NCBI GenBank assembly: GCA_049671165.1
Contig: JBATUN010000012.1
Coordinates: forward strand, 23,102-87,101
Direction: 5' to 3'
DNA: 64,000 bases
DNA from: Dehalococcoidia bacterium
GTDB lineage: Bacteria > Chloroflexota > Dehalococcoidia > GIF9 > AB-539-J10
Shown here: one piece after another, positions 1-64,000 of the stretch
Layout of the letters: each line of letters starts with the position of its first letter
How positions within the stretch are numbered: position 1 is the stretch's first letter
Made by a program: the position numbers and the translations under genes
The notes under the pieces: generated by a model
Seen by the model: only the letters and a program-made list of their open reading frames with translations
What the model was told of the DNA's origin: nothing
Databases searched by the model: none

Positions 1-2271
1 GGACTGGCCGTCAAACACAACCTTAAGGGATGGGTTTACAACACTTCAGAGGATGTCAAGATTGAGGTAGAGGGTGAAGCAGAAGCTATCAAGCAGTTTG
101 AGCGCGAACTTGAGACCAACGCCCCACCGCTGGCTCATATCGAGAACACAACTATTGAGTATCACCCACTCCAAGGCTATAAAAACTTTGAAATTCGGCA
201 TAGTCAGGCTCAGGAAGGGAAATACCAGCTTATTTCTACAGATGTCGCTACCTGCCAAGCTTGCCTTGATGAGTTGCTAAATCCTGAAGACCGCCGCTAC
301 CGCTATCCTTTTACCAACTGCACCAATTGCGGCCCACGCTTTACCATAATTGAAGGTATGCCCTATGACCGCCCCAAAACCACCATGCGCTACTTCCAGA
401 TGTGCCCCCGGTGCCAGGCGGAGTATGATAATCCTCTGGACCGTCGCTTCCATGCCCAGCCCAACGCCTGCCCAAAATGCGGTCCGCAGGTCCGGCTAGT
501 CGATAAACGGGGCAATCTGGTAACCGAGTCGAATCCGATAGCCGCTGCCAGTCAGTTCCTTAAAGAAGGGAAAATTGTAGCCATTAAAGGCCTGGGGGGC
601 TTTCTCCTGGCTTGCGATGCCACGAACGACACCGCAGTTAAGACATTGAGGCAGCGGAAGAAGCGCCCTTCCAAGCCCTTTGCCGTAATGGTTGCTACTT
701 TGGAGGAAGCGAAAAGGCATTGCTACGTCTTACCAGAGGAGGAAGAATTACTTACCTCGCCTCAAAGTCCCATCGTGCTCATGATCTGGAAGGAGGACTC
801 GTCTGTGTCCCGGGAGGTAGCGCCAGATTTATGGTTCTTAGGGACTATGCTGCCCTATACACCGCTTCACCACATACTGCTCAGGGATACTGGTCGGCCT
901 TTAGTAATGACCAGCGGCAATCTCAGTGAAGAGCCTATCGCCAGGGACAATGATGAAGCCTTGAGGAGGCTTTCGGGGATTGCCGATTACTTTTTGGTCC
1001 ATAATCGGGACATCTATTCTCGCTATGACGATAGCGTGGCCATGGTAGAAAGGGGTACAAGCCAGCTCGTCAGGCGGGCGCGTAGCTATGCTCCCTATCC
1101 CATCCGCCTGCCGTTTCAAGCCAGGCAGGTACTTGCTTGCGGCGCTGAGGAGAAAAATAGTTTCTGTCTGACCAAAGATAAATATGCCTTCTTGTCGCAG
1201 CATATCGGCGATATGGAGAATATGGAAACCCTGGAACATTTCTATAGCACCATATCCCTGTACAAGAAACTTTTCCATGTAGAGCCTGAAGTTGTTGCCC
1301 ATGACCTCCACCCTGATTATCTGGCCACGAAGTATGCCCAAGAGTTAGGCGAGTCCGGTATGAAGCTCGTTCCGGTCCAGCACCACCACGCTCATATCGC
1401 CAGTTGCATGGCTGATAATGGGCTGGAGTCCCCGGTTATCGGCGTGGCCTTCGATGGCACAGGAATGGGTGGGGATGGAAATATCTGGGGAGGGGAATTC
1501 CTGGTCGCCGACTACCGTGATTATAGAAGGGCAGGACATCTCGAATACCTGCCTTTGCCCGGCGGAGCCGCAGCTATAAAAAGACCGCGTCGCACTGCCA
1601 TTGGCTATATTCTCACTCTATTAGGAGAAAATGCTCTCAACGCTGTCATTGCGAGCGGAGCGAAGCAATCTCAACTAACTTCTATCGGGCAGGTTACTGA
1701 ATTTGAGGTGGAGATTATCAAGCGTCAGATAGAAAGGAAGATAAATTCGCCGCTTTGCTCAAGCATGGGACGCCTTTTTGATGCCATATCAGCCCTGCTG
1801 GGCATAAGGGGCGAGATAGACTATGAAGGACAGGCGGCGGTGGAGTTGGAAATGGCTGCTTACTCTTCTGTCATTGCGATGAACGTAAGTGACAAAGCAA
1901 TCTCCCATGCTCAGGAACGCTACCCATACCGCATAGTAGAAGACGAGGGAATAAGAATCGTGCGACTGAAGGACCTGCTGTCAGCCGTGATAGAAGACTT
2001 ACATCAAGGTATCTCAAAGGGGATGATATCACTCAAATTCCACAACACCGTGGCTCGGATGATAAACGAGATGTGTCACTTGATAGCCAATGAAACCAGC
2101 ATCTCTCAAGTTGCCTTAAGTGGCGGCGTATTTCAGAATCGCCTACTGTTGAAAAAAACAGTCAACTTGCTCGAAAGCAGCGGTTTCCAGGTTTTTACCC
2201 ACAGGCAAGTGCCCTGTAATGATGGTGGCATCTCCCTGGGGCAAGCCGTTATCGCCAATTTCGCCATCTAA
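1..2271 (+). CDS. hypF: Carbamoyltransferase HypF (5' end lies outside the window)
   Basis: Frame-1 ORF open from base 1. It has an acylphosphatase-like N-terminus (VKHNLKGWVYNTSEDV), paired CxxC zinc fingers (CQACL...CTNCGPRF, CPRC...CPKCGP), a YrdC-like segment and a Kae1-like C-terminus. Two in-frame copies of the small repeat sit at 1644-1670 and 1869-1902. Confidence 0.9.
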   Translation, partial: GLAVKHNLKGWVYNTSEDVKIEVEGEAEAIKQFERELETNAPPLAHIENTTIEYHPLQGYKNFEIRHSQAQEGKYQLISTDVATCQACLDELLNPEDRRYRYPFTNCTNCGPRFTIIEGMPYDRPKTTMRYFQMCPRCQAEYDNPLDRRFHAQPNACPKCGPQVRLVDKRGNLVTESNPIAAASQFLKEGKIVAIKGLGGFLLACDATNDTAVKTLRQRKKRPSKPFAVMVATLEEAKRHCYVLPEEEELLTSPQSPIVLMIWKEDSSVSREVAPDLWFLGTMLPYTPLHHILLRDTGRPLVMTSGNLSEEPIARDNDEALRRLSGIADYFLVHNRDIYSRYDDSVAMVERGTSQLVRRARSYAPYPIRLPFQARQVLACGAEEKNSFCLTKDKYAFLSQHIGDMENMETLEHFYSTISLYKKLFHVEPEVVAHDLHPDYLATKYAQELGESGMKLVPVQHHHAHIASCMADNGLESPVIGVAFDGTGMGGDGNIWGGEFLVADYRDYRRAGHLEYLPLPGGAAAIKRPRRTAIGYILTLLGENALNAVIASGAKQSQLTSIGQVTEFEVEIIKRQIERKINSPLCSSMGRLFDAISALLGIRGEIDYEGQAAVELEMAAYSSVIAMNVSDKAISHAQERYPYRIVEDEGIRIVRLKDLLSAVIEDLHQGISKGMISLKFHNTVARMINEMCHLIANETSISQVALSGGVFQNRLLLKKTVNLLESSGFQVFTHRQVPCNDGGISLGQAVIANFAI
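1644..1670 (+). repeat. Small structured repeat copy 1 (TGTCATTGCGAG-N-GAAGCAATC), in-frame inside hypF
   Basis: tgtcattgcgagcggagcgaagcaatc, translated VIASGAKQS within HypF. Confidence 0.75.
1869..1902 (+). repeat. Small structured repeat copy 2, in-frame inside hypF
   Basis: tgtcattgcgatgaacgtaagtgacaaagcaatc, translated VIAMNVSDKAI. Confidence 0.65.
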
Positions 2272-2288
2272 AGAGTCACTTCCCCATT

Positions 2289-2325
2289 TGTCATTGCGAG
2301 GCTGGCAAAGCCACCCGAAGCAATC
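2289..2325 (+). repeat. Small structured repeat copy 3 (intergenic, after hypF)
   Basis: tgtcattgcgaggctggcaaagccacccgaagcaatc. Confidence 0.8.
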
Positions 2326-2366
2326 CCTTTGTGAAAAAAGAATCGACTCTGCTTTACTTCCCCACC

Positions 2367-2404
2367 TGTCATTGCGAGTCCCGATCCATCGGGACGTGGC
2401 AATC
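2367..2404 (+). repeat. Small structured repeat copy 4 (intergenic), with inner hairpin tcccgat/atcggga
   Basis: tgtcattgcgagtcccgatccatcgggacgtggcaatc. Confidence 0.8.
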
Positions 2405-2429
2405 TCATTGGGGAAAGATTTGCCCCTTT

Positions 2430-3704
2430 TTACGGCTGCCAGCTCAGGAAAGGGTAGGTCTGCTCATCAACGATATTCCAGATGTAGGAACGGTTGCGCG
2501 CGTCAGCATTAGCGACTGCGATTATGTTCCACCCTGCCCCTGAGAACGTGGCGATGTCCTTCATTCCGGTGGTGGTCTGGCCGATCCCGCCAGCCGAAGT
2601 AGCTTGTCCGCTAGGTTCGATATCCCAGAAGGAGTCGCTCACAGTGCCCTTGTTGTATCCCACCAGACCACCAACCTGCGAGGAGCCAGTCACACTGCCG
2701 ATGGAATAGGAGTGGGTCACGCTACCATAATAATTCACTCCCACCAGACCACCAATACGCGAACCACCGGTCACGCTGCCTATGGAATAGGAGTTGCTCA
2801 TACTCCCCTTGTAGTACCAATTATCCCCCACGAGACCGCCGACAGACCAGTTGCCAGTCACGCTGCAGCTGGAGTAGGAGTTGCTCAGAGTAGCCTGATT
2901 CCATCCCACCAGACCGCCAACACGTGAATCACCAGTCACGCTGCCGGCGGAATGCGAATTATTCATAATGCCCCCATTGTGCCCCACGAGACCGCCGGCA
3001 TGCTCTTCTCCACTGACGCTGCCTGTGGAATAGGAGTTGCTCATGGTGCCTTCACTATGTCCTACCAGACTGCCAACGTAATCATTGCCAATCACAGTAA
3101 CGTTCACCATGCCGATATCTTTGATGACCCCTTCCTGCCCGATCTCACCAAAAAGCCCTACATGGTCTTCGTCAGGGCGATTGATAAACAAGTCCTCTAG
3201 CGCATATCCCTGACCCTCGAAACTCCCAACAAACTGGTCATCAGAAGTTCCAACCGGCTGCCACCCCTGTCCCTGATTGGCTGTCTCACTCGCTAGTTCC
3301 ATATAACCGGCAGTACTAGAATCGAGGTCGTTCATGAGGATGTACCTGGCGCCCAAGTTGTTCCTGATATCATGCAAATCATACCAGTCTCGTATTTCCC
3401 ATATTTCTGGGGCAAAGTTAGCGAGGATAGAATAGCGGCCGTTCATGATGACGGTAGTTGTGGCGGCATTGACGTTGGCAATGGCGCCCACTTCGCCAGT
3501 CCAACTGGCAAAGTGGGCGCCATCCTCAGGCTCGGCCGCCAGGTTGACTACCGTCCCCTTGCCGTAGGTGAAGGTCGCCTCGCCGGGTGTGGTTACCTGA
3601 CCGCCTTCGGTGCTGGAGACAGTGAGGTCATACTGGACAAAGATGCAGCCTACCATGGCGCCTATTAAGGCTAGCGCAATTAGAAAGATGCCAACTTTTG
3701 CCAC
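2430..3704 (-). CDS. Surface/secreted protein with tandem GLUG-type repeats (GGLVG)
   Basis: N-terminal TM/signal segment (MAKVGIFLIALALIGAMVGC). At least 9 repeats of SNSYS.GSV.G...GGLVG, typical of the GLUG motif domain. Confidence 0.6.
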   Translation of the reverse strand: MAKVGIFLIALALIGAMVGCIFVQYDLTVSSTEGGQVTTPGEATFTYGKGTVVNLAAEPEDGAHFASWTGEVGAIANVNAATTTVIMNGRYSILANFAPEIWEIRDWYDLHDIRNNLGARYILMNDLDSSTAGYMELASETANQGQGWQPVGTSDDQFVGSFEGQGYALEDLFINRPDEDHVGLFGEIGQEGVIKDIGMVNVTVIGNDYVGSLVGHSEGTMSNSYSTGSVSGEEHAGGLVGHNGGIMNNSHSAGSVTGDSRVGGLVGWNQATLSNSYSSCSVTGNWSVGGLVGDNWYYKGSMSNSYSIGSVTGGSRIGGLVGVNYYGSVTHSYSIGSVTGSSQVGGLVGYNKGTVSDSFWDIEPSGQATSAGGIGQTTTGMKDIATFSGAGWNIIAVANADARNRSYIWNIVDEQTYPFLSWQP

Positions 3705-3821
3705 GTAACAGTTCAGCTTTCTCAGAATCCCCAGGTTATACTATATTGTATATCACCCCGCCGCACAGTCAACGGGTCGCTTTGGCGTGTGCGCCACCTG
3801 GGAGATCAGCCCATGATGAGT

Positions 3822-4361
3822 CTACTTGCCTTGTCGTAGGAAGAGGAACATGAGCAGGGCAGCGATGCTTTTGGCATCGCAGATTTCGCCCGAGGCAATA
3901 AGACGGGGTATCTCATCGGGGGAACCGCGGACCAGCTCGATATCATCAGTATCCTCAGCTACGAGACGAGCGGGCACAAGGTCAGTAGCCATAAAACAAT
4001 GGAGGTACTCCGTGCCATAGCCCGGAGTGGCGTAAAAGCCACCCAATTTGTCTATCTTCCGGGGGAAATAGCCAATCTCCTCCTGTAATTCGCGGCGCAC
4101 AGAGTCGACGGGCTCTTCGCCGGGATCAATGCCACCAGCCGGTATTTCCAGAAGAAACCTGTCCACGGCGTGGCGGAACTGGCGGACCATAAGGATATTA
4201 CCTTGTTCATCAAGGGCCACCACCGCTATGCAATCGCTGTGCTCCACTACCTCTCTAGTGGTTTTTGTGCCGTCAGCTTTCTCCACGGTGTCCACACGTA
4301 TGTTTACTGCACGCCCGTGATAAATCTGTTGGGTAGCTAGCTTCTTTTCCGGCTTCACCAC
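3822..4361 (-). CDS. NUDIX hydrolase (ADP-ribose pyrophosphatase-like)
   Basis: Nudix box GGIDPGEEPVDSVRRELQEEIGY. Confidence 0.8.
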   Translation of the reverse strand: MVKPEKKLATQQIYHGRAVNIRVDTVEKADGTKTTREVVEHSDCIAVVALDEQGNILMVRQFRHAVDRFLLEIPAGGIDPGEEPVDSVRRELQEEIGYFPRKIDKLGGFYATPGYGTEYLHCFMATDLVPARLVAEDTDDIELVRGSPDEIPRLIASGEICDAKSIAALLMFLFLRQGK

Positions 4362-4576
4362 ACTCTTGCTACTCAGCCAAAATGACGTTGCTTTGCGTGT
4401 AGGGGCGAGGCTTGTCCTCGCCGGAACGGTCTAACGGGGAGGGTACAAGACCCTCCCCTACGATTTGATTCTTCGATCTCCCCGTTAAGATAAGGGGGAT
4501 AAAGGGGGTTATGAATGTTTCTCAGCCTCCCCAGAATGATATTGCTGAACGCCTTCGACATAATGTTCTCATAGCC

Positions 4577-5041
4577 TCAAAGGTGGCGAATAAGAGCCAC
4601 CTCATCGCAATCGGGGAACTTGGGACAGCGATAGCATTCCGCCCAGACCTTCTGGGGTAGCTCTTTTTTGTCGATTAGTTGGAAGCCGTGTTTTTCAAAG
4701 AAAGCCGGCTTGCGAACGAGGCAAAAAACCCTGGGTATCCCTAGCTCCTTCGCGTCGCTGAGACAGGCCTGGATCAGCAAGGAGCCAATCCTCTGGTTCT
4801 GTTCCTGTTCATCTACAGCCAGAGACCTGATTTCTGCTAAATCAACCCAGGTAACCTGTAACGCTGCGCAAGCGATAACCCGACCTGCTTTCCTGACCAC
4901 GAAGTAATCTCTAATGCCATCATATATCTCAGATAAGGCGCGAGGCAACATCTCGCCTTTATCAGCAAAATGACTTATCAACCGGTGCATGGAGTTAGCA
5001 TCGCCCACCCTTGCCCTATCAACCTTCATATCAGCTTCCAT
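4577..5041 (-). CDS. GNAT family N-acetyltransferase (amino-acid acetyltransferase-like)
   Basis: GNAT acetyl-CoA binding motif region RIGSLLIQACLSDAKELGIPRVFCLV. Overlaps the nadK stop by 11 nt. Confidence 0.7.
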   Translation of the reverse strand: MEADMKVDRARVGDANSMHRLISHFADKGEMLPRALSEIYDGIRDYFVVRKAGRVIACAALQVTWVDLAEIRSLAVDEQEQNQRIGSLLIQACLSDAKELGIPRVFCLVRKPAFFEKHGFQLIDKKELPQKVWAECYRCPKFPDCDEVALIRHL

Positions 5042-5852
5042 TTCTTCCTCCTCCCAGTTTTTGCCACAGCGAATTATAGAAATAGGTTGGCTCGTGAATT
5101 CTTAAGAAGCGAGCTGTGTGAGGGCTGAGCTTCACTCTGACAGTTTGCCCGTCTGATAACGGTAATTCAACTTGTCCGTCAATGCTAAGTATGACCTTCT
5201 CTCTGGGGGCAACCTTCAAGTCAACTATGCTCTGTGAAGACACTACCAGGGCATGACTCAATCCGAGGTGGCAGGATATTGGTTGGAGGACAATTTCCTT
5301 GGATTGAGGATGAAGAATCGGTCCGCCAGATGCCAGAGAATAGCTGGTGCTCCCGGTAGCAGTGGCGACAATTACGCCATCAGCCCGGTAAGTGGTTAGC
5401 GCCGTGCCATCAATCTCGGCTTCTATGTTAACCAGGCGAACCGCCACGCTGTGTATCACCACATCATTCAAGGCATGAAAGCTTTTGTCTGCAACTTGAG
5501 CCTCGAGCATGGCCCTTTCCTCAATCCAGCCTTTCCCATCGAGCAAACCGGGCAAATAAGACAGGACCTCGTCGCCGTCTATCTCCGTGATAAATCCCAG
5601 CCTACCCAGGTTTATGCCTAAAATGGGCACTGACAAGGGGGCTACGATTCGAGCAACACGGAGGATAGTGCCATCTCCGCCAATACTGAGAATCAGCTCC
5701 GTCCCCACGACTTGGGATCTAGCTTTATCCTCGTCCCTGGTTGAGCACCGCCATGAAGAGACTCCCTGAGAGGATAGAAACTTCTGCAGCTTCTCGCTTA
5801 AGTCTCGGGCTTTCTCACGTAGAGGGTGATACAGAATGCCAATATGCTTCAC
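5031..5852 (-). CDS. nadK: NAD(+) kinase
   Basis: GGDGTIL motif (SIGGDGTILRVARI) and NAD kinase-like length and architecture. Confidence 0.85.
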   Translation of the reverse strand: MKHIGILYHPLREKARDLSEKLQKFLSSQGVSSWRCSTRDEDKARSQVVGTELILSIGGDGTILRVARIVAPLSVPILGINLGRLGFITEIDGDEVLSYLPGLLDGKGWIEERAMLEAQVADKSFHALNDVVIHSVAVRLVNIEAEIDGTALTTYRADGVIVATATGSTSYSLASGGPILHPQSKEIVLQPISCHLGLSHALVVSSQSIVDLKVAPREKVILSIDGQVELPLSDGQTVRVKLSPHTARFLRIHEPTYFYNSLWQKLGGGRNGS

Positions 5853-5945
5853 GGGTGAACGAAGTCTAGCACTGGCAAATTCTGGCTGTCAAACTATCTA
5901 ACAGAACCAACTCATATCGCTTTCCAGGAACCAAGTAAGGAATGC

Positions 5946-6743
5946 TTACTTCCCCTTGAACTTGGGCAAGGGCTTCTTCTCCAGGAATGCTTTCACACTC
6001 TCGCGGTGGTCCTCACTCTGCCGGCATATCCGTATGGAGTCGGTCTCAAGGTCAAGCTGACGCGCCAGGCTGTCGAAGAGACCGCGCCACAGCATCTTCT
6101 TGGTTAGTTCCACGGAAAGAGGTGCCTGCTGAACAATCTTGTTAGCCAATTCCCCGCTTGTCCTCATCAAGTCATCAGGTGGAACGACCCGACTGACAAG
6201 GCCGATTCGCAGGGCTTCGGCGGCATCGATTAACTCGGCGGTGTACATTAATTCCAGAGCGTTGGACATCCCTGCGGCTAGGGGCAGGTAACATGTCAGG
6301 CCGAAGTCAGGCACCAGTGCTCGTGCCACCTGGGCAACACCAAACCTGGCTGTCTCCGAGGCTATTCTGATGTCACAGCTCAGTGCTATAGCCAGACCGG
6401 CGCCAACACAAGGGCCGTTTACGGCGGCAATGGTTGGTTTTAGCAGCTTGGGGAAGATATCAGCAGCCGGCCACCCCGTTACCTGGAGACGGTTGAAGCG
6501 AGACTGCTCAGCAGCCCCAGTCAGCACCTGCATGGCGGAAACATCAGCGCCGGAGCAGAAACCACGCCCGGCACCGGTAACAATCAATACCCTGACATTG
6601 TCATCGCGGGCCACTTCATCTACTGCCAGAGGCAGGTTCATTCCCATCTTCACGGTAAGGGCGTTCAACTTATTCGGTACATTGAGGGTCAAAGTGGCAA
6701 CGCCGCAATCATCCTTTTCCAGTAACAGGTCTTCATACTCCAT
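5946..6743 (-). CDS. Enoyl-CoA hydratase/isomerase (crotonase) family protein
   Basis: Crotonase signature LIVTGAGRGFCSGADV and oxyanion-hole region. Confidence 0.8.
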   Translation of the reverse strand: MEYEDLLLEKDDCGVATLTLNVPNKLNALTVKMGMNLPLAVDEVARDDNVRVLIVTGAGRGFCSGADVSAMQVLTGAAEQSRFNRLQVTGWPAADIFPKLLKPTIAAVNGPCVGAGLAIALSCDIRIASETARFGVAQVARALVPDFGLTCYLPLAAGMSNALELMYTAELIDAAEALRIGLVSRVVPPDDLMRTSGELANKIVQQAPLSVELTKKMLWRGLFDSLARQLDLETDSIRICRQSEDHRESVKAFLEKKPLPKFKGK

Positions 6744-6828
6744 CCTGGTTCACCTCCTGTTCATACGGTTAGTTGAAAGAACCATTATAGCAGGGGCAGA
6801 GTAATTCTTTTGACCATCCCGCACCCAC

Positions 6829-7833
6829 TCAGCATATTCGAGGCAGCAATTCCCCGGATAGCATATCCACAATTCGGGAGGGGCCGAGCTTTGTCTTCAT
6901 CACCACCTTCCCAGGGTGCTCGCTGGTTACCTCTCCGATGATTGACGCATCTCTGCCATAGATGTTTTTCCTCATTCGGGCCAGAATCTTGTCGGCATCG
7001 GCGGGGTCAACTATGGCTACCAGCTTGCCTTCATTTGCCACATAAACGGGGTCCAGTCCCAGGAGCTCGCAGGCAGCTTTGACCTCTTCCTTCACTGGTA
7101 TCTTGGCCTCTTCTATCACAATGCCCACCTTCGATTGCCGGGCCAATTCGTTGAGCGTGGTAGCCAAGCCACCCCTGGTAGGGTCACGTAGGCAATGAAT
7201 CCTGGGCGAGACCTCCAGCATCTGAGACACTAATTTATTCAATGGAGCGCAGTCGCTCTTCAAAGTCATGGAGAACTTCAATCCTTCGCGCTGACTCATT
7301 ATAGCTATGCCGTGGTCGCCAATGGGGCCGCTCAAGAGAACCTTATCCCCAGCTCTGGCGTTGGCTCCTGAGATATCAACTCCAGGAGGGACTATCCCTA
7401 CGCCCGATGTAGTGATAAACAATTTGTCGGCTTGCCCTCGATCTACCACCTTGGTGTCCCCGGCGATGATACTTACGTCGGCTTCTTCAGCGGTTTTCTT
7501 TATTGATTGGACTATCTGCTCAAGCTCTCTCAGGAGAAAGCCCTCTTCTATGATTGCTGAGAGACTCAGATAGAGAGGCTTGGCTCCATTCATAGCCAAG
7601 TCGTTCACCGTGCCGCAAACGGCTAGCTTGCCGATATCGCCGCCTGGGAAAAAGATTGGATTCACTACGTAGCCGTCGGTGGTGAAAGCCAGCCGCCCAC
7701 TGGCTTCGAAAATAGCTGAATCGTCCAGTTTGTTCAGCGCCGGATTAGCCAGGAAGGGCAGGAATTTCTTCTCCACCAGCTCGTGGCTCAATTTCCCGCC
7801 GCTACCATGGGCTAAAAGAATGCTGTCATCCAT
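6829..7833 (-). CDS. hypE: Hydrogenase expression/formation protein HypE
   Basis: AIR-synthase-like fold. N-terminus MDDSILLAHGSGG and a C-terminal PRIC Cys typical of HypE. Confidence 0.9.
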   Translation of the reverse strand: MDDSILLAHGSGGKLSHELVEKKFLPFLANPALNKLDDSAIFEASGRLAFTTDGYVVNPIFFPGGDIGKLAVCGTVNDLAMNGAKPLYLSLSAIIEEGFLLRELEQIVQSIKKTAEEADVSIIAGDTKVVDRGQADKLFITTSGVGIVPPGVDISGANARAGDKVLLSGPIGDHGIAIMSQREGLKFSMTLKSDCAPLNKLVSQMLEVSPRIHCLRDPTRGGLATTLNELARQSKVGIVIEEAKIPVKEEVKAACELLGLDPVYVANEGKLVAIVDPADADKILARMRKNIYGRDASIIGEVTSEHPGKVVMKTKLGPSRIVDMLSGELLPRIC

Positions 7834-7862
7834 AGGCTTGCTCTATCTCTATCCGATAAATC

Positions 7863-8957
7863 CTATAAATCTTCAGTAGTCCCGTATTGATAATAAGCGG
7901 CGCAGGCGCCTTCACTAGAGACCATACAGGGACCGACAGGGCTTTCCGGAGTGCAGGCCTTCTTGAAGAGTTCGCACTCGAGCGGTGTAGCTGCGCCGCG
8001 GATTACGTCCCCGCACCGGCATCCCTTAGGCTCCTTCGGCCGTTTCAGGCTCACTGAAAACGCGTTGTCGGCGTCAAATTGCTCGTATTTTGCTCTAATT
8101 TTCAAACCACTCTTAGGGACAATTCCAATTCCCCGCCAGTTAGCTTCACCGATCTCAAAAACATTCTCCATCAGTTGCCGGGCTTTTATATTTCCCTCTG
8201 GCTTTACTCCCCGGGGGTAAGCTATCTCTACTTTGGGCTCGCCCTTTTCAATCTGCTCCACCAGCTTATCTATGCATAACAAAATATCCAACGGTTCAAA
8301 TCCCGAGATGACACAGGCCACCCCATAATGTCTGGGAATAAATTCATAGGGATGAGAACCAATTATGACACTGACATGTCCTGGACAGACGATGCCATCT
8401 AGCTTTACCTCGCCTGAATGGAGCAGTGCTTTCATCACCGGCGGGGTCAGCTTATTGAGGGATAGAACGTAGAAGTTTTCTATTTTCTCGTGTTGTGCCT
8501 CAAGTATAGAAGCAGCTATAGTTGGTGCCGTGGTCTCAAAGCCGATGCCTATGAAGATGACTGATCTCTCGGGATTGGCTTTAGCTATCTCCACAGCATC
8601 TATAGTGGAATATACTATTCGGATATCTGCTCCCTCAGCTTTCGCCTTTTGCAGGCTTGAATCGCTGCCGGGAACTCTTATCATGTCCCCGAAAGTAGTG
8701 ATAATAACGTCGGGCAGGTGTGCCAGGGCGATTGCTTTGTCCAGGTCAGCAATTGCTGTAACACAGACAGGGCAGCCGGGCCCCGACCTCATTTCCACCG
8801 TTTCGGGAACTAATTGGCGAATTCCATATCGCAGTATGGCATGCGTGTGGCCACCGCAGAATTCCATGAGTCTTATGGTTTTGGTGGAGCGCTGAGCAAT
8901 TTTGTATGCTAGCCCCCTGGCTAACTTGCTGTCCTGATACTCGTCAATGAACTTCAC
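7863..8957 (-). CDS. hypD: Hydrogenase maturation factor HypD
   Basis: HypD motifs CGGHTH, GPGCPVCVT, CPGHVS, FEPLD. Confidence 0.9.
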   Translation of the reverse strand: MKFIDEYQDSKLARGLAYKIAQRSTKTIRLMEFCGGHTHAILRYGIRQLVPETVEMRSGPGCPVCVTAIADLDKAIALAHLPDVIITTFGDMIRVPGSDSSLQKAKAEGADIRIVYSTIDAVEIAKANPERSVIFIGIGFETTAPTIAASILEAQHEKIENFYVLSLNKLTPPVMKALLHSGEVKLDGIVCPGHVSVIIGSHPYEFIPRHYGVACVISGFEPLDILLCIDKLVEQIEKGEPKVEIAYPRGVKPEGNIKARQLMENVFEIGEANWRGIGIVPKSGLKIRAKYEQFDADNAFSVSLKRPKEPKGCRCGDVIRGAATPLECELFKKACTPESPVGPCMVSSEGACAAYYQYGTTEDL

Positions 8958-9171
8958 TGAGACTTGCTATCTCTTCCAGGAGCTTCAGGGTCTCCTCGGC
9001 TTCAGCCTCATCTATAACGCCTATGGCATACCCTGTATGAAGCAATACGTAATCCCCCACCTTAGCCTCTGGAGTAAAGACGATGCTAACTCGACGCCTC
9101 ACCCCGGCGATTTCTGTTTCCGCCGCATCCCCGTCTATGGAAACAATCTTCACTGGTATTGCTAAACACAT
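8944..9171 (-). CDS. hypC: Hydrogenase assembly chaperone HypC
   Basis: Starts MCLAIP (the HypC N-terminal Cys motif). 75 aa. Overlaps the hypD start. Confidence 0.9.
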   Translation of the reverse strand: MCLAIPVKIVSIDGDAAETEIAGVRRRVSIVFTPEAKVGDYVLLHTGYAIGVIDEAEAEETLKLLEEIASLSEVH

Positions 9172-9260
9172 GACTTCCCGTATTTTAGCCTAAGTCCACC
9201 TATAATACAATCCAAGGGAGGGTCGACTCTATTTTTCTTTGAGGCGAGCCTTTCTTGCTG

Positions 9261-9298
9261 TGTCATTGCGAGTCCCGATTTATCGGGACGAAGCAATC
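9261..9298 (+). repeat. Small structured repeat copy 5 (intergenic, upstream of hypC operon end)
   Basis: tgtcattgcgagtcccgatttatcgggacgaagcaatc, near-identical to copy 4. Confidence 0.8.
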
Positions 9299-9520
9299 TT
9301 GGAGGGGAAAGAGAGAGTTGTGGCCTTTTTGTTAAAAATGCTTGCCAGGGCAGGGCAAGATATAGTAATGCGGGATATAATAATTCTTAATAAGATTTTA
9401 ACAAAAGTGGTATATCATATTATAAGCTAGAGATTTCGGGAAAAGTGAACTTTGCAAACAGGAGACTTTACTTTTACACGTACATAGGCGGTTCAGTTTT
9501 TAGATGACGGATAATGGGAG

Positions 9521-11155
9521 GTGACAACGAAGAATAGAAAAATTCTCTTACCAGCTCTGCTCTCTATTGCCCTCGTCTTCAGCCTGATTCTTCCCGCGGT
9601 GATTGCTGAAGCTTCAGCAACTACCCTACAGGGGACGTGGGTGCTGGAATATTACGGAGAACCGGGGAATCTCATAGCACCTTACCCGGACAAAGATACT
9701 ACACTCACAATCAGTGGCTCTGACTTTAGTGGACATGCCGGCATAAATTCGTATTATGGGAAGTGGAAAGTGGTTGGGGACAAATTATTGATTATAGAGG
9801 GCTATAGTACAGAAGCGGCTGGCCCCGAACACCTGATGGAACAGGAAGATCGCTATTTTCGTACCCTTTTTGTCCCTGAGGTGACTTACGAGATCACCAA
9901 TGGTAAATTGACCCTATCCTCCAGCGAAGGACTGCTCGTATTCATAAGTGAGGCTGCTGACAGGGGCCACGGGGAATGCAACGTCGGCAACTGGACGGAC
10001 ATCAAGCAGGTCGCCGCAGGCTCCAGCCACACCGTGGGTCTTAAGTCTGACGGCACCGTGGTCGCCGTGGGACGCAACGATTATGGGCAGTGCGACGTCG
10101 GCAACTGGACAGACATCACCCAGGTCGCCGCAGGCGGCCATCACACGGTGGGGCTCAAGGACGACGATACTGTGGTCACTGTGGGAGATAACTCCAACGG
10201 GCAGTGCGATGTCGGTAACTGGACAGACATCACCCAGGTCGCCGCAGGCGGTGCACACACGGTGGGGCTCAAGGCAGACGGCGGCGTGGTCGCCGTGGGG
10301 TTCAACCACTACGGGCAGTGCAATGTCGGCGGCTGGGGAAATATCACCAAGGTCGCTGCAGGCTTGTATCACACAGTGGGGCTTAAGGCCGACGGCACAG
10401 TGGTTGCCGTGGGATTGAACGACTACGAAGGGCAGTGTGATGTCGGCAACTGGACAGACATCACCCAGGTCGCCGCAGGTTACTCTCACACAGTGGGGCT
10501 CGAGTCCGACGGCACCGCGGTCGCCGTAGGATGGAACGACGATGGGCAGTGCGATGTAGAGGGCTGGACGAACACCACCCAGGTCGCCGCAGGCTTCTAT
10601 CACACGGTGGGGCTTAAATCCGACCACACGGTGGTCGCCGTGGGGTTCAACTACTACGGGCAGTGCAATGTCGAGGGCTGGACGGACATCATCCAGGTCG
10701 CCGCAGGCGACTGGCACACGGTGGGGCTTAAATCAGACGGCACCGTGGTCGCCGTGGGTGGTGCCATCCCGGACGATGCTATCCCGGACGATGCTATCCC
10801 CGAAGCCGGGTGCTTCATCGCCACCGCAGCCTACGGCACATCAATGGCAGAGGAAATACAAGTTCTGCGTGAGTTCAGGGATGAATACCTCCTGATCAAC
10901 TCGCTGGGACAAGCCCTGGTAGGCCTTTATTACAGGGTCAGCCAGCCGATGGCCGAGTTCATAACTGAGCATCCCAGCCTGAAGCCGATAGTGAGGGCTG
11001 GGCTGGTGCCCACTGTGGCCATGAGCACCGTAGTTGTCAACACCACTCCGGCCGAGAAGATAGTCATATTAGGCTTGCTGGCGCTGGTTTCAGTGGCACT
11101 GGCTGTATGGGCAACGAGTCGGCGAGGCAGAGGGCCAGAATATACCTCAGGGTGA
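9521..11155 (+). CDS. Secreted/anchored protein: META (HslJ-like) domain + ~9 RCC1-like beta-propeller repeats + C-terminal CFIATAAYG anchoring module + TM helix
   Basis: Signal peptide. META-like block LQGTWVLEYYG...AGINSYYGKW...LTLS. Tandem ~39-aa repeats CDVGNWTDITQVAAG.HTVGLK.DGTVVAVG.N.YGQ. C-terminus DAIPDDAIPDDAIPEAGCFIATAAYG...REFRDEYLL followed by a hydrophobic helix. GTG start, with the SD immediately adjacent (atypical spacing). Confidence 0.7.
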   Translation: MTTKNRKILLPALLSIALVFSLILPAVIAEASATTLQGTWVLEYYGEPGNLIAPYPDKDTTLTISGSDFSGHAGINSYYGKWKVVGDKLLIIEGYSTEAAGPEHLMEQEDRYFRTLFVPEVTYEITNGKLTLSSSEGLLVFISEAADRGHGECNVGNWTDIKQVAAGSSHTVGLKSDGTVVAVGRNDYGQCDVGNWTDITQVAAGGHHTVGLKDDDTVVTVGDNSNGQCDVGNWTDITQVAAGGAHTVGLKADGGVVAVGFNHYGQCNVGGWGNITKVAAGLYHTVGLKADGTVVAVGLNDYEGQCDVGNWTDITQVAAGYSHTVGLESDGTAVAVGWNDDGQCDVEGWTNTTQVAAGFYHTVGLKSDHTVVAVGFNYYGQCNVEGWTDIIQVAAGDWHTVGLKSDGTVVAVGGAIPDDAIPDDAIPEAGCFIATAAYGTSMAEEIQVLREFRDEYLLINSLGQALVGLYYRVSQPMAEFITEHPSLKPIVRAGLVPTVAMSTVVVNTTPAEKIVILGLLALVSVALAVWATSRRGRGPEYTSG

Positions 11156-11190
11156 AATAGATTGAAACGGGATAAACCCTGCCCCTACGG

Positions 11191-11217
11191 GATTGCTTCG
11201 CTGCGCTCGCAATGACA
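11191..11217 (-). repeat. Small structured repeat copy 6 (reverse orientation, upstream of ilvD)
   Basis: gattgcttcgctgcgctcgcaatgaca is the reverse complement of tgtcattgcgagcgcagcgaagcaatc. Confidence 0.8.
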
Positions 11218-11393
11218 ACTGAACAATTGCAGAACAACCTCAAAAAGACATTGCATTGACGCTAGTTAGGCATTGTGCTATTTTATGCGACATAATTCAT
11301 TTGAGGGACATGAGTTAAATCAACCCCAAGAAGTCTGACCTCAATCTACAGGGGCCTCCACGAAGACTGTGAGATTTTCATAGGGTGGGTTAA

Positions 11394-13061
11394 ATGCGAA
11401 GCGACATGGTGAAGAAAGGAATCGAGCGAGCACCTCACCGGGCGCTGCTGCGGGCTGTCGGTTGCTCATCAGATGACTGGGATAAGCCATTTATCGGAGT
11501 AATCAACAGCTTTACTGAGATTGTTCCCGGGCACATCCATCTGCAAACAATCGCCAAGGCGGTCAAACAAGGGATTCGCAGTCGGGGCGGGGTGCCTTTT
11601 GAGGTCAATACCATAGCTGTTTGCGATGGTATCGCCATGAATCACCCAGGAATGAAATACAGTCTGCCCAGCCGAGAACTCATTGCTGACTCGGTGGAAA
11701 TCGTTGCTCAGGCTCATGCTTTCGATGGCCTGGTATTCATCCCGAATTGCGATAAGGTCATTCCGGGGATGTTGATGGGCGCGGTCAGGCTTAATTTACC
11801 CTCTGTCTTTGTCAGTGGTGGTCCCATGCTAGCCGGGAAGCTTGTCTGGAGAAACGCTGCCAGGTCCGTTGACCTTATTAGTGTCTTTCAAGCTGTAGGC
11901 GAAGTGGCTAAAGGCAAGATGACCGAGGCTGAATTGCAGGAACTCGAAACGGTCGCCTGTCCTGGTTGTGGGAGCTGTGCCGGCATGTTCACTGCTAATA
12001 CCATGAATTGTCTCAGCGAGGCCTTGGGGATGGCTTTGCCGGGTAATGGGACGATACCCGCGGTGGAAGCACGGCGTCGGCAACTAGCCTATGAAGCCGG
12101 GCAGCAAGTCATGGAAGCACTGGCCAAAGACATTCGGCCCGAAGATATCATCACCAGCGATTCCCTTTACAATGCCTTTGCCGTGGACATGGCTCTGGGT
12201 GGCAGCACGAATTCCGTGTTGCATCTAACCGCCATAGCGCATGAGGCTGGGCTGGATTTCCCCTTATCCCTTATAAACAAGATTAGTGACTCCGTTCCTC
12301 ATATTTGTAAATTAAGCCCGGCCAGCGACTATCATATTGAAGATTTAGACTTAGCCGGTGGTATTCCTGCGATAATGCATGAGCTATCGGGACTACTGAA
12401 GCTCGAGGCAAGCACCATCTTGGGCAAGCCATTAGGTGACATAGCCAGGAAAGCTAAAGTCAGAAATAGAAAGGTAATCCGCCGCCTGTCGCAACCGTAT
12501 GCTCCTACTGGTGGCATTAGCATATTATTTGGCAATTTGGCGCCTGATGGCGCCGTGGTGAAAAACGCTGCAGTAGCTCCTGAGATGCTGGTTCATCGGG
12601 GTCCAGCGAGAGTTTTCAATAGTGAGGAGAAGGCTACGGCAGCGATAATGAAAGGCGAATTTAAGTCAGGTGAGGTAATAGTCATTCGCTATGAAGGCCC
12701 CAAGGGAGGGCCGGGAATGCGGGAGATGTTAGCAGCTACCTCCCTTCTCAGTGGTATGGGCATGGACAAAAAGGTGGCTCTTATTACAGATGGACGCTTT
12801 TCCGGAGGCACGCGAGGAGCAGCCATTGGTCATGTCTCTCCTGAGGCGGCAGAAAAGGGTCCGATAGCGGCTTTGAGGAATGGCGATATTACTAAAATAA
12901 ATATACCTAAACACAAATTGGAAATAGAACTAAGTCAAAAGGAGCTAAAACAACGGTTAGCTGCGTTACCTGCCTTCAAACCCAGGATTAAGACTGGCTA
13001 TCTCAAGAGGTATAGTGATAGAGTAAGCTCCGCCAGCACTGGGGCGGTGTTTACCGAATAA
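11394..13061 (+). CDS. ilvD: Dihydroxy-acid dehydratase
   Basis: Motifs [15 protein letters not shown] and [18 protein letters not shown]. Length 555 aa. Confidence 0.95.
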
Positions 13062-13070
13062 GGACCAATT

Positions 13071-14768
13071 ATGAAGAAAAGTGGTGCTCAGATTCTCTGT
13101 GAGAGTCTAGTTAAAGAAGGAGTAGAGGTTATTTTCGGTATTCTCGGTGGTTCTGTCTTACCGATATATGACACATTCCCCCAATATCCTGAACTCCGAC
13201 ATATATTGGTTCGTCATGAGCAGGGGGCAGCTCACGCCGCCGATGGCTATGCTCGAGCCACTCACAAAGCCGGTGTGTGTATAGCGACTTCGGGGCCGGG
13301 AGCTACCAATCTGGTTACCGGCATTGCCTGCGCTTACATGGATTCCGCACCGATGGTGGCTATAACTGGCCAGGTAGCTAGACCTGTTATTGGCAGGGAC
13401 GCTTTTCAGGAGATGGATATCACAGGAATTACCATCCCGATCACCAAACATAACTACCTTGTTACGGACGTTGGTGAGCTCGCTAGAACTGTCAAAGAGG
13501 CCTTTCACATTGCCCAGACAGGAAGGCCGGGACCTGTGCTTATCGACATACCGCGCGATGTCCAGCAAGAGCAGACGGACTTTGTCTATCCTGATAAGAC
13601 TGATTTGCCCGGCTATAGGATCATCTCTCGGGGGCATCCAGCTCAAATTAAGAAAGCGGCCAGGCTCATTAACGAGGCCGAACAACCTGTTGTCATCGCC
13701 GGTCGGGGCATAATTATTTCGCAGGCCTATGATGAGTTCAGGGAATTTGCTGAGAAAGCACAACTACCAGTAACTCACACACTTCTTGGCCTGGGCTCCT
13801 TCCCCGGGGACCATATACTTGATCTGGGCATGATGGGGATGCATGGGACAGGTTGCGCTAATATGGCAGTGCAGAGCGCCGATCTTCTTGTCGCTATTGG
13901 CATGAGATTTGATGACCGGGCTACGGCAAATACCGAAGAGTTTGCTCCCAATGCCCGCGTCATTCACATCGATATCGATCCTGCGGAGATTGGAAAGAAC
14001 ATCCGCACCGAGGTCCCGGTAGTCGGGGATATAAAGAGCGTGCTCACAGCCCTGAACGACGAGATTGAAAAGAGGGAGCACGTCGTTTGGCTTTCGCAGA
14101 TAGAACAGTGGAGGTGTGAGTATCCATCTTTGGAAATCAGGCAAAGCGATGAGGTATTGCCTCAATATATCATTCAGCAGATTTGTGAAGCCACACAAGG
14201 TAATGCTTTGGTGGTTACCGGGGTGGGACAGAATCAAATGTGGGCGGCACGATATTTCGTTTATACCAAGCCAGATAGCCTTATCTCTGCGGGAGGTTTA
14301 GGTCCGATGGGATTCGAACTACCCGCGGCCATGGGAGTCAAGATCGGTCGTCCCGAGGAGGTTGTGTGGTGCATTGCCGGCGACGGCGGCTTTCAGATGA
14401 CTATCCAGGAGTTGGCCACCATAGCTCAGGAAAATGTTGCTGTAAAAATAGCTATCATGAACAATGGTTATTTGGGCATGGTGAGACAATGGCAGGAGCT
14501 ATTCTACGGACGGCGCTACGTTGGCACGAAGCTCTGGAATCCCGATTTCGTCAAAATCGCCGAGGCGTATGGCATTCCTGGTGTCAGGGTGGAACGGAGA
14601 GAGGAAGTCATTCCGGCCATACAGAAAGCTATGGAGTGCCCGGGAGCTTTTCTTATAGACTTTCTTATCGAGCCCGAGGAAAACATTTATCCTATAGTGC
14701 CGCCGGGAGAATGCCTGGCTAGATTTTTCCTGCCATCAAAGCCGGAAGTGTTAGAGGGCAAATTCTGA
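13071..14768 (+). CDS. ilvB: Acetolactate synthase large subunit
   Basis: ThDP-binding enzyme with GDGGFQM motif. 565 aa. Confidence 0.93.
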   Translation: MKKSGAQILCESLVKEGVEVIFGILGGSVLPIYDTFPQYPELRHILVRHEQGAAHAADGYARATHKAGVCIATSGPGATNLVTGIACAYMDSAPMVAITGQVARPVIGRDAFQEMDITGITIPITKHNYLVTDVGELARTVKEAFHIAQTGRPGPVLIDIPRDVQQEQTDFVYPDKTDLPGYRIISRGHPAQIKKAARLINEAEQPVVIAGRGIIISQAYDEFREFAEKAQLPVTHTLLGLGSFPGDHILDLGMMGMHGTGCANMAVQSADLLVAIGMRFDDRATANTEEFAPNARVIHIDIDPAEIGKNIRTEVPVVGDIKSVLTALNDEIEKREHVVWLSQIEQWRCEYPSLEIRQSDEVLPQYIIQQICEATQGNALVVTGVGQNQMWAARYFVYTKPDSLISAGGLGPMGFELPAAMGVKIGRPEEVVWCIAGDGGFQMTIQELATIAQENVAVKIAIMNNGYLGMVRQWQELFYGRRYVGTKLWNPDFVKIAEAYGIPGVRVERREEVIPAIQKAMECPGAFLIDFLIEPEENIYPIVPPGECLARFFLPSKPEVLEGKF

Positions 14769-14909
14769 GCACAAAGCACGGGATGCTAACCAATATCAAG
14801 ACCCAAAGCTCCGATACTCAGAAGCAGGTGGGTTGGATTTGGGAATTTGGAGTTTGGATTTGTTTAGAGTTTGGGTATTAGGATTTAGAACTTATCTGTT
14901 GGGGGCAAA

Positions 14910-15401
14910 GTGACTGATACAAAACATACTTTAGTAGCCTTAGTGGAAGATAAGCCGGGGGTGCTTAATCGAGTGGCTAGTTTATTCCGACGGCGCTCCT
15001 TCAATATTCAGAGTCTTGCCGTAGGCGGAAGCGAACAACCTGGGTTATCTCGCATGACCATTGTAGCTGTCGGCGATTCTGCTCAAATAGAGCAGGTAAG
15101 GAAGCAGTTAGAAAAGCTAATCAACGTGGTAAAAGTCTCTGATATAACCGAAGAAAACATGGTGACCAGAGAATTGGCCTTGATCAAAGTGAAGACTACT
15201 GCCTCGACAAGAAGCGAGATTATGCAAATCGTGGGCGTTTTCCGGGCTAACATAGTCGATGTTGCTCCAGGTTCACTGACAGTGGAGGTGACTGGTGACG
15301 AAGACAAGGTGAATTCCCTGCTCGGGCTCCTTCGTGATTTTGGTATCAAGGAACTCTCACGAACTGGCAGGATCGCCCTGACGCGCGGAAGCAGTTCTTA
15401 A
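14910..15401 (+). CDS. ilvN: Acetolactate synthase small (regulatory) subunit
   Basis: ACT domain (LVEDKPGVLNRVASLFRRRSFNIQSLAV). 163 aa. Confidence 0.9.
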   Translation: MTDTKHTLVALVEDKPGVLNRVASLFRRRSFNIQSLAVGGSEQPGLSRMTIVAVGDSAQIEQVRKQLEKLINVVKVSDITEENMVTRELALIKVKTTASTRSEIMQIVGVFRANIVDVAPGSLTVEVTGDEDKVNSLLGLLRDFGIKELSRTGRIALTRGSSS

Positions 15402-15446
15402 GCAATATGCAATAGCTCACAACTGAAGGTTAATAGAGGAGGAATT

Positions 15447-16439
15447 ATGGCCAAGATTTATTATGACAAGGATGCTGACCTGAATCTGCTGAAAAGGAAG
15501 ACAATTGGCATCATTGGTTTTGGGAGTCAAGGACATGCCCATGCTCAGAACCTGAGAGACGGTGGCTGTGAGGTCGTAGTGGCTGAACTACCGGGCACCC
15601 AAGCTTGGAAAGCAGCGAAAAAAGCTGGTTTTGAAGTAGCCGCGGCGGCTGACGTGGCGAAGAAAGCAAATATAGTTGTTATGTTAGCCCCGGATACCGT
15701 GCAACCGAGAATCTATCGGGAGTCAATTGAGAGGGAGATGACCCGTGGCAAGACACTTATGTTCGCTCATGGTTTCAGTATCCACTTCTCTCAAATTGTG
15801 CCTCCAGCTGGGATCGATGTTAGTATGATAGCACCTAAATGTCCGGGACATATGCTCAGAAGGCTTTACACCGAGGGTTCAGGCCCCCCGGCGTTGGTGG
15901 CTGTCCACCAGGATACCTCGGGAAAAGCAAAAGAAACAGCTCTCGCTTATGCGAAAGGGATCGGTTGTGCTAGAGCCGGGGTCCTGGAAACGACTTTTGC
16001 TGAAGAGACTGAGACCGACTTGTTTGGTGAACAGACGGTGCTTTGCGGTGGAGTCTCTTCTCTGATAAAAGCTGGATTCGAAACATTGATAGAGGCGGGC
16101 TATCAGCCGGAGATTGCCTATTTCGAGGTCTGCCACGAATTAAAGCTCATTGTTGACCTGATATACCAAGGTGGTCTGGGTTACATGCGGTATTCGGTGA
16201 GTGACACGGCAGAGTATGGAGATTATACGCGAGGCCCGCGAATTATTGATGATTTGGTCAGGGAGGAGATGAAACAAATCCTGGCTGAGATTCAGGACGG
16301 CAGCTTTGCTACGGAATGGGTCTTGGAGAACCAAGCTGGTCGCCCCAGCTTCAATGCCATGAAAAGGATGGAAGCAGAGCATCCCATCGAAGTCGTGGGC
16401 AGAAAGCTCAGAAGTATGATGCCCTGGCTGAAAGGCTAA
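15447..16439 (+). CDS. ilvC: Ketol-acid reductoisomerase
   Basis: N-terminus [20 protein letters not shown] site [13 protein letters not shown]. 330 aa. Confidence 0.95.
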
Positions 16440-16460
16440 AAGAAAAGGACTGGCCTCAGA

Positions 16461-16724
16461 TTGTCTGCGCAGGAAGTTCTTGGCTATATTGCAGGAGTAT
16501 TTGTGACAGTGGCTTTAGTGCCACAGGTGGCAAAGATATTCAGGCTCAAGAGCGCTGCAGAGATAAGCCTGCCGTTCACCATTCTACTCCTTGTGGGTCT
16601 GCTTTGCTGGCTAGGCTATGGTATATTGTTCCAATTATTACCTGTCATTTTCTGTAATGCAGTGGGGGCAAGTCTTGTAGCTACGCTCTTGTTTGGCAAG
16701 ATGAAATACGGAAGAGGGAGATGA
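16461..16724 (+). CDS. SemiSWEET/PQ-loop family small sugar-transporter-like membrane protein
   Basis: 87 aa, three predicted TM helices. PQ motif (VALVPQVAKIFRLKSAAEIS) as in bacterial SemiSWEETs. Confidence 0.6.
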   Translation: MSAQEVLGYIAGVFVTVALVPQVAKIFRLKSAAEISLPFTILLLVGLLCWLGYGILFQLLPVIFCNAVGASLVATLLFGKMKYGRGR

Positions 16725-16895
16725 CGCCTGGCTGAAGAGCTAATTATTAGAAAAGTTTGGTGCTTACATCCTACTGCGAGCTTTGAAGAACTTTGTGAAA
16801 TTCTGTAATAGTCTCCTGCGCACACGCCTGCAGAAGGTAGTGAATTTTTGCTTGCGTTATCCTATAATATCGGAAACAGACTGGGAGGCGTGGCG

Positions 16896-17234
16896 ATGCT
16901 ATATTGTCAACACTGCAAGAAGATAATAGACGAAGATTTGGTGTTCTGTCCTAAATGCGGGGAAGTCTTGATTGAGGAAGATATAGAATGGCAGGATTTT
17001 GAACTTCAGGGGGAAGTTGAGGAGGCGAAAGATAGGGCGAATATGTATATTATTTTGGCAATAGTTCTGGTAACGCTGGGGATGACGGGTAGTAGTGTAC
17101 TTTTTGTCTCATCGAGTCTGCTTGGGCTTTTTGGGATTGTGTTTGTTTGCCTGGGTATCGGATGTACTGCGGCGGCTTACCGACATGAATGCAAGGCCAG
17201 GAGTTTGAAGAATCAGCTCAGTCGGTGCGATTAG
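16896..17234 (+). CDS. Zinc-ribbon membrane protein (hypothetical)
   Basis: Start moved to the internal ATG with SD GGGAGG 6 nt upstream. CxxC...CxxC ribbon (CQHCKK...CPKCG) plus two TM helices. Confidence 0.5.
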   Translation: MLYCQHCKKIIDEDLVFCPKCGEVLIEEDIEWQDFELQGEVEEAKDRANMYIILAIVLVTLGMTGSSVLFVSSSLLGLFGIVFVCLGIGCTAAAYRHECKARSLKNQLSRCD

Positions 17235-17351
17235 TCTTGAGCTGCGTTTAGCGATACTGGTACTTGGATTTGCGGTCAGCTCAGTGACAACTTCCGCTAC
17301 GGCTTGTTCATTTAGGTTTATCTTGCGTCACCTAAGCTTGCCATTAGGACA

Positions 17352-17609
17352 TTAAGGTGAAGTGCGCCTCAGTTCAAATACCACCGGGTTTCCCGCGTCA
17401 GGACAGGCGACTGTGGTCTTGTTTCGGTCTTTCTCCCAGGGGAATGAACCACCGAATCGCAGGACTGCCGCACAAGGAAAGAGAGAGTAAAAAGCCCATG
17501 AACACAGGTTGGGCGGCGTCTGTTCTCCGATGACAAACTCATCACCAACCTTGTGTTGAGCCTCGCAGGTCCCTTTCTGGGATATCACCTTAGCTATTAC
17601 ATGAGACAT
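17352..17609 (-). CDS. Small conserved Cys-containing protein (TIGR04076-like)
   Basis: 85 aa. Pattern KVISQKGTCEAQHKVGDEFVI...CSWAF.SLFP...FGGSFPWE...VACPD.GNPVVFELRR recalled as the TIGR04076 family. Recall-based, not verified. Confidence 0.4.
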   Translation of the reverse strand: MSHVIAKVISQKGTCEAQHKVGDEFVIGEQTPPNLCSWAFYSLFPCAAVLRFGGSFPWEKDRNKTTVACPDAGNPVVFELRRTSP

Positions 17610-17736
17610 CTCAACCTCCTATTCGACTATTGATTGCATTAATGCCTTTTGCCTCGGTTTCGTGTTGGTCGACTACAGTTGTCTATATATTACATTGTGG
17701 CGCGGCTCAGTACAAGTGAGTGTTGGAGGGTAGAAT

Positions 17737-18948
17737 ATGCTCTCGCTTCTATGCCAATCCTCCTTTTTTTGGGCGTTGCGCGCACCCAAGATTAATGGAC
17801 ATTTGGAACAGCCCGGGGGATTCACGCTGAAGATGCAAATGTGGCAATGCTATAATCATAGAGTTTACGGTGATGGATGTTGCTCTAGCAGGAATCAAAA
17901 GGGAGGCAGGAGATTGAGCTGTAAAGCTGTTGTTACCTTTTATGTGCCTGGGGTAGTCCCCACCTATGATGAGTTACTAACCAAGCTAGGGGCAGAAGTT
18001 GAGAAGACTTTTTGTGCTACTGAGGAAGAACTCATCTCTGCCTGTTGCGAAGCTGATGCTGTCATAGCACTGGGAATAAGGATAACGCCCGGTTATATCT
18101 TTAGTACCAAAGTAATCGAGAATCTGAATAAATGCCGACTGATTGCCCTTACAGGCATAGGTTATGATAATGTGGATATAGCCGCCGCTACAGAAAAAGG
18201 TATCTGTGTTACCAATAATCCTTATTACTGCTTGGAGGAGGTCTCAGACCACGCTATGGCACTTATTCTCGCCTGTGCCAGGAAGTTTTATCAACTAGTT
18301 CCTGACATCAAAAGTGGCAAATGGAGTACGCAGGCAGATTATTTGAGCGCCTTGAAGCCATTACATCGGCTATCTGGACAGACCTTGGGGCTTATTGGCT
18401 TTGGCAATATAGCTCGTGCCCTTGTCCCGAAAGCCAAAGCTTTTGGCTTCAGAATCATTGCCTATGCGCCCCATGTGCCTCACATCCTGTTTGAGACGTT
18501 CAAGGTGGAATCTGTGGAGCTCGACCAGTTACTCGAAGAGTCGGACTTTGTGTCCATGCATACCGCTCTCACCCGAGAAACCAAGCATATGATGAGGCTT
18601 CCGCAGTTCAAGAAAATGAAGCGCACCGCCCATTTTTTCAACACAGCCCGAGGAGAACTCGTGGACGAAAGGGCTCTTTGTACTGCCCTTTCAGAGGGAT
18701 TGATTGCCGGTGCTGGCCTGGATGTATTGGAGTCAGAACCTCCCGGCCAGGACAATCCGTTGCTCAAGCTCAACAATGTTCTCATTACCGGTCATTTTGC
18801 TTACTATTCCGAGGAGTCGCGCGAAGAATTATTCAGGTGGCCCTGGGAGGAGGTAGCCCGGGTACTGCAAGGGGAGTGGCCTCAGGGCTTGATAAATGCA
18901 CAAGTCAAAGAGAGGTCTAGCGCTAAATGGGGTTTTCACCCCAAGTGA
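17737..18948 (+). CDS. D-isomer-specific 2-hydroxyacid dehydrogenase family protein (N-terminal ~70 aa of ORF probably not translated)
   Basis: NAD-binding GLIGFGNIARALVPKAKAFGFRIIAYAP, catalytic R/E/H region (HTALTRETKHMM, FNTARG). True start likely downstream of 17737. Confidence 0.8.
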   Translation: MLSLLCQSSFFWALRAPKINGHLEQPGGFTLKMQMWQCYNHRVYGDGCCSSRNQKGGRRLSCKAVVTFYVPGVVPTYDELLTKLGAEVEKTFCATEEELISACCEADAVIALGIRITPGYIFSTKVIENLNKCRLIALTGIGYDNVDIAAATEKGICVTNNPYYCLEEVSDHAMALILACARKFYQLVPDIKSGKWSTQADYLSALKPLHRLSGQTLGLIGFGNIARALVPKAKAFGFRIIAYAPHVPHILFETFKVESVELDQLLEESDFVSMHTALTRETKHMMRLPQFKKMKRTAHFFNTARGELVDERALCTALSEGLIAGAGLDVLESEPPGQDNPLLKLNNVLITGHFAYYSEESREELFRWPWEEVARVLQGEWPQGLINAQVKERSSAKWGFHPK

Positions 18949-19414
18949 ATAGAGCTCATACTGAACTAGCTTTGCCAACGTACTTGGGCGATAGTCTGTA
19001 ATGCTTTCACGCTGAGAATACTTCTTGGGCAGGGTAGCCGATGTATGAGATGAGATTTGTAGGCTATGGCTGTGTCCAAAGGGAGTTCAGGGCTTTTGTT
19101 TAACAATCATACTTGTGTGCATGTTCTGGGAAGGCGTCTGACGGCCCTTGACAAGGGTTTGGAAGTGTGTTAGCATGATCATGCTCCAAGTAATCAAACA
19201 AGAACTTGGCGAGTGTGGAACCGACCGCCGAGTAAGTGGAAGCTGAAAGGTGCTGGGAGGCAGAGTCCCGGTGCAAGGTAGGTGGAAGCAGAAAGGAGAG
19301 GGGTGGCGAGCCAAGGATAGCGAGGTTACTTGGGGCAATTTTTGTTCCCAGGTCTTTTATTTATTATGCCGGTTATTAAGTATTGCTGCGGAACGAGGGA
19401 GCTAAGTTGGGGAG

Positions 19415-20860
19415 TTAGCGAGGCTTCGTCCCTTTAATTAACTCGGGATGGAGGATGCCAATGAAGGGTAAGTTGCGGTATTCTCCCTTGTAATCTAATC
19501 CATAACCCACTACGAACTCATCGGGAACCTCAAAGCCTACATAATCAAGAGGAACATTTATCAATCGGCGTGCTCTTTTATCAAGCAAGGTACAAACGCG
19601 AAGACTGGCAGGATTGTGGGCAGAAAGATGATTGAGGATGTAATTGAGGGTCATGCCAGTATCTACAATATCTTCAACCATCAGTACGTGTTGTCCCGTT
19701 ATGCTGCTATCTAGGTCTCTGGTTATCTTGACCACCTGACCGTCACCACCGTAGTATGAGATAGCCATAAAGTCCAGGGTAACCGGAAGAGAAAGGTGCT
19801 GCATAAGGTCAGCCATGAAGCAGACAACGCCCTTCAAGATGCCTACTAGCACTAACCGCTGACCAGCATAATCACGCGAAATATGTCTGGCCAGAGTTCT
19901 TACCCTTCGTTGAATTTTGGCGTGGCTATACAAAACTCGGTCGACTCCTTCTACTTTAGCCTCGCCGAGAGGGCCATAACCATATTTGGCTAACAGCTTG
20001 AGGAAATCATTTTTGTTCAGAAGCCTGATATTGACTTCAGGATAAAGCGCTCTAAGCTGGCGCAGCTTGCGGTTCTTCTCTGTCAGCAGATTTTGTTTTA
20101 ATGTGGTCAGTTCAACATAAAGGTCCAGCTCTGGTAAATAAAAATCGGGAGTGAACATCTCTGCTATTTTGTTGCCTTCCCACCTAAGAGGAAAGGAACG
20201 AGGCTCATAAAGCCATTCAATACAGTAGAAGTCAAGAAGTTTGGCAAAATCCTCCTCGCTGGGATGAGCGAAACTAGTTGGCCTCAACGTCGTAGCGGGT
20301 AATGAAGATACTCGAGACGATTTTCTTCGTTTCTCACTTGCCTTATAGTTTTGCTCTAGCAATTGATTAAGCTCTGCTCTCTCAAAGATGACGGCGCACA
20401 TATCGGCAACACTGAGGAGGAAGCTTTTATCAGCTTCGGAGAATTGGCGAGGCTCACGGGTGTAAATTCGAATCTCCCCGATAGCTTCTCCTTTCCCAAG
20501 TACAGGAACCCCGAGTATAGAAGATATTCCTTGCGCTAGTGCTATTTGGGGATATTGAATTCTTTCATCTTCAGCAGCATCGGCAATAAATACCACTTTC
20601 CCCTCAAGGATATCCGGAAGGCTTTTACGGGCATCAAGTGGCCCCTTTTTCAGATAAAGGTCGCTCAAACCATACGCGCCTACAGTGATCAAATATTCCT
20701 TTTGGGAATTGAGGGATAGGATGCGGCAGCCATTTGCCTGCATTGCCTTGGCAGTGCTTTTAGCTATAGAATTACAAATCTTCCTTAAGCCAAAAGCCGA
20801 ATTAGCAACTTTGGTTATCCGCTTAAGAGCTGAATAATAACTACCTCTGGACCTACCCAC
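19415..20860 (-). CDS. hpt: Three-module protein: GAF sensor + PD-(D/E)xK-like segment + hypoxanthine phosphoribosyltransferase
   Basis: C-terminal ~180 aa is canonical HPRT (VLMVEDIVDTGMTL PRTase loop, GFEVPDEFVVGYGLDY). N-terminal ~170 aa is GAF-like. Middle segment FTPDFYLPELDLYVELTTLK resembles a D...E.K nuclease core. One continuous ORF with no internal stop. Confidence 0.7.
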   Translation of the reverse strand: MGRSRGSYYSALKRITKVANSAFGLRKICNSIAKSTAKAMQANGCRILSLNSQKEYLITVGAYGLSDLYLKKGPLDARKSLPDILEGKVVFIADAAEDERIQYPQIALAQGISSILGVPVLGKGEAIGEIRIYTREPRQFSEADKSFLLSVADMCAVIFERAELNQLLEQNYKASEKRRKSSRVSSLPATTLRPTSFAHPSEEDFAKLLDFYCIEWLYEPRSFPLRWEGNKIAEMFTPDFYLPELDLYVELTTLKQNLLTEKNRKLRQLRALYPEVNIRLLNKNDFLKLLAKYGYGPLGEAKVEGVDRVLYSHAKIQRRVRTLARHISRDYAGQRLVLVGILKGVVCFMADLMQHLSLPVTLDFMAISYYGGDGQVVKITRDLDSSITGQHVLMVEDIVDTGMTLNYILNHLSAHNPASLRVCTLLDKRARRLINVPLDYVGFEVPDEFVVGYGLDYKGEYRNLPFIGILHPELIKGTKPR

Positions 20861-20872
20861 TTTTCTCGCACT

Positions 20873-23488
20873 CTATCCGCATTTAGTAAAGCCACAGGCG
20901 AGGCAAATGTTGCAGCCTTCCTGGTAAATCAAAGGACCACCACAATCGGGGCATTGCCCGGCCCAACTCTTAGCCATCTCAGGATTTCTGGAAGGCGTCT
21001 CAGGATTACTAGCAGTCGCCTCTTTCTTAATGTACTTCTCAAGTACGCTGGCGATAGCATCGGCACAGGATAAAATAGCATGTCCCTGCTCCCAAGCGAT
21101 AGACGGGCATCTAATGCCGCGCAGGTGCTTCACAATAGAATTTACATCTATTCCAGACCTTAGAGCCAGGGATGTTAGGCGGCTAATACCCTCAAGCTGT
21201 GCTGCCGCACAACCTCCAGCTTTTCCCAAAGTGGAGAAGACTTCGGATATTCCCTGCTGATCGAAATTCACTGTCACATAGATGTAGCCACACCCCGTGT
21301 TGACCCTTTCAGTTACACCCGTGGTAACTTTAGGCCTTTTCCGGGGAGCCAGCTTACCTTCAGCCTTTTTCGCCCCTTCACCGACAGTGAGGACCTGACT
21401 TCCTCGGCTCCTATCACGGTAAATGGTTATCCCTTTCAAGCCCTCCTGGTAAGCCAGCATATACACTTTAGCTACATCCTCGGGTGTCGCCTCGTGGGGA
21501 AAATTGACCGTCTTGGATACAGCATTATGTGTAGACTTCTGGAAGGCTGCCTGCATCTTAACGTGCCACTCAGGGGATATGTCATGGGCAGTGACAAAGA
21601 GCCTTTTTACCTCTTCGGGAACTTCTTCTATGTCTTTTAACCTCTTTCCTTCAGCTAGCTGCTTCATTAAATCCGGGGAATAGAACCCTCCCTTTTTGGC
21701 TGCCTCCTCAAAATAAGGGTTCACCTCTATAAATTCTTCGCCTTCCAGGATATGACGCACGTAGCTTAAGGCGAACAATGGTTCGATGCCGCTGGAGCAA
21801 CCAGCTATTATGCTCAGGGTGCCCGTAGGAGCAATAGTAGTTCTGGTGGCATTTCTCACTCTGAGGCCATCGGGGCGGTCATAGATGCTTCCTTGGAAAG
21901 CGGGGAATACCCCTCTTTCTTTTGCTAGTTCCATAGAGACCCCGGTCGCCTCGTCAGACATGAACTTCATCAACTCCTTTGCCTTTCCCAACGCCTCTTC
22001 CGAATCGTAGGGAATACCTAGCTGGATTAACATATCGGCAAAGCCCATCACCCCGAGCCCAATCTTTCTCGTTTTCTTGGTTGCCTCCTCTATTTCTGCC
22101 AGGGGAAATCTATTGACATCAATAACGTTGTCCAAGAACCTGACGGCAACCCTTATTGTTTCAGCCAACCTTGTGTAATCAGGATCAGTAGTCCCGTTTG
22201 TGGTTCGCAACATCCTGGCTAGATTGATGGAGCCTAGATTACATGACTCGTAAGGGAGCAGAGGCTGCTCACCGCAAGGGTTGGTGCTTACGATGTGGCC
22301 CAGTTGTGGGGTTGGGTTGTCATCGTCTATTCGGTCAATAAAGACAATACCCGGGTCGCCTGTTTCCCAGGCCAGAGCCACCATCTGGTCAAATACTCCC
22401 TTCGCATTGAGCTTACCCACTACCTCTTCGGTGCGCGGATTCTGTAGATTATAGTCAGTGCCAGTCTTGACTGCCTCCATGAACTGCTTGGTCACGGCTA
22501 CCGAGAGATTGAAGTTGGTTAGAGCTTTCGGGTCCTCCTTAGCCTCGATGAATTCCAGGATGTCGGGATGCTCAACATTGAGCATTGCCATATTGGCTCC
22601 GCGGCGCATGCCACCTTGCTTTATGACATCGGTAGTGGCATCAAAGGCTCGCATGAAAGAAACAGGGCCACTAGCAATGCCACCTGTAGAACCCACTCTA
22701 TCCCTTGCCGGTCTAAGTCGGGAAAAGGAAAACCCGGTACCTCCGCCACTTTTATGAATCAAAGCAGTATATTTAACCGCATCAAAAATAGATTCCATAG
22801 AATCCTCAATAGGTAAAACAAAACAAGCTGATAATTGCCCTAGTTCACGGCCGGCATTCATTAATGTGGGGGAGTTAGGTAAGAAATCCAGGTTTGCCAT
22901 TAACTGATAGAATGCCTCCTCCCAAAAGGAAACATCTGCTTTGGAATCGTAAAGGAGCTCGGCTGAGGCAATGTGCCTGGCGACGCGGCGAAATAACTCT
23001 TGTGGGGTCTCAATAACGCTCCCCTCTCCATCCTTTGTCAAATATCTTCTTTCCAGAACCCTTAAGGCATTATCGCTAAGCTTGACATCAGCAGTGACTT
23101 GAACCACTGGCTTGGCTAGAATAACAGGCATTTCTTTAGTCGCGGTTTCCATTTCAGGCTTAACCTCCTCTGGCTTAGCTGGCTCTTCAGCAGCCAAGAT
23201 TTCTTTTACCGCAGTCTGGATTTCAGACTCAGTGAATGGACGCTTCTGTGGACGGTGCTTTGGGACCAAGCGCTCCATTCCAGGTAGGGGTTGCTGCTGT
23301 TCCAAGCGTTCAATCACCTGGGTGGTGAGTTGCTCTATCTTGTTTCTATCACGTATACCCATTGACTCAGCATCAGCCACTACAGCTCTGAGAATTTCAG
23401 TGCGATTAAGAGATCCCTCACTGTTGTTTCTCTTATGACTATTATTTGACACAATGCTCTCCGGATATAGTATTTTGCTTTGCTTCAC
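20873..23488 (-). CDS. nrdJ: Adenosylcobalamin-dependent ribonucleotide reductase (class II)
   Basis: Motifs [21 protein letters not shown] and C-terminal Cys pairs CPDCGG...CNICLACG. 871 aa. Confidence 0.9.
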
Positions 23489-24366
23489 CTATCAGGAAAA
23501 GCTAGAGAAATAACATATCTCGCTTCACCATGACCAAAACCTTTGGATTCGATGAGTATACGTTTAATACCAGCATCAAGTCTAAAATCCTTGCGACATT
23601 TAACAGGACTGTCGTATTGGTAGGTTTTGTACAAAGTGGAAGTATGCCTAGCGAGTGTATGCACTGGCATATAGTCAGCCTTGCCCTTCGATTTTTTCCC
23701 GGGGCCTACACGCCACGCTAAACGAAGCACTTTGGACTTGGTTCTTGGCCGCTGACGCCAGAGCAGGACAATGCAAGGCTCCGCGCTAAGCTCGGCAATC
23801 CGAATAGCAGTTGAGCTAATGGAGACTCTGAAGATGTTGGCCAACCATTCAAGCGATTTAATAGATATGCCAAAACCCGATAAATGTTTCTTGAAAACTG
23901 CCTCTGGCATGAGGAGTTCTGTAGCAGCGGCGTCGCATAGGCGTTCTCTAGCTTTTGCACGGGCTATTGCAGGAGCTTGTGGGTTGAGGGTTCGAAATTC
24001 AACCTCCTCCACACAAGGTTCCAGGTTTAGCTCACTAAGTAAGGCATGCCCAATTTCGTGAGCACAGGAAAAGTTTTGCCTGGCCGAGTTATGGTTTTGG
24101 TTCACCCTAATCACGTCCCCGTCATGTAATTTGATTAGAATAGCGCTTACTTCCCCCAAATTCGCTTTTTCAATTCTTTTTATGCCCAGCAGAGGAGCAT
24201 ATTCTTCTGACAAGAATGGTGGCCTCCCATGTCCTCTCTGCTCAACCAATTGGTTCACAAGCTGTCTTGCTCGTTCAACAATAAGGCTGGTAGCTTGTTC
24301 CAAGTGGAGAGATACTGGTGATACTTGGCTGGTTGGGTTATCACAGGGCAAGTTATTCACACTCAT
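23485..24366 (-). CDS. ImmA/IrrE family metallo-endopeptidase (COG2856-like)
   Basis: HEXXH motif in SCAHEIGHALLSEL. Immediately downstream of an XRE HTH gene; overlaps the nrdJ start by 4 nt. Confidence 0.7.
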   Translation of the reverse strand: MSVNNLPCDNPTSQVSPVSLHLEQATSLIVERARQLVNQLVEQRGHGRPPFLSEEYAPLLGIKRIEKANLGEVSAILIKLHDGDVIRVNQNHNSARQNFSCAHEIGHALLSELNLEPCVEEVEFRTLNPQAPAIARAKARERLCDAAATELLMPEAVFKKHLSGFGISIKSLEWLANIFRVSISSTAIRIAELSAEPCIVLLWRQRPRTKSKVLRLAWRVGPGKKSKGKADYMPVHTLARHTSTLYKTYQYDSPVKCRKDFRLDAGIKRILIESKGFGHGEARYVISLAFPDR

Positions 24367-24369
24367 CGA

Positions 24370-24705
24370 TTACTCCCCATCATCGAAGAGGCTACCCTGA
24401 TGAGGAGGTGCTGCCGGTGGTGGCTTAAGGCCTTCCTTATACTCGTCCTCTGATAGAATGTCACTTGTGTCCTCAAATGATTTTTGTCTAGTACATTTTA
24501 GACCGAAGGCATCGAAGAGCTCCTGGAGCTTATGCATTACTGGCTCTGGCTGCCCCCTTATTCCTCTTTCGATGCTGTCTTGCGCTAATCCCGTTCGCTG
24601 AGCAAGCTGCATTGAACGCATCCCAAGCTTACTCTTCCAATAGCTGACGCATCGCCATATTTCAGTTCTCTCGTTGAGATCATGCTCTGTAGGTTGCCTT
24701 GTCAT
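24370..24705 (-). CDS. XRE-family helix-turn-helix transcriptional regulator
   Basis: HTH_3-like LGMRSMQLAQRTGLAQDSIERGIRG. 111 aa with an acidic/Pro-rich C-terminal tail. Confidence 0.65.
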   Translation of the reverse strand: MTRQPTEHDLNERTEIWRCVSYWKSKLGMRSMQLAQRTGLAQDSIERGIRGQPEPVMHKLQELFDAFGLKCTRQKSFEDTSDILSEDEYKEGLKPPPAAPPHQGSLFDDGE

Positions 24706-24751
24706 TTCCCTCCTCCTAATATTTCAATTCCATTAATAAAATTAGTTGCGT

Positions 24752-25291
24752 TCATTTTTGACCCTTCTGATGACTCCTGGCTAGTATTCCCAATTCCTCG
24801 CTAGGGAGTAGAGGTGGCTGGCTAGTAGAGACAGATGTTTTGGATTCCCTGCTTAGTAGGGTATCTACCTCTTGTTTTAGTGACGTAATATCAGCAAATT
24901 CTCGATAAACACTGGCGAAGCGAATGTAAGCAATGTGGTCCAGTTTCTTTAGTCCGTCCATGACCAAGTCACCGATATAGGAACTGGATACCTCGCGTTT
25001 GCCCACCTTGTAAAGCTCAGCCTCGATGGTGTCCACAAACTTGTCAATGGCGCCAGTGGGAAGAGGCCGTTTTTCGCAGGCCTTGCGAATACCCAGAAGA
25101 AGCTTATCCCGACTGAATTCCTCACGTCGTCCATCCTTCTTAATAATGAAGATATCATGTGGCTGTACGCGCTCGTAAGTAGTGAAGCGAGCATTGCAGG
25201 CGGGGCATTTCCTTCGCCGCCTCACTCCTTCGTCTAGACTCCGAGAGTCTATCACCCTTGATTCCTGCTTACCACAGTAAGGACAGTTCAC
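24752..25291 (-). CDS. nrdR: Transcriptional repressor NrdR
   Basis: Zn-ribbon CPYCGKQESRVIDSR...CPACNARF plus ATP-cone. Start re-placed at the GTG giving MNCPYCGK, with SD GGGAG 6 nt upstream. The ORF-track start at 25351 lies upstream of the predicted promoter. Confidence 0.85.
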   Translation of the reverse strand: MNCPYCGKQESRVIDSRSLDEGVRRRRKCPACNARFTTYERVQPHDIFIIKKDGRREEFSRDKLLLGIRKACEKRPLPTGAIDKFVDTIEAELYKVGKREVSSSYIGDLVMDGLKKLDHIAYIRFASVYREFADITSLKQEVDTLLSRESKTSVSTSQPPLLPSEELGILARSHQKGQK

Positions 25292-25322
25292 TGACTTCTC
25301 CCAAAGATTGTGGTGTGGAAGC

Positions 25323-25351
25323 ATTATACCACTAGATGTAGTAAGATGCAA
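25323..25351 (-). promoter_or_regulatory. Sigma-70-like promoter for the nrdR-xre-immA-nrdJ operon
   Basis: On the minus strand: TTGCAT, then 17 nt, then TGgTATAAT (extended -10). About 30 nt upstream of the NrdR GTG. Confidence 0.45.
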
Positions 25352-25748
25352 TACCCTACATGAAAAAAGAAGCGGTTCTTCTTTTTGATTGACACGACAC
25401 CTCTGATGAATTGTGTAATCTTGCGCCCCGAATGCTACCTGAACATACTAAGAGATACCACCAAGGCAATTGCCGATAGGGAATTGCCATTTCTTAAGTG
25501 TTTCAGGCTGTAAATCAGAATTTTGCGGAACCTGCGGCGACAGTTGGCGGACTGTCAAGGTCTGTCCTGAGCATGCTAGTCGCGTTGTCCGATTATTCCG
25601 AAACTCTGCATGTCTGAAGCCTATCCTGCTGAGCAATCTCAGGTGGAAAAAACCAGCCCTGCTACAAGGCCTGATCGGTGTCCTTCCATTATAGACCCGT
25701 CTGAGACCAGGGCAGTTCTGATCCTCGTTTCCTCTTATGCACAATACG

Positions 25749-27326
25749 CTACCTGCCATAGGAGAGCGCGTTGGTATCCTTTATGATCGTCCTGTTCAGT
25801 GACCAGATATTTCTGATGGCTTCTATCGTTCCAATCCCGGCAGCCGCTGGATGCCCACATGGACCAAAGAAGTGCCACTGAGGCGCTCCTGTGGTTCGGG
25901 CTCTGATACCGGCATACGTTGTGCCGTTCACCGTCTGTCCCAATACGTAGTTCAGGAAGTCTGGATCGTTATCGACAACTCCGGCCGTAAGATGATGCTT
26001 CATGGAGTTACATATTTTCAGCAGTAACTTGAGATCTCCCTTGGATTCCCATGTCGTTATGACCTGAAGAGGCCCAAAAACCTCGGTTGTAACCAACTCA
26101 ACATGTCGCGGAATGCTCTTCAGTGGCACGAACACGGCAGTGGGTTCAAAGCTGCCGTAGCAGGATGGCATCGAATGCCTCTTTAAGCGTTTGCCGCCGA
26201 ACTGTATCTTCGCGCCCCCGATGCTCAATAGCTTATCGATGTGCTCCTCAATCATCTCGTTGGTCCAAGTCAGCGACGGACCTATAGTAAGATCTCTTAT
26301 GCTGCGTTTGGCGGCAAGTTCTCCTATTCTCACCAGGAGGCCAAGCTTCACCCAGTTCTCGTGGACAGCCAATAGGCTCTGGGCCGAACACTTCTGACCA
26401 CTGGCCGCGTAGGCATCCTTATCGCACTCCTCTGCTACAAGGTCGATCATAGACGGGATTGCATTCGGCCCAATTATCTTCCAATCGAAGCCAGCATCCT
26501 CAATGCGGCACTTTCCTTTGGTCAGCTCCAATAGCCGCTCCGCAACCGAAGTGCTGCCGGTGAACTGTGTAAACTGAATGACCGGGTTGGTGACTAGTTT
26601 CTGCATTACCTCACCGCTGCAGTGAATCAGAAGCAGGTCCTGCGCAGGCATTCCACAATGCAGAAGCAGCCTTACGAAAGCTTCGGCAACGATGGAAGTA
26701 GTTGTCGCTTGCTTGACAACTGGTTTGTTTCCCATGTACAAGGCGCCCATCGTCTGTAAAGCCATTATCTCCAGTGGGAAATTGAAAGGTGTGATCACGG
26801 CCACGGGACCGTGGGGCCAGCGATAGTCGATGGCCTCCTGCCCCAAGTGATTGCCCGGAGTACTCTGTCCCTTGGCAAGGAACCTGACCTGATCGCCCGA
26901 GAAGTTCTCCAGGAATGTGGCTGTCACAGTGACTTCGTTGCGGCATTGTTCAGTGTCCTTGGGCATGACTCTCTGAATCAGCCTCGTGAAGTAGCTCTCC
27001 CCTTCGCTACTTCTGAGAAAATCGGCGAGCCTTTCGCTGATCTGTCCATACATCAGGTATCTTTCGACATTCATGATCGGGTTATGCAAACCATATTTGG
27101 GGCATTTTGCCAGCGCTTGAATGAAAGGTGCCAATTCCTCTTCGCTGGTACCCGGCATCTGGATGAACGGTTCGCCTGACATCGGGTCCAAGACCTCTCT
27201 GTACTTCTTGGCTTCTAGCCATCTCCCGTCGATGAAATTCATCAGATGAGCTGGCTTGGCCCCTGAGATTTCATCAGGTTGCCAAGGGAAGATGTCGTCT
27301 GGCGTCGCTGTTCTAACTCTGTTCAT
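25749..27326 (-). CDS. Aldehyde dehydrogenase family protein (P5C dehydrogenase/ALDH4-like)
   Basis: Catalytic Cys context GQKCSAQSLL and ALDH Glu region. 525 aa. Confidence 0.8.
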   Translation of the reverse strand: MNRVRTATPDDIFPWQPDEISGAKPAHLMNFIDGRWLEAKKYREVLDPMSGEPFIQMPGTSEEELAPFIQALAKCPKYGLHNPIMNVERYLMYGQISERLADFLRSSEGESYFTRLIQRVMPKDTEQCRNEVTVTATFLENFSGDQVRFLAKGQSTPGNHLGQEAIDYRWPHGPVAVITPFNFPLEIMALQTMGALYMGNKPVVKQATTTSIVAEAFVRLLLHCGMPAQDLLLIHCSGEVMQKLVTNPVIQFTQFTGSTSVAERLLELTKGKCRIEDAGFDWKIIGPNAIPSMIDLVAEECDKDAYAASGQKCSAQSLLAVHENWVKLGLLVRIGELAAKRSIRDLTIGPSLTWTNEMIEEHIDKLLSIGGAKIQFGGKRLKRHSMPSCYGSFEPTAVFVPLKSIPRHVELVTTEVFGPLQVITTWESKGDLKLLLKICNSMKHHLTAGVVDNDPDFLNYVLGQTVNGTTYAGIRARTTGAPQWHFFGPCGHPAAAGIGTIEAIRNIWSLNRTIIKDTNALSYGR

Positions 27327-27908
27327 GTGTTACCCTACCTCATTTCTGGTTTGGTGCTTGCCTCGGTGACAGGCTTGTCGGCGGCCCAGTCCTCGGCATG
27401 CTACAACAGAGATTCGTTGGGTGAAAAGAATATCGAAGTCTAGGGTTGTCGGGCAGTTGGTAAGAATACTTGTGAGTTGCCCTCTCACTTATCCTCCTGA
27501 TGCCGCTTCCACGGATTGGTTAAGTCGTCCAAGAACCCGTTAACGGCACCAGAATGCTATCTATTTCCTCAGTCTTTGTCAAACTCTGTGCTCCGCTGAA
27601 ACACTGGGTGCGTTGATCCTCAGCGCTGATTAATGAATATGGACGTTGCCGTGACAGCTCTGGTTGCAGGCTGTCGGAAGATGTCTCCCCAGTTCGAACT
27701 GCCGGGTGCCTGGTCGCCAACACGGGTCATCAGGCCAATAGTAAGTCAGTGTCGGGGAGTGGTCGTCTCTAAGGACACGCGGCGCTAATAAGTGCGTTGG
27801 TGGACAATTTCGGGAGAATGTGCTAGGTTTTCGTCTGCACAATAGTACCGGGATTAGTATCGCATTAGGCTGATGCTGAGAACATGACAAAGCTTTCTGA
27901 GTCCATCG

Positions 27909-28919
27909 ATGGAAGAAATACTGCCGAGTCTTTATAGAATCGAAGTTCCGCTCCCTGGAAGTCCTCTCAAAGCCACCAACTCTTATGTTGTAAAGGGGAC
28001 AGACCAATCTTTGATTATTGATACTGGATGGAATCGGGAAGACTGTATGGCGGCGCTTGTTTCCGGCTTGCGGGAATGTGGCGTGGACTTGAAGCAGGCC
28101 GATTTCTTCATCACCCACATGCATGCAGACCACTCGGGTTTAGTCTCAACTCTCGCTGAGCAAGGGGCAAAAATCTACTTTGGCCAGGCAGATGCGGAGA
28201 TTATTAGGTCTAGTACGCCTGGGCATTGGGAGAAGATGATTGATTTTGCTCGTAAGTGTGGCTTTCCTGGAGAAGAGCTGGAAAAGGCTATTGGAAGCCA
28301 CCCCGGTCGCAGATATAGCCCAAATACCTCCTTGAATTTTTGTATCTTAAGAGACGGTGATACGATAAGCATCGGGGATTACTTGTTTGGATGCATTGAA
28401 ACCCCGGGGCATACTCCGGGTCACATTTGTCTTTATGAGCACGGCAAGAAAATATTCATATGTGGTGACCATATCCTTGCTGATATAACTCCGAATATTA
28501 CCCTCTCCTTCGAGGATCGAAATCCATTGAAAGAATACCTGATGAGTTTGGACAAGGTTTATGATTTGGACGTTGAACTTGTCCTGCCCGGTCATAGGTC
28601 TATCTTCAGTAATCAAAAGGAGAGAATTCGAGAGCTGAGGCAGCATCATCAAGCCAGACTCACAGAGGTCATGTCCATTCTGGGCAAGGGTAAGCAAAAC
28701 GCATTCCAGGTCGCATCACAAATGACCTGGGACATAGGTTACAAGTCCTGGGATTTATTTCCTCCGGCACAGAAGTTATTTGCCTTTGGAGAGGCTCTGG
28801 CTCATTTGAAGTATCTTGAAGAGGAAGGGAAAGTGGGATTGGGTATGGAAAAGCAGGGAATTATGTTTTTCATCACACAGAATAAGAAGGAGGTACACAA
28901 ATGGCAGACGCTTACGTAG
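27909..28919 (+). CDS. MBL-fold metallo-hydrolase
   Basis: HMHADHSG (HxHxDH), plus downstream His and Asp ligands (TPGHTPGH, CGDH). Confidence 0.85.
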   Translation: MEEILPSLYRIEVPLPGSPLKATNSYVVKGTDQSLIIDTGWNREDCMAALVSGLRECGVDLKQADFFITHMHADHSGLVSTLAEQGAKIYFGQADAEIIRSSTPGHWEKMIDFARKCGFPGEELEKAIGSHPGRRYSPNTSLNFCILRDGDTISIGDYLFGCIETPGHTPGHICLYEHGKKIFICGDHILADITPNITLSFEDRNPLKEYLMSLDKVYDLDVELVLPGHRSIFSNQKERIRELRQHHQARLTEVMSILGKGKQNAFQVASQMTWDIGYKSWDLFPPAQKLFAFGEALAHLKYLEEEGKVGLGMEKQGIMFFITQNKKEVHKWQTLT

Positions 28920-29908
28920 TCTTAGCTGGAAAGCTTGGTTATGCTGAGTCAGAGAGACTTAGGAAGTTGCTCAAAAGGCTCATGGATAAGGAAGAAGCTG
29001 AGATAGTAGCTTCTCTTCCGTGTCCTGTGGCTGAGCTTGCCCAGAAGCTGGGCAAGAACGAAGAAAAGGTGAACGAAATGCTTAAGGAGCTTTTTGAGAA
29101 AGGGGTCATCTTCATGACTTCTAAGGGCTATCAATTTGCCAGGGACATATTTCAGCTCCATGATGCCACGGCCTGTGATGTGAGGTCGGACAAGGTCTGG
29201 GGGCGCGAGCTCCTCAATCTCTGGGAAGATTTCTGCCAGGCAGAATGGTACGCTGACTGGGCGAAGGTCGTTCAGACCTGGAAAATGCCTCTGTGGAGGG
29301 TGATTCCGGCCAGAAAAGCTATCTCCAAAGGAACGAGACTCCTTCCATCTGAGGACATGGAGACTATCCTTGATAAGGCTACCAGGTTTGCCCTAGCCAA
29401 CTGTTCTTGTCGGAGAATAGCCACAAGGTGTGATTTGCCGGTTGAGGTCTGTCTTCAAGTCAACCGAGCAGCGGAATACGCCATAACCAGAGGGACAGGT
29501 AAGGAACTGACTAAGAATGATGCGATGAAGGTTATGGATGTTGCGGAGGAGGCCGGTCTTATACATAGTGTGTTTAATGCTTCTGTAGTTACCAATGTGA
29601 TCTGCAATTGCTGCGGCGACTGCTGTATCTTCTATTATCCTCTTACCAAGTATGGTGTCCTCGAGAAGGGGGTGGCTAAGAGCAGATTCCAGGCAGAGGT
29701 GGACAAGGCAACCTGCAAGGGGTGTCAGACTTGCGTGGAAAGGTGCCCATTCGAAGCGGTCGATATGGTCAAAATCCCGGGGGAAAAGAAACTCAAGGCC
29801 CAGATAAGTTCAGAAAAGTGTTTTGGTTGTGGGGTCTGTGTCGTGGGATGTGAATCACAGGCCATCAAGTTCGTTGAAATCAGGCCTGCTGAGCACATCC
29901 CCGTTTAA
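28901..29908 (+). CDS. 4Fe-4S dicluster domain protein with Cys-rich CNCCGDCC motif (unknown function)
   Basis: Two ferredoxin-type motifs, CKGCQTCVERCP and CFGCGVCVVGCE. Overlaps the MBL gene by 19 nt (translational coupling). Confidence 0.6.
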   Translation: MADAYVVLAGKLGYAESERLRKLLKRLMDKEEAEIVASLPCPVAELAQKLGKNEEKVNEMLKELFEKGVIFMTSKGYQFARDIFQLHDATACDVRSDKVWGRELLNLWEDFCQAEWYADWAKVVQTWKMPLWRVIPARKAISKGTRLLPSEDMETILDKATRFALANCSCRRIATRCDLPVEVCLQVNRAAEYAITRGTGKELTKNDAMKVMDVAEEAGLIHSVFNASVVTNVICNCCGDCCIFYYPLTKYGVLEKGVAKSRFQAEVDKATCKGCQTCVERCPFEAVDMVKIPGEKKLKAQISSEKCFGCGVCVVGCESQAIKFVEIRPAEHIPV

Positions 29909-29971
29909 GGGTGGTAGCCCACAAAATCTGTTTGTGGGAAGAGCTTTATCAGAGCGATATGCGTTCTCTAA

Positions 29972-30877
29972 ATGGTAGGTGAGTGTCAAATGGCTGAAAC
30001 AAAAGTCGGCATTATTGGTGGAAGCGGGCTTTATAAAATGGAGGGGATGACAGGGATGGAGAAAGTGAGGATTAGCACGCCCTTTGGCGAGCCCAGCGAT
30101 GCTATCATCTTGGGCAATCTAGAAGGAGTGAAGGTTGCCTTTCTTCCCAGACATGGTGAAGGACATCGAATAAGCCCCAGTGAGCTACCGGCGAAAGCTA
30201 ATATCTACGCCTTGAAATCTCTGGGGGTGGAAAGGATTATCTCTGTGAGTGCTGTCGGCAGTCTCAAGGAAGAGATAGAACCTCTGGAGATAGTCATTCC
30301 CGACCAGCTGATTGATGCCACCAGAGGAAGAGCCAGCACTTTTTTCACCAATGGGATAGTAGGGCATGTATCTTTTGCTGAACCTTTCTGTCCCGTTTTG
30401 AGTCAACTCTCGTTTGAGTCAAGTGCCAAAGTTGGGGTTAAGGTACATAAAGGCGGTACTTATTTGGTCGTGGAAGGTCCACAGTTCTCCACCAAGGCTG
30501 AGTCACAGCTTTATTGCTCTTGGGGTGTTGATGTTGTTGGGATGACAGCTTTGCCTGAAGCTAAGTTAGCCAGAGAGGCAGAAATATGCTATGCCACGGT
30601 GGCCATTGTCACCGATTATGATTGCTGGCATCCGAGTTATGAATCGGTGACCACGGAGATGATCTTAACCAACCTGCGGAAGGGCATTGATACTGTGAAG
30701 AGAATCTTGAAGTTACTACTACCTTCCATACCACAAAAACGAGACTGTGCCTGTGCTGGCGTTCTTAAACATGCCATAGCCACTGAGGCAAAATACATAC
30801 CGGAGGAAAAAAAGAAAGAGCTAGGGTTGCTAATTGACAAGTATTTAGCTGGAGGTAAAGATGTCAGCCAGGTTTGA
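29972..30877 (+). CDS. mtnP: S-methyl-5'-thioadenosine phosphorylase / purine nucleoside phosphorylase
   Basis: VGIIGGSGLY N-terminus and PNP/MTAP family phosphate-binding residues. Start may be the internal ATG at 29990. Confidence 0.85.
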   Translation: MVGECQMAETKVGIIGGSGLYKMEGMTGMEKVRISTPFGEPSDAIILGNLEGVKVAFLPRHGEGHRISPSELPAKANIYALKSLGVERIISVSAVGSLKEEIEPLEIVIPDQLIDATRGRASTFFTNGIVGHVSFAEPFCPVLSQLSFESSAKVGVKVHKGGTYLVVEGPQFSTKAESQLYCSWGVDVVGMTALPEAKLAREAEICYATVAIVTDYDCWHPSYESVTTEMILTNLRKGIDTVKRILKLLLPSIPQKRDCACAGVLKHAIATEAKYIPEEKKKELGLLIDKYLAGGKDVSQV

Positions 30878-31889
30878 GTTTGGGTGTTTGCCTACTGCTA
30901 TCGGCAGCATGCCTCACACAGATCCCGGAGAGGCCTGTTCTATTATTATGAAATATCTTACTGACATCCCCATCTGGCCGCAGTTACCTAAGCGCTCTCC
31001 TAAGGAAAACATGATTGTCCAATTCAGCGAGGGTTTCCCCGGTGTAGTTATAGAAGGGGACAAAATTCGCATCGAGCCTACGGCTGATTTTGAGAGTGAA
31101 CTGGAGCAAATCTATATTGATTGTGAACAAGGTAATGCCATTAAATATGGCATTTCGACTGAATATGCTGCCGGGCTTTATGCTTTCCTCTCCAAAGCAA
31201 CAGGCAGTAAAATAGTCAAGGGGCAAGTCACAGGTCCTGTCACCTGGGGCCTGGCGGTTACCCGTCAGGATGGTCTCGGCATTCTCTATGACGATACTTT
31301 AGCTGAAACCGCGGCTAAGTTCCTGCGGCTAAAAGCTTCGTGGCAGGAGAATATCTTGAAGAAAATATCGCCTAACCCTATTATCTTTGTTGACGAGCCC
31401 TATTTAGTTTCTTTAGGCTCGGTGTTTACTCCTATTCCTGAGGGAAAAGTGCCTGTTCTGCTAGAGGAGGTGTTGAGGGGAATTAAAGGGATAAAGGGGC
31501 TACACTGTTGCGGAAACACTAACTGGTCAGTCATTCTGGACACCACAATTGATATTCTCAGCTTTGATGCTTATAACTATGCCTCTTCACTAAGCACTCA
31601 CTCGGGTAAGGTGAAATCATTTCTTGAACGTGGTGGCAGCATTGCCTGGGGGATAGTCCCGAACGAGGAAGAGGCTTTAGTTAAAGAATCTTTGCCCAGC
31701 CTTCGTGACCGACTTGAGGAAGCTATGGCTCCATTTACCAGGGATGGTGTTAAGTTCAAGCAGATTATAGCTCAAGGGCTGATAACTCCTTCTTGTACCC
31801 TGGCAGGCTTGTCACTGGAAGAGGCAAATCAGACTCTCGAATTAACGGCTGAATTGTCCCGTGACCTAAGAAGTCGATATGTGGTGTGA
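30861..31889 (+). CDS. metE: Short 'core' cobalamin-independent-type methionine synthase (MetE C-terminal-domain homologue)
   Basis: MetE-like motifs KGQVTGPVTWGL, IFVDEPY, HCCGN (His/Cys Zn ligands) and TPSCTLAGL. ~340 aa, no N-terminal MetE domain. Confidence 0.7.
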   Translation: MSARFEFGCLPTAIGSMPHTDPGEACSIIMKYLTDIPIWPQLPKRSPKENMIVQFSEGFPGVVIEGDKIRIEPTADFESELEQIYIDCEQGNAIKYGISTEYAAGLYAFLSKATGSKIVKGQVTGPVTWGLAVTRQDGLGILYDDTLAETAAKFLRLKASWQENILKKISPNPIIFVDEPYLVSLGSVFTPIPEGKVPVLLEEVLRGIKGIKGLHCCGNTNWSVILDTTIDILSFDAYNYASSLSTHSGKVKSFLERGGSIAWGIVPNEEEALVKESLPSLRDRLEEAMAPFTRDGVKFKQIIAQGLITPSCTLAGLSLEEANQTLELTAELSRDLRSRYVV

Positions 31890-31938
31890 CCTGGCGAGAT
31901 AACGACTCTCAGGTCGTATCTCTTAGGAGCAAAGCTTA

Positions 31939-32391
31939 TTATTCTGAGGTATCTCCTTCTAAAGCTCTTATTTTGCTTACTCTTTGTACGTGTCTGCCGC
32001 CTTCAAAATCCGTGGCTAAGAAAGCCTCGACGATTTCCAAAGCTGACTTGTTGTCCGTATCCTCTGCTCTAAGGCACAAGATGTTGGCATCGTTGTGCTG
32101 GCGCGCTCGTTGTGCTGCAAACGCGTTACGGCACAAAGCCGCCCTTATCCCCTTTATTTTGTTGGCAGCTATGCTCATGCCTATGCCGGTATCGCATATT
32201 AAGATGCCATGGTCAAAATTCCCTGACGCTACTGCCTCCCCGACTTTCCGGGCGATGTCAGGATAGTCCACAGGCTCGGTGCTGTAGCAACCAAAATCTT
32301 GATAGCTATGGCCTGCCTTTTGCAGGAAGGGCATAACTAGCTCCTTTAAAGCAAAGCCGCGGTGGTCACAGCCTATGGCAATACGAGTCAT
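31939..32391 (-). CDS. rpiB: Ribose-5-phosphate isomerase B
   Basis: N-terminus MTRIAIGCDHRGFALKE. 150 aa. Confidence 0.9.
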   Translation of the reverse strand: MTRIAIGCDHRGFALKELVMPFLQKAGHSYQDFGCYSTEPVDYPDIARKVGEAVASGNFDHGILICDTGIGMSIAANKIKGIRAALCRNAFAAQRARQHNDANILCLRAEDTDNKSALEIVEAFLATDFEGGRHVQRVSKIRALEGDTSE

Positions 32392-33008
32392 TTTGCCTCC
32401 ACGTATTCCTCATATGCTTTGTCAACCTCATGCGAAGGTATGATGCCCTCGCGCAAAATCATCGGCGGTTCGCGGGTAATATCCACTATTGTGGATTCCT
32501 TGCCGGCAGGACATTTGCCTCCGTTGATGAGAAGGTCGATTTTCCCTTCTAATTGTTGACCAACTTCCTCGGCAGTTAAGGCAGCTGGCTGGCCACTAAC
32601 ATTGGCACTGGTTCCGGTTATGGGGTTTCCCAAGCCTTTTATGAGAGCCAGGCAGACAGGGTGGTTAGGAACACGTACTGCTATGGTAGGTCCTGAGGCT
32701 AGCCAGGCAGGCAACGAATCTTTTTTTGATAGAACTAGAGTCAACCCACCAGGCCAAAAGCGCGTAGCCAAAAGCCAGGTAATTTCTGGTATTGGCTCGG
32801 CCAGAATGATCAATTGCTTTACATCAGCGATAAGCAAAGGGAATTGCTGACACTTGGGACGGTTCTTTATCTCATAAATCCTTTCCACGGCCGCGGAATT
32901 GAAGGCGTCAGTCCCCAAGCCATAGACCGTATCGGTCGGGAAAGCAATTACCCCGCCCTTTCGCAGGATTTTGACTCCTTTCCTAATTTCTCGTTGTAAA
33001 ACACTCAT
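32388..33008 (-). CDS. tsaC: L-threonylcarbamoyladenylate synthase (YrdC/Sua5 family)
   Basis: Motif VIAFPTDTVYGLGTD. 206 aa. Confidence 0.85.
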   Translation of the reverse strand: MSVLQREIRKGVKILRKGGVIAFPTDTVYGLGTDAFNSAAVERIYEIKNRPKCQQFPLLIADVKQLIILAEPIPEITWLLATRFWPGGLTLVLSKKDSLPAWLASGPTIAVRVPNHPVCLALIKGLGNPITGTSANVSGQPAALTAEEVGQQLEGKIDLLINGGKCPAGKESTIVDITREPPMILREGIIPSHEVDKAYEEYVEAK

Positions 33009-33196
33009 CTTTCTTAGTGTTAGTATAGCATGGTGCTTGTCCAGGTCAGAAGTTCTTTTCTTCCCACATTTGAAATCTTGGCAGGCTTTAACCGCGAGTG
33101 ATGAACATTGCCAGGCGAGAAAAGGCTTAACTTATTTCGGTTGATAATAGTTCAAGATAATGGTAAGCTAAATGCATCCACCGCCGCAAATCTGCC

Positions 33197-34861
33197 ATGA
33201 AGAAGAAGATAGAAAGCCACAGAATTACTGCCAGCGATGATATTGAAGTCTCTACTTATCTGGGGCTGGCCAAGGAGTTACGTGGCGAGCAACCTATAAT
33301 TGAACCCAAGCTACCCCCGAGCGAGCGTGACACTATAGTAGTGCTCGACTTTGGGTCTCAGTATAGCATGCTCATTGCCAGGCGGGTCCGGGAGTGCCAT
33401 GTTTCTTGCGAGCTTGTGCCTTACGATACGCCTTGGGAGAAAATAAGCACCCTTAATCCACGCGGATTTATCCTCTCGGGAGGTCCGGCCAGCGTTTATG
33501 ATGCTGGCGCTCCCATGCCTTTACCGTATATTTATGAGAGCCGTCTACCTGTGATGGGCATTTGCTATGGGACGCAGGCCATCGCTTATCACTTGGGTGG
33601 GGAGGTAACTCAGGGAACGAAGCGCGAATACGGCCACACAATCGTACATATAAGTGCTGAAGACTGTCCTCTTTTTGCCGGTCTTCCATCATCTTTCCCC
33701 GTGTGGATGAGCCATGGTGACCAAGTAATGGAGCTGCCGCCAGGCTTCAGAACCTTGGCTCATACTGAAAATTCGCCATTTGCAGTCATAGGTAGAGACA
33801 ATAGTATTTACGGACTGCAGTTTCACCCTGAAGTAGTTCACACAGCTCACGGCAAAACCATATTCCAGAATTTTGTACTTGAAATATGCGGCTGCCAGGG
33901 CAACTGGACACCGGCTAATTTCATAGCTGAGAGCGTAGATAAAATTAAGGAGCAAGTGGGTGGTGGGAGAGTGGTCTGTGCTCTTTCTGGAGGCGTTGAT
34001 TCAGCAGTAACTGCTACCCTGATTGACCGTGCTATTGGCAATAGCTTAACTTGTATCTTTATCAACAATGGCTTATTACGTCGTGATGAACCTGAAAGAG
34101 TGCTTAATACCTTCAAGCGTAACCTCAAAATGGATATAGTTTACATAGATGCTACCGATAGATTCTTGGAACGACTTAAAGGGGTTAACGATCCGGAACA
34201 GAAGCGACACTTAGTAGGAAACGAGTTCATCCAGATTTTTGAGGAAGAAGCGGCCAAATTAGGTAAGATTGATTTTCTCGCCCAGGGCACTCTTTATCCC
34301 GATGTCATCGAAAGTACCTCTACAGATACCAAAGCTGCTGCCAAGATAAAGAGCCATCATAACGTCGGCGGGTTACCGGCTAAAATGAGTTTCGCTCTTA
34401 TTGAACCCCTGAGGTATTTGTTTAAGGATGAAGTTCGACAGGTGGGGTTAGCTCTGGGCCTGCCCGAGGATAGGGTCTGGCGGCAGCCTTTCCCCGGACC
34501 GGGCTTAGCCATTCGTATCATTGGCGAAGTGACCAAAGAGAAGCTGGAGATACTCCGGGCTGCTGATTGGATCCTGATGAGTGAAATTAAGAAAGCCAAG
34601 CTTTATCGTCAGCTTTGGCAAAGCTTTGCTGTACTTACTGATGTCAGGAGCGTTGGCGTCATGGGCGACTACAGGACTTACGGCTACCTGGCAGCGGTCA
34701 GAGCAGTGACCAGTGAAGACGCCATGACTGCTGATTGGGCTCGCCTGCCCCACGATCTTCTCGCTACAATATCTGACCGCATAGTTAATGAGATTCCCAG
34801 TGTCAACAGAGTAGTTTATGATATCACCAGTAAACCACCGTCAACTATAGAGTGGGAATAA
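33197..34861 (+). CDS. guaA: GMP synthase (glutamine-hydrolysing)
   Basis: GATase domain (LDFGSQY...CYGTQ), PP-loop SGGVDS, conserved C-terminus. N-terminal ~35 aa of the ORF probably not translated. Confidence 0.93.
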
Positions 34862-34881
34862 GTAGCAAAGGAGGGGAAAAG

Positions 34882-35139
34882 ATGAGTTATTCTTCTGAAG
34901 AAATTGACGATGAACAGCTAGCTATAATAGACGATTTAGAAATGCTGCGCGAGGATTTGGTGGGCGAGTTGCAGGCCATTAACCAGTATCATGGGCATGT
35001 ATTAATCCTGGAGAATGAAGAGGCTGTGACTATACTGGAACATATTATTGAAGAAGAGAAAGAGCATGTTGCAGAGTTGCTCAGACTAATTCAGAGTCTC
35101 GACCCTGTTCAGGCTGGCAAATTTAGGGAGATTTCATAG
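34882..35139 (+). CDS. Small ferritin-like/rubrerythrin-like helical protein (hypothetical)
   Basis: Start placed at the ATG after SD AAGGAGGGG. Paired E..H helices (ELQAINQYHGH...EEEKEHVAEL). Confidence 0.4.
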   Translation: MSYSSEEIDDEQLAIIDDLEMLREDLVGELQAINQYHGHVLILENEEAVTILEHIIEEEKEHVAELLRLIQSLDPVQAGKFREIS

Positions 35140-35427
35140 AGATGTCACACAGAGTGAAACTAAAGGGTGTAAGGAAGAATAGAGGTAAGCATAAGAAGAA
35201 GAAGAAGAAGAGGTAGGTATTCTCCGGTGCCGAAACTGGCTGTCACTAGTGGTAACTTCCAATATCTTCTCCAGTCCTATCTTTTCAGAAACTGGCGTTG
35301 AGTCAGAAAGTGGAGGACTTAGTGCATCTATACTGTAAAGGCTGATGTGCGAAAGTGGAATTTGATGATATGGGTGGTGTGATGGAGGCAGGCAAACATA
35401 GGTAGGAGTTTGGAGTAGGTAAGGGAG

Positions 35428-35772
35428 ATGCCGTATTGTCCTCAGTGTCGGGATGAATTTCAGGACTGGGTGAAGGTCTGCCCGGACTGCAAAGTTGCTC
35501 TCGTGGCGGAATTGCCTCTTCAACCCAAGCATGAAGAAGTGGACGAGCCGCTGGTATACATTGCTACTGCCCCCAATGAATCGGTCGCGAGCATGTGGTC
35601 AGGAGTTCTTGAGGAGCATGGCATTCGCTGCCTACTGAAAAGTGCGAATCTTCGAGCAGCCATGTATGCCTTCACTTATAACATGACGTGCCAAATTCAT
35701 GTGTTGGCATCGCAGGCTGAGCGGGCAAAAGAGATATTAGCTCCCTTGCTCGAAATTGACGCGCGAGAGTGA
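35428..35772 (+). CDS. Zn-ribbon + DUF2007-like (putative signal-transducing) small protein
   Basis: CPQC...CPDC ribbon, then a C-terminal ~70-aa module resembling DUF2007. Confidence 0.45.
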   Translation: MPYCPQCRDEFQDWVKVCPDCKVALVAELPLQPKHEEVDEPLVYIATAPNESVASMWSGVLEEHGIRCLLKSANLRAAMYAFTYNMTCQIHVLASQAERAKEILAPLLEIDARE

Positions 35773-35775
35773 ATC

Positions 35776-37059
35776 TTGAAGATACTAGTCGTTGGTGGTG
35801 GAGGCAGGGAACACACCCTAGTGTGGAAGATTGCCCGGAGTCCCCGGGTGGAGAGAGTTTTTGCCGCCCCTGGAAATGCCGGCACAGCCGCTATTGCGGA
35901 AAACCTGAATTTGCATCCCACCGATATAGAAGGGCTGGGCAAGGCCGCTAAAGAAAAAGGCATTGATCTTGTCATTGTTGGCCCTGAGGCGCCCCTAGCT
36001 TCAGGCATAGTGGACTATTTTGATAAGCTTGGCATCGCTATTTTCGGTCCTACCAAAGCAGCCACCCAGATAGAATCGAGCAAGGTTTTTGCGCGAAATC
36101 TAATGGAGAAATGTGGCATTCCTTGTCCCAAAGGCGCCATTTTCTCATCTTATTCTGAAGCTCGGGAATTCCTTCGAAAACAGCATCTACCCGTCGTCAT
36201 CAAGGCCGACGGATTAGCGGCTGGGAAAGGTGTGATTATTGCTGGTTCTCTGACAGAAGCTCACAAAACCCTCGGCGATATCATGAAGGCTAAAGTCTTC
36301 GGCTCCGCAGGGGATAGAGTGATGATTGATGAGTATCTTGGCGGTCAGGAAGTAAGCCTCATAGCTTTCACCGATGGTAAAACAGTCTCGCCTATGATGC
36401 CAGCCTGCGACTATAAGAAAATCGGAGATAATGACCAGGGTCCCAACACGGGAGGCATGGGAAGTTACAGTCCGCCGGGTTTTTTCTCCGCCCAGATGAC
36501 AGAAAAGGTAACCAGGGATATTTTGTTGCCCACTGTAAAGGCTATGGCGAAAGAAGGCCTGCCTTATAAGGGAGTGCTCTATGCCGGGTTAATGATTGTC
36601 GATGGAAAGCCTGTGGTGCTGGAGTTTAACGCTCGCTTTGGCGACCCGGAGACTCAGGCCATTTTGCCTCTTCTCAAGACTGACCTCGTAGATGTACTTA
36701 TGGCAGTGATTCAGGGCAACCTCGACCGGGTGAACATAGAGTGGAGTCCGGAGGCCTGCGTAGGTGTAGTTATGGCTTCGGGTGGCTATCCTGGCAGCTA
36801 TAAAACCGGTTTTCGCATACAAGGGATAGAGGATGTGGATGAAGATGTGCTGGTTTTCCATGCGGGAACCAATTTAGGAAATGATGGCCTAATTTATACC
36901 GACGGCGGGCGAGTGCTTACCGTAGCAGGTGTGGGCAAGAACATGGCTGAGGCTCGGGAAAAGGTTTACCGCAACATCTCTAACATTTGCTTCGAAGGCT
37001 GTTATTATCGCAAAGACATTGCTTTGAGAGAGATAGATAAGATAAAATCTAAACCCTAA
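35776..37059 (+). CDS. purD: Phosphoribosylamine--glycine ligase
   Basis: N-terminus MKILVVGGGGREH and an ATP-grasp region. Confidence 0.95.
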   Translation: MKILVVGGGGREHTLVWKIARSPRVERVFAAPGNAGTAAIAENLNLHPTDIEGLGKAAKEKGIDLVIVGPEAPLASGIVDYFDKLGIAIFGPTKAATQIESSKVFARNLMEKCGIPCPKGAIFSSYSEAREFLRKQHLPVVIKADGLAAGKGVIIAGSLTEAHKTLGDIMKAKVFGSAGDRVMIDEYLGGQEVSLIAFTDGKTVSPMMPACDYKKIGDNDQGPNTGGMGSYSPPGFFSAQMTEKVTRDILLPTVKAMAKEGLPYKGVLYAGLMIVDGKPVVLEFNARFGDPETQAILPLLKTDLVDVLMAVIQGNLDRVNIEWSPEACVGVVMASGGYPGSYKTGFRIQGIEDVDEDVLVFHAGTNLGNDGLIYTDGGRVLTVAGVGKNMAEAREKVYRNISNICFEGCYYRKDIALREIDKIKSKP

Positions 37060-37182
37060 AAGGAAATCAAAAGGCAAAAGTAGAAATGCAAAATGACAGG
37101 TCAGAATACAAAAAATAAGTTTAGCAAAGCCTTTTTGCATTTTGAATTGTAATTCTAATTTTTTGTCTTTGATTTTTGACAT

Positions 37183-37662
37183 TTGTGGAGGATTTACATG
37201 GCAATGGCATTAGTGGGCGTAGTCATAGGTAGCAAGACAGATAACGAACTGATACAGCCAGCGCTGGACATGCTGAAGCAATTGGGCATTGATTATGAAC
37301 TCTCCGTTATCTCAGCCCACAGAAATCCCGAGAAGTCAAAGGACTATGGCTTGGGGGCAGAGAAGAGGGGGCTCAGAGTTATCATCGCCGCCGCCGGTTA
37401 TGCCGCTCACCTTCCCGGTGTCTTGGCTAGCTGGACAACCTTGCCTGTAATCGGTGTGCCCTTACCCACCAGTGAGCTTAAAGGCATGGACGCTTTGCTA
37501 TCTATAAGCCAGATGCCGGGGGGAGTGCCGGTAGCCTGTATGGGTATTGGAGCAAGCGGAGCCAAGAATGCTGCCTTGCTCGCCGTCCAGATTTTAGCCA
37601 TCGAGCATGGAGAGATAAAAGAAGCCTATCGCAAATATAAGGAAGAACTAGCAAGAGGATAG
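37183..37662 (+). CDS. purE: N5-carboxyaminoimidazole ribonucleotide mutase
   Basis: PurE fold. N-terminus VGVVIGSKTD. Start likely 37198 or 37204. Confidence 0.9.
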   Translation: MWRIYMAMALVGVVIGSKTDNELIQPALDMLKQLGIDYELSVISAHRNPEKSKDYGLGAEKRGLRVIIAAAGYAAHLPGVLASWTTLPVIGVPLPTSELKGMDALLSISQMPGGVPVACMGIGASGAKNAALLAVQILAIEHGEIKEAYRKYKEELARG

Positions 37663-37663
37663 T

Positions 37664-39019
37664 ATGATTGAGCGCTACTCTAGGCCTCAGATGAAGAAGA
37701 TCTGGTCTGAAGAGAACAAATTTGGCCAATGGCTGAAGGTGGAGATAGCTGTTTGTGAAGCCTGGGCTGAGCTGGGCGAAATCCCTCGAAAAGATATAGT
37801 CAAAATAAGGAAAGCCAGCTACAACTTGAATCGTATCGCCAATTTTCTGAAGGTGACCCACCATGATATGACGGCTTTTCTTAACTCGGTGGCTGAAAGC
37901 CTGGGGCTGGAGTCGCGCTTCATACATCTTGGTCTTACATCTTCGGATGTTATGGATACTGCCCTTGGCTCGCAACTGACCCAGGCAGCTGATATTTTGG
38001 CCAAAGACGTAGCCGAGCTTATATCCGTACTGGAGAGTAAAGCTATGGAGTACAAATACACTATTATGATGGGCCGGACCCACGGGGTTCATGCTGAGCC
38101 AACTACCTTTGGCTTGAAGATGGCCCTGTGGACTGAAGAAATGAAGCGTAATGCTCAAAGGCTGGCTGAAGCCAAGCAAATTATCTCTGTGGGTAAAATA
38201 TCCGGAGCAGTGGGCACTTATGCCACTGTGCCTCCTCAGGTTGAGAGAATAGCTTGCACTAGGTTAGGGCTTGCTCCGGCTCCTATATCAAGCCAGATAG
38301 TCCAGCGTGACCGCCATGCCCAATTCCTGACCACTTTGGCTATTATCGCCAGCTCCCTGGAGAAATTTGCCACTGAGATTAGAGGTCTCCAACGGACGGA
38401 AGTTCGGGAGGTTGAAGAGCCTTTTGAGGCAGGGCAAACAGGTTCCTCGGCAATGCCTCATAAGCGAAACCCTGAGCTTTGTGAGCGTATCTGTGGACTG
38501 GCTCGATTAATAAGAGGCTATGCTGTTACTTCTCTGGAGAACATCGCCTTGTGGCACGAACGTGACATCAGTCACTCATCAGCAGAGCGAATTATTCTGC
38601 CTGATTCCTGTCTGGCCGTAGATTACATGTTACATGTATTTACCTCAATAATGGACGGGCTCAAAGTTTATCCGGAAAATATGCGTCATAATATCGAGCT
38701 CACCCAGGGGGTTGTCTTTTCCCAAAGGGTGCTCCTTGCATTAGTAGGTAAAGGCCTACCGCGCGGAGAAGCTTATGAAATAGTGCAGGACAATGCCATG
38801 AAAGCCTGGGAGAAAAGGAAAACCTTTCTGAGCTTGCTTGAAGCAGATAAGAGAGTAACTCATCATTTGAGCAAAAAGGAACTGAGATCTCTCTTTGATT
38901 ATGGTTACTACATGAACCATGTGGACGATATCTTTAAACGATTGAACTTGACCAAAACCAGGCGGGGAAAGAAAGCTGGTAAGACTGAGTCAACTGAATT
39001 GGCTCCTAGGGCAGTGTAG
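37664..39019 (+). CDS. purB: Adenylosuccinate lyase
   Basis: Fumarate-lyase signature GSSAMPHKRNP. 451 aa. Confidence 0.95.
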   Translation: MIERYSRPQMKKIWSEENKFGQWLKVEIAVCEAWAELGEIPRKDIVKIRKASYNLNRIANFLKVTHHDMTAFLNSVAESLGLESRFIHLGLTSSDVMDTALGSQLTQAADILAKDVAELISVLESKAMEYKYTIMMGRTHGVHAEPTTFGLKMALWTEEMKRNAQRLAEAKQIISVGKISGAVGTYATVPPQVERIACTRLGLAPAPISSQIVQRDRHAQFLTTLAIIASSLEKFATEIRGLQRTEVREVEEPFEAGQTGSSAMPHKRNPELCERICGLARLIRGYAVTSLENIALWHERDISHSSAERIILPDSCLAVDYMLHVFTSIMDGLKVYPENMRHNIELTQGVVFSQRVLLALVGKGLPRGEAYEIVQDNAMKAWEKRKTFLSLLEADKRVTHHLSKKELRSLFDYGYYMNHVDDIFKRLNLTKTRRGKKAGKTESTELAPRAV

Positions 39020-39077
39020 TGATAGGGCCTTCACTTCAAATCCTGTATCTTAGCGCGTAACGGAGGAAAACGGAAGG

Positions 39078-40529
39078 ATGAAGACTGCGAAAGAATACCT
39101 TGATAGCATGAAGAAGATGCGTTTTGAACTCTACATGTTTGGAGAGCGGGTTACCAATCATGCCGATAATCCGATTATTAGACCGACAAGGAATTGTGTT
39201 GCTGCTACTTATGAACTTGCCGGAGAGTCCGAATTTCCGCAATATCACAACGTTATGACAGCCACCTCTCATCTAACGGGAAAGAAGATAAATCGTTTCT
39301 GTCACATTCATCAGAGTACTGAAGACCTGGTTAACAAGTCAAAAATGGGCAGAGGATTAGGTGCTTATACTGGTTCTTGCTTTCAGCGTTGTGTCGGGAT
39401 GGACACCTTGAACACTCTGTCGATAGTAACCTACGACATTGACCAGAAGTATGGGACCGAATACAACAAACGTTTCTTAGAATACTTGAGGTACGTACAG
39501 GATGAAGACCTCGTTTGTTGTGGTGCCATGACTGATGCCAAGGGCGATAGAAGTCTTCGTCCAGCCGAGCAAGCCGACCCTGACCAATACCTTCACGTAG
39601 TGGAGGAGAAGTCGGATGGCATTGTAGTTCGTGGGAACAAAATGCACCAGACAGGAGCTGTAAATTCACATGAAATCGTCTGCATGCCGACCAGAGCTAT
39701 GCGTGGAGAAGATAAGGATTATGCCGTTTCTTTTGCCTTGCCCAGCGACACCCAAGGGATCATATACATCTATGGCAGACAGCCGTGCGACACAAGAAAA
39801 ATGGACAGCCCGAATATGGATGTCGGCAACATTCTTTATGGGGGGCAGGAGTGCATGGTTGTTTTTGACGACGTGTTTGTTCCCTGGGACCGAGTCTTCA
39901 TGTACAAGGAATATGACTTTGCCGGCGACCTGGTAGAGAAGTTTTCTGCCTATCACCGCCAGAGTTATGCCTGCAAATCAGGTATGGGCGATGTCTTGAT
40001 TGGCGCCAGTCAACTAATTGCTGAATATCAAGGTACTGCCAAAGCTTCCCACATTAGAGACAAAATCATTGACATGATTCAGTTCAATGAGACCCTGATG
40101 TCTTGCAGTCTTGCCTGCGCTTATGAAGGCCACAGAGAAGCTTCCGGGACTTACCTTGTAGACACTTTGAGAGCCAATGTCTCTAAACTAAACGTGACGA
40201 AATTTCCTTATGATATAGCCAGACTGGCCCAGGATATCGCTGGCGGCTTAATAGTAACCATGCCTTCTGAAAAGGACCTTAAGCATCCCAAGATAGGCAA
40301 ATATGTTGGTAAGTATCTGAAGGGCGTTGATGGTGTTCCGATAGAGAATCGCATTCGTGTATTACGACTGATTGAGAATCTCACCGCGGGTTTAGGAGCC
40401 GCATGTTATTTGACAGAATCGATGCATGGTGCCGGATCACCTATGGCTCAGAAGATTATGATTGGCAGGCTGGCCAATATGGAGAGAATGAAAAGCAGCG
40501 CCAAGAGGTTGTGCGGCATTGAATCGTAG
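39078..40529 (+). CDS. 4-hydroxybutyryl-CoA dehydratase / 4-hydroxyphenylacetate 3-hydroxylase family protein (AbfD/HpaB-like)
   Basis: 483 aa. N-terminus MKTAKEYLDSMKKMRFELYMFGERV. A CxxxC pair (CFQRCVGMD) plus downstream H/C, as in the [4Fe-4S] site of 4-hydroxybutyryl-CoA dehydratase. Confidence 0.65.
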   Translation: MKTAKEYLDSMKKMRFELYMFGERVTNHADNPIIRPTRNCVAATYELAGESEFPQYHNVMTATSHLTGKKINRFCHIHQSTEDLVNKSKMGRGLGAYTGSCFQRCVGMDTLNTLSIVTYDIDQKYGTEYNKRFLEYLRYVQDEDLVCCGAMTDAKGDRSLRPAEQADPDQYLHVVEEKSDGIVVRGNKMHQTGAVNSHEIVCMPTRAMRGEDKDYAVSFALPSDTQGIIYIYGRQPCDTRKMDSPNMDVGNILYGGQECMVVFDDVFVPWDRVFMYKEYDFAGDLVEKFSAYHRQSYACKSGMGDVLIGASQLIAEYQGTAKASHIRDKIIDMIQFNETLMSCSLACAYEGHREASGTYLVDTLRANVSKLNVTKFPYDIARLAQDIAGGLIVTMPSEKDLKHPKIGKYVGKYLKGVDGVPIENRIRVLRLIENLTAGLGAACYLTESMHGAGSPMAQKIMIGRLANMERMKSSAKRLCGIES

Positions 40530-40607
40530 TTACTGGGTTGCGTTTATGGAGAAGCGACTTCTTGAACCTTTACTGAGAACATCCTAGTCTGGGCTAAGGA
40601 GGCAATT

Positions 40608-41561
40608 GTGGGTAGCAGCTCGACAGTCTTAGTGGATACCGACTTACCTCTAACTTTGTTTCGACGGGGCAAGGTAAGAGACGTCTATGGTCTAGATAAT
40701 GGACTACTCATCGTGTCCACTGACCGCATCTCTGCCTTCGATGTTGTCCTACCCTGTGGGATTCCTGATAAGGGGAAAGTCCTCAACCAGCTTTCTGCCT
40801 TCTGGTTTCAGAAAACTACCCATATCCTGCCTAACCACCTTATCAACGTGATTGATGGCGAGGATACACTTCAGGATGTCATTGCGAGGGCTGAAAGCCC
40901 GAAGCAATCTCAAGGGAAAAGACATTCGTCACCTACACTCGGCCCAAGCCTTATCGGCCGCTCTATGCTTGTGGCTAAGGCCGAACGCATACCCGTAGAA
41001 TGCGTTGTTCGAGGCTATCTCTCCGGCTCAGCATGGGCGGAGTATAAGGAGACTGGAAAAGTGGGCGATATCCGTTTGCCCTCGGGAATGAAGGAGAGTC
41101 AGGAACTGTCCCAGCCTGTTTTTACCCCCACTACGAAGAGCGAAACAGAGCATGACCGCCCTTTGACTAATAAAGACATAGGAGAACTGGGCATCGGCAA
41201 AATTTTTGAAGAACTGGAACAAAAAAGCCTGCGTATCTATAGCTATGCTCGGGATTATGCCAAACGCCGGGGCATAATAATTGCCGATACGAAGTTCGAG
41301 TTTGGTTTCGTCAATGGTAAATTAGCCCTTATTGATGAGCTGCTGACGCCGGACTCAAGTCGTTTCTGGGATGCCAGTCAATATGAGGTTGGCCATGCGC
41401 AGCCCAGCTTTGATAAACAGCCGGTTCGCGACTGGCTTTCAGATTCAGGCTGGGATAAAAGACCGCCAGCGCCTATGTTGCCGCCGGAAGTAATAGAGAG
41501 CACATCGAAAAGATATGGCGAGGTATACAGTCGGTTAACCGGGGGCATTCTCAGAGGATAA
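40608..41561 (+). CDS. purC: SAICAR synthetase with a ~30-aa in-frame insertion
   Basis: PurC core (GKVRDVYG, VSTDRISAFD, GRSMLVAKAERIPVECVVRGYLSGS). The insertion at about 40860-40950 contains repeat copy 40877-40909 translating VIARAESPKQSQ. Confidence 0.9.
   Translation: MGSSSTVLVDTDLPLTLFRRGKVRDVYGLDNGLLIVSTDRISAFDVVLPCGIPDKGKVLNQLSAFWFQKTTHILPNHLINVIDGEDTLQDVIARAESPKQSQGKRHSSPTLGPSLIGRSMLVAKAERIPVECVVRGYLSGSAWAEYKETGKVGDIRLPSGMKESQELSQPVFTPTTKSETEHDRPLTNKDIGELGIGKIFEELEQKSLRIYSYARDYAKRRGIIIADTKFEFGFVNGKLALIDELLTPDSSRFWDASQYEVGHAQPSFDKQPVRDWLSDSGWDKRPPAPMLPPEVIESTSKRYGEVYSRLTGGILRG
40877..40909 (+). repeat. Small structured repeat copy 7, in-frame inside purC
   Basis: tgtcattgcgagggctgaaagcccgaagcaatc (inner hairpin gggct/agccc), translated VIARAESPKQS. 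Confidence 0.75.
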
Positions 41562-41620
41562 TAAGACGGAGATTGTCAAGAGAATCAAGACCAAGTTGGG
41601 TACAGTGCTTTGTCACGCTC

Positions 41621-42589
41621 CTATCCAGACAATACCTTGACCAACCGCAACAAGTTGCTATCCAGTTCCTTACTTTTCTCCCAGGTTTCCCTCAAGGGAG
41701 TGAAAGCTATCTCTCCCTTCAGCTCCCCCGCCATGTAGCCTGACATACCCTTAACCAGGGCATCCACAGCCGCTGCTCCTAACTTACTCGCGAGAACTCT
41801 ATCCCTGGCTGTAGGTGAGCCACCTCTCTGGACATGCCCCAGCACGCAAATTCGGTACTCTAGCCTTAATCTCTCCCATACCTGTTGAGCGATGGATAAC
41901 GCACCGCCTGCATCATCTCCTTCAGCAACTATCACGATAGAGGATTTTTTGCCTCTCTTGAAGCTGCGCCTTATATCAAGGGAAAGCTGTTCTGGTTTTG
42001 TCTCTACTTCCGGAATCAAGATATTTTCGGCTCCGCCAGCAATTCCTACCTCCAGTGCAATGAATCCCCTACACTTTCCCATGACCTCGACGAAAAAGGG
42101 GCGTTGCAGCGACCCCGCAGTATCTCTGATCTTATCTATGGCATCCAAAGCTGTATTTATGGCAGTATCGAAGCCGATAGTGTAGTCCGTGCCATACACA
42201 TCGTTATCTATCGTGCCCGGAATGCCAATCACCTTCACGTTTCCTGCTTTGCCCAGGGCTGTGGCCCCCCGAAAGGTGCCATCCCCGCCTATAGTTATCA
42301 ACCCTTCGATGCCTTCGCGCCGGAGGACTTCATTTGCCTTCCTTATGCCTTCTTTAGTCTTCATTTCCTCACAGCGAGCTGTTTCCAGGATAGTGCCTCC
42401 ACGTTGGATAATGTTGGAGACCGACCTGCTGCCTAACTTTATGAAGTCCTCCTCCAATATACCGCAGTATCCTCGCCGAATTCCCACGATCTCCAACTTT
42501 CGGCTAACCCCGCACCGGACTATAGCCCTGAGGCAGGCATTCATTCCTGGAGCGTCACCGCCGCTGGTCAACACGCCAATCCTTTTCAT
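41621..42589 (-). CDS. pfkA: 6-phosphofructokinase
   Basis: N-terminus MKRIGVLTSGGDAPGMNA and PFK family GGDG motif. Confidence 0.93.
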   Translation of the reverse strand: MKRIGVLTSGGDAPGMNACLRAIVRCGVSRKLEIVGIRRGYCGILEEDFIKLGSRSVSNIIQRGGTILETARCEEMKTKEGIRKANEVLRREGIEGLITIGGDGTFRGATALGKAGNVKVIGIPGTIDNDVYGTDYTIGFDTAINTALDAIDKIRDTAGSLQRPFFVEVMGKCRGFIALEVGIAGGAENILIPEVETKPEQLSLDIRRSFKRGKKSSIVIVAEGDDAGGALSIAQQVWERLRLEYRICVLGHVQRGGSPTARDRVLASKLGAAAVDALVKGMSGYMAGELKGEIAFTPLRETWEKSKELDSNLLRLVKVLSG

Positions 42590-42645
42590 AATATCCTCCG
42601 ATGCAGCGCTATTCTACCATGAAATTCCTGGCTTCCTTGCGTCCC

Positions 42646-43182
42646 TTAGATTTTGTAGCTATCTCGATAATATACTAACAAGTATAACTCTCTAAGCAGG
42701 TCAGACTCGTTGTGCTTTATGATTTGCTGCAGATAGTTATCGTCCCTTGTGTGAAGGAATCTTTGCCATAGCAGAGGGACATCTCTGCCGCTGATGACCG
42801 GCTCATTAAAATAGTGCTCCGCATGGGAAAACAGCTCGTCTAGCTTGGGCCACTTGAGGTAGAGCGCCTCGGCCTTTTCCTTCCAGGGCTGGAACAAGTC
42901 TATTCCTTCTATATCGATCCCTTTAGCTTGAAGAAATCCTTTCTCGAAGGAGAGATTGTAGGCGTAGAACGGCCTGGGGAGAGTGGAAACGAGTTCAGCA
43001 AGCTGAACAGTGAACGGTGCTTCCTCTTCCGAATTCCGGCAAATTATCTCGAGGCGGCTTCCTTGAATGTAACCAAAGAGCACTATCTCATCGTGGTCCA
43101 CATCAAGACCGGTGGTCTCTATGTCAATCAAGGTTCCCTGTGGGATACCCAGCATCAGCTCTCGGCCGTATGAGGTAATCAT
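42646..43182 (-). CDS. DnaQ-like 3'-5' exonuclease / RNase H-like fold protein
   Basis: DEDD motif I LIDIETTGL. Possible motif II AYNLSFEKGFL. Confidence 0.45.
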   Translation of the reverse strand: MITSYGRELMLGIPQGTLIDIETTGLDVDHDEIVLFGYIQGSRLEIICRNSEEEAPFTVQLAELVSTLPRPFYAYNLSFEKGFLQAKGIDIEGIDLFQPWKEKAEALYLKWPKLDELFSHAEHYFNEPVISGRDVPLLWQRFLHTRDDNYLQQIIKHNESDLLRELYLLVYYRDSYKI

Positions 43183-43716
43183 ACCTGAATCTTCTTGCTT
43201 TCGCCATTATTATACAAGCCACATTGCACCAAAGATAGCATGATTCCGAACCCTGTCTTCCATCTACTGAGATGAATGCCAAACCACATGGTAGATAATG
43301 AGAAGAGCGAGCTCCAAATTCTGGAGCTCGCTCCTGAATATCGCTATTCAGTTTCGAATCACCCCTACTCTTCCACTTCAGCTTCCGGCTGAACTGCCGT
43401 TGCCCCTTCTTGGGAGCCTTGCCTTACAGACGAAGAGCTCGGGGCTTCCAATTGCTCTCCAGCAACGCACCCTACCTATCGAAGCTACCCCACCCCTTAC
43501 GTTGTCGGAGAGCTCCGATAAGGAAACACCCATCGGCATAACCAGGCTTCTGTCCGTGTCATGCGCCACCTCCTTGCCAGGCATCGACTCTCGTTGCCTA
43601 ACATTCATATGTTAGCAGAATACGAACATCGTGTCAAGAGATTATGCTGACTCTCTTCGGATTGGAGGCGGCTTGTACCTCGCCCGGGCTATTCGAGCCA
43701 TCCCGGCTGCTGTGCT

Positions 43717-44688
43717 CTACCTAGTGATCCGCGTGCCGGTGTTGCCCTGAAGTGCCGCTAGAGCGGTTTCAGGAAGGGTTATGATCACCTCCCGTTCCTC
43801 GCGCTGGTCAGGGGTCGCTTCTTCCAGAAACATTATGGCTGCCCGTATTTTTGGCTCCATGCTTCCCTTGCCGAATTGGCCCTCGTCCAGGAGCTTCTTT
43901 GCTTCAACCACACTCAGGGTCTTCAAGGCCTTCTGGTGAGGTGTGGCGAAGTCTCGATATACATACTCCACTGCGGTAAGAATAAACAGGACATCAGCGT
44001 CTATCTCGATAGCCAGACGAGCCGAGGCGTAGTCCTTGTCAATTACCGCTTCAACGCCGCGCAGATTGCGGTTATCCTCTCTAATGCCGGGGATGCCACC
44101 ACCACCCACGGCGACCACTATCTCGCCCGCATCCAGCATACTCTTTATGATCCGCGCCTGCTGGAGGCTGATGGGCATCGGCGAAGCGACTACGCGCCTG
44201 TAGCCCCGGGCACTGTCTTGGATGATATGCCAGCCTTTCTCCTGCCGGAGTCGTGCCGCTTCACTCTCAGAATAGAAAGGGCCGATTGGCTTGGACGGGC
44301 TCTGAAAAGCAGGGTCGTTCCTGTCCACGACAACCTGACTTACCACAGTGGTGATGTTATGTGGCTTCCCTGCCTGTCTCAGGCAGTTAGCCAGCGTGTT
44401 CTGAATCATGTAACCCATGAAGCCTTCTGTAGCGGCTACACAGATGTCCAGCGGCATGGGCGGTACCATATCCTGTGCCATCGTGCTGGCTAGAAGCAGG
44501 TTGCCTACCTGTGGCCCGTTCCCGTGAGCGATTACGATACGGCTCCCGCTGCTGAGCAGTCCCAGCAACTGGTCGGCGGTGCGCCGCAGGTTCTCATATT
44601 GCTCCTCGATGGTTCCGCTCTGCCCTGCCCTGAGGATACAGTTGCCCCCAAGGGCGACGACAAAGGTCTTGGTTCTGTCCCTGGTCAT
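43717..44688 (-). CDS. arcC: Carbamate kinase (amino-acid kinase family)
   Basis: N-terminus KTFVVALGGNCIL and IAHGNGPQVG. 323 aa. Confidence 0.7.
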   Translation of the reverse strand: MTRDRTKTFVVALGGNCILRAGQSGTIEEQYENLRRTADQLLGLLSSGSRIVIAHGNGPQVGNLLLASTMAQDMVPPMPLDICVAATEGFMGYMIQNTLANCLRQAGKPHNITTVVSQVVVDRNDPAFQSPSKPIGPFYSESEAARLRQEKGWHIIQDSARGYRRVVASPMPISLQQARIIKSMLDAGEIVVAVGGGGIPGIREDNRNLRGVEAVIDKDYASARLAIEIDADVLFILTAVEYVYRDFATPHQKALKTLSVVEAKKLLDEGQFGKGSMEPKIRAAIMFLEEATPDQREEREVIITLPETALAALQGNTGTRITR

Positions 44689-46145
44689 TGCTTCTTATTT
44701 CTCAGCGATGCGCTGTGACGAGTAGAGGTCGCACCCTCGCTCCCGTCATTCTGGGAGTCATGGAGGAGATTGCGAGCCCGTGCAAACTCTGACAATATTT
44801 CCTCAAGATTGGGCGATCCCACTTCCTGAAGTTCGTAAGAAACCCTGGTATGCGGTTTTCTCATGTCGATGATTCGGCTCAAGTCGATGGGTGTTGCCAC
44901 CATCACCGCATCGCAGTCGACCCTGTTGATAGTGGCCTCCAGATGTTCTAGCTGTCGTGTGCTGTACCCGATAGCCGGTAGGATCGGTCCAATACCTGGA
45001 TAATTCCTGAAGGCTTGGGCGATGCTCTCGACCGCGTAGGGTCTGGGATCTACAAGTTCTGCTGCGCCGCCTTGCCGGGCAGCAATAGTGCCCGCACCAT
45101 AGGCCATTCCCCCGTGCGTCAGCGTCGGTCCGTCCTCGATGACCAGGACTCTCTTGCCCTTGATAAGGTTCGGATTATCAATCTGAATCACGGATGCAGC
45201 GTCGACCATGATCGCATTGGGATTTACTGTGGCAATGCTCTCCCGCACCTTCCGTACGTTCTCGGGAGCCGCGCTGTCGATTTTATTGATAACCACCACG
45301 TCGGCCATTCGCAAGTTGACTTCCCCTGCATAATACGAGACCTCATGGCCGGCACGGTGAGGGTCGGCGACAGTTACCATTAAGTCGGGCTGAAAAAACG
45401 GGAAGTCGTTGTTTCCCCCGTCCCACACGATGACATCACAGCCTTCCGGGTCGTCCTCGCCAGCCTTCAGAATGGCCCTGTAATCGGCCCCAGCGTATAC
45501 GATAGTTCCCCGTACCAAGTGTGGCTCATATTCTTCTATCTCTTCGATGGTGCAGTTGTGTTTCTTCAAGTCGGCCAGCTCGGCAAGGCGCTGCACCCCT
45601 TGCTTCATCAGTTCGCCGTACGGCATCGGATGACGTACAGCGATGACTCTTAGGCCTTTTTTCTTTAGAAGCTCTATGATCCTCCTCGAAGTCTGGCTTT
45701 TACCGGAGCCTGTCCTCACCGCACACACCGCGATAACGGGTCTGTTGCTCTTCAGCATTGTGTCCTTTGGGCCAAGCATCATGTAAGTTGCTCCGGCTGC
45801 ATTCACGATTGCACCGATGTGCATCACGTGCTGGTAGGAGATATCACTGTACGCAAATACGCAGTCATCGACATTCAACTCTTCTATCAGCCGGGGCAAG
45901 TCTTCCTCTGCATAGATCGGAATTCCCTCCGGATATAGTTCACCCGACAGCTCAGGGGGATATTTTTTCCCGGAGATGCCCGGCACTTGTTGCGAGCCAG
46001 TGAATCCTACTACATTGTAGCGTTTGTTATTCCTGAAAAACACGTTGAAGTTGTGAAAGTCTCTTCCCGCTGAGCCTATGATGATGACGTTTCTCCTTGT
46101 CATGATGATGGTCTTCCTCCAGCGTTCGTTTTTCGCCTTCCTCAA
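44685..46145 (-). CDS. P-loop NTPase domain protein (cyclic-2,3-diphosphoglycerate-synthetase-like / DUF1611-like)
   Basis: Walker A GSGKS and Rossmann-like N-terminal segment. Overlaps the carbamate kinase start by 4 nt. Confidence 0.3.
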   Translation of the reverse strand: MRKAKNERWRKTIIMTRRNVIIIGSAGRDFHNFNVFFRNNKRYNVVGFTGSQQVPGISGKKYPPELSGELYPEGIPIYAEEDLPRLIEELNVDDCVFAYSDISYQHVMHIGAIVNAAGATYMMLGPKDTMLKSNRPVIAVCAVRTGSGKSQTSRRIIELLKKKGLRVIAVRHPMPYGELMKQGVQRLAELADLKKHNCTIEEIEEYEPHLVRGTIVYAGADYRAILKAGEDDPEGCDVIVWDGGNNDFPFFQPDLMVTVADPHRAGHEVSYYAGEVNLRMADVVVINKIDSAAPENVRKVRESIATVNPNAIMVDAASVIQIDNPNLIKGKRVLVIEDGPTLTHGGMAYGAGTIAARQGGAAELVDPRPYAVESIAQAFRNYPGIGPILPAIGYSTRQLEHLEATINRVDCDAVMVATPIDLSRIIDMRKPHTRVSYELQEVGSPNLEEILSEFARARNLLHDSQNDGSEGATSTRHSASLRNKKQ

Positions 46146-46367
46146 TGACCCAAAATATTAGCACATCTCGCCCTTTTGTGAATAGCTATACTTTGTTATG
46201 GACGGTGGCGAGGTCTGGCACAATAATGTGGTGGATGTCCTTCCGGCATTGATCGTGCCCTAGAGCCGAGTTACAGTTGACATAAAGCGTATTAATAGAG
46301 AGTGTTGCTTCTACTGGCGCACCTACGACGAAGTTGTCAAACAGATACCGGAAGTCAAGAGCACTGA

Positions 46368-46465
46368 GGACAGGTGTCCGCGCTGCGGAGCAGCCATGGG
46401 GGCACACCACTGCCGTGCCGGGGGCTTCTTTTGTCCCCTGTTATGAAGCTCCTTTACATACTCCC
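46368..46465 (+). repeat. Conserved ~95-bp block, copy 1 (candidate zinc-ribbon micro-ORF / leader) upstream of GNAT gene
   Basis: Aligns with 47333-47428. Contains GGAG-N5-ATG and an ORF ending ...CPRCGAAMGAHHCRAGGFFCPLL*. Confidence 0.5.
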
Positions 46466-46567
46466 TTGCTGAGGTTATCATATGCCGTATTTAAGTGGGC
46501 CTGGGCTCCGGGCCAGTATCCGATTTAATACGGCAAAGCTAGCTCAAGGATAGAAGGAGGTATTCAA

Positions 46568-47107
46568 ATGCTAAGGGGCAAGAGCGTTCTTCTACGGCCG
46601 TTTAAGAGGTCGGATATCTCATATTTTCTGAAATGGTTTAATGACCCGGAGGTAGTCCAGTATCTTGACATGTATCTGCCGATGACTGAAATGGCCGAGG
46701 AGAAATTCATCGAAGAACTGGGCACCACAAGGGCGATAAGCGATGTTTTTTTTGTTATCGAAGTGATCGAAGGTGACTCAACTAAACCTATCGGCAACTG
46801 CGGTCTGCACCAGATTAACCCAAAGGACCACAATGCCATTTTTGGAATCATCATAGGCGAAAAGGATTACTGGAGCAAAGGCTACGGTGTAGAGGGTGCC
46901 CGGCTGCTGATTAACTACGGCTTTGAACAATTGAATCTACATCGCATCTCATCGGCTGCAGTCGCCTTCAACGAACGCAGCATTAAGCTCCATAAGAAAC
47001 TCGACTTTCGCGAAGAAGGCCGCCTGCGGCAAGCCATGTTCAAGAACGGGCAATATCATGACCGGGTGGAGTTCGGCATCCTGAGGGAGGAGTGGAAGGG
47101 ATTTTGA
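46568..47107 (+). CDS. GNAT family N-acetyltransferase (RimJ/RimL-like)
   Basis: GNAT core (NCGLHQINPKDHNAIFGIIIGEKDYWSKGYG). Confidence 0.75.
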   Translation: MLRGKSVLLRPFKRSDISYFLKWFNDPEVVQYLDMYLPMTEMAEEKFIEELGTTRAISDVFFVIEVIEGDSTKPIGNCGLHQINPKDHNAIFGIIIGEKDYWSKGYGVEGARLLINYGFEQLNLHRISSAAVAFNERSIKLHKKLDFREEGRLRQAMFKNGQYHDRVEFGILREEWKGF

Positions 47108-47332
47108 CGGTGAAGCAGGGTAGTAAAAAGTGGCTACAGAAACAGGATTTCGGCCAACGCAGTTGACCACTCTCTTCGCCAAGAAAACGTGGAATTAGGG
47201 ATGGGTGGTAATCGGGATTCTTTTGGGTATCGATGCCATGGTCGTGGGCACTGCCTTTGGTTTTGACATAATGTTGCCGGTCATCTGTAATGACTTAGGA
47301 ACAGACTTACGCCAGTCATGATGAAATTAGCT

Positions 47333-47428
47333 GTCCCTGCTGTGGAGCAAGCATGGGCAAGTACCATTGCCGCACCTGCGGCTTCTCCCGTCCATTGTTA
47401 TGAAGTTCCTTTACTATCCTCCCTCAGA
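47333..47428 (+). repeat. Conserved ~95-bp block, copy 2, upstream of membrane-protein gene
   Basis: ORF ending ...SCPCCGASMGKYHCRTCGFSRPLL* (CPxCG-N8-CxxCG zinc-ribbon knuckles). GGAG-N5-ATG is conserved. Confidence 0.5.
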
Positions 47429-47433
47429 AATTA

Positions 47434-47787
47434 TTGACAAGTCTCTTGATAATAGTGGTATCATGTTCTTATAAAACCAATATAAAGTTGGTGGTCAAGT
47501 GTGTGGGTCAAAAGGTCCGCTGTAGAATGAAGAAGTTCTTTGAGGAAATATGGTGTGCAAACTGGTGGGGAAACATCTGGTATAGAAGCTTGTTTCCACT
47601 AATTCCTCTAGGCATAGGAATAGGATTGTGCAACTTGCCAGGAACCGCTACAGGAGTCGCTGGGTTGGTTTTCATAGGAATTGGCATAGGAAATTTCTGG
47701 TCGGGACTCGGGAATAGCATCAGGGAAGGCAGAAAGCAAGTGGCTGAAGTATGCGGTGAGAGAGAAAGGCAAGGAAAACCAAAGTGA
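47434..47787 (+). CDS. Small hydrophobic membrane protein (hypothetical)
   Basis: Gly/Ile-rich TM segments (LIPLGIGIGL, LVFIGIGIG). Start uncertain; 47527 is possible. Confidence 0.35.
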   Translation: MTSLLIIVVSCSYKTNIKLVVKCVGQKVRCRMKKFFEEIWCANWWGNIWYRSLFPLIPLGIGIGLCNLPGTATGVAGLVFIGIGIGNFWSGLGNSIREGRKQVAEVCGERERQGKPK

Positions 47788-47903
47788 GTAATACTGCCAA
47801 CGAATTTTGTACCCCTGAAGTGAACCTACTTTTGATACAACTGCCTGACTTTTGATACAGAAGACATTTATGATACAAAGCTTGTCAAGGGAGAGCAATC
47901 ACA

Positions 47904-48725
47904 TCAGCTTGTTCCGTGACTGCCGCCGGCCCGCCTGCCATAGCTGTGCGGCGGGCAGGCTGTGATAAGAGTGGTAGGCAACTTATTAATGGGGTGGGGA
48001 TAAACACATACTTCGGCTCCGTAAACCCTCTTGATATTCGGCGCTGTGAGTATGTCGAGTGGCGTGCCTTCAGCGTAAACTTTCCCTCCATTTAGCATGA
48101 CCAGCCAATCACAGTATTGGGCAGCCAAGTTCAAATCATGTAAAGCGATAATGACGGTCAAACTCTGCTCCAGGCAAAGACTCTTGACCAGATTGAGAAT
48201 CTCGACTTGATGGTTTATATCCAGATTAGCAGTTGGCTCGTCAAGGAGCATCGCCTTTGGCTGCTGGGTTAGTGCCCGGGCGATAATAAGCCTCTGTCTC
48301 TCTCCTCCTGAGAGCTCACTTAGTCTGCGCTCAGCGAAGGATTGGGTATGCGTTGCCTCCATCGCTTGCCAGGCGATAGCCAGGTCTTTTCCTCCCTCGT
48401 AGCGAAGAAGCCCGAGGTGAGGCGTTCGTCCCATAAGCACCACTTCAAAAGCCGTGAAAGCCCCGGGCAAGGCCGGGCTTTGCGGCACCGTGGCCACAAG
48501 GCGAGCCAGTTCATCTCGCTTAATAGTCCGTATATCGCGGCCATCAATCGAGATATGCCCGGAGAACAGGTCTATTGTCCGGGTCATGCCCTTGATTAAT
48601 GTCGACTTCCCCGAGCCATTGGGGCCAACCAGCCCCAGTATTTGGCCGGGCTTAGCTTTCATAGTCACATCGTGCAGGATGGCTCGATGGTCGTAACCCA
48701 GGCTGACATTGTCCAGCTCAATCAT
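47904..48725 (-). CDS. btuD: ABC transporter ATP-binding protein (cobalamin/siderophore type)
   Basis: Walker A GPNGSGKST, signature LSGGERQR, Walker B LLDEP. Confidence 0.85.
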   Translation of the reverse strand: MIELDNVSLGYDHRAILHDVTMKAKPGQILGLVGPNGSGKSTLIKGMTRTIDLFSGHISIDGRDIRTIKRDELARLVATVPQSPALPGAFTAFEVVLMGRTPHLGLLRYEGGKDLAIAWQAMEATHTQSFAERRLSELSGGERQRLIIARALTQQPKAMLLDEPTANLDINHQVEILNLVKSLCLEQSLTVIIALHDLNLAAQYCDWLVMLNGGKVYAEGTPLDILTAPNIKRVYGAEVCVYPHPINKLPTTLITACPPHSYGRRAGGSHGTS

Positions 48726-48739
48726 AGCGTCTTATCCTT

Positions 48740-49852
48740 TTAGAAGAAAGCGAGTCCTTTTCTTCTGCGCAGTAGATAAAGGAAGAACGGTGCTCCACAG
48801 AAAGCAGTAATTATTCCTACGGGAATCTCCGTAGGAGGAATTATGGTACGGGCTAAGGTGTCGGCCAGGATGAGGAAGACGGCGCCAACCAGCGTGGATA
48901 GAGGGAGCAAAAACCGGTAGTCCGGCCCCCAAATAAGCCTCACTGCATGAGGGACAAGTATGCCGACGAAACCGATAAGGCCGGTGAAGCAAATCGCTGA
49001 GGAAGTGATAAGGGTGGCAGCCGCCAGTAATATGAGCTTGACCCTTTCCACATTGATGCCCAGTTGTTGGGCCTGCTCTTCGTCAAGCTGCATGACATTG
49101 AGCGGTCGGGCATGAATCCAGATGACTACAAGGCCTGCTAATACACAAGGAAGGACCGTCCATACCTCAGACCATTTAGTTAGGTAGAGTCCACCCAGCA
49201 GCCAGAATACAATCCCACGTAGTTCTTCACCGGAAATGGCCATAAGATAGGAGGTGATGGAGGCCAGAAAAGCACTTAGAGCTACTCCAGCCAGGATAAG
49301 CGTGGTGGCGGGCAGGGTTTTGCCGACACGAGCCAGCAAATAGACCACAGCGACGGCACCTACGGCACCGATGAAGGCAAATAAGGGCACGGCCCCAAAA
49401 GCCATCCAGGCTAATGTGAACGGAATAAGCATGGCAATGGTAGCTCCCAGTCCGGCTCCTGAGGCCACACCTAAAAGATAAGGGTCGGCCAGAGGATTGC
49501 GAAACAGTCCTTGATAAGTAGCTCCGGCTACTGCCAGGGCTGCTCCTACTAGACCTGCCAGAAGGACGCGTGGCAGCCTGATATCCAGGATTATCGTTTT
49601 CAGAATTTCCAGGCTCAACGGCGCTCCGAAAATTTCGGGAGAAGAAGGGGTAATATGAACGAAGGGCAGTTGAGAGAGAAGGACTTGAAAAGTAGTGGTA
49701 AAGGGTATGGGAACGCTTCCCAGAGTAGTCGCAAATACGACTACCACTACCAATAGTGCCGCAAGCCCCAGTATAGAGTAGACTCTACTTTGCCAGCGAA
49801 TGGCAAAAGGGATAACAGGCTCGCTAAATGCCTCAGATGTAGTGCGTGCCAT
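48740..49852 (-). CDS. btuC: FecCD/BtuC-family ABC permease
   Basis: Polytopic membrane protein with FecCD-type topology. 370 aa. Confidence 0.85.
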   Translation of the reverse strand: MARTTSEAFSEPVIPFAIRWQSRVYSILGLAALLVVVVVFATTLGSVPIPFTTTFQVLLSQLPFVHITPSSPEIFGAPLSLEILKTIILDIRLPRVLLAGLVGAALAVAGATYQGLFRNPLADPYLLGVASGAGLGATIAMLIPFTLAWMAFGAVPLFAFIGAVGAVAVVYLLARVGKTLPATTLILAGVALSAFLASITSYLMAISGEELRGIVFWLLGGLYLTKWSEVWTVLPCVLAGLVVIWIHARPLNVMQLDEEQAQQLGINVERVKLILLAAATLITSSAICFTGLIGFVGILVPHAVRLIWGPDYRFLLPLSTLVGAVFLILADTLARTIIPPTEIPVGIITAFCGAPFFLYLLRRRKGLAFF

Positions 49853-49928
49853 GGCTAGATAAACCCTACGTAAATATCAAAAATGAAAGATAAGAAATCA
49901 AAATTACAGTTCAAAAAGCAAAAATACT

Positions 49929-50300
49929 TTATTTTTTCCCTTTCAGGGTCAATATACTGGTGGCCAGGATATTCGCAATCTCCGTGGCTTCCCTCAGAAG
50001 CCCATTAACGATTCCCTTGTCAGCTCTGCCGGAATCTCTGAGCAGCCCCAACCAAAACTTGCATTCGTTTGCTGACTTGAGAGCGTGACTGAAGAAATTG
50101 GTATAGTCCTTTCGCGAGGAAGCCGCCTGGGCCTCAATCACATTAGCTCCAATACTGGTGGTGCTTCTCAAGAGCTGGTCACTGATTATGCGCGAAGCCT
50201 GTTCCACTGGCAATCGGTCCACGAATCCTATTACATCCAGTGCGAATCTGTAGACACAATTCTTGAATTCGTCTTTGAATTTTGACCTGTCATTTTGCAT
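49929..50300 (-). CDS. Four-helix-bundle protein (23S rRNA intervening-sequence protein family, TIGR02436-like)
   Basis: YRFALDVIGFVDRLP...RSTTSIGANVIEAQ... characteristic of the family. Confidence 0.7.
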   Translation of the reverse strand: MQNDRSKFKDEFKNCVYRFALDVIGFVDRLPVEQASRIISDQLLRSTTSIGANVIEAQAASSRKDYTNFFSHALKSANECKFWLGLLRDSGRADKGIVNGLLREATEIANILATSILTLKGKK

Positions 50301-50326
50301 TTTTACTTTTGCCTTTTGATTTTCTC

Positions 50327-50857
50327 TTAGTATTCAATGCCTTCCCTGCTTTTTATTCCTTGATCATAAGGATGCTTCACTTCTCTCACTTCGCTGACCA
50401 AATCTGCCTTTTCTATAATCTTTTCTGTGACGCCCCGACCGGTTAAGACAAGCTCCAGCTGTGCTGGCTTTGTTTCCATAAGAGAAAGGACATCCTCTTC
50501 TTTCAGAAAGCCGTCGCGCACGGTAATGTTTATCTCATCCAGGACCAGCATATCCCAGGATGGGTCCCGGAATAGCTCCTTGATGAATTCCAGCCCTTTG
50601 GAGCATTCCTGACAGACATCGCCAGGATTCAGCTCCTTGTAGAAGTGAGGATGTTTCTTGGCGAAAAGGAAGGTCTTAACCCCCAGCTTCTGCAGGGATT
50701 CATATTCACCGTACCCGAATGCCTCGGGGTCTTTGAAAAAAGAGACGAAGCCGACCTTGAAACCATGCCCGGCAGCACGGGCTGCCTGACCGATGGCGGC
50801 GGTGGACTTTCCTTTGCCGGCCCCGGTATAGACTTGAATTAAGCCTTTCCCTTTCAT
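50327..50857 (-). CDS. cobO: Cob(I)yrinic acid a,c-diamide adenosyltransferase
   Basis: N-terminus MKGKGLIQVYTGAGKGKSTAA (P-loop). 176 aa. Confidence 0.9.
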   Translation of the reverse strand: MKGKGLIQVYTGAGKGKSTAAIGQAARAAGHGFKVGFVSFFKDPEAFGYGEYESLQKLGVKTFLFAKKHPHFYKELNPGDVCQECSKGLEFIKELFRDPSWDMLVLDEINITVRDGFLKEEDVLSLMETKPAQLELVLTGRGVTEKIIEKADLVSEVREVKHPYDQGIKSREGIEY

Positions 50858-50898
50858 CTCAGTTCGCCATTTATGCTTTCGGAGGAGAAAACCTTCAC

Positions 50899-51840
50899 TT
50901 AGCTACCCTCAGGCTCCTCAAATATCTCGGGGTGAATGAGATGGGCAAACCACTCCAAGCCTTTGACCAGCCTGGGGCCTGGACGTTGAGCTAAGTCATC
51001 ATCGAATGTATAGATTCTTCCCGTTTGACTGGCGTTGGTACTCGCGAGCTCGGTTGCATTGAGTGCCCAGTCATAAGACCATTCGCTCGTGATGATTATT
51101 TCCGGGTCGTGGAGGATGACCCATTCAATCTGGACCATGGCACCACCCTCGAAGTTTTCAGAGAAGATGTTCACACCGCCAGCTACATTGATCAGGTCGT
51201 CGATCCAGGTGTTCCTGCCGACAGTCCACATAGGGTCATGCCATGTGATATAGAAAACGCTCGGCTTTTCCTCAAACTCTTTGGTCTGCTCTTCTATTTC
51301 TTCAATCTTGCTTCCCATTCCGTTCACAAGCTGCGCAGCCTCCGCCTCCCTGCCGGTTATCTCTCCTATCTTCTGAATGCTGTCCAGTGCATCCTCCAGA
51401 GTCTGCGGCGCCACAGCAAACACTGCAAGCTCTTGTTCTTCCAGGGCGGGAATCAGGTCAAATCTGTGAAAATCAGTGGCCAATATCAGGTCAGGCTCTA
51501 AAGCAATTATTTTCTCTATATCTGGTCCGTAGTAATCTCCCACCTTTTCCTTGTCCTGGGCTTCCGGAGGGTAATCACAATACATTGTCACTCCCACCAC
51601 CTTGTCTCCCAGACCCAGGGCAAACAAAATCTCGGTGTTGGAGGGAGCCAGTGAGATGATTCTTTGAGGTGTCCCGTTAATGGCGACCAGCCTTCCCAGG
51701 TCATCAACTACATATTGTGTTGGCGTCTGCACAGGGGTGGTGCAGGCTGTCAGGACAAGGACTGTGCCCAGAAGCACTACCAGGGCCCAGTTTGTGCCTC
51801 GAGCCAAGATTTGCTTACGGAACATTCTCATGCCAGTCAC
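50899..51840 (-). CDS. btuF: Cobalamin-binding periplasmic protein of ABC transporter
   Basis: Class-III SBP fold, lipoprotein-like signal (VLVLTAC). First gene of btuF-cobO-(4HB)-btuC-btuD. Confidence 0.8.
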   Translation of the reverse strand: MTGMRMFRKQILARGTNWALVVLLGTVLVLTACTTPVQTPTQYVVDDLGRLVAINGTPQRIISLAPSNTEILFALGLGDKVVGVTMYCDYPPEAQDKEKVGDYYGPDIEKIIALEPDLILATDFHRFDLIPALEEQELAVFAVAPQTLEDALDSIQKIGEITGREAEAAQLVNGMGSKIEEIEEQTKEFEEKPSVFYITWHDPMWTVGRNTWIDDLINVAGGVNIFSENFEGGAMVQIEWVILHDPEIIITSEWSYDWALNATELASTNASQTGRIYTFDDDLAQRPGPRLVKGLEWFAHLIHPEIFEEPEGS

Positions 51841-52098
51841 TTTCGCCTCCCTTTACACAAAACTACTTGATTTTATACAAGTACACTTGTTTTTCACATT
51901 CTAGATATTGCCAGATGAAATGTCAAGGGATTGTCCTCGTTTAGTACCTTAGTGACACATCACCTCCTTTCTTCTATTTGCCGGGTCTTCAGGAAGCCAC
52001 AGCATAGAGACTCGACCGGCTATTCGAATCCGGTCAACACACTGAAATTGGGGAGCCTGATGTTGGCAAAATGTTAACAGAAGAAGAGGTATTACGAA

Positions 52099-52172
52099 GT
52101 GAGCCGTGCGAGACTCGAACTCGCGACACCCTGATTAAAAGTCAGGTGCTCTACCAGCTGAGCTAACGGCCC
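52099..52172 (-). tRNA. tRNA-Lys (anticodon UUU)
   Basis: Minus-strand sequence GGGCCGTTAGCTCAGCTGGTAGAGCACCTGACTTTTAATCAGG...TTCGAGTCTCGCACGGCTCA folds as a cloverleaf with anticodon loop CUUUUAA. Confidence 0.85.
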
Positions 52173-52196
52173 ATGATTCTGTGAAACTATGCGCAG

Positions 52197-52472
52197 CTAT
52201 TTTTCCACTGACAAGAGATTAGAAATATGGATGGCGAAAGCCGGGTGAATGTCGCAAATAAACCCTCCGTCCACTGCCTCCACAGAGAAGGTCACCCTGT
52301 TGGGCTTCCTGAGGGGATCGCCAAATTTATTAAGCCCCGTTTCATCCCAGGGCATATTGTGGCCTAGTATTTCCAGCAGGCCCTTCACATCCCTCGGGTC
52401 CTCTACTATCACTTCGAAAGGAAGCTGATGTGCTAACCCTTCCAACTGGCTATTATTTAGCTTTATCCTCAT
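52197..52472 (-). CDS. Hypothetical small protein
   Basis: 91-aa ORF between tRNA-Lys and the tRNA-Gly 3' fragment. No recognisable motif. Confidence 0.3.
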   Translation of the reverse strand: MRIKLNNSQLEGLAHQLPFEVIVEDPRDVKGLLEILGHNMPWDETGLNKFGDPLRKPNRVTFSVEAVDGGFICDIHPAFAIHISNLLSVEK

Positions 52473-52511
52473 CTTCTAATCTGTGCCTTTATCGCTTATG
52501 GTTATCGCCAC

Positions 52512-52554
52512 AGCGGGTGATGGGATTCGAACCCACGACGTCTTACTTGGGAAG
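52512..52554 (-). repeat. Displaced 3' portion of a tRNA-Gly(CCC) gene (anticodon loop to acceptor 3' end; att-site remnant)
   Basis: Minus strand reads TTCCCAAGTAAGACGTCGTGGGTTCGAATCCCATCACCCGC. Acceptor CACCCGC complements the orphan 5' half GCGGGTG at 59813-59852, 7.3 kb away. Confidence 0.7.
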
Positions 52555-52627
52555 CTAGTAAGTTACCAAATGGCTATTGACATGGTTACGTACTAGCATT
52601 ATCATCATTCATAGATAAGTTTAGGGA

Positions 52628-53818
52628 TTGTTCTGTGGGTTGTCAAGATTATGTATGGAGGTGAATGTGAAGACTTTAGAAGTGATGGAGAAGGTTTTGA
52701 AAGGTAAGAGGTTGAAGGCTAATACTCAGAGGCATTATCGTGAAGCGTTGGGTTCGTTAGCCCAGTACTCGGAAGATTGGCCTGTTAGTGGTGTGATAAT
52801 CAATGAGTGGTTAGCGTCTTTGGAAGGGTATGCTGATTCGACGATAAAGATGTGGTTTGACTGTGTTAATGCTGCGGGTAAATATGTATTGAAGGCATAT
52901 AAGATAGCTAATCCGTGTGCTGAGGCTGAGAGGCCGAAGGTAAGTAAGAAGAGGCGTAGGTATTTTACTGTTGACGAAATGGTCGCGATTATTAAGGCTT
53001 GTGTGAACGATTTTGAATTGGCGCTGGTGATGACGTTGATAGACTCTGCCTGTCGTATAGGTGAGCTGGTGGACTTAAGAGGTGGTGATGTTGGTGATGG
53101 TTTCATTAATGTGGCTGGTAAGACCGGGCAGAGGCGTTATAGGCTTGACGTGAGACTGTGCGAGAAGTTGAGGGATATGGCTGGTGGTGAGGATAAGCCT
53201 GTATTTAAGAACAGGTTTGGTAGGTTTTACCAGGATGGTGATGGTCTAGGGCATAGAGTTCGATATATAGTGGAACGTGCCGGTATTAAGGGTAAGAAGA
53301 TCGGTGTACATACGATAAGGCACAGTAGTGCTTCTTTGGTGGCAAGTGTGGGTATGAAGCCATTAGTGGTGAAGGCTCTGCTTCAGCATGACGATGTGAA
53401 TACGAGTATGGTGTATATCCATGATGTTGAAGATTTGATAATTGGTACTGATGAGTATAGCCCTCTCAAGCTAGTGGAGAAGCGGTATAAAGAAGCTCAT
53501 AGTGGTGAGGTTGAAGGTGAGCAGTTGCGGTTGAGTGATGGTCAGTTTGGTGATGAGTCTGTGGCATTAGTGCCTGTTAGTGGTGAGGTGGTAGATGCTG
53601 GTGGAGTAGATGTGCTGGTTAGTGATATGTTCCCTGAAATACCAGATGGTATTGTGGTCAGGACGTTGTTGAAGTACGAGGAGTTGATGCTAGTACGTAA
53701 GATCTTCATGTGGTACGCTAGCTATAATCCCGGTAATAGTGATGCGGCTAGGGTACGTGAGCTTATGAAGCGTATGCTTCGTAAGGGTGGCAGTGAATTT
53801 TATGCGAAGAGACAATAA
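52628..53818 (+). CDS. int: Tyrosine-type site-specific recombinase (phage integrase family)
   Basis: N-terminal SAM-like core-binding region. C-terminal catalytic residues in HTIRHSSASL...SMVYIH (HxxR...Y). Probable start 52655-52667 (SD GGAGG at 52657-61). Confidence 0.85.
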   Translation: MFCGLSRLCMEVNVKTLEVMEKVLKGKRLKANTQRHYREALGSLAQYSEDWPVSGVIINEWLASLEGYADSTIKMWFDCVNAAGKYVLKAYKIANPCAEAERPKVSKKRRRYFTVDEMVAIIKACVNDFELALVMTLIDSACRIGELVDLRGGDVGDGFINVAGKTGQRRYRLDVRLCEKLRDMAGGEDKPVFKNRFGRFYQDGDGLGHRVRYIVERAGIKGKKIGVHTIRHSSASLVASVGMKPLVVKALLQHDDVNTSMVYIHDVEDLIIGTDEYSPLKLVEKRYKEAHSGEVEGEQLRLSDGQFGDESVALVPVSGEVVDAGGVDVLVSDMFPEIPDGIVVRTLLKYEELMLVRKIFMWYASYNPGNSDAARVRELMKRMLRKGGSEFYAKRQ

Positions 53819-53935
53819 AAGGAGATGGAGGATGTAGTCGTGTGGATAATGTGGCTTTGTGATACAATTGCATAGGTTCAAATTTGAGCAATGTGGAGAC
53901 GTAGCTCAAGTAGTTGAGGTTATAAGGGAGTTGAA

Positions 53936-54295
53936 ATGAAAAAGGCAGGAACAATCGTTGGTGTTATAGCGGTTATCATCATTATTGTTGTAGTTCTAAC
54001 CTGTGATGGGATTGTCCCTAGGGATTCTACATTCGACATAAAGATATCTGGAACAGGGGGGCTTGAGTTTTCAGGCAGCTATATGGTAACGACATCAAAT
54101 GGGCAAGTAGTATCTAAATCAGTAGATGGGATGATTCCAGAGCAATATTCAGTGTCTGGAACACTAGTTTCAGTCATGTTCCAGAAACAAACCGAAGAAG
54201 GTACTCTTAGAGTTGAAATAGTTAAGGGAAATGAGGTTATTGCGAGTGAAGAGACAACTGCGGAGTATGGTATTGTTTCTGTAGCCACAGATTAA
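53936..54295 (+). CDS. Small membrane-anchored protein (hypothetical, island cargo)
   Basis: N-terminal TM IVGVIAVIIIIVVVL, then a beta-rich soluble part. SD-like GGGAG upstream. Confidence 0.4.
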   Translation: MKKAGTIVGVIAVIIIIVVVLTCDGIVPRDSTFDIKISGTGGLEFSGSYMVTTSNGQVVSKSVDGMIPEQYSVSGTLVSVMFQKQTEEGTLRVEIVKGNEVIASEETTAEYGIVSVATD

Positions 54296-54579
54296 AGAGA
54301 GGGTGATACTCGTACTAGGTCTTAGCCTTCATGGATGGGGTTTGGGTGGTCGGAGATTCAAAGACTCGAATGTCAGATAGAATTATGATGAAACTACGAT
54401 AGAGCGTATAAGGGGGATTAGACCTCGTTCTTACCTAGACCGTAGTTATTGACTTGTATTTCTGCAATGAGGACGCTAGGGCGTGCAGCGTTCTTCTATC
54501 GATAGTTCAGTTTTTATGTCTATCCTATATGTTATACTAAGATAAGCGTGAATCGTAAATTCAATTTTGGAGGTGCAGT

Positions 54580-54747
54580 ATGCCAGTACCAGCTGAAGTA
54601 CAAGCGGCTATAGTAACAGTGTCGGGGGAGTGGGCGAGATATCTTGTGACTGTGAGGGAAGAAGACCGGGAAGAGGTTCTCATAAAACTGTTGAAGTATT
54701 ACAAGGATGCTTACGAAGACCTTAAGAAGTTACAAAGTAAGTTCTAA
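54580..54747 (+). CDS. Hypothetical 55-aa protein (island cargo; not in the ORF track, <60 aa)
   Basis: ATG preceded by GGAGGTG. Sequence MPVPAEVQAAIVTVSGEWARYLVTVREEDREEVLIKLLKYYKDAYEDLKKLQSKF. Confidence 0.3.
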   Translation: MPVPAEVQAAIVTVSGEWARYLVTVREEDREEVLIKLLKYYKDAYEDLKKLQSKF

Positions 54748-55051
54748 CTGTAACGTTAAACAGGTGTAATAGTAGGTGTAATTGTTTGTTGGGAACGCTG
54801 TGCGTTCGCACTAGTAGGTAAGATACCCTGTTCTTAGTAGAAGGAGGGCGTTTATGCGCCGAGTGGTTCGTGGGGACGGAAGTGAACGTGGGACAAAAAG
54901 GAGGTGAAGATAGTAGGTGGTGATTGGGTCAAGGATTTAAGACTGAACGAAGTATCAGCGTGGGTTGACTACGTAGGATAATAGTTATAATGAGAATAAG
55001 GGGGTGTCGCTCCCTTATCAGAAGTTAAACAGAAAGGGAGGTAAGATATTA

Positions 55052-55456
55052 ATGGCAGGAAACGAGACAAGGGAACCAACACTAGGTGAAATTATAGAAG
55101 AGATTAAGAAGTCCAAGGATGAGATTATGAAAGAGATTGAAGGTTCTAGAATATCAAGGGAACCAACCCTAGGTGAGATTATGGAAGAGATTAAGGGGTC
55201 CAAAGATGAAGCTGTAAAAAGTAGCGAGGGTTCTAGAATAGCAATGTGGCTCACGCCTGCTGCATTTGGCGGTGCAATAGCATTATTTGGGGTTACACGT
55301 TTAGCAGGAGTGTCACTTAGCGATTGGGTCGTTTGGTGGCCAGATGCGCTGGTCGCAGCTGTGGGGCTTGGATTTATGATTTGGAGTGGGAGTATGGCAG
55401 CTAGGGCACAAGAACGATTTAGAGGCAGATGGAATGAGCCACCACCCAGATTTTAA
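55052..55456 (+). CDS. Two-TM membrane protein with duplicated N-terminal REPTLGEI(I/M)EEIK.SKDE repeat (hypothetical)
   Basis: Start at MAGNETREP after SD GGGAGG. Two hydrophobic helices, AAFGGAIALFGV and ALVAAVGLGFMIWSG. Confidence 0.45.
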   Translation: MAGNETREPTLGEIIEEIKKSKDEIMKEIEGSRISREPTLGEIMEEIKGSKDEAVKSSEGSRIAMWLTPAAFGGAIALFGVTRLAGVSLSDWVVWWPDALVAAVGLGFMIWSGSMAARAQERFRGRWNEPPPRF

Positions 55457-55511
55457 TGCAAGTTATAGACTGTTGACTGATGGCACCTAGATTGGTGCGG
55501 ATTATAACAGT

Positions 55512-55551
55512 GGGGTAAAGGGTGGCAATAGCTGATTTACCCCGTTCTTGT
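55512..55551 (+). terminator. Candidate intrinsic terminator hairpin
   Basis: GGGGTAAAgggtggcaatagctgaTTTACCCC (8-bp stem) followed by a T-rich gttcttgtc. Confidence 0.3.
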
Positions 55552-55697
55552 CTAGAACGTGGTCTGCCTGCTGAGTTTAAGAGCACACATGGGTTGGCTA
55601 GTAAGATGGCGAATAAGAATATGCAAGGTGTTGACGATTGTGAGGCAAGGACTGTAAACTTGGCATGAGTGTGTGAAGTAACGGTAGACAGGAGACT

Positions 55698-56486
55698 ATG
55701 GGAACTATAGATATAAGACTTGAGGAGACAACGGTGGAGCAAGAGGGGAAGAAGTATGCTCTTCGTGTATATAGCGAGGCTGCGTTAGAGGGTTTCAATC
55801 CAAAAGTGTTGGGATTGGGGAATATTGGTCAGAGGTCAAGACGAACTGATGTTATTGCTGCAGTATTTGACCTAGCGGGTTTCACAGGTTTTTGTAGTCA
55901 AGTCGACCCTCATTTGATCCTGCCAAGGTTCCTTAAGGAATTTTTAGATTGGCTTTTTGGAGATATCAAATCTGAGTTTGAAGAAAGAAGATTTGGGGAA
56001 AAGGTTCTGTTGTATTCGGATTTGCCGTTTTTTGCGAAATTTACGGGGGACGGCGTAGTGTTCCTATGGGATACAGCGAATATGGACATGCGTAAGGTGT
56101 GCAATGTTCTGGTGATCGCGGAGCATATATGGGATAACTATAGTAAAGCTTTTGCGCCGAAGGCGAAAAGGTATTTATCGCAGGTACCCAAAGCTCTAAA
56201 GTGCGGATTGGCATGCGGTCTGGTGTGTTCAGTAGGTAAGGGGGAAGATTATGTGGGGGCATGTATTAATATTGCGTCAAGATTGCAGAAGCTAAGTAAT
56301 ATGCGGTTTTGTTGTTCGCAAAGAGGAATAAACATTGAAGAAGGAATGCTGAAGAAGACTCAAGAAGCATATGTGACTAAACGTGTGTCAATAAGAGGAA
56401 TTGGAAGTGACGAGCGAGTCATAGTTGGAAAATCGGATTTTGAGAAGCTGTCAAAAAGGGATAAGGCAATCTTTAAGGACGTATAA
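55698..56486 (+). CDS. Standalone class III nucleotidyl (adenylyl/guanylyl-type) cyclase domain protein
   Basis: Three hallmark motifs present: VIAAVFDLAGFTGF (FxDxxGFT, metal Asp), KFTGDGVVFLWD (K..GDG, second Asp), GLACGLVCSVGKGEDYVGACINIASRLQ (G.H.G.V..G......Y...G..VN.ASR). 262 aa with no other domain. Confidence 0.7.
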   Translation: MGTIDIRLEETTVEQEGKKYALRVYSEAALEGFNPKVLGLGNIGQRSRRTDVIAAVFDLAGFTGFCSQVDPHLILPRFLKEFLDWLFGDIKSEFEERRFGEKVLLYSDLPFFAKFTGDGVVFLWDTANMDMRKVCNVLVIAEHIWDNYSKAFAPKAKRYLSQVPKALKCGLACGLVCSVGKGEDYVGACINIASRLQKLSNMRFCCSQRGINIEEGMLKKTQEAYVTKRVSIRGIGSDERVIVGKSDFEKLSKRDKAIFKDV

Positions 56487-56565
56487 GTGGAAACTGGGGG
56501 GGAAAGGTTCTTGTCAATTAAGCCCTATGATAGCGTTAGTTTCGGATTGTTACCAAGAACGAGTG

Positions 56566-56594
56566 TTGACTTGTTGATTGTGTTCGTGTAGAAT
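56566..56594 (+). promoter_or_regulatory. Sigma-70-like promoter (TTGACT-17-TAGAAT)
   Basis: Near-consensus -35 and -10 with 17-nt spacing, upstream of the 56769 gene and Rep. Confidence 0.5.
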
Positions 56595-56723
56595 ATTCGT
56601 GGTTCTTTAAAAGTTGAATCATGGAGTGACTATAGGTAATCGGTGAAAAACATACCGACAGCCTGCCTAGCTTAGCTGGGCCGGTGTCCGTTAGCGTCGG
56701 AGAAATTAGGTCGGGATTCCGTG

Positions 56724-56751
56724 AGGATCGCTATATAGCGGTCCTCTTTTT
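56724..56751 (+). terminator. Perfect 9-bp palindrome + T6 (attenuator/terminator-like) in the leader of the 56769 gene
   Basis: GGATCGCTATATAGCGGTCC followed by TCTTTTTTG, 18 nt before the SD AAGGAGG. Confidence 0.45.
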
Positions 56752-56768
56752 TGTTTAAGGAGGTGAAT

Positions 56769-57101
56769 ATGATGGACAGAGAAGAATTTTTCGTTGATGG
56801 TGTTCCTGAGAGCGGTTATCTTTGGTGTCGTGAGTGTGAGCGTGCTTATAAATATGGGTCATATAAGGAGGAGGTTTATAGATTGCCGGAGCAGTTTCCG
56901 ATTGAGTTGCGTACGGGGTTTTTTTATTTAGGTATTACTCCGTCTGATTTGAAGGATATAGATGGGAGTATACGTCAGATGTGTCCTTACCCTGGGTGTG
57001 ATGGTGACACTGTTTTTGATGCGTTTGAGTGGGAATGGCTGAGGTCATATCATCCTGAATATCCTGATGTTCCTGAGGATGGTGTTGTGTATCGTTTGTG
57101 A
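56769..57101 (+). CDS. Small Cys-rich (zinc-binding?) protein (hypothetical)
   Basis: Start MMDREEF after SD AAGGAGGTG. Motifs CRECERAY and CPYPGCDGD. Confidence 0.4.
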   Translation: MMDREEFFVDGVPESGYLWCRECERAYKYGSYKEEVYRLPEQFPIELRTGFFYLGITPSDLKDIDGSIRQMCPYPGCDGDTVFDAFEWEWLRSYHPEYPDVPEDGVVYRL

Positions 57102-57339
57102 TGGGTGAGGGGAAAAGATTTAAGGTGTTGGTGAGGTTGGGGCATCTTTAGATGGTTGGTGTTGTTGAGGGGACTTGTTGGCGTTCTGGAGTGAATTTGA
57201 GGGGATTGTTGCAAGGCTCAGGCAGAAGGCGGTGGCGGTACGCCACGCCTTGCCTATTTGTTGTTTTGTGGTGTCAGATGGTTGGGCTGGTCCTTTGTAG
57301 GAGTTGTGCGGGTAATAGTGGGAGGTCTTATCTCACTTG

Positions 57340-57465
57340 ACTATAACTACAAACTATCTCTATATAATGACTATACAGTAGATATATAGGAGTAATACTT
57401 AAGGAATAATCTCTATATACTAATAGGTGAAATGTTACTTGATTCGTGGGTTGCGGGTGTCATAG
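57340..57465 (+). promoter_or_regulatory. AT-rich iteron-containing region upstream of Rep (candidate replication origin/promoter)
   Basis: Direct repeats TCTCTATATA (2 copies) and the palindromic-ish CTATACAGTAGATATATAG, in a sharply AT-rich stretch between G/T-rich flanks. Confidence 0.35.
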
Positions 57466-58284
57466 ATGAGGAAACGTAGGGCTGAGTGGCGTGAGTTAAC
57501 GAGTGCTGAGAAGCGAAAGTATGCTATGGCTGTTAGGCGTTTGAATTTGGGGATTTGGGGTTATGCGATAAGTAGTCTAAGGGCTGTTCATCTGACGACG
57601 AGGGAAGGTAATGATAATACGCCGTGGGTGTTCGCCAGGGATTTAAGGAAGCTGGTCAACAGTTTTAGACGTGATGGGTATGATTTAGAGTACAACGGTG
57701 CTTTAGAGTTTTCACCGGAGAAGCATCTATTGCATTGGCATGGGATATTTAGGATAAAGGGCGGGTTCTTCTTGAGGCCTATGATTTCAGGGGAAGATAA
57801 GGCAGCGGTGAGGCGTGAGTTAGGTGACCGCTGGAACAAGTACCATGGTGCTTTTGCGGTGCAGATTACCGAAGTTGCGAGTAAAAGGGACCTGGAGAAG
57901 TATATATTGAAGCACATACTGAAAGAGTACATAGGGGTAGATGAGGATATGCGGAATAAGTTTCTATTCTCGAGAAAGTGGATGCGTGAAGGGTGGAAGA
58001 AGGTTGAGGACCTGGCGAAGTTGTGGGTGTTAGGCGGTCCTGAGTCCGATGGTGGTTTGAGTGCGATGTATATGACGAAAGAGGGATGGGATAAGGTCAA
58101 TGAGATAGTGCAGGCTTGGGCTCAGAAAGAGACAGGTATGTTTCGTGGCGCAGGTGTTAATGGTGGCCTGAGTGGTTATCTGTATATGGAATTAGGTCGT
58201 ATTCGTGAGGCGTTTGGGAGTGGGTTTGAAATTAGGCGTGATGGTGAGGTTTGTCGAAGTAAGTTTGAGTACGTGGATTTTTAG
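57466..58284 (+). CDS. HUH-endonuclease-like rolling-circle replication initiator (Rep) candidate
   Basis: Motif I-like AVHLTT, HUH motif LLHWHGIF, Tyr motif KYILKH (Y..K). Basic N-terminus. Followed by an SSB-like gene and preceded by an AT-rich iteron region. Confidence 0.45.
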   Translation: MRKRRAEWRELTSAEKRKYAMAVRRLNLGIWGYAISSLRAVHLTTREGNDNTPWVFARDLRKLVNSFRRDGYDLEYNGALEFSPEKHLLHWHGIFRIKGGFFLRPMISGEDKAAVRRELGDRWNKYHGAFAVQITEVASKRDLEKYILKHILKEYIGVDEDMRNKFLFSRKWMREGWKKVEDLAKLWVLGGPESDGGLSAMYMTKEGWDKVNEIVQAWAQKETGMFRGAGVNGGLSGYLYMELGRIREAFGSGFEIRRDGEVCRSKFEYVDF

Positions 58285-58287
58285 GAG

Positions 58288-58668
58288 GTGGATATGTTTT
58301 TGACAAGGATTGCTAGTACTGTATCGGGTCGTTCGACTAAGGGAGCCCGGCGAAGCTATGCTCCCGATGGTAAGGTGATTGGTGAGTTCTTTTTGGCTTG
58401 TGGTAATGGAAGTGTGAAGTATCCGACAATGTATGTGAAAGTTTGCGTATGGGAAGATTTAGCGGAGAAGGCGCTGGCTGTTATAGACCGGAAAGGTTTG
58501 AATGTTGAAGCTAGTGGTTTTCTGTTGATTAAGCAGTATGAAGGTGAGTATGGGAAGTCGGTTTTAATTGAATTGAAGGATGTTCGTGAGGTTAAGTTGT
58601 TTAATAGAGATGGTGAGTTAGAGCAAGTGCTTATTGATGGTGAAACCAAGAGAAAGGAGGTGAACTGA
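58288..58668 (+). CDS. OB-fold single-stranded-DNA-binding (SSB)-like protein
   Basis: Pattern ...GEFFLACGNG...YVKVCVWEDLAEKA...GLNVEASGFLLIKQYEGEYGKSV resembles the SSB OB core (W..V.W..LAE...KG..V.V.G.L). 126 aa. Confidence 0.4.
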   Translation: MDMFLTRIASTVSGRSTKGARRSYAPDGKVIGEFFLACGNGSVKYPTMYVKVCVWEDLAEKALAVIDRKGLNVEASGFLLIKQYEGEYGKSVLIELKDVREVKLFNRDGELEQVLIDGETKRKEVN

Positions 58669-58949
58669 TGGAAGAAGCGGTTCCGTTTAGTATTGATTTG
58701 AGTGATGAGGATATAGATGTGGTTGTGAAGGCGTTAGGTAAGCGCTTTAAGTTTGGCAAAGATGGTCCTGTTAAGACTGTAGCTTTGGCTTTAGTAGTGG
58801 CTGAGTTAGAGGTTGCCATGTATAAGACGTTGATGGATAAAGCTGGATGTGTTAATTTAGATGATGTTGTGAATAAGGTGAGGTTTTGGAGTTTGGAGCA
58901 AGGTTCGTCTTTAAGTGAGCGATGGCTGCGTCGTCATGGGATTACGTGA
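58668..58949 (+). CDS. Hypothetical protein (island cargo), start overlaps the SSB-like stop
   Basis: 93-aa ORF, ATGA overlap with the upstream gene. Confidence 0.35.
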   Translation: MEEAVPFSIDLSDEDIDVVVKALGKRFKFGKDGPVKTVALALVVAELEVAMYKTLMDKAGCVNLDDVVNKVRFWSLEQGSSLSERWLRRHGIT

Positions 58950-58967
58950 GTATGATGGGTGTTGCTA

Positions 58968-59042
58968 TGGAGCGGGAGACGGGACTCGAACCCGCGACTC
59001 TCTGCTTGGGAAGCAGATGTTCTACTACTGAACTACTCCCGC
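58968..59042 (-). tRNA. tRNA-Gly (anticodon CCC), copy A, CCA-encoded, atypical D-loop (no GG)
   Basis: Minus strand GCGGGAGTAGTTCAGTAGTAGAACATCTGCTTCCCAAGCAGAGAGTCGCGGGTTCGAGTCCCGTCTCCCGCTCCA. D-loop AGTAGTA lacks the conserved G18G19, so it may be impaired. Confidence 0.7.
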
Positions 59043-59295
59043 GTGAGTGCTGTTATGGCTATTGATGGTGAGGTACTGCGGTGAGTATCCTCCCCAATGG
59101 CCATTCAGGTATTGCTTGGATTGCAGGAGGTGGCTAGATAGATTGATACCACTACAGGTAATGGAGTTTGCTGAGTGAACTGGATGGAGAATTATGTCTG
59201 GGGTGCATGATAGGCTTGTAAGAGGCTTAAAAGTGCCTCTGAGGGCATTGCGGGGCAAAGTGACAGGCGGTGGCGATCGCTTGCGACAAGCCACT

Positions 59296-59523
59296 GCAAG
59301 AGAAGAGAAGAAAAGAGAAAGAAGAACAGAAGGAGAAAGAGAAGAAGCAAGAAAAGAAGCAAGAAAAGAAGCAAGAGAAGGAGAGAGAGAAGAAGCGAGA
59401 GAGGAAGCAAGAGAAGAAGCAAGGGAAGAAGGAAGAGAAGAAGATAAGAGAAGAGAAGATAAGAGAAGGGGAAGAAGAGAAGAGAAAGAAGGGAAGAAGC
59501 GAGAGAAAAAGAAAGAGAAGAAG
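59296..59523 (+). repeat. ~230-nt homopurine (A/G, few C, 2 T) low-complexity tract with GAAGCAAGA(A/G)AA-type periodicity
   Basis: Direct reading shows only two T in 228 nt on the + strand. Generates spurious K/E/R-rich ORFs in several frames. Confidence 0.8.
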
Positions 59524-59672
59524 TAACAAGAAGAGAAGAGGGGATACTGGCAATTATTTTTGTATCCCTGTCAAAGAAAGAATTTGAAGGGCAGAAGTAG
59601 GTGCGGAAGTGGTGGAATGGGGGCCGTGGAATGGAGAGTTGGGTGAGGGTTATGATGGCGGGAAGTGAAGTG

Positions 59673-59744
59673 AGCGGGAGACGGGACTCGAACCCGCGAC
59701 CCTCTGCTTGGGAAGCAGATGCTCTACCACTGAGCTACTCCCGC
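59673..59744 (-). tRNA. tRNA-Gly (anticodon CCC), copy B (canonical D-loop, no encoded CCA)
   Basis: Minus strand GCGGGAGTAGCTCAGTGGTAGAGCATCTGCTTCCCAAGCAGAGGGTCGCGGGTTCGAGTCCCGTCTCCCGCT. Confidence 0.85.
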
Positions 59745-59812
59745 GTGGGTGCTGTTATGGCTATTGGTAGTGAGGTAATGTGTTCGATATATCCCTCGAA
59801 TAGCCATTCAGG

Positions 59813-59852
59813 TATTGCTTGGGAAGCAAGCACTCTACCGCTGAGTTACACC
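59813..59852 (-). repeat. Orphan 5' half of the original tRNA-Gly(CCC) (acceptor GCGGGTG through anticodon loop)
   Basis: Minus strand GCGGGTGTAACTCAGCGGTAGAGTGCTTGCTTCCCAAG, then continues into the conserved ~90-nt unit (CAATACCTGAATGGCTATT...) rather than a T-arm. Confidence 0.7.
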
Positions 59853-59869
59853 CGCAATTAGTTATATTA

Positions 59870-61180
59870 TCAGGCGGGAGGACCGATAATGTCAAGGACA
59901 GATTTCTCTAGTGGTCTCATTGTCAACAATTTCCTGGCAATTTTAGGATATTTGGCAATGAAGAGTAATTCATCTTCCACGAGTGGCTTTTGCGCTTCCA
60001 CATTGGCATACCTTACTAGTTCCAGAATCTCTTCAGCTTGTCGGTCATCTTCAAACGACACCTCCATCTGCCCCATTATGTGACTGAAGCCTGATATGCC
60101 GATATATTGCCCTGAGCATATCTCTCTGCCAGTCTCTACAAGCTCTGGATCACCTCTACCCAGTTCGTTGAAGCTATATAGCTCGTAGTTCTCCGGGTCT
60201 TTCAATACTCCATCAGCGTGAATACCAGAACCGTGGGCGAAGGCGTTAGCACCGACGCCAGGCTGGTTTATAGGAATGGGGACCCTAAAAGCATAGCTGG
60301 CGAATTTACTTACTTTCCAAGCCTTTGTCAGGTCTATGGGCTTTCCTATTCGATATTCTTCAGCGAATCCCTTGGATTTGGTAATAGCTAGAGCCGTGGC
60401 TATTAGGTCAGCGTTACCGGCTCTTTCTCCAATACCATTGAGGGTGGTGTTTATGTAAGCATCCTGTCCACCGTCTATAGCCCCTTTAGCCCCGGCAAGG
60501 GAATTAGCCGCAGCCATTCCCAGGTCGCCATGGCAGTGGAGCTCGATAGGTATTCCAATGTTTTCTGCTAGTATCTTGGTGCTCTCGTAAATAGTAAATG
60601 CATTGTCATAGCCCAGGGTATCACAATACCTGAGTCGGTCAGCCCCGTGTTCCTTGGCTGCCAAGCCGAATCTAACTAAGAAATCTATTTCTGTTCTGGA
60701 GGCATCTTCGGCATTTACGCCTATGCTTTCAGCTCCATGGGCACGGGCCGCTTCTACAGCATCGACCATCATGACTACGATATCCTCTCGATCCTTTGTG
60801 CCCCCGAATTTGCCTTGAAGCATTTGGTCCGATGTGGAAATGGAGATGTTAAGGTGCTTAATACCAGGGACAAGCTTGAAGGTTTTTTCCACATCAGCAA
60901 CAACTGCCCTTATCCACCCCCCCAACCGGATGGGCTGCAAGACGCCCATCTCAGCCAGTTCCAGGTTTGCCTGAAGGTAAAGCGACTCGTGTCTGGTCGT
61001 CGGGAAACCAAATTCGGACTGGAAGACACCCATGTCATTGAGGTACATATTTATCATGGTTTTTTCCAGCTTAGACAAACCGAGGTTGGCGGTTTGAACG
61101 CCATCGCGATTGGTAACATCTATGAAATAAATCTTGGCCATCGTTGCCTCCCGGATGGGTGAATTGGATAAAGATAGCAT
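59870..61180 (-). CDS. 2-isopropylmalate synthase / homocitrate synthase / citramalate synthase family protein (short form, no LeuA regulatory domain)
   Basis: N-terminus MAKIYFIDVTNRDGVQT and DRE-TIM barrel HxH metal site (LHCHGDLGMA). Likely start 61142. Confidence 0.8.
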   Translation of the reverse strand: MLSLSNSPIREATMAKIYFIDVTNRDGVQTANLGLSKLEKTMINMYLNDMGVFQSEFGFPTTRHESLYLQANLELAEMGVLQPIRLGGWIRAVVADVEKTFKLVPGIKHLNISISTSDQMLQGKFGGTKDREDIVVMMVDAVEAARAHGAESIGVNAEDASRTEIDFLVRFGLAAKEHGADRLRYCDTLGYDNAFTIYESTKILAENIGIPIELHCHGDLGMAAANSLAGAKGAIDGGQDAYINTTLNGIGERAGNADLIATALAITKSKGFAEEYRIGKPIDLTKAWKVSKFASYAFRVPIPINQPGVGANAFAHGSGIHADGVLKDPENYELYSFNELGRGDPELVETGREICSGQYIGISGFSHIMGQMEVSFEDDRQAEEILELVRYANVEAQKPLVEDELLFIAKYPKIARKLLTMRPLEKSVLDIIGPPA

Positions 61181-61304
61181 TATTCTTTCGGGTTATCAAA
61201 TTCTGGCTCCCGTATGAGTGTCTGTGTCATCACCCTGAGAGGCGTTAGACTCTGCGCTGTCCCAGGATGGCAAGAAACGAAGGGGCTAGAAAGGCAGGAG
61301 GGTA

Positions 61305-62399
61305 TTGGAAACGCTTATTCAGAACTTCCTTGGTTTCGCCCTTTGGATTATACTAACGGCAACGATGGTCAGAGCAATAGAATGGTTTGATGGCAGGCTA
61401 AGGATACTGGACCAGAGCAAGCTTCCTGGGGAGCAAGTCTTCGTCAACCTGGATAACTACGGCGATGTGGTCGGCGCTATTAGGGAAATGAGGGTTCGCG
61501 GGGCACCGGCCATCGGGGTGGCTGCTGCCTACGGCATAGCTCTGGGTGCATCAGGTATAAAGACAGCCGACAAGGATGATTTTCTCGTGCAGTTGAATCA
61601 GGTCGCACAAGCTTTGGCTGCCTCTAGACCTACGGCGGTCAACCTCTTTCAAGCTATCAGTAGGATGAAGAAAGCTGCCGAGGGGGATGACGTTGCCGAA
61701 ATGAAGAAGTCGCTCATCAATGAAGCGAAGCGGATTCATCAGGAAGAAGTAACCGCAACCAAGAAACTCAGCCAGCTAGGAGCCGAGCTTATCCAAGATG
61801 GTTTTACTGTGCTTACTCATTGTAATGCCGGTGCTCTAGCTACCGCCGGCTATGGCACTGCTCTGGGTGTAATCAAAGCTGCCAAAGAACAGGGTAAGAA
61901 ACTGAGTGTCTTTGCCACGGAAACTCGTCCCTTGCTCCAGGGAGCCCGGCTAACTACCTGGGAGCTAATCCAGGAAGGCATACCTGTAACATTGATTACC
62001 GATTCCATGGCTGGCTATTTTATGAAACGGGGAGAGATTGACTGTGTCGTTGTCGGTGCTGATAGGATTGCCGCCAACGGCTATACTGCCAACAAGATTG
62101 GCACTTATACCCTGGCGGTACTTGCCAATGCCCACGGCATCCCGTTCTATGTCGCCGCCCCGACCACCACCATTGACCTCTCCCTGACCAGCGGCTACCA
62201 AATCCCCATTGAAGAGAGAAGCCCTGAGGAGGTAACTCATATCCGGGGAGTACCCATTGCTCCGGCAGGCATAAGGGCAGCCAATCCTGCCTTTGACATC
62301 ACTCCCCATAGTTATATAACTGCCATAATCACCGAAAAGGGCATAATAAGGGCACCTTATACAGAAGGGCTAAAGGCGATGGTCTTCAGATCTTTGTAG
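61305..62399 (+). CDS. mtnA: S-methyl-5-thioribose-1-phosphate isomerase (eIF-2B alpha/beta/delta family)
   Basis: N-terminal [13 protein letters not shown], then [12 protein letters not shown], and the C-terminal region is MtnA-like. Start probably about 61365. Confidence 0.8.
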
Positions 62400-62529
62400 T
62401 GACTTGATTCCTCAGGTGACATCTTCCACTACTATGGTCGTTCAACAAAGCAGGTCAAAGTTGTTCGAGACACAATATCTTGCTTTACCTTTCAGGAGTT
62501 GCAGTGATAAAATGGTATAAGGGATAGCG

Positions 62530-63282
62530 ATGTCAGGACATTCTAAGTGGGCAAATATTAAGCGGCAGAAGGGAGCGGCTGATGCCAGGCGCGGGCAGAT
62601 ATTCACCAAGCTTGCTCGAGAAATCATAGTTGCAGTGCGGCAAGGTGGAGCTAATTCAGATAGTAATTTCCAGTTACGTTTAGCAGTACAGAAAGCCCGC
62701 GATAACAACATGCCTTCGGATAATATAGAGAGGGCCATAAAGAGGGGTAGCGGTGAAGCCGGGGGAGCAGCCTTAGCTGAAGTGACATTCGAAGGCTATG
62801 GGCCGAGCGGGATAGCGGTTTTGGTGGAAACCCTGACGGATAACCGCAATCGCACTGTGCAGGATGTGCGCCGTCTGTTCACCAGGCACGGGGGAAATCT
62901 CGGTGAGAGTGGCTGTGTTTCCTGGCTCTTTGACAGCAGAGGAGTGATCACTGTAGAAGGCAATACCTCAGATGCTGAAGGAATAGTGCTACAGGCTATT
63001 GATGCTGGGGCTGAAGACGTGAAGGCCGAAAACGGTTATGTGGAAATCTACACCCAACCTCAGGATCTAGAAAAAGTAAGAAAGATCATTGAAGAGAAAG
63101 AGCATGTGGTTTCGGCGGAGCTCTCGCTAACGCCTAAAACGACAGTGGTACTGGACGAGAATAAAGCAGTTCAAGCTCTGAACTTCCTGGACGAGTTGGA
63201 AGGATTAGACGATGTGCAGCGTGTTTTCTCCAATATCGATTTTTCTGATGCTACCTTAGAAAGGCTGCGCAGTCAAACCTAA
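62530..63282 (+). CDS. yebC: YebC/PmpR family DNA-binding transcriptional regulator
   Basis: N-terminus MSGHSKWANIKRQKGAADARRG. 250 aa. Confidence 0.92.
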   Translation: MSGHSKWANIKRQKGAADARRGQIFTKLAREIIVAVRQGGANSDSNFQLRLAVQKARDNNMPSDNIERAIKRGSGEAGGAALAEVTFEGYGPSGIAVLVETLTDNRNRTVQDVRRLFTRHGGNLGESGCVSWLFDSRGVITVEGNTSDAEGIVLQAIDAGAEDVKAENGYVEIYTQPQDLEKVRKIIEEKEHVVSAELSLTPKTTVVLDENKAVQALNFLDELEGLDDVQRVFSNIDFSDATLERLRSQT

Positions 63283-63283
63283 C

Positions 63284-63784
63284 ATGCGCATTCTCGGCGT
63301 TGATCCGGGTACTATAAACTTGGGATATGGTGTGGTGGACGGCGAAGAGGAAATGCATATGGTAGATTGTGGGGTAGTCAATCTGTCAGCGCAGCTTCCT
63401 ATGGAGGAAAGGCTGCGCTCTCTCTACAGTGAGTTAAGCAAAATCATCGCCAGGCATAAACCAAGCGAAGTAGCCATTGAAGACCCCTTTATCGGCCACA
63501 ATGTAAGGTCAGCGTTCGCTATTGGGAAAGCGCAGGCTATAGCTATCCTGGCAGCAGCCAACAAGGGATTGCCTATCTACTATTACTCACCGGCCAAGAT
63601 AAAGAAGCAGATAACCAGCTACGGGCAAAGCGATAAGCGACAGGTTCAAGAAATGGTGAGAGTCCAGCTCCGGCTTGCTGAGCTGCCTCAGCCTAGCGAT
63701 GCTGCAGACGCCTTAGCGGTGGCTATGTGCCACATTCAGCAGAGGCGCCTTAGCCAATGGCTCACCGAACATACGCCGGAATGA
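63284..63784 (+). CDS. ruvC: Crossover junction endodeoxyribonuclease RuvC
   Basis: N-terminus MRILGVDPGT, RNase H-like fold. 166 aa. Confidence 0.92.
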   Translation: MRILGVDPGTINLGYGVVDGEEEMHMVDCGVVNLSAQLPMEERLRSLYSELSKIIARHKPSEVAIEDPFIGHNVRSAFAIGKAQAIAILAAANKGLPIYYYSPAKIKKQITSYGQSDKRQVQEMVRVQLRLAELPQPSDAADALAVAMCHIQQRRLSQWLTEHTPE

Positions 63785-64000
63785 TAGCCACATTAGAAGG
63801 AACACTGGAATATCGTGGTGAAGACTCTGTTATCATCAACGTTGGCGGCATAGGTTTTCGGGTATATGTCTCCAGCTCAACTTCAAGCCAGTTAGGAGCT
63901 GTCAAGGGCAGGGTTTCCCTTTATACCCATCTCCACGTGAGGGAGGATAATATTTCCCTTTACGGTTTTGCCTCCAGCGAGGAATTAACTTTGTTCAAGA
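63781..64000 (+). CDS. ruvA: Holliday junction ATP-dependent DNA helicase RuvA (3' end outside window)
   Basis: ATG overlapping the ruvC stop. Translation MIATLEGTLEYRGEDSVIINVGGIGFRVYVS... is the canonical RuvA domain I. Confidence 0.85.
   Translation, partial: MIATLEGTLEYRGEDSVIINVGGIGFRVYVSSSTSSQLGAVKGRVSLYTHLHVREDNISLYGFASSEELTLFK

Follow-up and report, generated by a model that had tools for sequence, protein, structure and literature searches.

A CGTC/TGTC-tagged palindromic repeat subfamily, in frame within HypF and PurC of a Dehalococcoidia bacterium, and its probable relation to small GIY-YIG nucleases

A 64-kb stretch of Dehalococcoidia DNA (hereafter the window) carries a short structured repeat, copies of which are intergenic or lie in frame within the conserved enzymes HypF and PurC. 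The repeats fit a known class and not a new kind of element, namely the CGTC/TGTC-tagged REPs, now treated as Ssn-related motifs. The REP superfamily with this tag includes dRS3 of Neisseria and RPE-4 and RPE-6 of Rickettsia (PMC3733652), and Ssn-related motifs, with the NTS (CGTCATTCCCGCGMAVGCGGGAATCYRG) among them, are single-stranded DNA hairpins that small GIY-YIG nucleases cleave (Nat Commun 2025;16:2388, PMC11893778). The repeats of the window probably form a CGTC/TGTC-tagged REP subfamily equivalent to the Ssn-related motifs (NTS-like) and would be recognised by small single-domain GIY-YIG nucleases (Ssn). New are a subfamily that lies outside the published search pattern, its occurrence in about 17 phyla and on viral contigs, the allele-specific inner hairpins, and the constraint at synonymous sites.

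The first-pass annotation of this DNA had listed at least seven copies, and all seven are present. The exact 10-mer GTCATTGCGA occurs seven times in 64 kb against 0.07 expected, and two or more occurrences were reached in 0 of 100 shuffles. Loose 9-mers with a single mismatch, taken alone, stay at chance level in the window; the repeat signal is carried by the exact, paired motif and not by these loose 9-mers. A generic scan for other families of the type YGTC, 5-bp stem, loop, stem and C found none in the window. Two copies lie in hypF (1-2271, plus strand), which runs off the left edge so that its 5′ end is outside the window. Copy 1 (1644-1670, plus strand) is a short form, TGTC-ATTGC-GA-GCGGAGC-GAA-GCAAT-C, read in frame as VIASGAKQS, and copy 2 (1869-1902, plus strand) is degenerate, GCGAT...AAAGCAATC, and read in frame as VIAMNVSDKAIS. 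Copies 3 and 4 follow in tandem between the convergent genes hypF and 2430-3704 (minus strand). The former (2289-2325, plus strand) lies 18 nt past the hypF stop codon and has the inner hairpin GGCTGGC-AAA-GCCACCC; the latter (2358-2415, plus strand; core 2367-2404) has the 3′ half GTGGCAATC and an outer stem TTCCCCA/TGGGGAA. Copy 5 (9217-9322, plus strand; core 9261-9298), with the inner hairpin GTCCCGAT-TTA-ATCGGGAC, separates the divergent genes hypD (minus strand) and 9521 (plus strand) and is embedded in a longer lineage-specific inverted repeat, GGGTCGACTCTATTTTTC ... GGGGAAAGAGAGAGTTG. Copy 6 (11191-11217, minus strand), a short form with inner GCGCAGC, is found 36 nt past the stop codon of 9521-11155 (plus strand) and is antisense to its flanking genes. 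Copy 7 (40877-40909, plus strand) lies in frame in purC, the gene for SAICAR synthase (40608-41561, plus strand), is read as VIARAESPKQS and has the inner hairpin GGGCT-GAAA-AGCCC. All window copies are single or in tandem, never inverted dimers, and six of the seven are on one strand, sense to the genes.

The conserved unit extends beyond the motif first noticed, to a 5′ tag (T/C)GTC and a tail C(T/C)(C/A). Its layout is TGTC / ATTGC / GA / variable hairpin / GAA / GCAAT / C-T-C, and it can be written GTCATTGCGAG-hairpin-CGAAGCAATC. With only the core required, position -4 before the stem is T in 86 copies and C in 16, positions -3 to -1 are G in 100/103, T in 100/103 and C in 96/103, and the base after the stem is C in 100 of 103 copies. 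A consensus YYGTC...GCAATC-Y-M-G is common to 189 copies from many phyla, across which the tail is C-(C/T)-(A/C), with CTC or CCC in the window; the tag is TGTC in 7/7 window copies, and CGTC is the commonest form in other phyla. The predicted fold agrees with the earlier proposal of an ATTGC...GCAAT stem closing a variable inner hairpin, and places a 2x3 GA/GAA internal loop between the two. The inner hairpin ranges from 5 to >45 nt and is free in sequence, GCGNAGC being its commonest motif; inner segments do form hairpins (mean z -1.3 to -1.7; z < -1.5 in 44-47%). By nearest-neighbour energies, lone short copies have no significant stability. The intergenic copies are enclosed by longer outer stems (TTCCCCA...TGGGGAA), and the copy 4 region (2352-2425) is stable, with z = -4.36 as RNA and -4.07 as DNA and 0 of 200 shuffles as stable. 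In hypF the core is also constrained at synonymous sites, where third-position diversity is 0.059 against a background of 0.25 (a value this low in 0 of 100,000 random codon sets), and five of its six reading frames are open. The earlier description as a MITE/REP-like cruciform holds for a REP-like structured miniature element. What matters is most likely a hairpin of single-stranded DNA that is specific to one strand, and not a double-strand cruciform (PMC11893778).

The copies in hypF and purC are lineage-specific. They are in frame and translated, as had been noted for all three coding copies, and the peptides are absent from unrelated HypF and PurC, so that an ancestral origin is not borne out. 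Both hypF copies fall within the C-terminal Kae1-like subdomain, and at either site the solved HypF structures (3vth, 4g9i) show a gap or residues without resemblance to the insert. At site 1, 14 of 80 orthologous loci carry an empty allele that is 27 nt shorter, and at least six different inner hairpins occur among the orthologous loci; at site 2, relatives have the intact versions VIARRVSDEAIS, VIARELDEAIS or VIARPVPSEARELDEAIS, or again an empty allele shorter by 27 nt. The site orthologous to copy 3 likewise holds GGCTGGC-GAA-GCCAGCC, GTCCCGAT-TTA-ATCGGGAC, or no copy. In purC, copy 7 is present in 118 of 120 close homologues and absent from two; the empty allele reads GAT GTT ATT^TCT CAG, without a 24-nt block, and the insert is found in no PurC at ≤61% identity. 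The element encodes 11 aa there. The purC copy had been taken as part of an insertion of about 30 aa, which is too large: the loop exceeds that of the nearest insert-free orthologues (≤61% identity) by 15-17 aa and that of yeast by 11 aa. The likeness drawn to Rickettsia palindromic elements, which are tolerated in frame within proteins, proved apt, RPE-4 and RPE-6 being members of the same superfamily (PMC3733652). From the presence/absence alleles and the dispersal of the repeat we infer mobility.

Target duplication is absent from all three empty/filled comparisons (purC, hypF sites 1 and 2), which argues against the MITE part of the earlier description. Filled alleles have replaced the adjacent sequence instead of simply interrupting it, empty sites resemble element flanks, unrelated inner hairpins stand between identical flanks at the same orthologous site, compounds of a 5′ half-copy, a pyrimidine spacer and a full copy recur, and hypF haplotypes are mosaic. 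These features of the filled and empty sites would also fit relics without a present-day enzyme, kept and diversified solely through template-switching in replication and short-patch gene conversion between copies, aided by their hairpins. As a full account this is improbable, because it leaves unexplained near-identical stretches of 20 nt in about 17 phyla and phages as well as the close linkage of the repeat to a nuclease gene that is itself conserved. Template-switching and gene conversion could well act alongside such a nuclease, not instead of it.

In line with the earlier view of a repeat family, a genome-scale motif search gave matches far above chance. The subfamily ATTGCGAG...GAAGCAAT occurs in about 17 phyla and on many viral contigs. 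In the other phyla, inverted '+-' pairs prevail (61, versus 8 '-+' pairs and 8 tandem pairs), with spacers of about 24-26 nt, and this layout equals the repeat-gene-repeat unit of locus L066 (see below) minus the gene. Such pairs, GTCATTGCGAG...spacer...CTCGCAATGAC, resemble terminal inverted repeats around a short spacer, as in an ordinary MITE derived by deletion from an insertion sequence with a DDE transposase. A MITE origin is nevertheless highly unlikely: in addition to the lack of target-site duplications, single units are common, inverted pairs do not occur in the window, no transposase was found in the neighbourhoods, and the gene between inverted copies encodes a 96-aa GIY-YIG nuclease and not a DDE enzyme. 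On viral contigs all copies within one contig lie on the same strand, be it the sense or the antisense strand of the genes. Uniform strand would also be expected of single-stranded DNA transposition by a RAYT (Y1 HUH tyrosine transposase), which mobilises classical REP/REPIN families, and the short palindromic units, the inverted dimers with conserved spacers and the GCGNAGC tips are indeed like those of enterobacterial REPs. Yet the tag is YGTC and not GTAG, a tblastn search with E. coli RayT had no match with E < 1, either in the window or across about 3 Mb of loci that hold about 600 copies, the GIY-YIG gene is the sole recurrent neighbour found, and Di Nocera et al. (PMC3733652) report no CGTC-flanked tyrosine transposase gene; mobilisation by a RAYT therefore has very little probability.

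Alternatively, the element might act mainly as RNA, that is, as a transcribed terminator, an mRNA 3′-end stabiliser or a processing-site hairpin bound by an RNA-binding factor. The sense orientation of 6/7 window copies and the placement of intergenic copies 18-36 nt past stop codons or between convergent genes are compatible with such a role. A relative (L146) has a different terminator-like inverted repeat in the same place, some inner loops are of the GNRA type (GAAA), the extended hairpins reach high stability as RNA, and most REPs are transcribed according to Di Nocera et al. (PMC3733652). Against this, no Rfam family matches even at E ≤ 10, the predominance of inverted pairs in other phyla means that both orientations are transcribed, and on one viral contig (L221) seven copies are antisense to every neighbouring gene. 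Moreover, the commonest inner motif GCGNAGC is a classic extra-stable DNA mini-hairpin, SsnA fails to bind its site as RNA (PMC11893778), and the linkage to a GIY-YIG gene would be left unexplained. The shared strand on viral contigs is easier to reconcile with a DNA process that acts on one strand than with a role as RNA. We regard such a role as unlikely to be the main function; the repeats may have a secondary effect as RNA.

A candidate recognising enzyme is encoded in genomes other than the source. The repeat flanks a gene for a GIY-YIG protein of 95-99 aa on both sides in all six genes examined (L066, L327, L328, L331, L332 and L335), which stem from Planctomycetota, Anaerolineales, Chloroflexi, Marinimicrobia, Deltaproteobacteria and one viral contig. 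In L066 a 96-aa ORF (PF01541, E = 6e-18) has a repeat copy 10-13 nt from each end; in four homologues, picked from named phyla, and likewise in the viral locus L335, copies lie no more than 200 nt from the gene on either side. Homologues that are more distantly related (45-51% identity) have other CGTC-type hairpins at their flanks, and thus enzyme and hairpin co-vary. These proteins (95-99 aa; for example P0366) have invariant Y8, Y19 and E66, with the same spacing as the published SsnA positions Y6, Y17 and E64; among solved structures, 1zg2 and 1ywl, two uncharacterised UPF0213 proteins, are closest to them. No other recurrent neighbour gene was found in the repeat-bearing loci. The expectation of an associated transposase or nuclease is hence borne out by a small GIY-YIG gene in other genomes, but neither the window nor about 1 Mb of DNA from related Dehalococcoidia, in essence a single neighbourhood in 80 versions, contains an Ssn-like gene, the sole GIY-YIG matches there being UvrC. 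The nuclease link is therefore putative in the source lineage, and this absence is also what relics without an enzyme would leave.

Recognition by an Ssn nuclease, the reading we prefer, would proceed as follows. The oriented hairpins would form on one strand of single-stranded DNA and present a recognition chassis of an unpaired YGTC, the 5-bp ATTGC/GCAAT stem, the purine-rich GA/GAA internal loop, and the invariant C with a short tail. SsnA binds the folded hairpin only as single-stranded DNA and not in its RNA form, and this binding depends critically on the C that follows the palindrome. The nick is made a few nucleotides upstream of the hairpin and requires the three bases that precede the palindrome, and the identity of the loop plays no role (PMC11893778). 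By analogy with Neisseria SsnA and NTS, the nuclease would bind only the folded single-stranded hairpin, depend on the C behind it, and nick a few nucleotides upstream, where the three bases preceding the palindrome should be critical; such indifference to the loop would account for the freely varying inner hairpin. Spread might then involve monomers or inverted dimers that stem from repeat-nuclease-repeat units, or existing copies might serve as templates for one another. Most copies may land downstream of genes, and the rare copies that fall in a surface loop may survive and be translated if their own length is a multiple of three and their frame is open. A bolder version, which we consider doubtful, is that the ATTGCGAG...GAAGCAAT repeats and the nuclease of about 96 aa constitute a self-propagating single-stranded DNA element, in which the nuclease would copy gene-less dimers and monomers and which would move between phyla partly on phages. 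If so, it would represent a transposon-like class whose enzyme is of the GIY-YIG type rather than a DDE, HUH or serine/tyrosine recombinase, and the in-frame copies in HypF and PurC would stay intact at the nucleotide level as live nuclease sites.

Among known repeats, the CGTC REPs have a CGTC/TGTC tag (also CCTC), a stem that opens with AT and a CCA-like tail; their inverted dimers are mainly of one type with a conserved spacer, some copies are intragenic, and they lack a transposase or a tyrosine transposase gene flanked by repeats (PMC3733652). The present subfamily shares the tag, the AT stem start, the 3-nt tail, the location downstream of genes, the occasional in-frame intragenic copies and the lack of a flanking transposase. 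The '+-' pairs that prevail in other phyla may correspond to the predominant dimer of the CGTC REPs. The stem of the subfamily has 5 bp and leads into an internal loop and a variable hairpin, whereas the stem of CGTC REPs is 8-9 bp and their loop 4-5 nt. Owing to this mismatch it is a structural variant and not one of the four described families CGTC-1 to CGTC-4, although CGTC-3 (CGTCATTGCCGGGCTTGACCCGGCAATCCA, deduced from the supplement peptide VIAGLDPAIH) has the same ATTGC...GCAAT chassis. VIA..KQS is absent from the intragenic peptides in Di Nocera 2013 (BMC Genomics 14:522), and CGTC repeats are unreported there from Chloroflexi, Cyanobacteria, Patescibacteria, Planctomycetota and other phyla found here. 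RPE-4 (CGTC-4) and RPE-6 (CGTC-1; PMC3733652), likened here through their published description, are also short palindromes in frame in conserved proteins and translated, but differ in their stems (for example VIPAKAGI, VIPWLDHGI) and host clade. The REP/REPIN-RAYT systems have short hairpins, inverted doublets, a single-copy enzyme gene flanked by repeats and long persistence in common with the repeats described here, and probably also recognition of single-stranded DNA; they differ in their GTAG instead of YGTC tag and in their Y1 HUH transposase instead of a GIY-YIG nuclease, and RAYT is absent from the sampled loci.

The repeats also resemble the Ssn-related motifs and the NTS. The published pattern HGTCWYN(0-2)YYVSBRHN(0-5)WNVSBRGN(0-2)RNCYNB matches the NTS and none of the window copies or consensus forms, and the differences lie in the 5-bp stem (ATTGC), the GA/GAA internal loop and the open-ended inner hairpin. 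NTS are intragenic in 2%, whereas 3/7 window copies are in frame in enzymes. Shared are the oriented hairpin, HGTC before a stem starting with AT, the conserved C plus Y-R/M-G after it, a single-domain GIY-YIG gene of about 95 aa flanked on both sides, the Tyr/Tyr/Glu spacing, the free loop and the presence in many phyla. The outer frame HGTC-AT...C-Y-N-B is common to the pattern and the window copies, and the conserved bases, 3 nt ahead of the palindrome and the C directly behind it, coincide with the determinants of SsnA around a variable interior.

A motif search of the window recovered all seven copies of the short structured repeat that the first-pass annotation had claimed: two in frame in hypF (copies 1 and 2 at sites 1 and 2, 1644-1670 and 1869-1902), four between genes (copies 3 to 6, 2289-2325, 2367-2404, 9261-9298 and 11191-11217) and one in purC (copy 7, 40877-40909). 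They have the layout TGTC-ATTGC-GA-(inner segment)-GAA-GCAAT-C in common, or GTCATTGCGAG-hairpin-CGAAGCAATC, in a degenerate version in copy 2 and with GTGGCAATC as the 3' half of copy 4. The exact 10-mer GTCATTGCGA occurs seven times in the window versus 0.07 expected occurrences; 9-mers with one mismatch occur at chance level, and the signal therefore sits in the paired exact motif. A generic scan of the window for a tag, a 5-bp stem enclosing a loop, and a final C found no second repeat family. The predicted fold consists of the stem ATTGC/GCAAT, a 2x3 GA/GAA internal loop and the inner hairpin. The folds of the short copies are not significant one by one; the copy at 2352-2425, with an outer stem TTCCCCA/TGGGGAA, reaches z ~ -4 under both parameter sets. 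Readings of the GA/GAA loop as a hammerhead, K-turn or sarcin-ricin motif were rejected by eye, the required core bases being missing. In this lineage, intergenic copies are also nested in a longer inverted repeat, GGGTCAACTCTATTTTC...GGAAAATAGAGTTGACCC (window 9217-9322, and 6490-6580 of the related locus L144). Because this outer hairpin is present downstream of hypF in locus L146 without the core repeat, it may represent a terminator-like family in its own right, one in which the core is lodged.

The coding copies had been proposed to be lineage-specific insertions that keep the reading frame, and alignments with orthologues bear this out. In the HypF structures 3vth and 4g9i, both hypF sites show gaps or residues unrelated to the inserts. 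At the purC site, the yeast and mycobacterial proteins are at least 11 residues shorter, and in about 100 representative PurC sequences at <=61% identity the loop is 15-17 aa shorter and VIA..KQS is found in none. The window's own PurC matches, at 100% identity, a protein that NCBI assigns to a Dehalococcoidia MAG. The element occupies the same place in 118 of 120 close PurC homologues (80-100% identity) and is absent from two. At the DNA level, the empty purC allele reads GAT GTT ATT^TCT CAG and the filled one GAT GTC ATT-GCGAGGGCTGAAAGCCCGAAGCAA-TCT CAA; no duplication accompanies the insertion, and the next 36-39 nt are unalignable between the two. The empty allele of L121 (3255-3300) has a tandem-heptamer-like run, CAGCTGA CAGCTGA CAGCTAT CAGCTGA, at the same loop. 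For hypF, 80 orthologous loci (82-89% amino acid identity) were compared: at site 1, 14 alleles are empty and the filled ones measure +27, +36, +39, +54, +63 and +72 nt, and site 2 has empty alleles as well as alleles of +24, +27, +45 and +48 nt. Every one of these lengths is divisible by three, and no allele contains a stop codon; the sequence of the core itself is open in five of the six reading frames. Judged from the indel-rich alignment region in which it falls, the purC insert is probably placed in a surface loop; an AlphaFold2 model of PurC built from 31 close homologues was unusable (mean pLDDT 40).

The interior of the element is highly variable. Between the flanks GTCATTGCGA...GAAGCAATC, hypF site 1 holds at least six unrelated inner hairpins, namely GCGAAGC, CCCTGAAC-GAA-GTGAAGGG, GYCCCGAT-TTY-ATCGGGRC, CCCCGATTTATCGGGG, a 34-nt form, and nested half-copy forms, and the intergenic site after hypF carries GGCTGGC-GAA-GCCAGCC or GTCCCGAT-TTA-ATCGGGAC, depending on the allele. 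The inner segments form hairpins well above shuffled sequences. Interior types are dispersed across a tree of 81 HypF sequences. The HypF proteins of L131 and L181, two of the related loci, differ in only 0.9% of residues, yet at site 1 one belongs to the filled haplotype and the other to the empty one, and the two haplotypes have separate, diverged 12-aa flanks; old alleles have therefore been shuffled by recombination. Third-position diversity in the 13 core codons of hypF is 0.059 vs a background of 0.25, and none of 100,000 random codon sets was as low. The core is thus constrained as nucleotides, or homogenised, beyond any constraint on the protein. A portal-like viral ORF (L268, 1397-2984, minus strand) contains several in-frame segments encoded by the repeat (VIASPSPSVILSPSPPVILTLNEVKGK...ASRNDR), one with the inner type TLNEVKGK, as at hypF site 1 of Dehalococcoidia relatives.

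The genome-scale motif search and copy count that the first-pass annotation had proposed found copies in many phyla, at no fewer than 120 loci with one genome per species. The matches listed include Alpha-, Gamma- and Deltaproteobacteria, Myxococcota, Campylobacterota, Chloroflexota, Bacteroidota, Ignavibacteriota, Cyanobacteria, Melainabacteria, Firmicutes, Patescibacteria, Zixibacteria, Planctomycetota, Omnitrophota, Latescibacterota, Gemmatimonadota and Armatimonadota, cultured isolates among them; no archaea were among these matches. E. coli genomes had no copies, and plasmid and cultured-phage collections had few. The consensus of 189 copies is YYGTC-ATTGC-GA-G..C-GAA-GCAAT-C-Y-M-G, and the most frequent interiors are GGAGCGNAGCGAC and GCGNAGC, the latter a classic DNA mini-hairpin. 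Adjacent copies mostly form convergent inverted pairs with a spacer of ~25 nt. A scan of viral contigs yielded at least 120 further loci, and within one contig all copies lie on a single strand, sense or antisense to the genes. Several copies occupy short intergenic gaps in the viral contigs L221 (seven, antisense), L242 (six, sense) and L209 (three, sense), and in L252 (2695-2818) four copies follow one another in tandem every 33 nt. Sense copies downstream of genes may have an added role at the RNA level.

Several phyla share a compound form, in which a 5' half-copy (GTCATTGCGAG plus ~10 nt) and a pyrimidine-rich spacer precede a full copy (L002, L007, L066 5022-5068, L124 1519-1571, L127/L136/L153/L184, L128/L129 and L242 135-190). 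A matching extra 3' half is never present at these loci, and the compound forms suggest the trace of a directional copying or priming step. Since comparisons of empty and filled sites point to replacement and not to clean insertion, since empty sites resemble the flanks of the element, and since half-copy compounds recur, template switching or short-patch conversion may have contributed to its spread and diversification. A RAYT as mobiliser was rejected, because tblastn with E. coli rayT gave no match in the window or in ~3 Mb of repeat-carrying loci. By Pfam, the 20 leftmost genes of the window are all housekeeping genes (hypF, which extends past the left end of the window, hypD, hypE-like, ilvD, ilvB/N/C, nrd and nrdR), with no transposase among them. 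The gene after hypF (2430-3704, minus strand) encodes a GLUG-repeat/InlB B-repeat protein, and the neighbourhood downstream of hypF is highly variable, because relatives hold 0 to ~4.6 kb of such repeat-protein genes (L129, L130, L184, L192, L194, L203). Toward the other end, GC skew climbs to +0.39 (52-60 kb), GC content falls to 0.45 (52001-64000), and three tRNA genes lie on the minus strand (52100-52172, 58971-59042 and 59673-59744).

The search for an associated transposase or nuclease, also put forward in the first-pass annotation, succeeded in part: other genomes contain a repeat-flanked GIY-YIG gene, and neither the window nor the sampled relatives contain an ssn gene, the sole GIY-YIG matches there being UvrC. 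When neighbouring ORFs (>=80-90 aa) at 120 genomic and 120 viral loci were clustered, no recurrent nuclease or transposase emerged, and the clusters comprised ABC-F ATPases, SDRs and phage structural genes alone; a nuclease of ~96 aa was missed because its gene is rare and because of the size limits applied. A motif-guided small-ORF scan located it in the Planctomycetota locus L066, as a 96-aa GIY-YIG ORF (PF01541, E = 6e-18) with a repeat copy 10-13 nt from either end. Its family is very large and ~70% identical across phyla. Four of four homologues from named taxa (Anaerolineales, Chloroflexi, Marinimicrobia and Deltaproteobacteria) have the repeat on both sides, the Anaerolineales one with the variant stem GTTGC/GCAAC, and a viral homologue (L335) is repeat-flanked, too. 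Around homologues further removed (45-51% identity) lie other CGTC-type hairpins, TGTCATTCCGCAGGAATC, CGTCAGCCCGGGCTTGACCCGGGC and TGTCATCCCAGCGAAAGCTGGGACCCA (L071 330-410, L299 10480-11000, L336, L337/L338). The ATTGCGAG family is present elsewhere in L071 too, so one genome can accommodate several families. The invariant residues Y8, Y19 and E66 are spaced like Y6, Y17 and E64 of SsnA, a member of the small GIY-YIG ssDNA nucleases (Ssn). A GIY-YIG ssDNA nuclease is the probable partner of the repeat.

These results connect a pair of unusual peptide inserts within core enzymes of one uncultured Dehalococcoidia bacterium to a recently characterised enzyme-site system, and extend that system to Chloroflexota, many other phyla and viral contigs. 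They also account for the recurrent peptides VIASEAKQS, SLRGAKRSN, CHCERSEAI, RLLRFARND and DCFASLAMT in 'hypothetical proteins', and make every such subfamily a candidate for a new specificity in site-specific ssDNA cutting.

Rfam returned no family for the window and 18 diverse loci at the gathering threshold, nor for the surroundings of copies 3 and 4 at E <= 10, and full-text literature searches for the repeat DNA strings (both orientations) or the encoded peptides retrieved unrelated primers only. The REP- or RPE-like interpretation offered earlier holds, as the features match those of the CGTC-tagged REPs. In these, a CGTC or TGTC tag is left unpaired, the stem opens with AT and the tail is CCA; they occur as one predominant inverted dimer and as in-frame intragenic copies without a dedicated transposase, and Neisseria dRS3 and Rickettsia RPE-4/RPE-6 belong to them (Di Nocera et al. 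2013, PMC3733652). The intragenic peptide of CGTC-3, VIAGLDPAIH (PMC3733652), implies CGTCATTGCCGGGCTTGACCCGGCAATCCA, the same chassis as in the window repeats; the stem and loop dimensions of the 2013 families differ from those of the window subfamily. The Neisseria Transformation Sequence (NTS), CGTCATTCCCGCGMAVGCGGGAATCYRG, is bound and cut by the 94-aa GIY-YIG protein SsnA as ssDNA only and on one strand only; binding depends critically on the C that follows the palindrome and cleavage on the three bases that precede it, and replacement or extension of the loop is tolerated (PMC11893778). When only the core was required, the bases before the stem were G in 100, T in 100 and C in 96 of 103 copies, followed by C after the stem in 100/103, and these conserved positions are exactly those that SsnA needs in the NTS. 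The loop tolerance of SsnA has an evolutionary counterpart: the interior differs completely between alleles at one orthologous site, while ~20 putative recognition bases do not change, synonymous positions included. NTS-like motifs flank ssn genes across bacteria (PMC11893778), and the pairing of homologues with hairpins found here equals the enzyme-site co-variation described there. The published pattern for Ssn-related motifs does not match the window subfamily and overlooks at least one large subfamily. Rather than a system of a new kind, the window element represents a new subfamily, from new hosts, of the known class of CGTC-tagged REPs or Ssn-related motifs.

Follow-up and report, generated by a model that had tools for sequence, protein, structure and literature searches.

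An accessory XRE-like/M78 protease gene pair in the nrdR–nrdJ operon of some uncultured Dehalococcoidia

The features of the locus are listed in Table 1. On the minus strand of the window (the whole 64,000-nt stretch of DNA that was analysed), nrdR, a small XRE-like ORF, an M78 protease gene and nrdJ form one tight co-directional unit, with ATGA overlaps and gaps of 3–46 nt; together with a mini-ORF between nrdR and the small ORF they are translationally coupled. The original prediction had claimed four packed, co-directional genes, all of which are present where it placed them, on the minus strand, and its spacings match the sequence: 46 nt separate the nrdR stop (24752) from the small-ORF ATG (24705), the small-ORF stop (24370) is followed after 3 nt by the M78 ATG (24366), and the longest nrdJ ORF (GTG 23488) shares 4 nt with the M78 gene. 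The nrdR assignment is secure (TIGR00244, E=1.6e-53), and comparison with homologues places its start at GTG 25291 (MNCPYCG, RBS GGGAGAAG); the TTG at 25351, from which the listed ORF begins, was rejected, this TTG being the −35 hexamer itself. The real nrdJ start may well be GTG 23452 (VSNNSHK…, RBS GGAGAG), which is more likely than GTG 23488; it lies 32 nt past the M78 stop, and the homologues in loci L153 and L158 begin there. NrdJ has an N-terminal extension of ∼130 aa with a weak ATP-cone remnant (E=0.004, residues 19–65). The unit probably ends with the GAF–hypoxanthine phosphoribosyltransferase fusion gene that comes next. This gene also stands next after nrdJ in five other loci (L003, L005, L006, L155 and L156), and a scan found no minus-strand terminator-like site where nrdJ ends or within the 12 nt that precede the fusion gene, the sole such site in the scan being a weak, 5-pair one at 20214–20202 inside that gene.

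Table 1. Features of the nrdR–nrdJ locus, in order of transcription (positions in the window).
Feature	Position	Strand	Remarks
Terminator-like hairpin	25655..25671	−	closes upstream aldehyde-dehydrogenase unit
Operon promoter	25323..25351	−	−35 TTGCAT (25351–25346), 17-nt spacer, extended −10 TGgTATAAT (25331–25323)
NrdR box 1	25329..25344	−	TTACTACATCTAGTGG; in promoter spacer; 11/16 positions match assumed consensus
NrdR box 2, degenerate	25298..25313	−	CCACAATCTTTGGGAG; 31 bp downstream of box 1
nrdR, 179 aa	24752..25291	−	Pfam and NCBIfam; Zn-ribbon, ATP-cone, C-terminal tail with QPPLLP
Variable segment	23121..24857	−	missing in syntenic relatives without the cassette, where only about 350 nt are present
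17-codon mini-ORF	24702..24755	−	MNATNFINGIEILGGGK; ATGA overlaps with nrdR stop and small-ORF start
Small XRE-like protein, type A, 111 aa	24370..24705	−	presumed CapH/DdrO-like substrate; family-level HTH evidence
M78 zinc metalloprotease, CapP/IrrE-like, 293 aa	23485..24366	−	Pfam PF06114, E=4.8e-14; motif AHEIGH
nrdJ, class II (B12-dependent) ribonucleotide reductase	20873..23488	−	NCBIfam PRK08665, 1193 bits
GAF + hypoxanthine phosphoribosyltransferase fusion gene	19415..20860	−	Pfam; 12 nt past nrdJ

The promoter that had been proposed, TTGCAT-17-TGgTATAAT, is present in the sequence, and its layout is kept in about 40 related loci. A consensus scan missed it because the −35 agrees with TTGACA at only 3/6 positions; relatives conserve this hexamer, which overlaps NrdR box 1; at the position of the box they have ACACTATATATTGTGG. 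Boxes were scored against what we take to be the NrdR-box consensus. By that measure box 2 of relatives agrees at 10–13 of 16 positions and is spaced 30–31 bp from box 1, and in the clade of the window it agrees at only about 8/16 (manual count), yet is conserved there. NrdR boxes were reportedly described by Rodionov and Gelfand in 2005, and an NrdR-autoregulated nrdRJ operon of Streptomyces by Borovok, Grinberg et al. As in such operons, nrdR is co-transcribed with nrdJ and the tandem boxes, at a spacing of about 31 bp, overlap the promoter; here, however, a two-gene protease cassette stands between repressor and enzyme, or past the enzyme (L020–L022), and the NrdR tail carries a QLPLLP/QLSLF motif. 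Because the only recognisable promoter overlaps the NrdR boxes, expression of the cassette would be expected each time NrdR releases the RNR operon.

The protease matches the PADLOC capP HMM (E=3e-28), and its profile matches the IrrE orthologues 8slm and 3dte (E about 1e-8) and CapP 7t5t. An AlphaFold2 model (pLDDT 86) aligns in Foldseek with IrrE/PprI at E=1e-13 over about 274 columns (target-normalised TM 0.69–0.76), with the ssDNA-bound PprI 8sln among the full-length matches, and with CapP over the full length (E=2e-9). The model predicts the three-domain IrrE/CapP architecture with an intact zinc site: HEIGH at residues 103–107, E141, R96, a loop with C118-x-E-E, a helical subdomain, and a C-terminal GAF-like domain from W203. 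Among 92 protease sequences H103, E104, H107, E141, W203 and F277 are invariant and R96 occurs in 91, while the loop cysteine is found in only 33. Matched by spacing, R96 sits 7 residues before the first His, as does CapP R90, and W203 lies 100 residues after that His, against 99 for CapP W196 (PMC13228613); R90 and W196 are the residues through which CapP contacts ssDNA. The C118-x-E-E of the window protease occupies the loop of the CapP cysteine switch, and its conserved hydrophobic β-strand residues stand at approximately the spacing of the CapP substrate-docking surface. The M78-like and GAF-like folds are also shared with M. tuberculosis PrpR/RamB (Foldseek E about 1e-9), in which the HTH is fused to an M78-like domain that has lost HExxH and which has a C-X2-C-X4-C [4Fe-4S] motif and a CoA pocket (PMC6765138); the window protease keeps HExxH intact and lacks the PrpR Cys motif, and its HTH partner is a protein of its own. 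Identity as a short ImmA was rejected on the capP match and the full-length superpositions on IrrE/PprI and CapP.

The small protein of the window is of the type we call A, with W17, an HTH at residues 34–51, R73, a helix EDEYKEGL followed by PPP, and a C-terminal QGSLF. By itself the ORF has no significant Pfam match (HTH_31, E=0.17); nine of 19 relatives match HTH_31, HTH_26 or HTH_3, and profiles of the small proteins match the 434 repressor, an immunity repressor, SinR and HipB (E=5e-4 to 0.02), with capH the best PADLOC match (E=0.021). At the level of the family the XRE assignment holds. Across 40 diverse members W17, L34 and R73 each reach 90% conservation or more, with W17 and R73 paralleling CapH W35 and the P1′ Arg of the F82|R83 bond at which CapH is cut. 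In type A the recognition helix (QDSIERGIRG) looks canonical and the N-terminal domain is basic. None of nine type B proteins matches an HTH family and none has a PDB match; they are basic and, at an hhalign probability of 88% against type A, appear homologous to it. An acidic amphipathic helix followed by Pro is common to all small-protein types. The types are exchangeable while the protease is conserved, and M78 residues show no co-variation with small-protein type. Values of dN/dS (0.29–0.57 for the small ORF and 0.18–0.25 for the protease) show purifying selection on both genes. The original prediction of an XRE/ImmA-IrrE pair is thus right about a genuine XRE-like/M78 module of the kind with a protease-cleavable repressor, the closest relatives of which are CapH/CapP and DdrO/IrrE and not the short ImmA.

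The cassette is found in the operon of the vitamin-B12-dependent RNR in some uncultured Dehalococcoidia. In all 35 loci with a protease orthologue the gene belongs to an nrdR–nrdJ operon; there are two arrangements, the second of which (L020–L022) places the cassette after nrdJ. The nrdR–M78–nrdJ arrangement is far beyond chance, and since proteases of the two arrangements are only 32–41% identical, the linkage points to an old, specific association and not to one lucky insertion. The original prediction called for a check of whether relatives conserve the gene order: the cassette is missing from 54 of the 62 informative nrdR–nrdJ loci, some of them in genomes that share synteny with the window on both flanks, and carriers are interleaved with cassette-free loci on the NrdJ tree. 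One cassette (L122) has decayed, being fused and having H107 changed to R. The variable segment, delimited by blastn of L092, L085, L104 and L100 against the window, and also of L075 against L106 and L153 against L146, covers the 3′ tail of nrdR, the relic described below, the small ORF, the M78 gene and a divergent nrdJ 5′ extension. From 24950 to 23150 the window is 97.5–100% identical to L076 over a background of 85–90%; the cassette, at about 99% identity in such a background, moves by recombination. In cassette-free loci nrdJ begins at the position of the mini-ORF with MN(P/Q)AN…, and the 17 codons are retained in both type A and type B cassettes; the cassette was inserted into the 5′ end of nrdJ, leaving the mini-ORF as a relic of the original nrdJ start. 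Judged from these sequence comparisons, it is an accessory, recombining and dispensable element and not a fixed regulatory layer.

The best explanation, to which we assign a probability of about one half, is that an accessory proteolytic switch of the CapH/CapP (DdrO/IrrE) type has been inserted into the nrdJ 5′ end. In CapP and PprI, ssDNA activates cleavage of CapH and DdrO (PMC13228613; 10.1101/2022.04.27.489752; PMC10904395). By homology, ssDNA from damage or stalled forks would activate the protease, which would then cut the small protein, probably before the conserved R73, leaving the basic HTH domain detached from the C-terminal acidic helix, the Pro-rich linker and the terminal motif. 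That the pair is a functional ssDNA-gated protease and substrate is quite probable. Its output would be ribonucleotide reductase supply, a tie to which only gene linkage points and for which we would offer slightly less than even odds. In the simplest version, by analogy, inhibition by the small protein of the expression of its own operon would be relieved; since there is no operator in the sequence, a protein-level target is about equally likely, candidates being NrdR, the NrdJ N-terminal extension or a replisome partner.

Output through direct repression of the nrd promoter is unlikely, and so is the corresponding alternative in which the small protein acts at the nrdR–nrdJ promoter as a second repressor, its cleavage after damage derepressing the operon independently of LexA. 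CapH/CapP, DdrO/IrrE and ImmR/ImmA provide the analogy, the type A recognition helix and basic domain fit a DNA-binding protein, and in both arrangements the cassette relies on the nrd promoter. However, no operator for the HTH protein, such as the palindrome that the original prediction proposed to search for, was found: nrd promoters with and without the cassette are indistinguishable, containing only the −35, NrdR box 1, the −10, NrdR box 2 and an RBS. Near-identical promoters precede type A and type B cassettes, types A, B and C share the promoter yet differ in their recognition helices, and the lack of co-variation in M78 residues is a further point against. The 46-nt leader, the only other non-coding DNA, does not co-vary with HTH subtype, and neither does an 18-bp palindrome within it, which is at chance level. 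Neither the window nor the fetched loci contain lexA, but this says nothing about whether the genome has the gene; cultured Dehalococcoides has LexA. Of what was originally envisaged, a protease-gated switch that is co-expressed with RNR is therefore supported; a second repressor on the nrd promoter is not, and neither is independence from LexA.

A little less probable still is a selfish, toxin–antitoxin-like Xre/COG2856 cassette whose protease is the toxin and whose fast-evolving small protein neutralises it, and which hitch-hikes in an essential operon and spreads by homologous recombination via the flanking nrdR and nrdJ. Xre–COG2856 pairs are said to have been predicted as type II toxin–antitoxin systems by Makarova et al. 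in 2009, and here too there are two small adjacent genes, HTH first, with a short gap, a patchy distribution and a fast-evolving first gene. The interleaved carriers, the near-identical patches in a more diverged background, the swapping of small-gene types beside a conserved protease and the one decayed copy all fit, and the features common to the small-protein types are mainly those the protease would need for recognition. Against this, the pair has a fixed niche, never occurring outside nrd operons even in two arrangements with such divergent proteases, it is without its own promoter, and its nearest characterised relatives, the CapP and IrrE enzymes, are regulators and not toxins.

We consider it improbable that the switch governs genes elsewhere (a DdrO-like regulon or another accessory element), with the nrd operon as an NrdR-timed expression platform. 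The lack of a cis operator is in keeping with this, and in Deinococcus the DdrO and IrrE genes are reportedly unlinked from their regulon, but an accessory cassette with swappable HTH types would require matching operators scattered genome-wide, and the exclusive linkage to nrdJ would be left unexplained. Purely speculative, and very improbable, is an ssDNA-activated protease that acts on NrdR or on the NrdJ N-terminal extension, with the small protein as decoy or inhibitor; the position of the gene between nrdR and nrdJ, the NrdJ extension with its ATP-cone remnant and the conserved NrdR tail suggest it, but both tail and extension occur unchanged in cassette-free operons and nothing points to co-adaptation. 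A degraded prophage or mobile-element immunity remnant can be dismissed almost entirely: although XRE/M78 pairs are typical immunity modules and distant M78 domains are common in viral contigs (25–34% identity, peptidase part only), PHROG matches are weak, the flanks are core genes (mraZ-rsmH-ftsA-ftsZ and priA, with several genomes having ftsZ upstream), purifying selection acts on both genes, protein clusters number 955 and the examined loci all come from Dehalococcoidia/Chloroflexota MAGs or environmental metagenome contigs, and the nrd-operon setting of every locus together with the absence of a full-length protease orthologue from 2.9 million viral contigs argues that the cassette is not such a remnant. 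The original prediction would have been refuted by a prophage remnant absent in relatives; the cassette is absent from most close relatives but is no prophage remnant.

The proposed proteolytic switch has its closest counterparts in CapH/CapP, which regulate CBASS and further immune operons (Lau et al. 2022, 10.1101/2022.04.27.489752; Calloji et al. 2026, PMC13228613). Shared with these are a three-domain M78 protease (peptidase, HTH-like, GAF) with an adjacently encoded small HTH partner, the conserved Zn ligands, the Arg 7 residues before HExxH, the Trp at the start of the GAF-like domain, a switch loop that in the window protease has Cys and acidic residues, and conserved Trp and Arg in the partner. 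In contrast to CapH/CapP, the window pair is co-directional inside a housekeeping operon, without its own promoter or operator or an adjoining defence system; its partner comes in exchangeable types, one lacking a detectable HTH signature, and ends in a short helix, Pro-rich linker and terminal motif with no evident two-helix dimerisation domain. The best structural match of the protease is IrrE (PprI), which with DdrO mediates an SOS-independent damage response in Deinococcus and likewise pairs an M78 (COG2856) protease with an XRE-type substrate, presumed in our case (PMC10904395; PMC12828697). DdrO, however, controls a dispersed regulon via a palindromic motif, whereas the window pair is accessory, and sequence identity is only about 20%. 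The Deinococcus irrE and ddrO genes are not generally known as an operon-embedded cassette. ImmR/ImmA of ICEBs1 and phage-like elements, reportedly described by Bose et al. in 2008, shares the co-transcribed order of HTH then protease, with a repressor that is cleavable in that system, but lies in a mobile-element context with an integrase, and ImmA, at about 170 aa, has a single domain and lacks the helical and GAF-like ones; the window pair differs on both counts.

The arrangement appears to be undescribed in the searchable literature. It hints that in carriers of the cassette a damage signal may be wired to DNA-precursor supply.

The small XRE-like open reading frame (ORF) and the M78 protease gene between nrdR and nrdJ, referred to here as the cassette, are best read as an accessory proteolytic switch of the CapH/CapP (DdrO/IrrE) type, made together with ribonucleotide reductase (RNR) under NrdR control. 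The setting is compact, with 46 nt between nrdR and the small ORF, 3 nt between the small ORF and the protease gene, and a 4-nt overlap of the protease gene with nrdJ, all on the minus strand; this spacing and the position of the promoter TTGCAT-17-TGgTATAAT are as given in the original prediction. The TTG at 25351 belongs to the -35 hexamer and nrdR starts at GTG 25291; because this hexamer agrees with the consensus at just three of six positions, the promoter is not listed by a consensus scan. The true start of nrdJ may be GTG 23452, 32 nt past the protease stop codon, and the nrdJ homologues of two related loci (L153 and L158) begin at the equivalent position. No terminator-like site is found on the minus strand at the nrdJ end or in the gap to the GAF–hypoxanthine phosphoribosyltransferase (HPRT) fusion gene, and the sole minus-strand site of the terminator scan is a weak 5-pair one within that gene. 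The fusion gene also directly follows nrdJ in several relatives, and purine salvage may thus be co-expressed with RNR. No riboswitch or other known RNA family was found in the unit. We note that NrdJ has an N-terminal extension beyond the NrdJ family models, in which an ATP-cone is matched weakly and in part (E=0.004, residues 19–65) ahead of a low-complexity acidic/Pro linker, and that this extension is also present in cassette-free relatives. The host lineage is uncultured.

Features of the nrd unit and of related sites in the window
Feature	Position	Strand	Remarks
Terminator-like hairpin	25671-25655	minus	Ends upstream aldehyde-dehydrogenase unit
nrd promoter	-35 TTGCAT 25351-25346, 17-nt spacer, TGgTATAAT 25331-25323	minus	Sequence
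NrdR box 1	25344-25329	minus	11/16 consensus positions
NrdR box 2	25313-25298	minus	Degenerate, yet conserved within the window's clade
nrdR	25291-24752	minus	TIGR00244, E=1.6e-53; Zn-ribbon and ATP-cone
NrdR tail motif	24820-24803	minus	NrdR residues 158-163; same position in related loci L001-L154
Relic mini-ORF, 17 codons	24755-24702	minus	MNATNFINGIEILGGGK; ATGA overlaps with nrdR stop and small-ORF start
Leader palindrome, 18 bp, imperfect	24743-24726		AATTTTATTAATGGAATT
Small ORF, 111 aa	24705-24370	minus	Own best Pfam match HTH_31, E=0.17, not significant
Small-protein ending QGSLF	24399-24385	minus	Residues 103-107
M78 peptidase, 293 aa	24366-23485	minus	PF06114, E=4.8e-14; motif AHEIGH
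Protease C101 codon	24066-24064	minus	Conserved in 92/92
Protease C144 codon	23937-23935	minus	Conserved in 91/92
Protease C198 codon	23775-23773	minus	Conserved in 89/92
nrdJ, class II RNR	23488-20873	minus	PRK08665, 1193 bits
NrdJ N-terminal extension	23488-23100	minus	NrdJ residues 1-130
GAF + unassigned middle + HPRT fusion, 481 aa	19415-20860	minus	12 nt past nrdJ
NrdR-box-like 16-mer	51896-51911		ACATTCTAGATATTGC, 11/16

The promoter layout is common to about 40 related loci, with one NrdR box between the -35 and -10 elements and a second 30–31 bp downstream. Streptomyces nrdRJ operons are autoregulated by NrdR, and the boxes at the promoter make the unit resemble them; an NrdR with Zn-ribbon and ATP-cone, a class II RNR and tandem boxes about 31 bp apart are likewise shared with NrdR-regulated nrdR–nrdJ operons. 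Scored against the consensus attributed to Rodionov & Gelfand 2005, the relatives' boxes match at 10–14 of 16 positions. Elsewhere in the window, a box-like 16-mer at 51705 lies within a coding region and is a chance match. The one at 51896, which overlaps a TTGACA-17-TAGAAT promoter preceding a gene whose product resembles, by eye, a periplasmic binding protein, is at most a possible NrdR site.

The cassette is accessory, though tightly linked to nrd operons. A query of species-level genomes with the protease returned 23 loci, all from Dehalococcoidia/Chloroflexota MAGs, and the protease gene is beside nrdJ in every one; the order is nrdR-small ORF-M78-nrdJ in 20 and nrdR-nrdJ-small ORF-M78 in three (L020–L022), whose proteases are 32–41% identical to that of the window. 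With metagenome and contig look-ups added, the protease, whose family comprises 955 protein clusters, is in an nrd operon in 35 of 35 loci. The link with nrdJ is thus kept, in two gene orders, at all these loci, but most related operons lack the pair: among 62 informative loci picked by NrdR similarity to the window (66–93% identity), nrdR directly abuts nrdJ, with no pair within 4 kb, in 54. Carriers and non-carriers are interleaved in the NrdJ tree, and in four cassette-free genomes (L092, L085, L104 and L100) synteny with the window extends over both flanks, at 78–87% identity, and exactly 24857–23121 is missing. The neighbours of the pair across loci are housekeeping genes, and the operon lies downstream of mraZ-rsmH-ftsA-ftsZ in several genomes. 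Viral contigs contain only distant M78 domains (25–34% identity, peptidase part alone) and no orthologue of the protease, and PHROG matches are weak; together with the nrd linkage and the core-gene flanks, this excludes a prophage remnant, a possibility raised with the original prediction. The position of the nrd operon itself varies, following an aldehyde-dehydrogenase gene in the window (25400–27758) that is missing from L001, L003, L075 and L106, and following ftsZ in L155–L158; in L079 it adjoins sequence homologous to the window at about 51.95 kb (window 51931–51979 versus L079:3815–3863). No lexA gene was found in the 64-kb window or the fetched loci, a result that says nothing of the remaining genome. 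Cultured Dehalococcoides reportedly has LexA (Fernández de Henestrosa et al. 2002).

Comparison of loci with and without the cassette indicates how it was acquired. In cassette-free operons nrdJ begins right after nrdR (e.g. MNPANQ…), and carriers keep the original nrdJ start codon and first codons as a relic, from which it follows that the cassette entered the 5′ end of nrdJ and brought a new one with it; translational coupling was preserved, with ATGA overlaps joining the relic to its neighbours. The insertion point is common to types A and B, two of the kinds of small protein that precede the protease (the window has type A), and a comparison of loci L153 and L146 reveals a clean 1,328-nt insertion replacing 24 nt. 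Between the window and a type B locus (L003), homology is lost only at 24864–24311, which takes in the tail of nrdR, the small ORF and 18 codons at the start of the protease gene. The cassette region 24950–23150 is 97.5–100% identical to that of locus L076 with flanks of 85–90%, and synonymous divergence is below that of nrdR for the cassette genes in L001 and for the small ORF only in L002, pointing to recent recombinational transfer. A segment within nrdJ (22550–21760, minus strand) is 67–75% identical to L076 and its surroundings 88–100%, so that nrdJ itself is a recombination mosaic. Both cassette genes are under purifying selection, with dN/dS of 0.18–0.25 for the protease and 0.29–0.57 for the small ORF (0.07–0.11 for nrdR), aside from one decayed copy (L122:1719–2567) in which a type B N-terminus runs on in frame, from about residue 62, into the protease, whose active site reads HELGR (H107->R).

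The protease has the HEIGH motif and the IrrE/CapP fold, in agreement with its prediction as an ImmA/IrrE-type M78 enzyme, but its 293 aa and three domains set it apart from the short ImmA. Residues 32–205 match the PADLOC capP HMM (E=3e-28), and a family profile finds CapP 7t5t and, at E about 1e-8, two IrrE orthologues (8slm and 3dte). An AlphaFold2 model, from an alignment that included 39–63%-identical homologues (pLDDT 86, pTM 0.84), predicts an M78 domain (22–165), a helical subdomain (169–193) and an alpha/beta C-terminal domain (199–290). Foldseek aligns this model at full length with the IrrE/PprI structures 3dte, 3dti, 8slm and 8sln, the last being ssDNA-bound PprI (E=1e-13 to 1e-12, about 274 columns, target-normalised TM 0.69–0.76), and with CapP 7t5t (E=2e-9); the C-terminal domain gave no match in a sequence-only search of the PDB. 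Foldseek also retrieves M. tuberculosis PrpR-type regulators, but a PrpR-like Fe-S cluster (PMC6765138) is ruled out, as the C-X2-C-X4-C motif is missing and HExxH is intact. The conserved cysteines do not make up the PrpR motif: C101 is two residues before HExxH, C144, where IrrE also has a Cys, is three past the Zn ligand E141, and C198 lies where the C-terminal domain begins.

Conservation among 92 protease sequences can be compared with what is described for CapP, in which R90 (seven residues before the first His) and W196 (where the GAF domain begins) contact ssDNA in a groove that also includes Y264 and W280 (PMC13228613). H103, E104, H107, E141, W203 and F277 are invariant and R96 is conserved in 91; R96 and W203 are spaced from HExxH as are CapP R90 and W196, a comparison of spacing and not of superposed residues. 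In the C-terminal domain, conservation extends to K275, F277 and R283. The conserved I62, I65, A75, L77, I86 and V88 fall on three beta-strands and are spaced roughly as in the hydrophobic strand surface with which CapP docks CapH. A loop Cys and acidic residues form an autoinhibitory switch in CapP, and the published description has this cysteine switch missing from some CapP homologues (PMC13228613); in the loop between HExxH and the third ligand the window has C118-V-E-E, with Cys in just 33 of the 92 sequences and Tyr in 38.

The small protein was predicted to be an XRE helix-turn-helix (HTH) protein, which is borne out at the level of its family but not by the window ORF alone, whose match to the PADLOC capH HMM is also only E=0.021. 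HTH_31, HTH_26 or HTH_3 is matched by 9 of 19 type A members, type A profiles match 434 repressor, HipB, SinR and an immunity repressor (E=5e-4), with a weak match also to the N-terminal domain of CapH (7t5u), and relatives are annotated as XRE-family or helix-turn-helix regulators by JGI and NCBI. Type A is a narrow family (52 representatives among 1.84 billion proteins, nearly all 100–120 aa), and M1, W17, L34 and R73 are the sole positions at least 90% conserved in 40 diverse members. The slot preceding the protease holds at least three types of protein. Type B is strongly basic and aligns with type A (hhalign probability 88%), and no HTH signature was found in it; type C occurs in L020–L022, the L022 member being a clear XRE protein. 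All types have a Trp or other aromatic residue in the first helix and, towards the C-terminus, an acidic amphipathic helix with Pro after it, approximately [DE][DE][LC]xx[hydrophobic][hydrophobic]xP. The C-terminal part of the small protein looks like this helix, then a linker rich in Pro and a short motif, with no clear dimerisation domain. DdrO has a C-terminal dimerisation domain and is cut before an Arg. CapP is reported to recognise in CapH a conserved HTH Trp, the C-terminal helix and a site with a P1′ Arg, cleaving between F82 and R83 and leaving an R83A mutant uncut (PMC13228613; 10.1101/2022.04.27.489752). The shared features parallel these, and by analogy R73 is a candidate P1′ residue.

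The protease-gated damage-response control originally proposed, if exerted by direct repression of the nrd promoter by the small protein, would predict a cassette-specific element in carriers. There is no such promoter element: carrier and non-carrier promoters are equal at every conserved position, and type A and type B cassettes lie behind near-identical promoters (L001 versus L003), which rules out an extra operator there. The 46-nt leader is the sole other non-coding DNA, and its palindrome, although conserved in the window's sub-clade, is at chance level and goes with the nrdR tail, not with the HTH subtype (L005 has a window-type leader with a small protein like that of L004, which has a different leader); it too is rejected as an operator. 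The palindromic XRE operator to be looked for under the original prediction was not found when promoter and leader were compared among loci, and we regard direct repression, which has no support in the sequence, as unlikely. Folded M78 residues do not co-vary with small-protein type, and the protease residues that differ by type are confined to the disordered first ~19, which lie physically within the swapped DNA. Neither the tail of NrdR nor the N-terminal extension of NrdJ is tied to the cassette, as both are unchanged in cassette-free operons.

As in CapH/CapP, the protease has HExxH with a downstream Glu ligand, falls within the capP profile, is predicted to combine a peptidase, central HTH-like helices and a C-terminal GAF domain, and adjoins a small HTH partner just upstream. 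CapH/CapP pairs, however, precede an immune operon, usually in divergent orientation, and CapH binds the promoter of that operon; the window pair lies within the nrdR–nrdJ operon in the same direction, with housekeeping neighbours and no promoter element of its own. With IrrE (PprI)/DdrO, whose dispersed regulon is marked by a palindromic motif, it shares the protease fold, and with ImmR/ImmA an HTH gene followed closely by an M78 gene on the same strand; ImmA, however, is a single domain of about 170 aa, and ImmR/ImmA is found in ICEs or prophages next to an integrase. In the literature searched we found nothing that links nrdR or nrdJ with M78, XRE or COG2856, nor any account of an M78/XRE pair inside an nrd operon, and the pair appears to be a switch of known kind whose genomic and functional setting is new.

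Cleavage by CapP and PprI is activated by ssDNA (PMC13228613; 10.1101/2022.04.27.489752; PMC10904395), and by homology ssDNA would activate the window protease, which would then cut the small protein. We put the probability that the pair is an ssDNA-gated proteolytic switch of this kind at about 75–80%. Its linkage with nrdJ, which is exclusive, old and present in two arrangements, tentatively suggests a role in RNR supply. Less probable rivals are a selfish toxin–antitoxin-like cassette, a target of the switch elsewhere in the genome, and action of the protease on NrdR or NrdJ. In an Xre–COG2856 type II toxin–antitoxin system the COG2856 protein would be toxic and the Xre protein would neutralise it; such mobile loci occupy many unrelated contexts, and the protease is in nrd operons in all 35 loci.

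The C-termini of the small protein and NrdR allow a more elaborate scheme. Type A proteins end, past the Pro-rich linker, in Q-x-x-[LF]-[FW] (QGSLF, QGNFW and similar), which occurs within the last 20 residues in 24 of 40 diverse members versus 0.4 expected from shuffles; the window C-terminal peptide is …PPHQGSLFDDGE. One type A protein (P0208) carries a type-B-like ending, LHYLYKF, so that these peptides appear to be interchangeable modules. NrdR has a tail motif (QLPLLP, QLPLPS, QLSLF or QLPLF, then acidic and then basic residues) in all of the ~100 Dehalococcoidia loci, whether or not they carry the cassette, the window tail peptide being …SQPPLLPSEEL. Both resemble, at the level of short sequence, the bacterial beta-clamp-binding motif QL(S/D)LF (PMC9690074), and no link of NrdR with the sliding clamp was found in the literature. 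In a replisome-coupled checkpoint on dNTP supply, which we think very improbable, these endings would tether the small protein and NrdR to the clamp, ssDNA exposed at stalled forks would set off cleavage of the small protein at R73 by the CapP-like protease, and the cut would release a brake on RNR expression or replication. If true, a CapP/IrrE-type sensor would for the first time be coupled to nucleotide supply in place of immunity or repair genes, and an NrdR would for the first time be linked to the clamp.

M78/XRE pairs activated by ssDNA are known from CapP/CapH phage-defence operons, ImmA/ImmR mobile elements and the IrrE/DdrO repair regulon of Deinococcus, and RNR is the only enzyme class that makes deoxyribonucleotides. 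Because the cassette is accessory, comes in swappable types, was recently transferred by recombination and left a relic of the nrdJ start, it offers a clean natural experiment on grafting a regulatory module into an essential operon with the promoter untouched. A proteolytic switch dedicated to the RNR operon would extend the ssDNA-sensor family to core nucleotide metabolism, and would offer a route from DNA damage or fork stalling to RNR control alongside the sensing of dATP/ATP by NrdR.

Follow-up and report, generated by a model that had tools for sequence, protein, structure and literature searches.

A tRNA-Gly(CCC) gene is divided into two distant pieces in a 64,000-nucleotide stretch of a Dehalococcoidia genome (contig JBATUN010000012.1), referred to here as the window, and the DNA between the pieces is extremely poor in C on one strand. 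This raises the questions of what kind of element has entered the gene, how the tRNA is retained and where the compositional bias comes from. An initial annotation, made from the sequence alone, regarded the insert as an integrated replicon of the rolling-circle or ssDNA type, as opposed to a typical dsDNA prophage. This reading is largely upheld here by a HUH Rep, an SSB, an origin-like region, the lack of virion genes in profile and PHROG searches of the element and an empty site in a relative; it needs amendment in that tRNA function does not appear to be lost and the insert is a tandem. The element is a member of a rare, undescribed Dehalococcoidia family of ~60 loci, and is best explained, with a probability of about 70%, as a small integrative mobile element that combines disrupt-and-replace integration, rolling-circle replication and an ssDNA-driven skew.

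The insert occupies 7.26 kb (52556-59817), not the ~6.4 kb first estimated, and cuts the host tRNA-Gly(CCC) in the anticodon loop. It comprises a complete element of 6.56 kb (52556-59119) and, from a second copy, a deleted relic of 0.7 kb (59120-59817). A 10-bp core common to both tRNA halves spans the anticodon loop. Insertion is proven by the related genome L068, in which the site is empty and an intact tRNA-Gly(CCC) corresponds to the two window halves joined through the core; the 3' half matches its 3' part and the 5' half its 5' part identically, and a flanking gene is 95% identical to that of the window. The split and its breakpoint were thus correctly recognized at the outset, whereas the extents of the halves had to be revised to those in Table 1. 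The attL-side junction recurs in L001, L002, L026, L028, L029, L033 and L007 and the attR-side junction in at least ten loci, the same junction triplet being shared by ten or more independent loci, among which two variants of the host tRNA occur. A left-end motif, (A/G)AATG(G/A)CTATTGACA, into which the int promoter falls, is kept in ~10 loci regardless of the integration site, and the left-end AATGGCTATT has its inverted counterpart, AATAGCCATT, in the right-end spacer. In the relic, a segment resembling the pre-Rep region, AG-rich sequence of low complexity (59294-59535) and a pre-tRNA segment have been kept: by blastn, L014, L018 and L026 are matched in their pre-Rep region by 59208-59275 and in their pre-tRNA region by 59540-59671, and 59208-59521 aligns with sequence preceding the Rep of L016. 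Among ~65 loci there was no attP junction and no terminally redundant contig, so that nothing points directly to a free circle.

Table 1. Features of the insert and its boundaries in the window.
Feature	Position	Strand	Basis
Displaced host tRNA-Gly(CCC) 3' half	52512-52555	-	Sequence reading; includes attL core CTTGGGAAGC, 52546-52555
Sigma-70-like promoter TTGACA-17-TATCAT, just inside attL, upstream of int	52577-52605	+	Promoter scan, 11/12 match
Tyrosine integrase, Xer-like	52628-53818	+	PF00589 7e-13; phrog_1 4e-30
Variable cargo, 119-aa protein, N-terminal TM anchor (residues 5-23)	53936-54295	+	Hydropathy
Variable cargo, 55-aa ORF	54580-54747	+	ORF list
Variable cargo, 150-aa protein, tandem 29-aa repeat and two C-terminal TM helices	55004-55456	+	ORFs, repeats, hydropathy
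Cargo, standalone class III nucleotidyl cyclase-fold protein, 262 aa	55698-56486	+	Profile versus PDB, AF2, Foldseek
Candidate small RNA or transcribed leader	56566-56756	+	Promoter, fold and terminator predictions
Small Cys-rich (CxxC...CxxxC) protein, conserved	56751-57101	+	ORF cluster 5
Origin-like conserved non-coding region	57190-57465	+	Alignment, 78% mean identity
HUH-superfamily replication initiator (Rep)	57466-58284	+	Motif I hLTT, motif II LLHWHG, motif III YIxKH
SSB-type OB-fold ssDNA-binding protein, without acidic C-terminal tip	58288-58668	+	PF00436
93-aa ORF, variable post-SSB slot	58668-58949	+	Cluster c17, common to L014 and L032
Element-borne tRNA-Gly(CCC) copy 1, part of full element	58968-59042	-	ARAGORN; Rfam 70.4 bits
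Right-end spacer of full copy, ends in truncated core (…GGTATTGCTTGG); junction with relic	59043-59119	+	Direct repeats with 59745-59822; alignment
Relic of second, older copy, internally deleted	59120-59671	+	blastn
Element-borne tRNA-Gly(CCC) copy 2, canonical family consensus	59672-59744	-	ARAGORN; Rfam 74.2 bits
Right-end spacer (P arm) with AATAGCCATT	59745-59817	+	Sequence/junction comparison across loci
attR core (59818-59827) and host tRNA-Gly(CCC) 5' half	59818-59855	-	Sequence reading

It was overlooked initially that the insert itself contains two intact tRNA-Gly(CCC) genes, and their presence makes the integration one of the disrupt-and-replace type. Copy 1 has diverged, with GG absent from the D-loop and four differences from the family consensus; compared with copy 2 and other elements, three of the four derived changes in this redundant minus-strand gene are C>T on the + strand. 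Copy 2 shows one mismatch to the host-replacing tRNA of L069, a locus in which an element-type tRNA stands at the host position, a relic of 1.9 kb and the decayed 3' half of the host gene lying beside it; there the host gene has been permanently replaced by the tRNA of the element. The same logic is found at tRNA-Ala(GGC) in L032 and probably at tRNA-Thr(GGT) in L064. In the window, tRNA function would be kept because the element supplies its own tRNA-Gly(CCC). GGG codons are barely more frequent in the element than in the host (22 versus 18 per 1000), so that codon demand does not explain the element tRNA, and codon use fits a tRNA that would compensate for the split host gene.

The family backbone runs in the order Int, variable cargo, origin-like region, Rep and SSB, and minimal members of ~3.6 kb are reduced to Int, Rep, SSB and small ORFs. 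The tyrosine integrase expected just inside the left boundary is supported by both Pfam and PHROG profiles and stands first in the gene order of 20 related loci; its match to the NCBIfam XerA-like model (1e-23) lies below the cutoff. Its true start is probably at ~52655-52667, and ~125 aa extend beyond the catalytic Tyr. Family searches gave no match for the 119-aa, 150-aa and 93-aa products and nothing significant for the 55-aa ORF. The 119-aa protein is not conserved among loci, and a DNA repeat at 55068-55241 underlies the 29-aa repeat of the 150-aa protein; the TM helices of these two proteins agree with the small membrane proteins announced earlier. The standalone nucleotidyl cyclase was also correctly assigned to class III: its profile aligns with CyaC (PDB 1wc0, E 4e-4), including the metal and substrate motifs, and the AF2 model (pLDDT 85.5) retrieves class III AC/GC structures throughout the Foldseek top 50 (E 1.6e-8). 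Its family comprises at least 180 clusters; among the Rep loci, it was found in the window only. Cargo in relatives includes R-M systems, Dcm/Vsr, DndB, a kinase and a NACHT NTPase and is often of the defence type. Exchangeable cargo thus occupies the space between int and the replication module, here the cyclase and membrane proteins. A resemblance to Pycsar and other cyclase-based defence lies in the class III fold and in one homolog that adjoins a TIR protein (L065). However, the window has no PADLOC match and no adjacent effector with a cyclic-nucleotide-binding domain, and the genes neighbouring cargo-cyclase homologs are not conserved.

The invariant motifs and HUH fold of Rep substantiate the earlier candidate. 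It belongs to the inovirus/plectrovirus gpII type (PF23343) and is nearest to viral and plasmid initiators, not relaxases. Pfam matches for Rep and SSB were obtained at the family level, the scores of the window's own proteins being under the cutoffs (for SSB, 23 bits against a PF00436 cutoff of 26); PF00436 matches 13 of the 15 SSB family members (best 1e-12), as the suspected OB-fold would predict, and SSB lies directly downstream of Rep in 48 loci. No relative of Rep was found by tblastn in deposited phages and plasmids, in line with the initial failure to match a described element family. The origin-like region contains a GC-rich hairpin (57226-57251; DNA fold z -3.05) present in 18 loci, TCACTTGACTATAAC at 57333-57347, GGTGAAATGTTACTTG at 57426-57441 and two copies of ATCTCTATATA (57356-57366 and 57409-57419); in ~20 loci these repeats lie at constant distances from the start of rep, at -110 and -57. 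Upstream of it, the Cys-rich protein, likely to start at ATG 56769, occurs in 12 loci adjoining Rep or SSB and gave no match in family searches. The candidate RNA has a promoter (TTGACT-17-TAGAAT, 56566-56594), a predicted structured transcript of ~150 nt (56600-56752; MFE -55.3, z -3.5) and an intrinsic terminator (56723-56746 and a T-run). Nine distinct relatives share it, with a hairpin insertion that varies and a few compensatory pairs, and it has no matching Rfam family.

All ORFs of the insert lie on the + strand, and the C-poor, G+T-rich coding strand noted initially is indeed unlike that of the host. The GC skew of the insert is +0.43, compared with a mean of +0.03 (s.d. 0.065, maximum +0.15) in 7-kb host windows. 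At fourfold sites the frequencies of C, T and G are 0.07, 0.41 and 0.30 in the element and 0.32, 0.27 and 0.23 in the host; C is at 0.13 in intergenic DNA of the element. In every family member the sense strand is extremely C-depleted, and in every locus the skew is limited to the element. The shift away from C and towards T and G affects coding, fourfold and intergenic positions alike. Exposure as ssDNA is proposed as its cause, and the C loss of the family fits long-term single-strand deamination. However, the skew is far above those of the reference ssDNA phages and RCR plasmid (+0.01, +0.18 and -0.14), and ssDNA exposure alone may therefore not suffice. Selection rather than mutation, through escape from Rho-dependent termination or from a C-directed nuclease or deaminase defence, or through avoidance of C-target restriction or modification, is a possible but rather unlikely explanation. 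The idea draws on the background fact that Rho favours C-rich RNA. Selection would accommodate the excess over the reference replicons and the enrichment of G besides T, and the Dcm/Vsr and R-M cargo shows engagement with cytosine-directed systems. Chromosomal cargo-cyclase homologs without Int or Rep are C-depleted too, in patches of 0.9-2.5 kb, which could be relics or a sign of another cause for the bias. On the other hand, intergenic and fourfold sites are depleted as much as coding sequence, the newer cargo of L004 is less skewed (+0.21 to +0.31) than its core (+0.47 to +0.49), as expected under gradual mutational amelioration, and the derived changes in the minus-strand tRNA gene again point to C>T on the + strand.

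With no recognisable virion or conjugation genes, the element is either plasmid-like or a satellite of another agent. RS1 and TLC are packaged by CTXphi and fs2. An RCR plasmid serving as an inovirus satellite also has a precedent in pDolos (bioRxiv 10.1101/2023.11.28.569023). A rolling-circle element of which the + strand or dsDNA is packaged by a Dehalococcoidia helper virus would fit the absence of its own virion genes, as in the small satellite versions of filamentous phages, and the order of a gpII-type Rep followed by an ssDNA-binding protein, like gII-gV. Chromosomal integration, one-strand genes and a G+T-rich sense strand (0.60; M13 0.55, B5 0.61) are further likenesses to integrase-encoding Pf4-like inoviruses, CTXphi/RS1/TLC and pDolos, and filamentous-like viruses (IME1) are present in Dehalococcoidia. 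Such a satellite is nevertheless unlikely: there is no named helper or known packaging signal, no relative was found among IMG/VR viral contigs and dsDNA packaging has been proposed for IME1. Unlike the filamentous group, the element has an SSB-type protein instead of gpV or RstB, its own integrase with tRNA disruption instead of XerCD/dif and a far stronger GC skew, and its Rep lacks relatives among deposited phages. An autonomous inovirus-like prophage with the small membrane proteins as coat proteins is very improbable. It would share the Rep family, the Rep-SSB order, unidirectional genes and small TM proteins, and the distant Rep relatives L064 and L061 have larger gene sets, among the products of which are a protein with collagen repeats and an AAA-like one that weakly matches a 'head morphogenesis' PHROG. 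However, a pI/Zot-like ATPase was not found in the window or the close family, no structural PHROG was matched, the TM proteins are not shared among members, no coat genes are conserved, and the minimal members carry nothing more than Int, Rep, SSB and small ORFs. IME1 of Dehalococcoides (bioRxiv 10.64898/2026.09.15.751708) resembles the element in host class, in a Xer-like integrase as the first gene, in tRNA-gene integration and in small TM proteins, but is 21-28 kb long with a primase-helicase, a pI-like ATPase and an HTH repressor; the text of that paper mentions no HUH Rep, SSB or skew.

The HUH Rep might instead act as a relaxase in an integrative mobilizable element, with ssDNA transferred through the conjugation or secretion apparatus of another element. 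The layout of Int, Rep and cargo is compatible with this, and actinomycete AICEs such as pSAM2 and Firmicutes RCR-Rep IMEs are likewise small, integrate into tRNA genes and pair a tyrosine integrase with a HUH rolling-circle initiator. These elements excise in order to replicate. They restore the 3' end of the tRNA and carry transfer genes (FtsK-like Tra, or oriT with relaxase function), whereas the Dehalococcoidia element does not restore the tRNA, no transfer gene was seen in it and the Rep families are unrelated by sequence. Relaxases of the RCR-initiator type are known from IMEs and ICEs (MobT; PMC6499999). Mobilization is nonetheless improbable: no locus yielded a gene for a coupling protein, an FtsK-like Tra or a T4SS, Rep is nearer to viral and plasmid initiators than to relaxases, and the dedicated SSB and the origin-like region suggest replication.

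In the preferred reading, that of a small integrative rolling-circle element, the tyrosine integrase would carry out recombination between the 10-bp core and the host tRNA-Gly(CCC), at its anticodon loop. An excised circle would then undergo rolling-circle replication, in which Rep would nick at the origin-like region directly 5' of rep and SSB would coat the displaced + (sense) strand; repeated exposure of this strand may have depleted C and enriched T and G throughout the family. An earlier second copy at the same site would have left the 0.7-kb relic and its tRNA. The host gene stays divided without being rebuilt, and the element supplies in its stead a complete tRNA-Gly(CCC) just inside the right end. 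This logic has been published as tRNA-dependent lysogeny in actinobacteriophages, in which a tyrosine integrase uses an attB inside a tRNA gene and the tRNA is not rebuilt because the common core is only ~10 bp (Guerrero-Bustamante & Hatfull, 2024; PMC10865867). The integrase type, attB location and core length are the same here, but a Rep/SSB element of 3.6-9 kb, found in Chloroflexota and without virion genes, takes the place of a tailed temperate phage as the carrier. Unlike in the phages, a requirement for the tRNA is suggested here by its fixation in L069, and the Dehalococcoidia family has used at least two, probably three, tRNA targets, with a matching tRNA each time.

A 7,262-bp insertion (52556-59817) splits the host tRNA-Gly(CCC) gene of the window, and the gene is rebuilt at neither junction. 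This is evident because the intact tRNA-Gly(CCC) at the empty site of a related genome (L068) is identical to window positions 52512-52555 joined to 59828-59855. The gene to the right of the insert encodes an HMGL-type homocitrate/citramalate synthase-like protein with numerous close homologs; its homolog in L068 is 95% identical, with the intact tRNA gene located 14 nt beyond it; next come a 91-aa gene and tRNA-Lys, both of which also border the left junction of the window. The initial annotation had proposed that the tRNA-Gly gene is divided into two halves and had suggested examining this locus in a genome lacking the insert. The proposal is confirmed by sequence reading, by the 10-bp core shared by the two halves and by the intact tRNA between the same flanks in L068. 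ARAGORN called no tRNA at either junction, and the attR junction scored 21 bits against an Rfam threshold of 29.

Positions of features in and around the insert
Feature	Position	Strand	Basis or remark
tRNA-Lys(TTT)	52099-52172	-	ARAGORN
Host tRNA 3' half	52512-52555		sequence reading
10-bp core CTTGGGAAGC, common to both halves	52546-52555 and 59818-59827		spans the anticodon loop
Putative attP junction sequence			…GGTATTGCTTGGGAAGCTAGTAAGTTACC…
Complete element	52556-59119		6.56 kb
Integrase gene	52628-53818	+
Tandem duplication in ORF150	55068-55241		87 nt, 79% identity
Cyclase gene	55698-56486	+
Second promoter, predicted	56566-56594
Candidate RNA unit	56566-56756
Intrinsic terminator, predicted	56723-56746
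Gene for Cys-rich protein	56751-57101
GC-rich hairpin	57226-57251		invariant
Intact tRNA-Gly(CCC) copy 1	58968-59042	-	ARAGORN; Rfam 70 bits
Older copy	59120-59817		internally deleted
Segment with family matches	59120-59671
AG-rich tract	59294-59535		low complexity, 12-nt periodicity
Intact tRNA-Gly(CCC) copy 2	59672-59744	-	ARAGORN; Rfam 74 bits
Host tRNA 5' half	59818-59855		sequence reading
HMGL-like gene	59870-61180

The right end of the insert is present twice, as a direct repeat with 702-bp spacing that comprises the tRNA and an ~80-nt spacer ending in GCCATTCAGGTATTGCTTGG. The segment between the two right ends lacks Rep and SSB and matches three regions in other members of the family, namely the region preceding Rep, an AG-rich stretch upstream of the Rep gene of locus L016 and the region preceding the tRNA. 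The duplicated right end and these matches show that the insert consists of a complete element and, next to it, an older copy with an internal deletion. L014, a related locus, has a similar duplication that includes a second SSB. The AG-rich tract of the relic, which recurs ahead of Rep in L015 and L016, yields spurious K/E/R-rich ORFs. Copy 1 of the tRNA, that of the complete element, has lost the conserved GG of the D-loop (AGTAGTA), and copy 2, that of the relic, is canonical; one of these two redundant copies may be decaying.

The same arrangement recurs at at least ten independent loci, which include two host tRNA variants and differing flanks. It consists of the host 3' half, core and element left end, followed by the element tRNA-Gly(CCC) and then by the spacer, core and host 5' half. 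Relatives carry tRNA-Gly(CCC), tRNA-Ala(GGC) or tRNA-Thr(GGT), in each case matching their own target. In L032:780-6170, a member with 66% Rep identity, a host tRNA-Ala(GGC) is split and the element has its own tRNA-Ala(GGC) at 2065-2139, just after int and in the orientation opposite to the host gene; this switch of target came with the acquisition of the matching tRNA. In L064, a more distant relative, tRNA-Thr(GGT) lies beside an incomplete host tRNA-Thr(GGT), and the sequence downstream of it reads as tuf. Members at four further loci (L023, L027, L030 and L009) occupy non-tRNA sites.

A long-term outcome is represented by L069:11287-13260, in which an element-type tRNA-Gly(CCC) has taken the precise place of the host tRNA, at a distance of 14 nt from the HMGL-like gene. 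The adjoining relic, 1.9 kb long and C-depleted, retains no genes other than three paralogous membrane-protein genes of the slot following SSB, and a decayed host tRNA 3' half lies at about 13205-13245. The element copy has permanently replaced the host tRNA gene of this lineage. The retention of the tRNA while the remaining element decayed indirectly suggests that it may be needed for survival of the integrant. Codon demand was considered as a reason for the element tRNA and was rejected, since the use of GGG codons in the element is only marginally above that in the host; the tRNA is best explained as compensation for the split host gene.

[quoted passage not shown] The present element resembles this system in its tyrosine integrase, the location of attB inside a tRNA gene, the ~10-bp core, the unreconstructed tRNA and the two tRNA-Gly(CCC) genes carried within the insert. 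However, the carrier is not a temperate phage: searches revealed no genes for virion, lysis or repressor functions and no relatives in IMG/VR.

All sizeable ORFs of the insert lie on the + strand. The four functions assigned to them in the initial annotation (a tyrosine integrase, an HUH Rep, an SSB-like protein and a class III cyclase) were each upheld by profile or structural comparison. The integrase is Xer-like (PF00589, 7e-13; phrog_1, 4e-30). Its Pfam match stops at residue 266 of 396, leaving a C-terminal extension of ~125 aa after the catalytic tyrosine region for which no family match was found. In Rep, the motifs LLHWHG and YIxKH are invariant among 20 diverse members. A Rep profile had no match among PDB sequences and fold comparison alone succeeded, identifying the HUH endonuclease fold. 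The gpII-type Rep family PF23343 is matched by 17 of 20 family members (best 1e-10), and the window Rep, at 24.7 bits, falls slightly below the cutoff of 27.8. For SSB, PF00436 is matched by 13 of 15 members (best 1e-12). The cyclase as a single sequence had no match in Pfam, PADLOC, NCBIfam or the PDB; a profile of 30 sequences matches Spirulina CyaC (E 4e-4) with aligned catalytic motifs, and the predicted model (pLDDT 85.5) matches class III adenylyl, guanylyl and uridylyl cyclases only. Two cargo proteins, ORF119 and ORF150, carry predicted TM helices. The tandem duplication in ORF150 produces a repeated 29-aa acidic/basic segment before two TM helices.

These genes allow the element to be weighed against several known systems. 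The HUH metal-binding motif, the catalytic Tyr motif and the HUH fold of Rep are shared with rolling-circle replicons, and the presence of gpII-type Rep in the family is a likeness to Inoviridae/Tubulavirales. However, a pI (Zot-like) ATPase was found neither with Pfam and PHROG in the window nor in the family backbone; small TM proteins that could be coat-like candidates are present in the element, yet they are not conserved across members. The element differs from AICEs and IMEs in that the window and its relatives show neither an FtsK-like translocase nor a relaxase with oriT and coupling protein. The IME1 elements of Dehalococcoides are 21-28 kb in size and encode a primase-helicase, a pI-like ATPase and an HTH repressor (bioRxiv 10.64898/2026.09.15.751708). 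Membership in this family was rejected for the window element, which is 6.6 kb in length and has none of the three. The cyclase has the class III fold and motifs also found in Pycsar. However, a Pycsar reading of the cyclase with ORF150 was rejected: no adjacent effector that joins a cNMP-binding domain to a TM or TIR module is present, PADLOC matched neither the cyclase nor its neighbours, no nucleotide-binding domain was detectable in ORF150 and the neighbours of cyclase homologs vary. The earlier reading of a rolling-circle-type replicon rather than a typical dsDNA prophage was essentially right.

Candidate control regions were also recognized. A promoter (TTGACA-17-TATCAT) lies just inside attL, in a left-end motif that is conserved across integration sites. 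The second, predicted promoter is followed by a conserved transcript of ~150 nt that is predicted to fold well (z -3.5) and to end at an intrinsic terminator. In some relatives the unit carries a hairpin insertion that varies. Compensatory changes are few, and covariation support, from nine sequences only, is weak; no Rfam family matches the conserved upstream block. The replication module may be controlled by this unit, as a candidate leader or small RNA. A non-coding block of 280 bp with 78% mean identity directly precedes rep and contains the invariant hairpin and two ATCTCTATATA repeats fixed at -110 and -57; this block is the most likely candidate for the origin.

The extreme strand bias reported in the initial annotation was reproduced. 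Across 52500-59999, all 500-bp windows have a GC skew between +0.27 and +0.57, and outside it is about zero; over the insert it is +0.43, compared with a mean of +0.03 (sd 0.065, maximum +0.15) in host 7-kb windows. Segments or genes elsewhere in the window, at 14001-18200, 28601-30300 and 41621-42589, are mildly skewed; the GC skew of their coding strand reaches +0.18 to +0.26, far weaker than that of the element. In every family member the sense strand contains 0.11-0.16 C regardless of G content, and the bias ends at the element borders. At 4-fold sites, the window element has A 0.21, C 0.07, G 0.30 and T 0.41, compared with A 0.18, C 0.32, G 0.23 and T 0.27 in the host. The shift is mainly from C to T, and G has also been gained to some extent. 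Intergenic DNA of the element has C 0.13, and amino-acid usage is shifted in keeping with C depletion. The G+T content (0.60) is comparable to that of M13 (0.55) and phage B5 (0.61), whereas the GC skew is far above that of M13 (+0.01), B5 (+0.18) and pC194 (-0.14).

In a strand that is repeatedly single-stranded, change from C to T is expected through deamination of ssDNA, as in the heavy strand of vertebrate mtDNA. In tRNA copy 1, which is encoded on the minus strand, three of the four changes from the family consensus are C>T on the + strand. In the family member L004, the cargo has a skew of +0.21 to +0.31 and the core +0.47 to +0.49; the weaker cargo skew is consistent with gradual amelioration. 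For sequence at compositional equilibrium, polarised substitution spectra do not distinguish mutation from selection as the cause. Cyclase homologs in chromosomes without Int or Rep are also C-depleted (L067:2512-3300, L073:7229-8773 and L075:4326-5114). They lie in patches of 0.9-2.5 kb with skew +0.33 to +0.43 and 4-fold C 0.04-0.13, and they adjoin GmrSD, DUF4145 or hisI; a further homolog, next to a TIR protein in L065, has normal composition. The three patches may be relics like that in L069, or the C bias may have an additional cause.

The Rep family comprises 78 clusters at 90% identity. At E ≤ 1e-3, only 105 clusters at 50% identity were found among 1.84 billion representatives, and the named hosts are Dehalococcoidia and Dehalococcoidales MAGs. 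Across the ~65 loci fetched for comparison, the common backbone consists of Int, variable cargo, small ORFs (including the Cys-rich protein), Rep, SSB, one to three variable small ORFs and often a tRNA, with all genes on one strand and sizes of ~3.6 to 9-12 kb. Among relatives, the cargo of L004 includes a DpnII-type R-M pair, DndB and a Ser/Thr kinase together with a TPR protein, that of L034 HATPase_c_3, Dcm and Vsr, and that of L058 a NACHT NTPase. Neither the window nor the examined relatives yielded a morphogenesis ATPase or any gene for capsid, lysis or conjugation. As in the initial annotation, no described family could be matched: an IMG/VR scan with the Rep alignment gave no relatives, tblastn with Rep as the query matched no deposited phage or plasmid, and a literature search found nothing specific on such a family or on extreme C depletion in such elements. 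Searches for a circular form, which found no terminal overlaps among ~65 contigs and no attP-type junction in the fetched loci, are uninformative rather than negative. Distant Rep relatives (30-37% identity) in L064 (1511-10277) and L061 are 8-9 kb, equally one-stranded and skewed. Their gene content includes a protein of 707-734 aa, another with collagen repeats and a small AAA-like protein that weakly matches a 'head morphogenesis' PHROG; they may represent complete viruses belonging to this Rep lineage. In L042:135-3349, three consecutive tyrosine-recombinase genes (recombinase-in-trio) of host-like composition stand immediately upstream of a Rep-SSB module.

The best-supported reading is that of an integrative rolling-circle-type element that disrupts and replaces tRNA genes and whose cargo is exchangeable and often of defence type; for such an element we infer excision, rolling-circle replication, an ssDNA stage and a route of transfer from cell to cell. 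Integrative RCR elements and tRNA-dependent integration are known kinds, and what is truly unusual is that one strand has lost nearly all of its cytosine. A broader reading, to which we assign a probability of only about one in four, is that of a new Dehalococcoidia lineage of mobile elements with an ssDNA stage, either satellites or minimal viruses. Here, the extreme C depletion throughout the family would be the footprint of unusually heavy strand-specific deamination, inflicted by the host or by the element, or an adaptation hiding its DNA or RNA from a cytosine-directed host process, and the splitting and substitution of tRNAs would drive permanent replacement of host tRNA genes.

With only 7% C at its 4-fold sites, the element offers a natural signal of strand-specific mutation or selection that is unusually clean and could serve to detect such elements and their relics. 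Dehalococcoidia are important for bioremediation and hard to study genetically; integration vectors for them could be built on the integrase, att site and tRNA module. Furthermore, the disrupt-and-replace strategy is extended from tailed actinobacteriophages to a very small Rep/SSB element of a distantly related phylum, in a family that has been retargeted among tRNAs, exchanging for the matching tRNA gene each time. For the biology of Dehalococcoidia, these undescribed minimal integrative replicons ferry defence-type cargo, and the evolutionary outcome in one host lineage is permanent replacement of a native tRNA gene.
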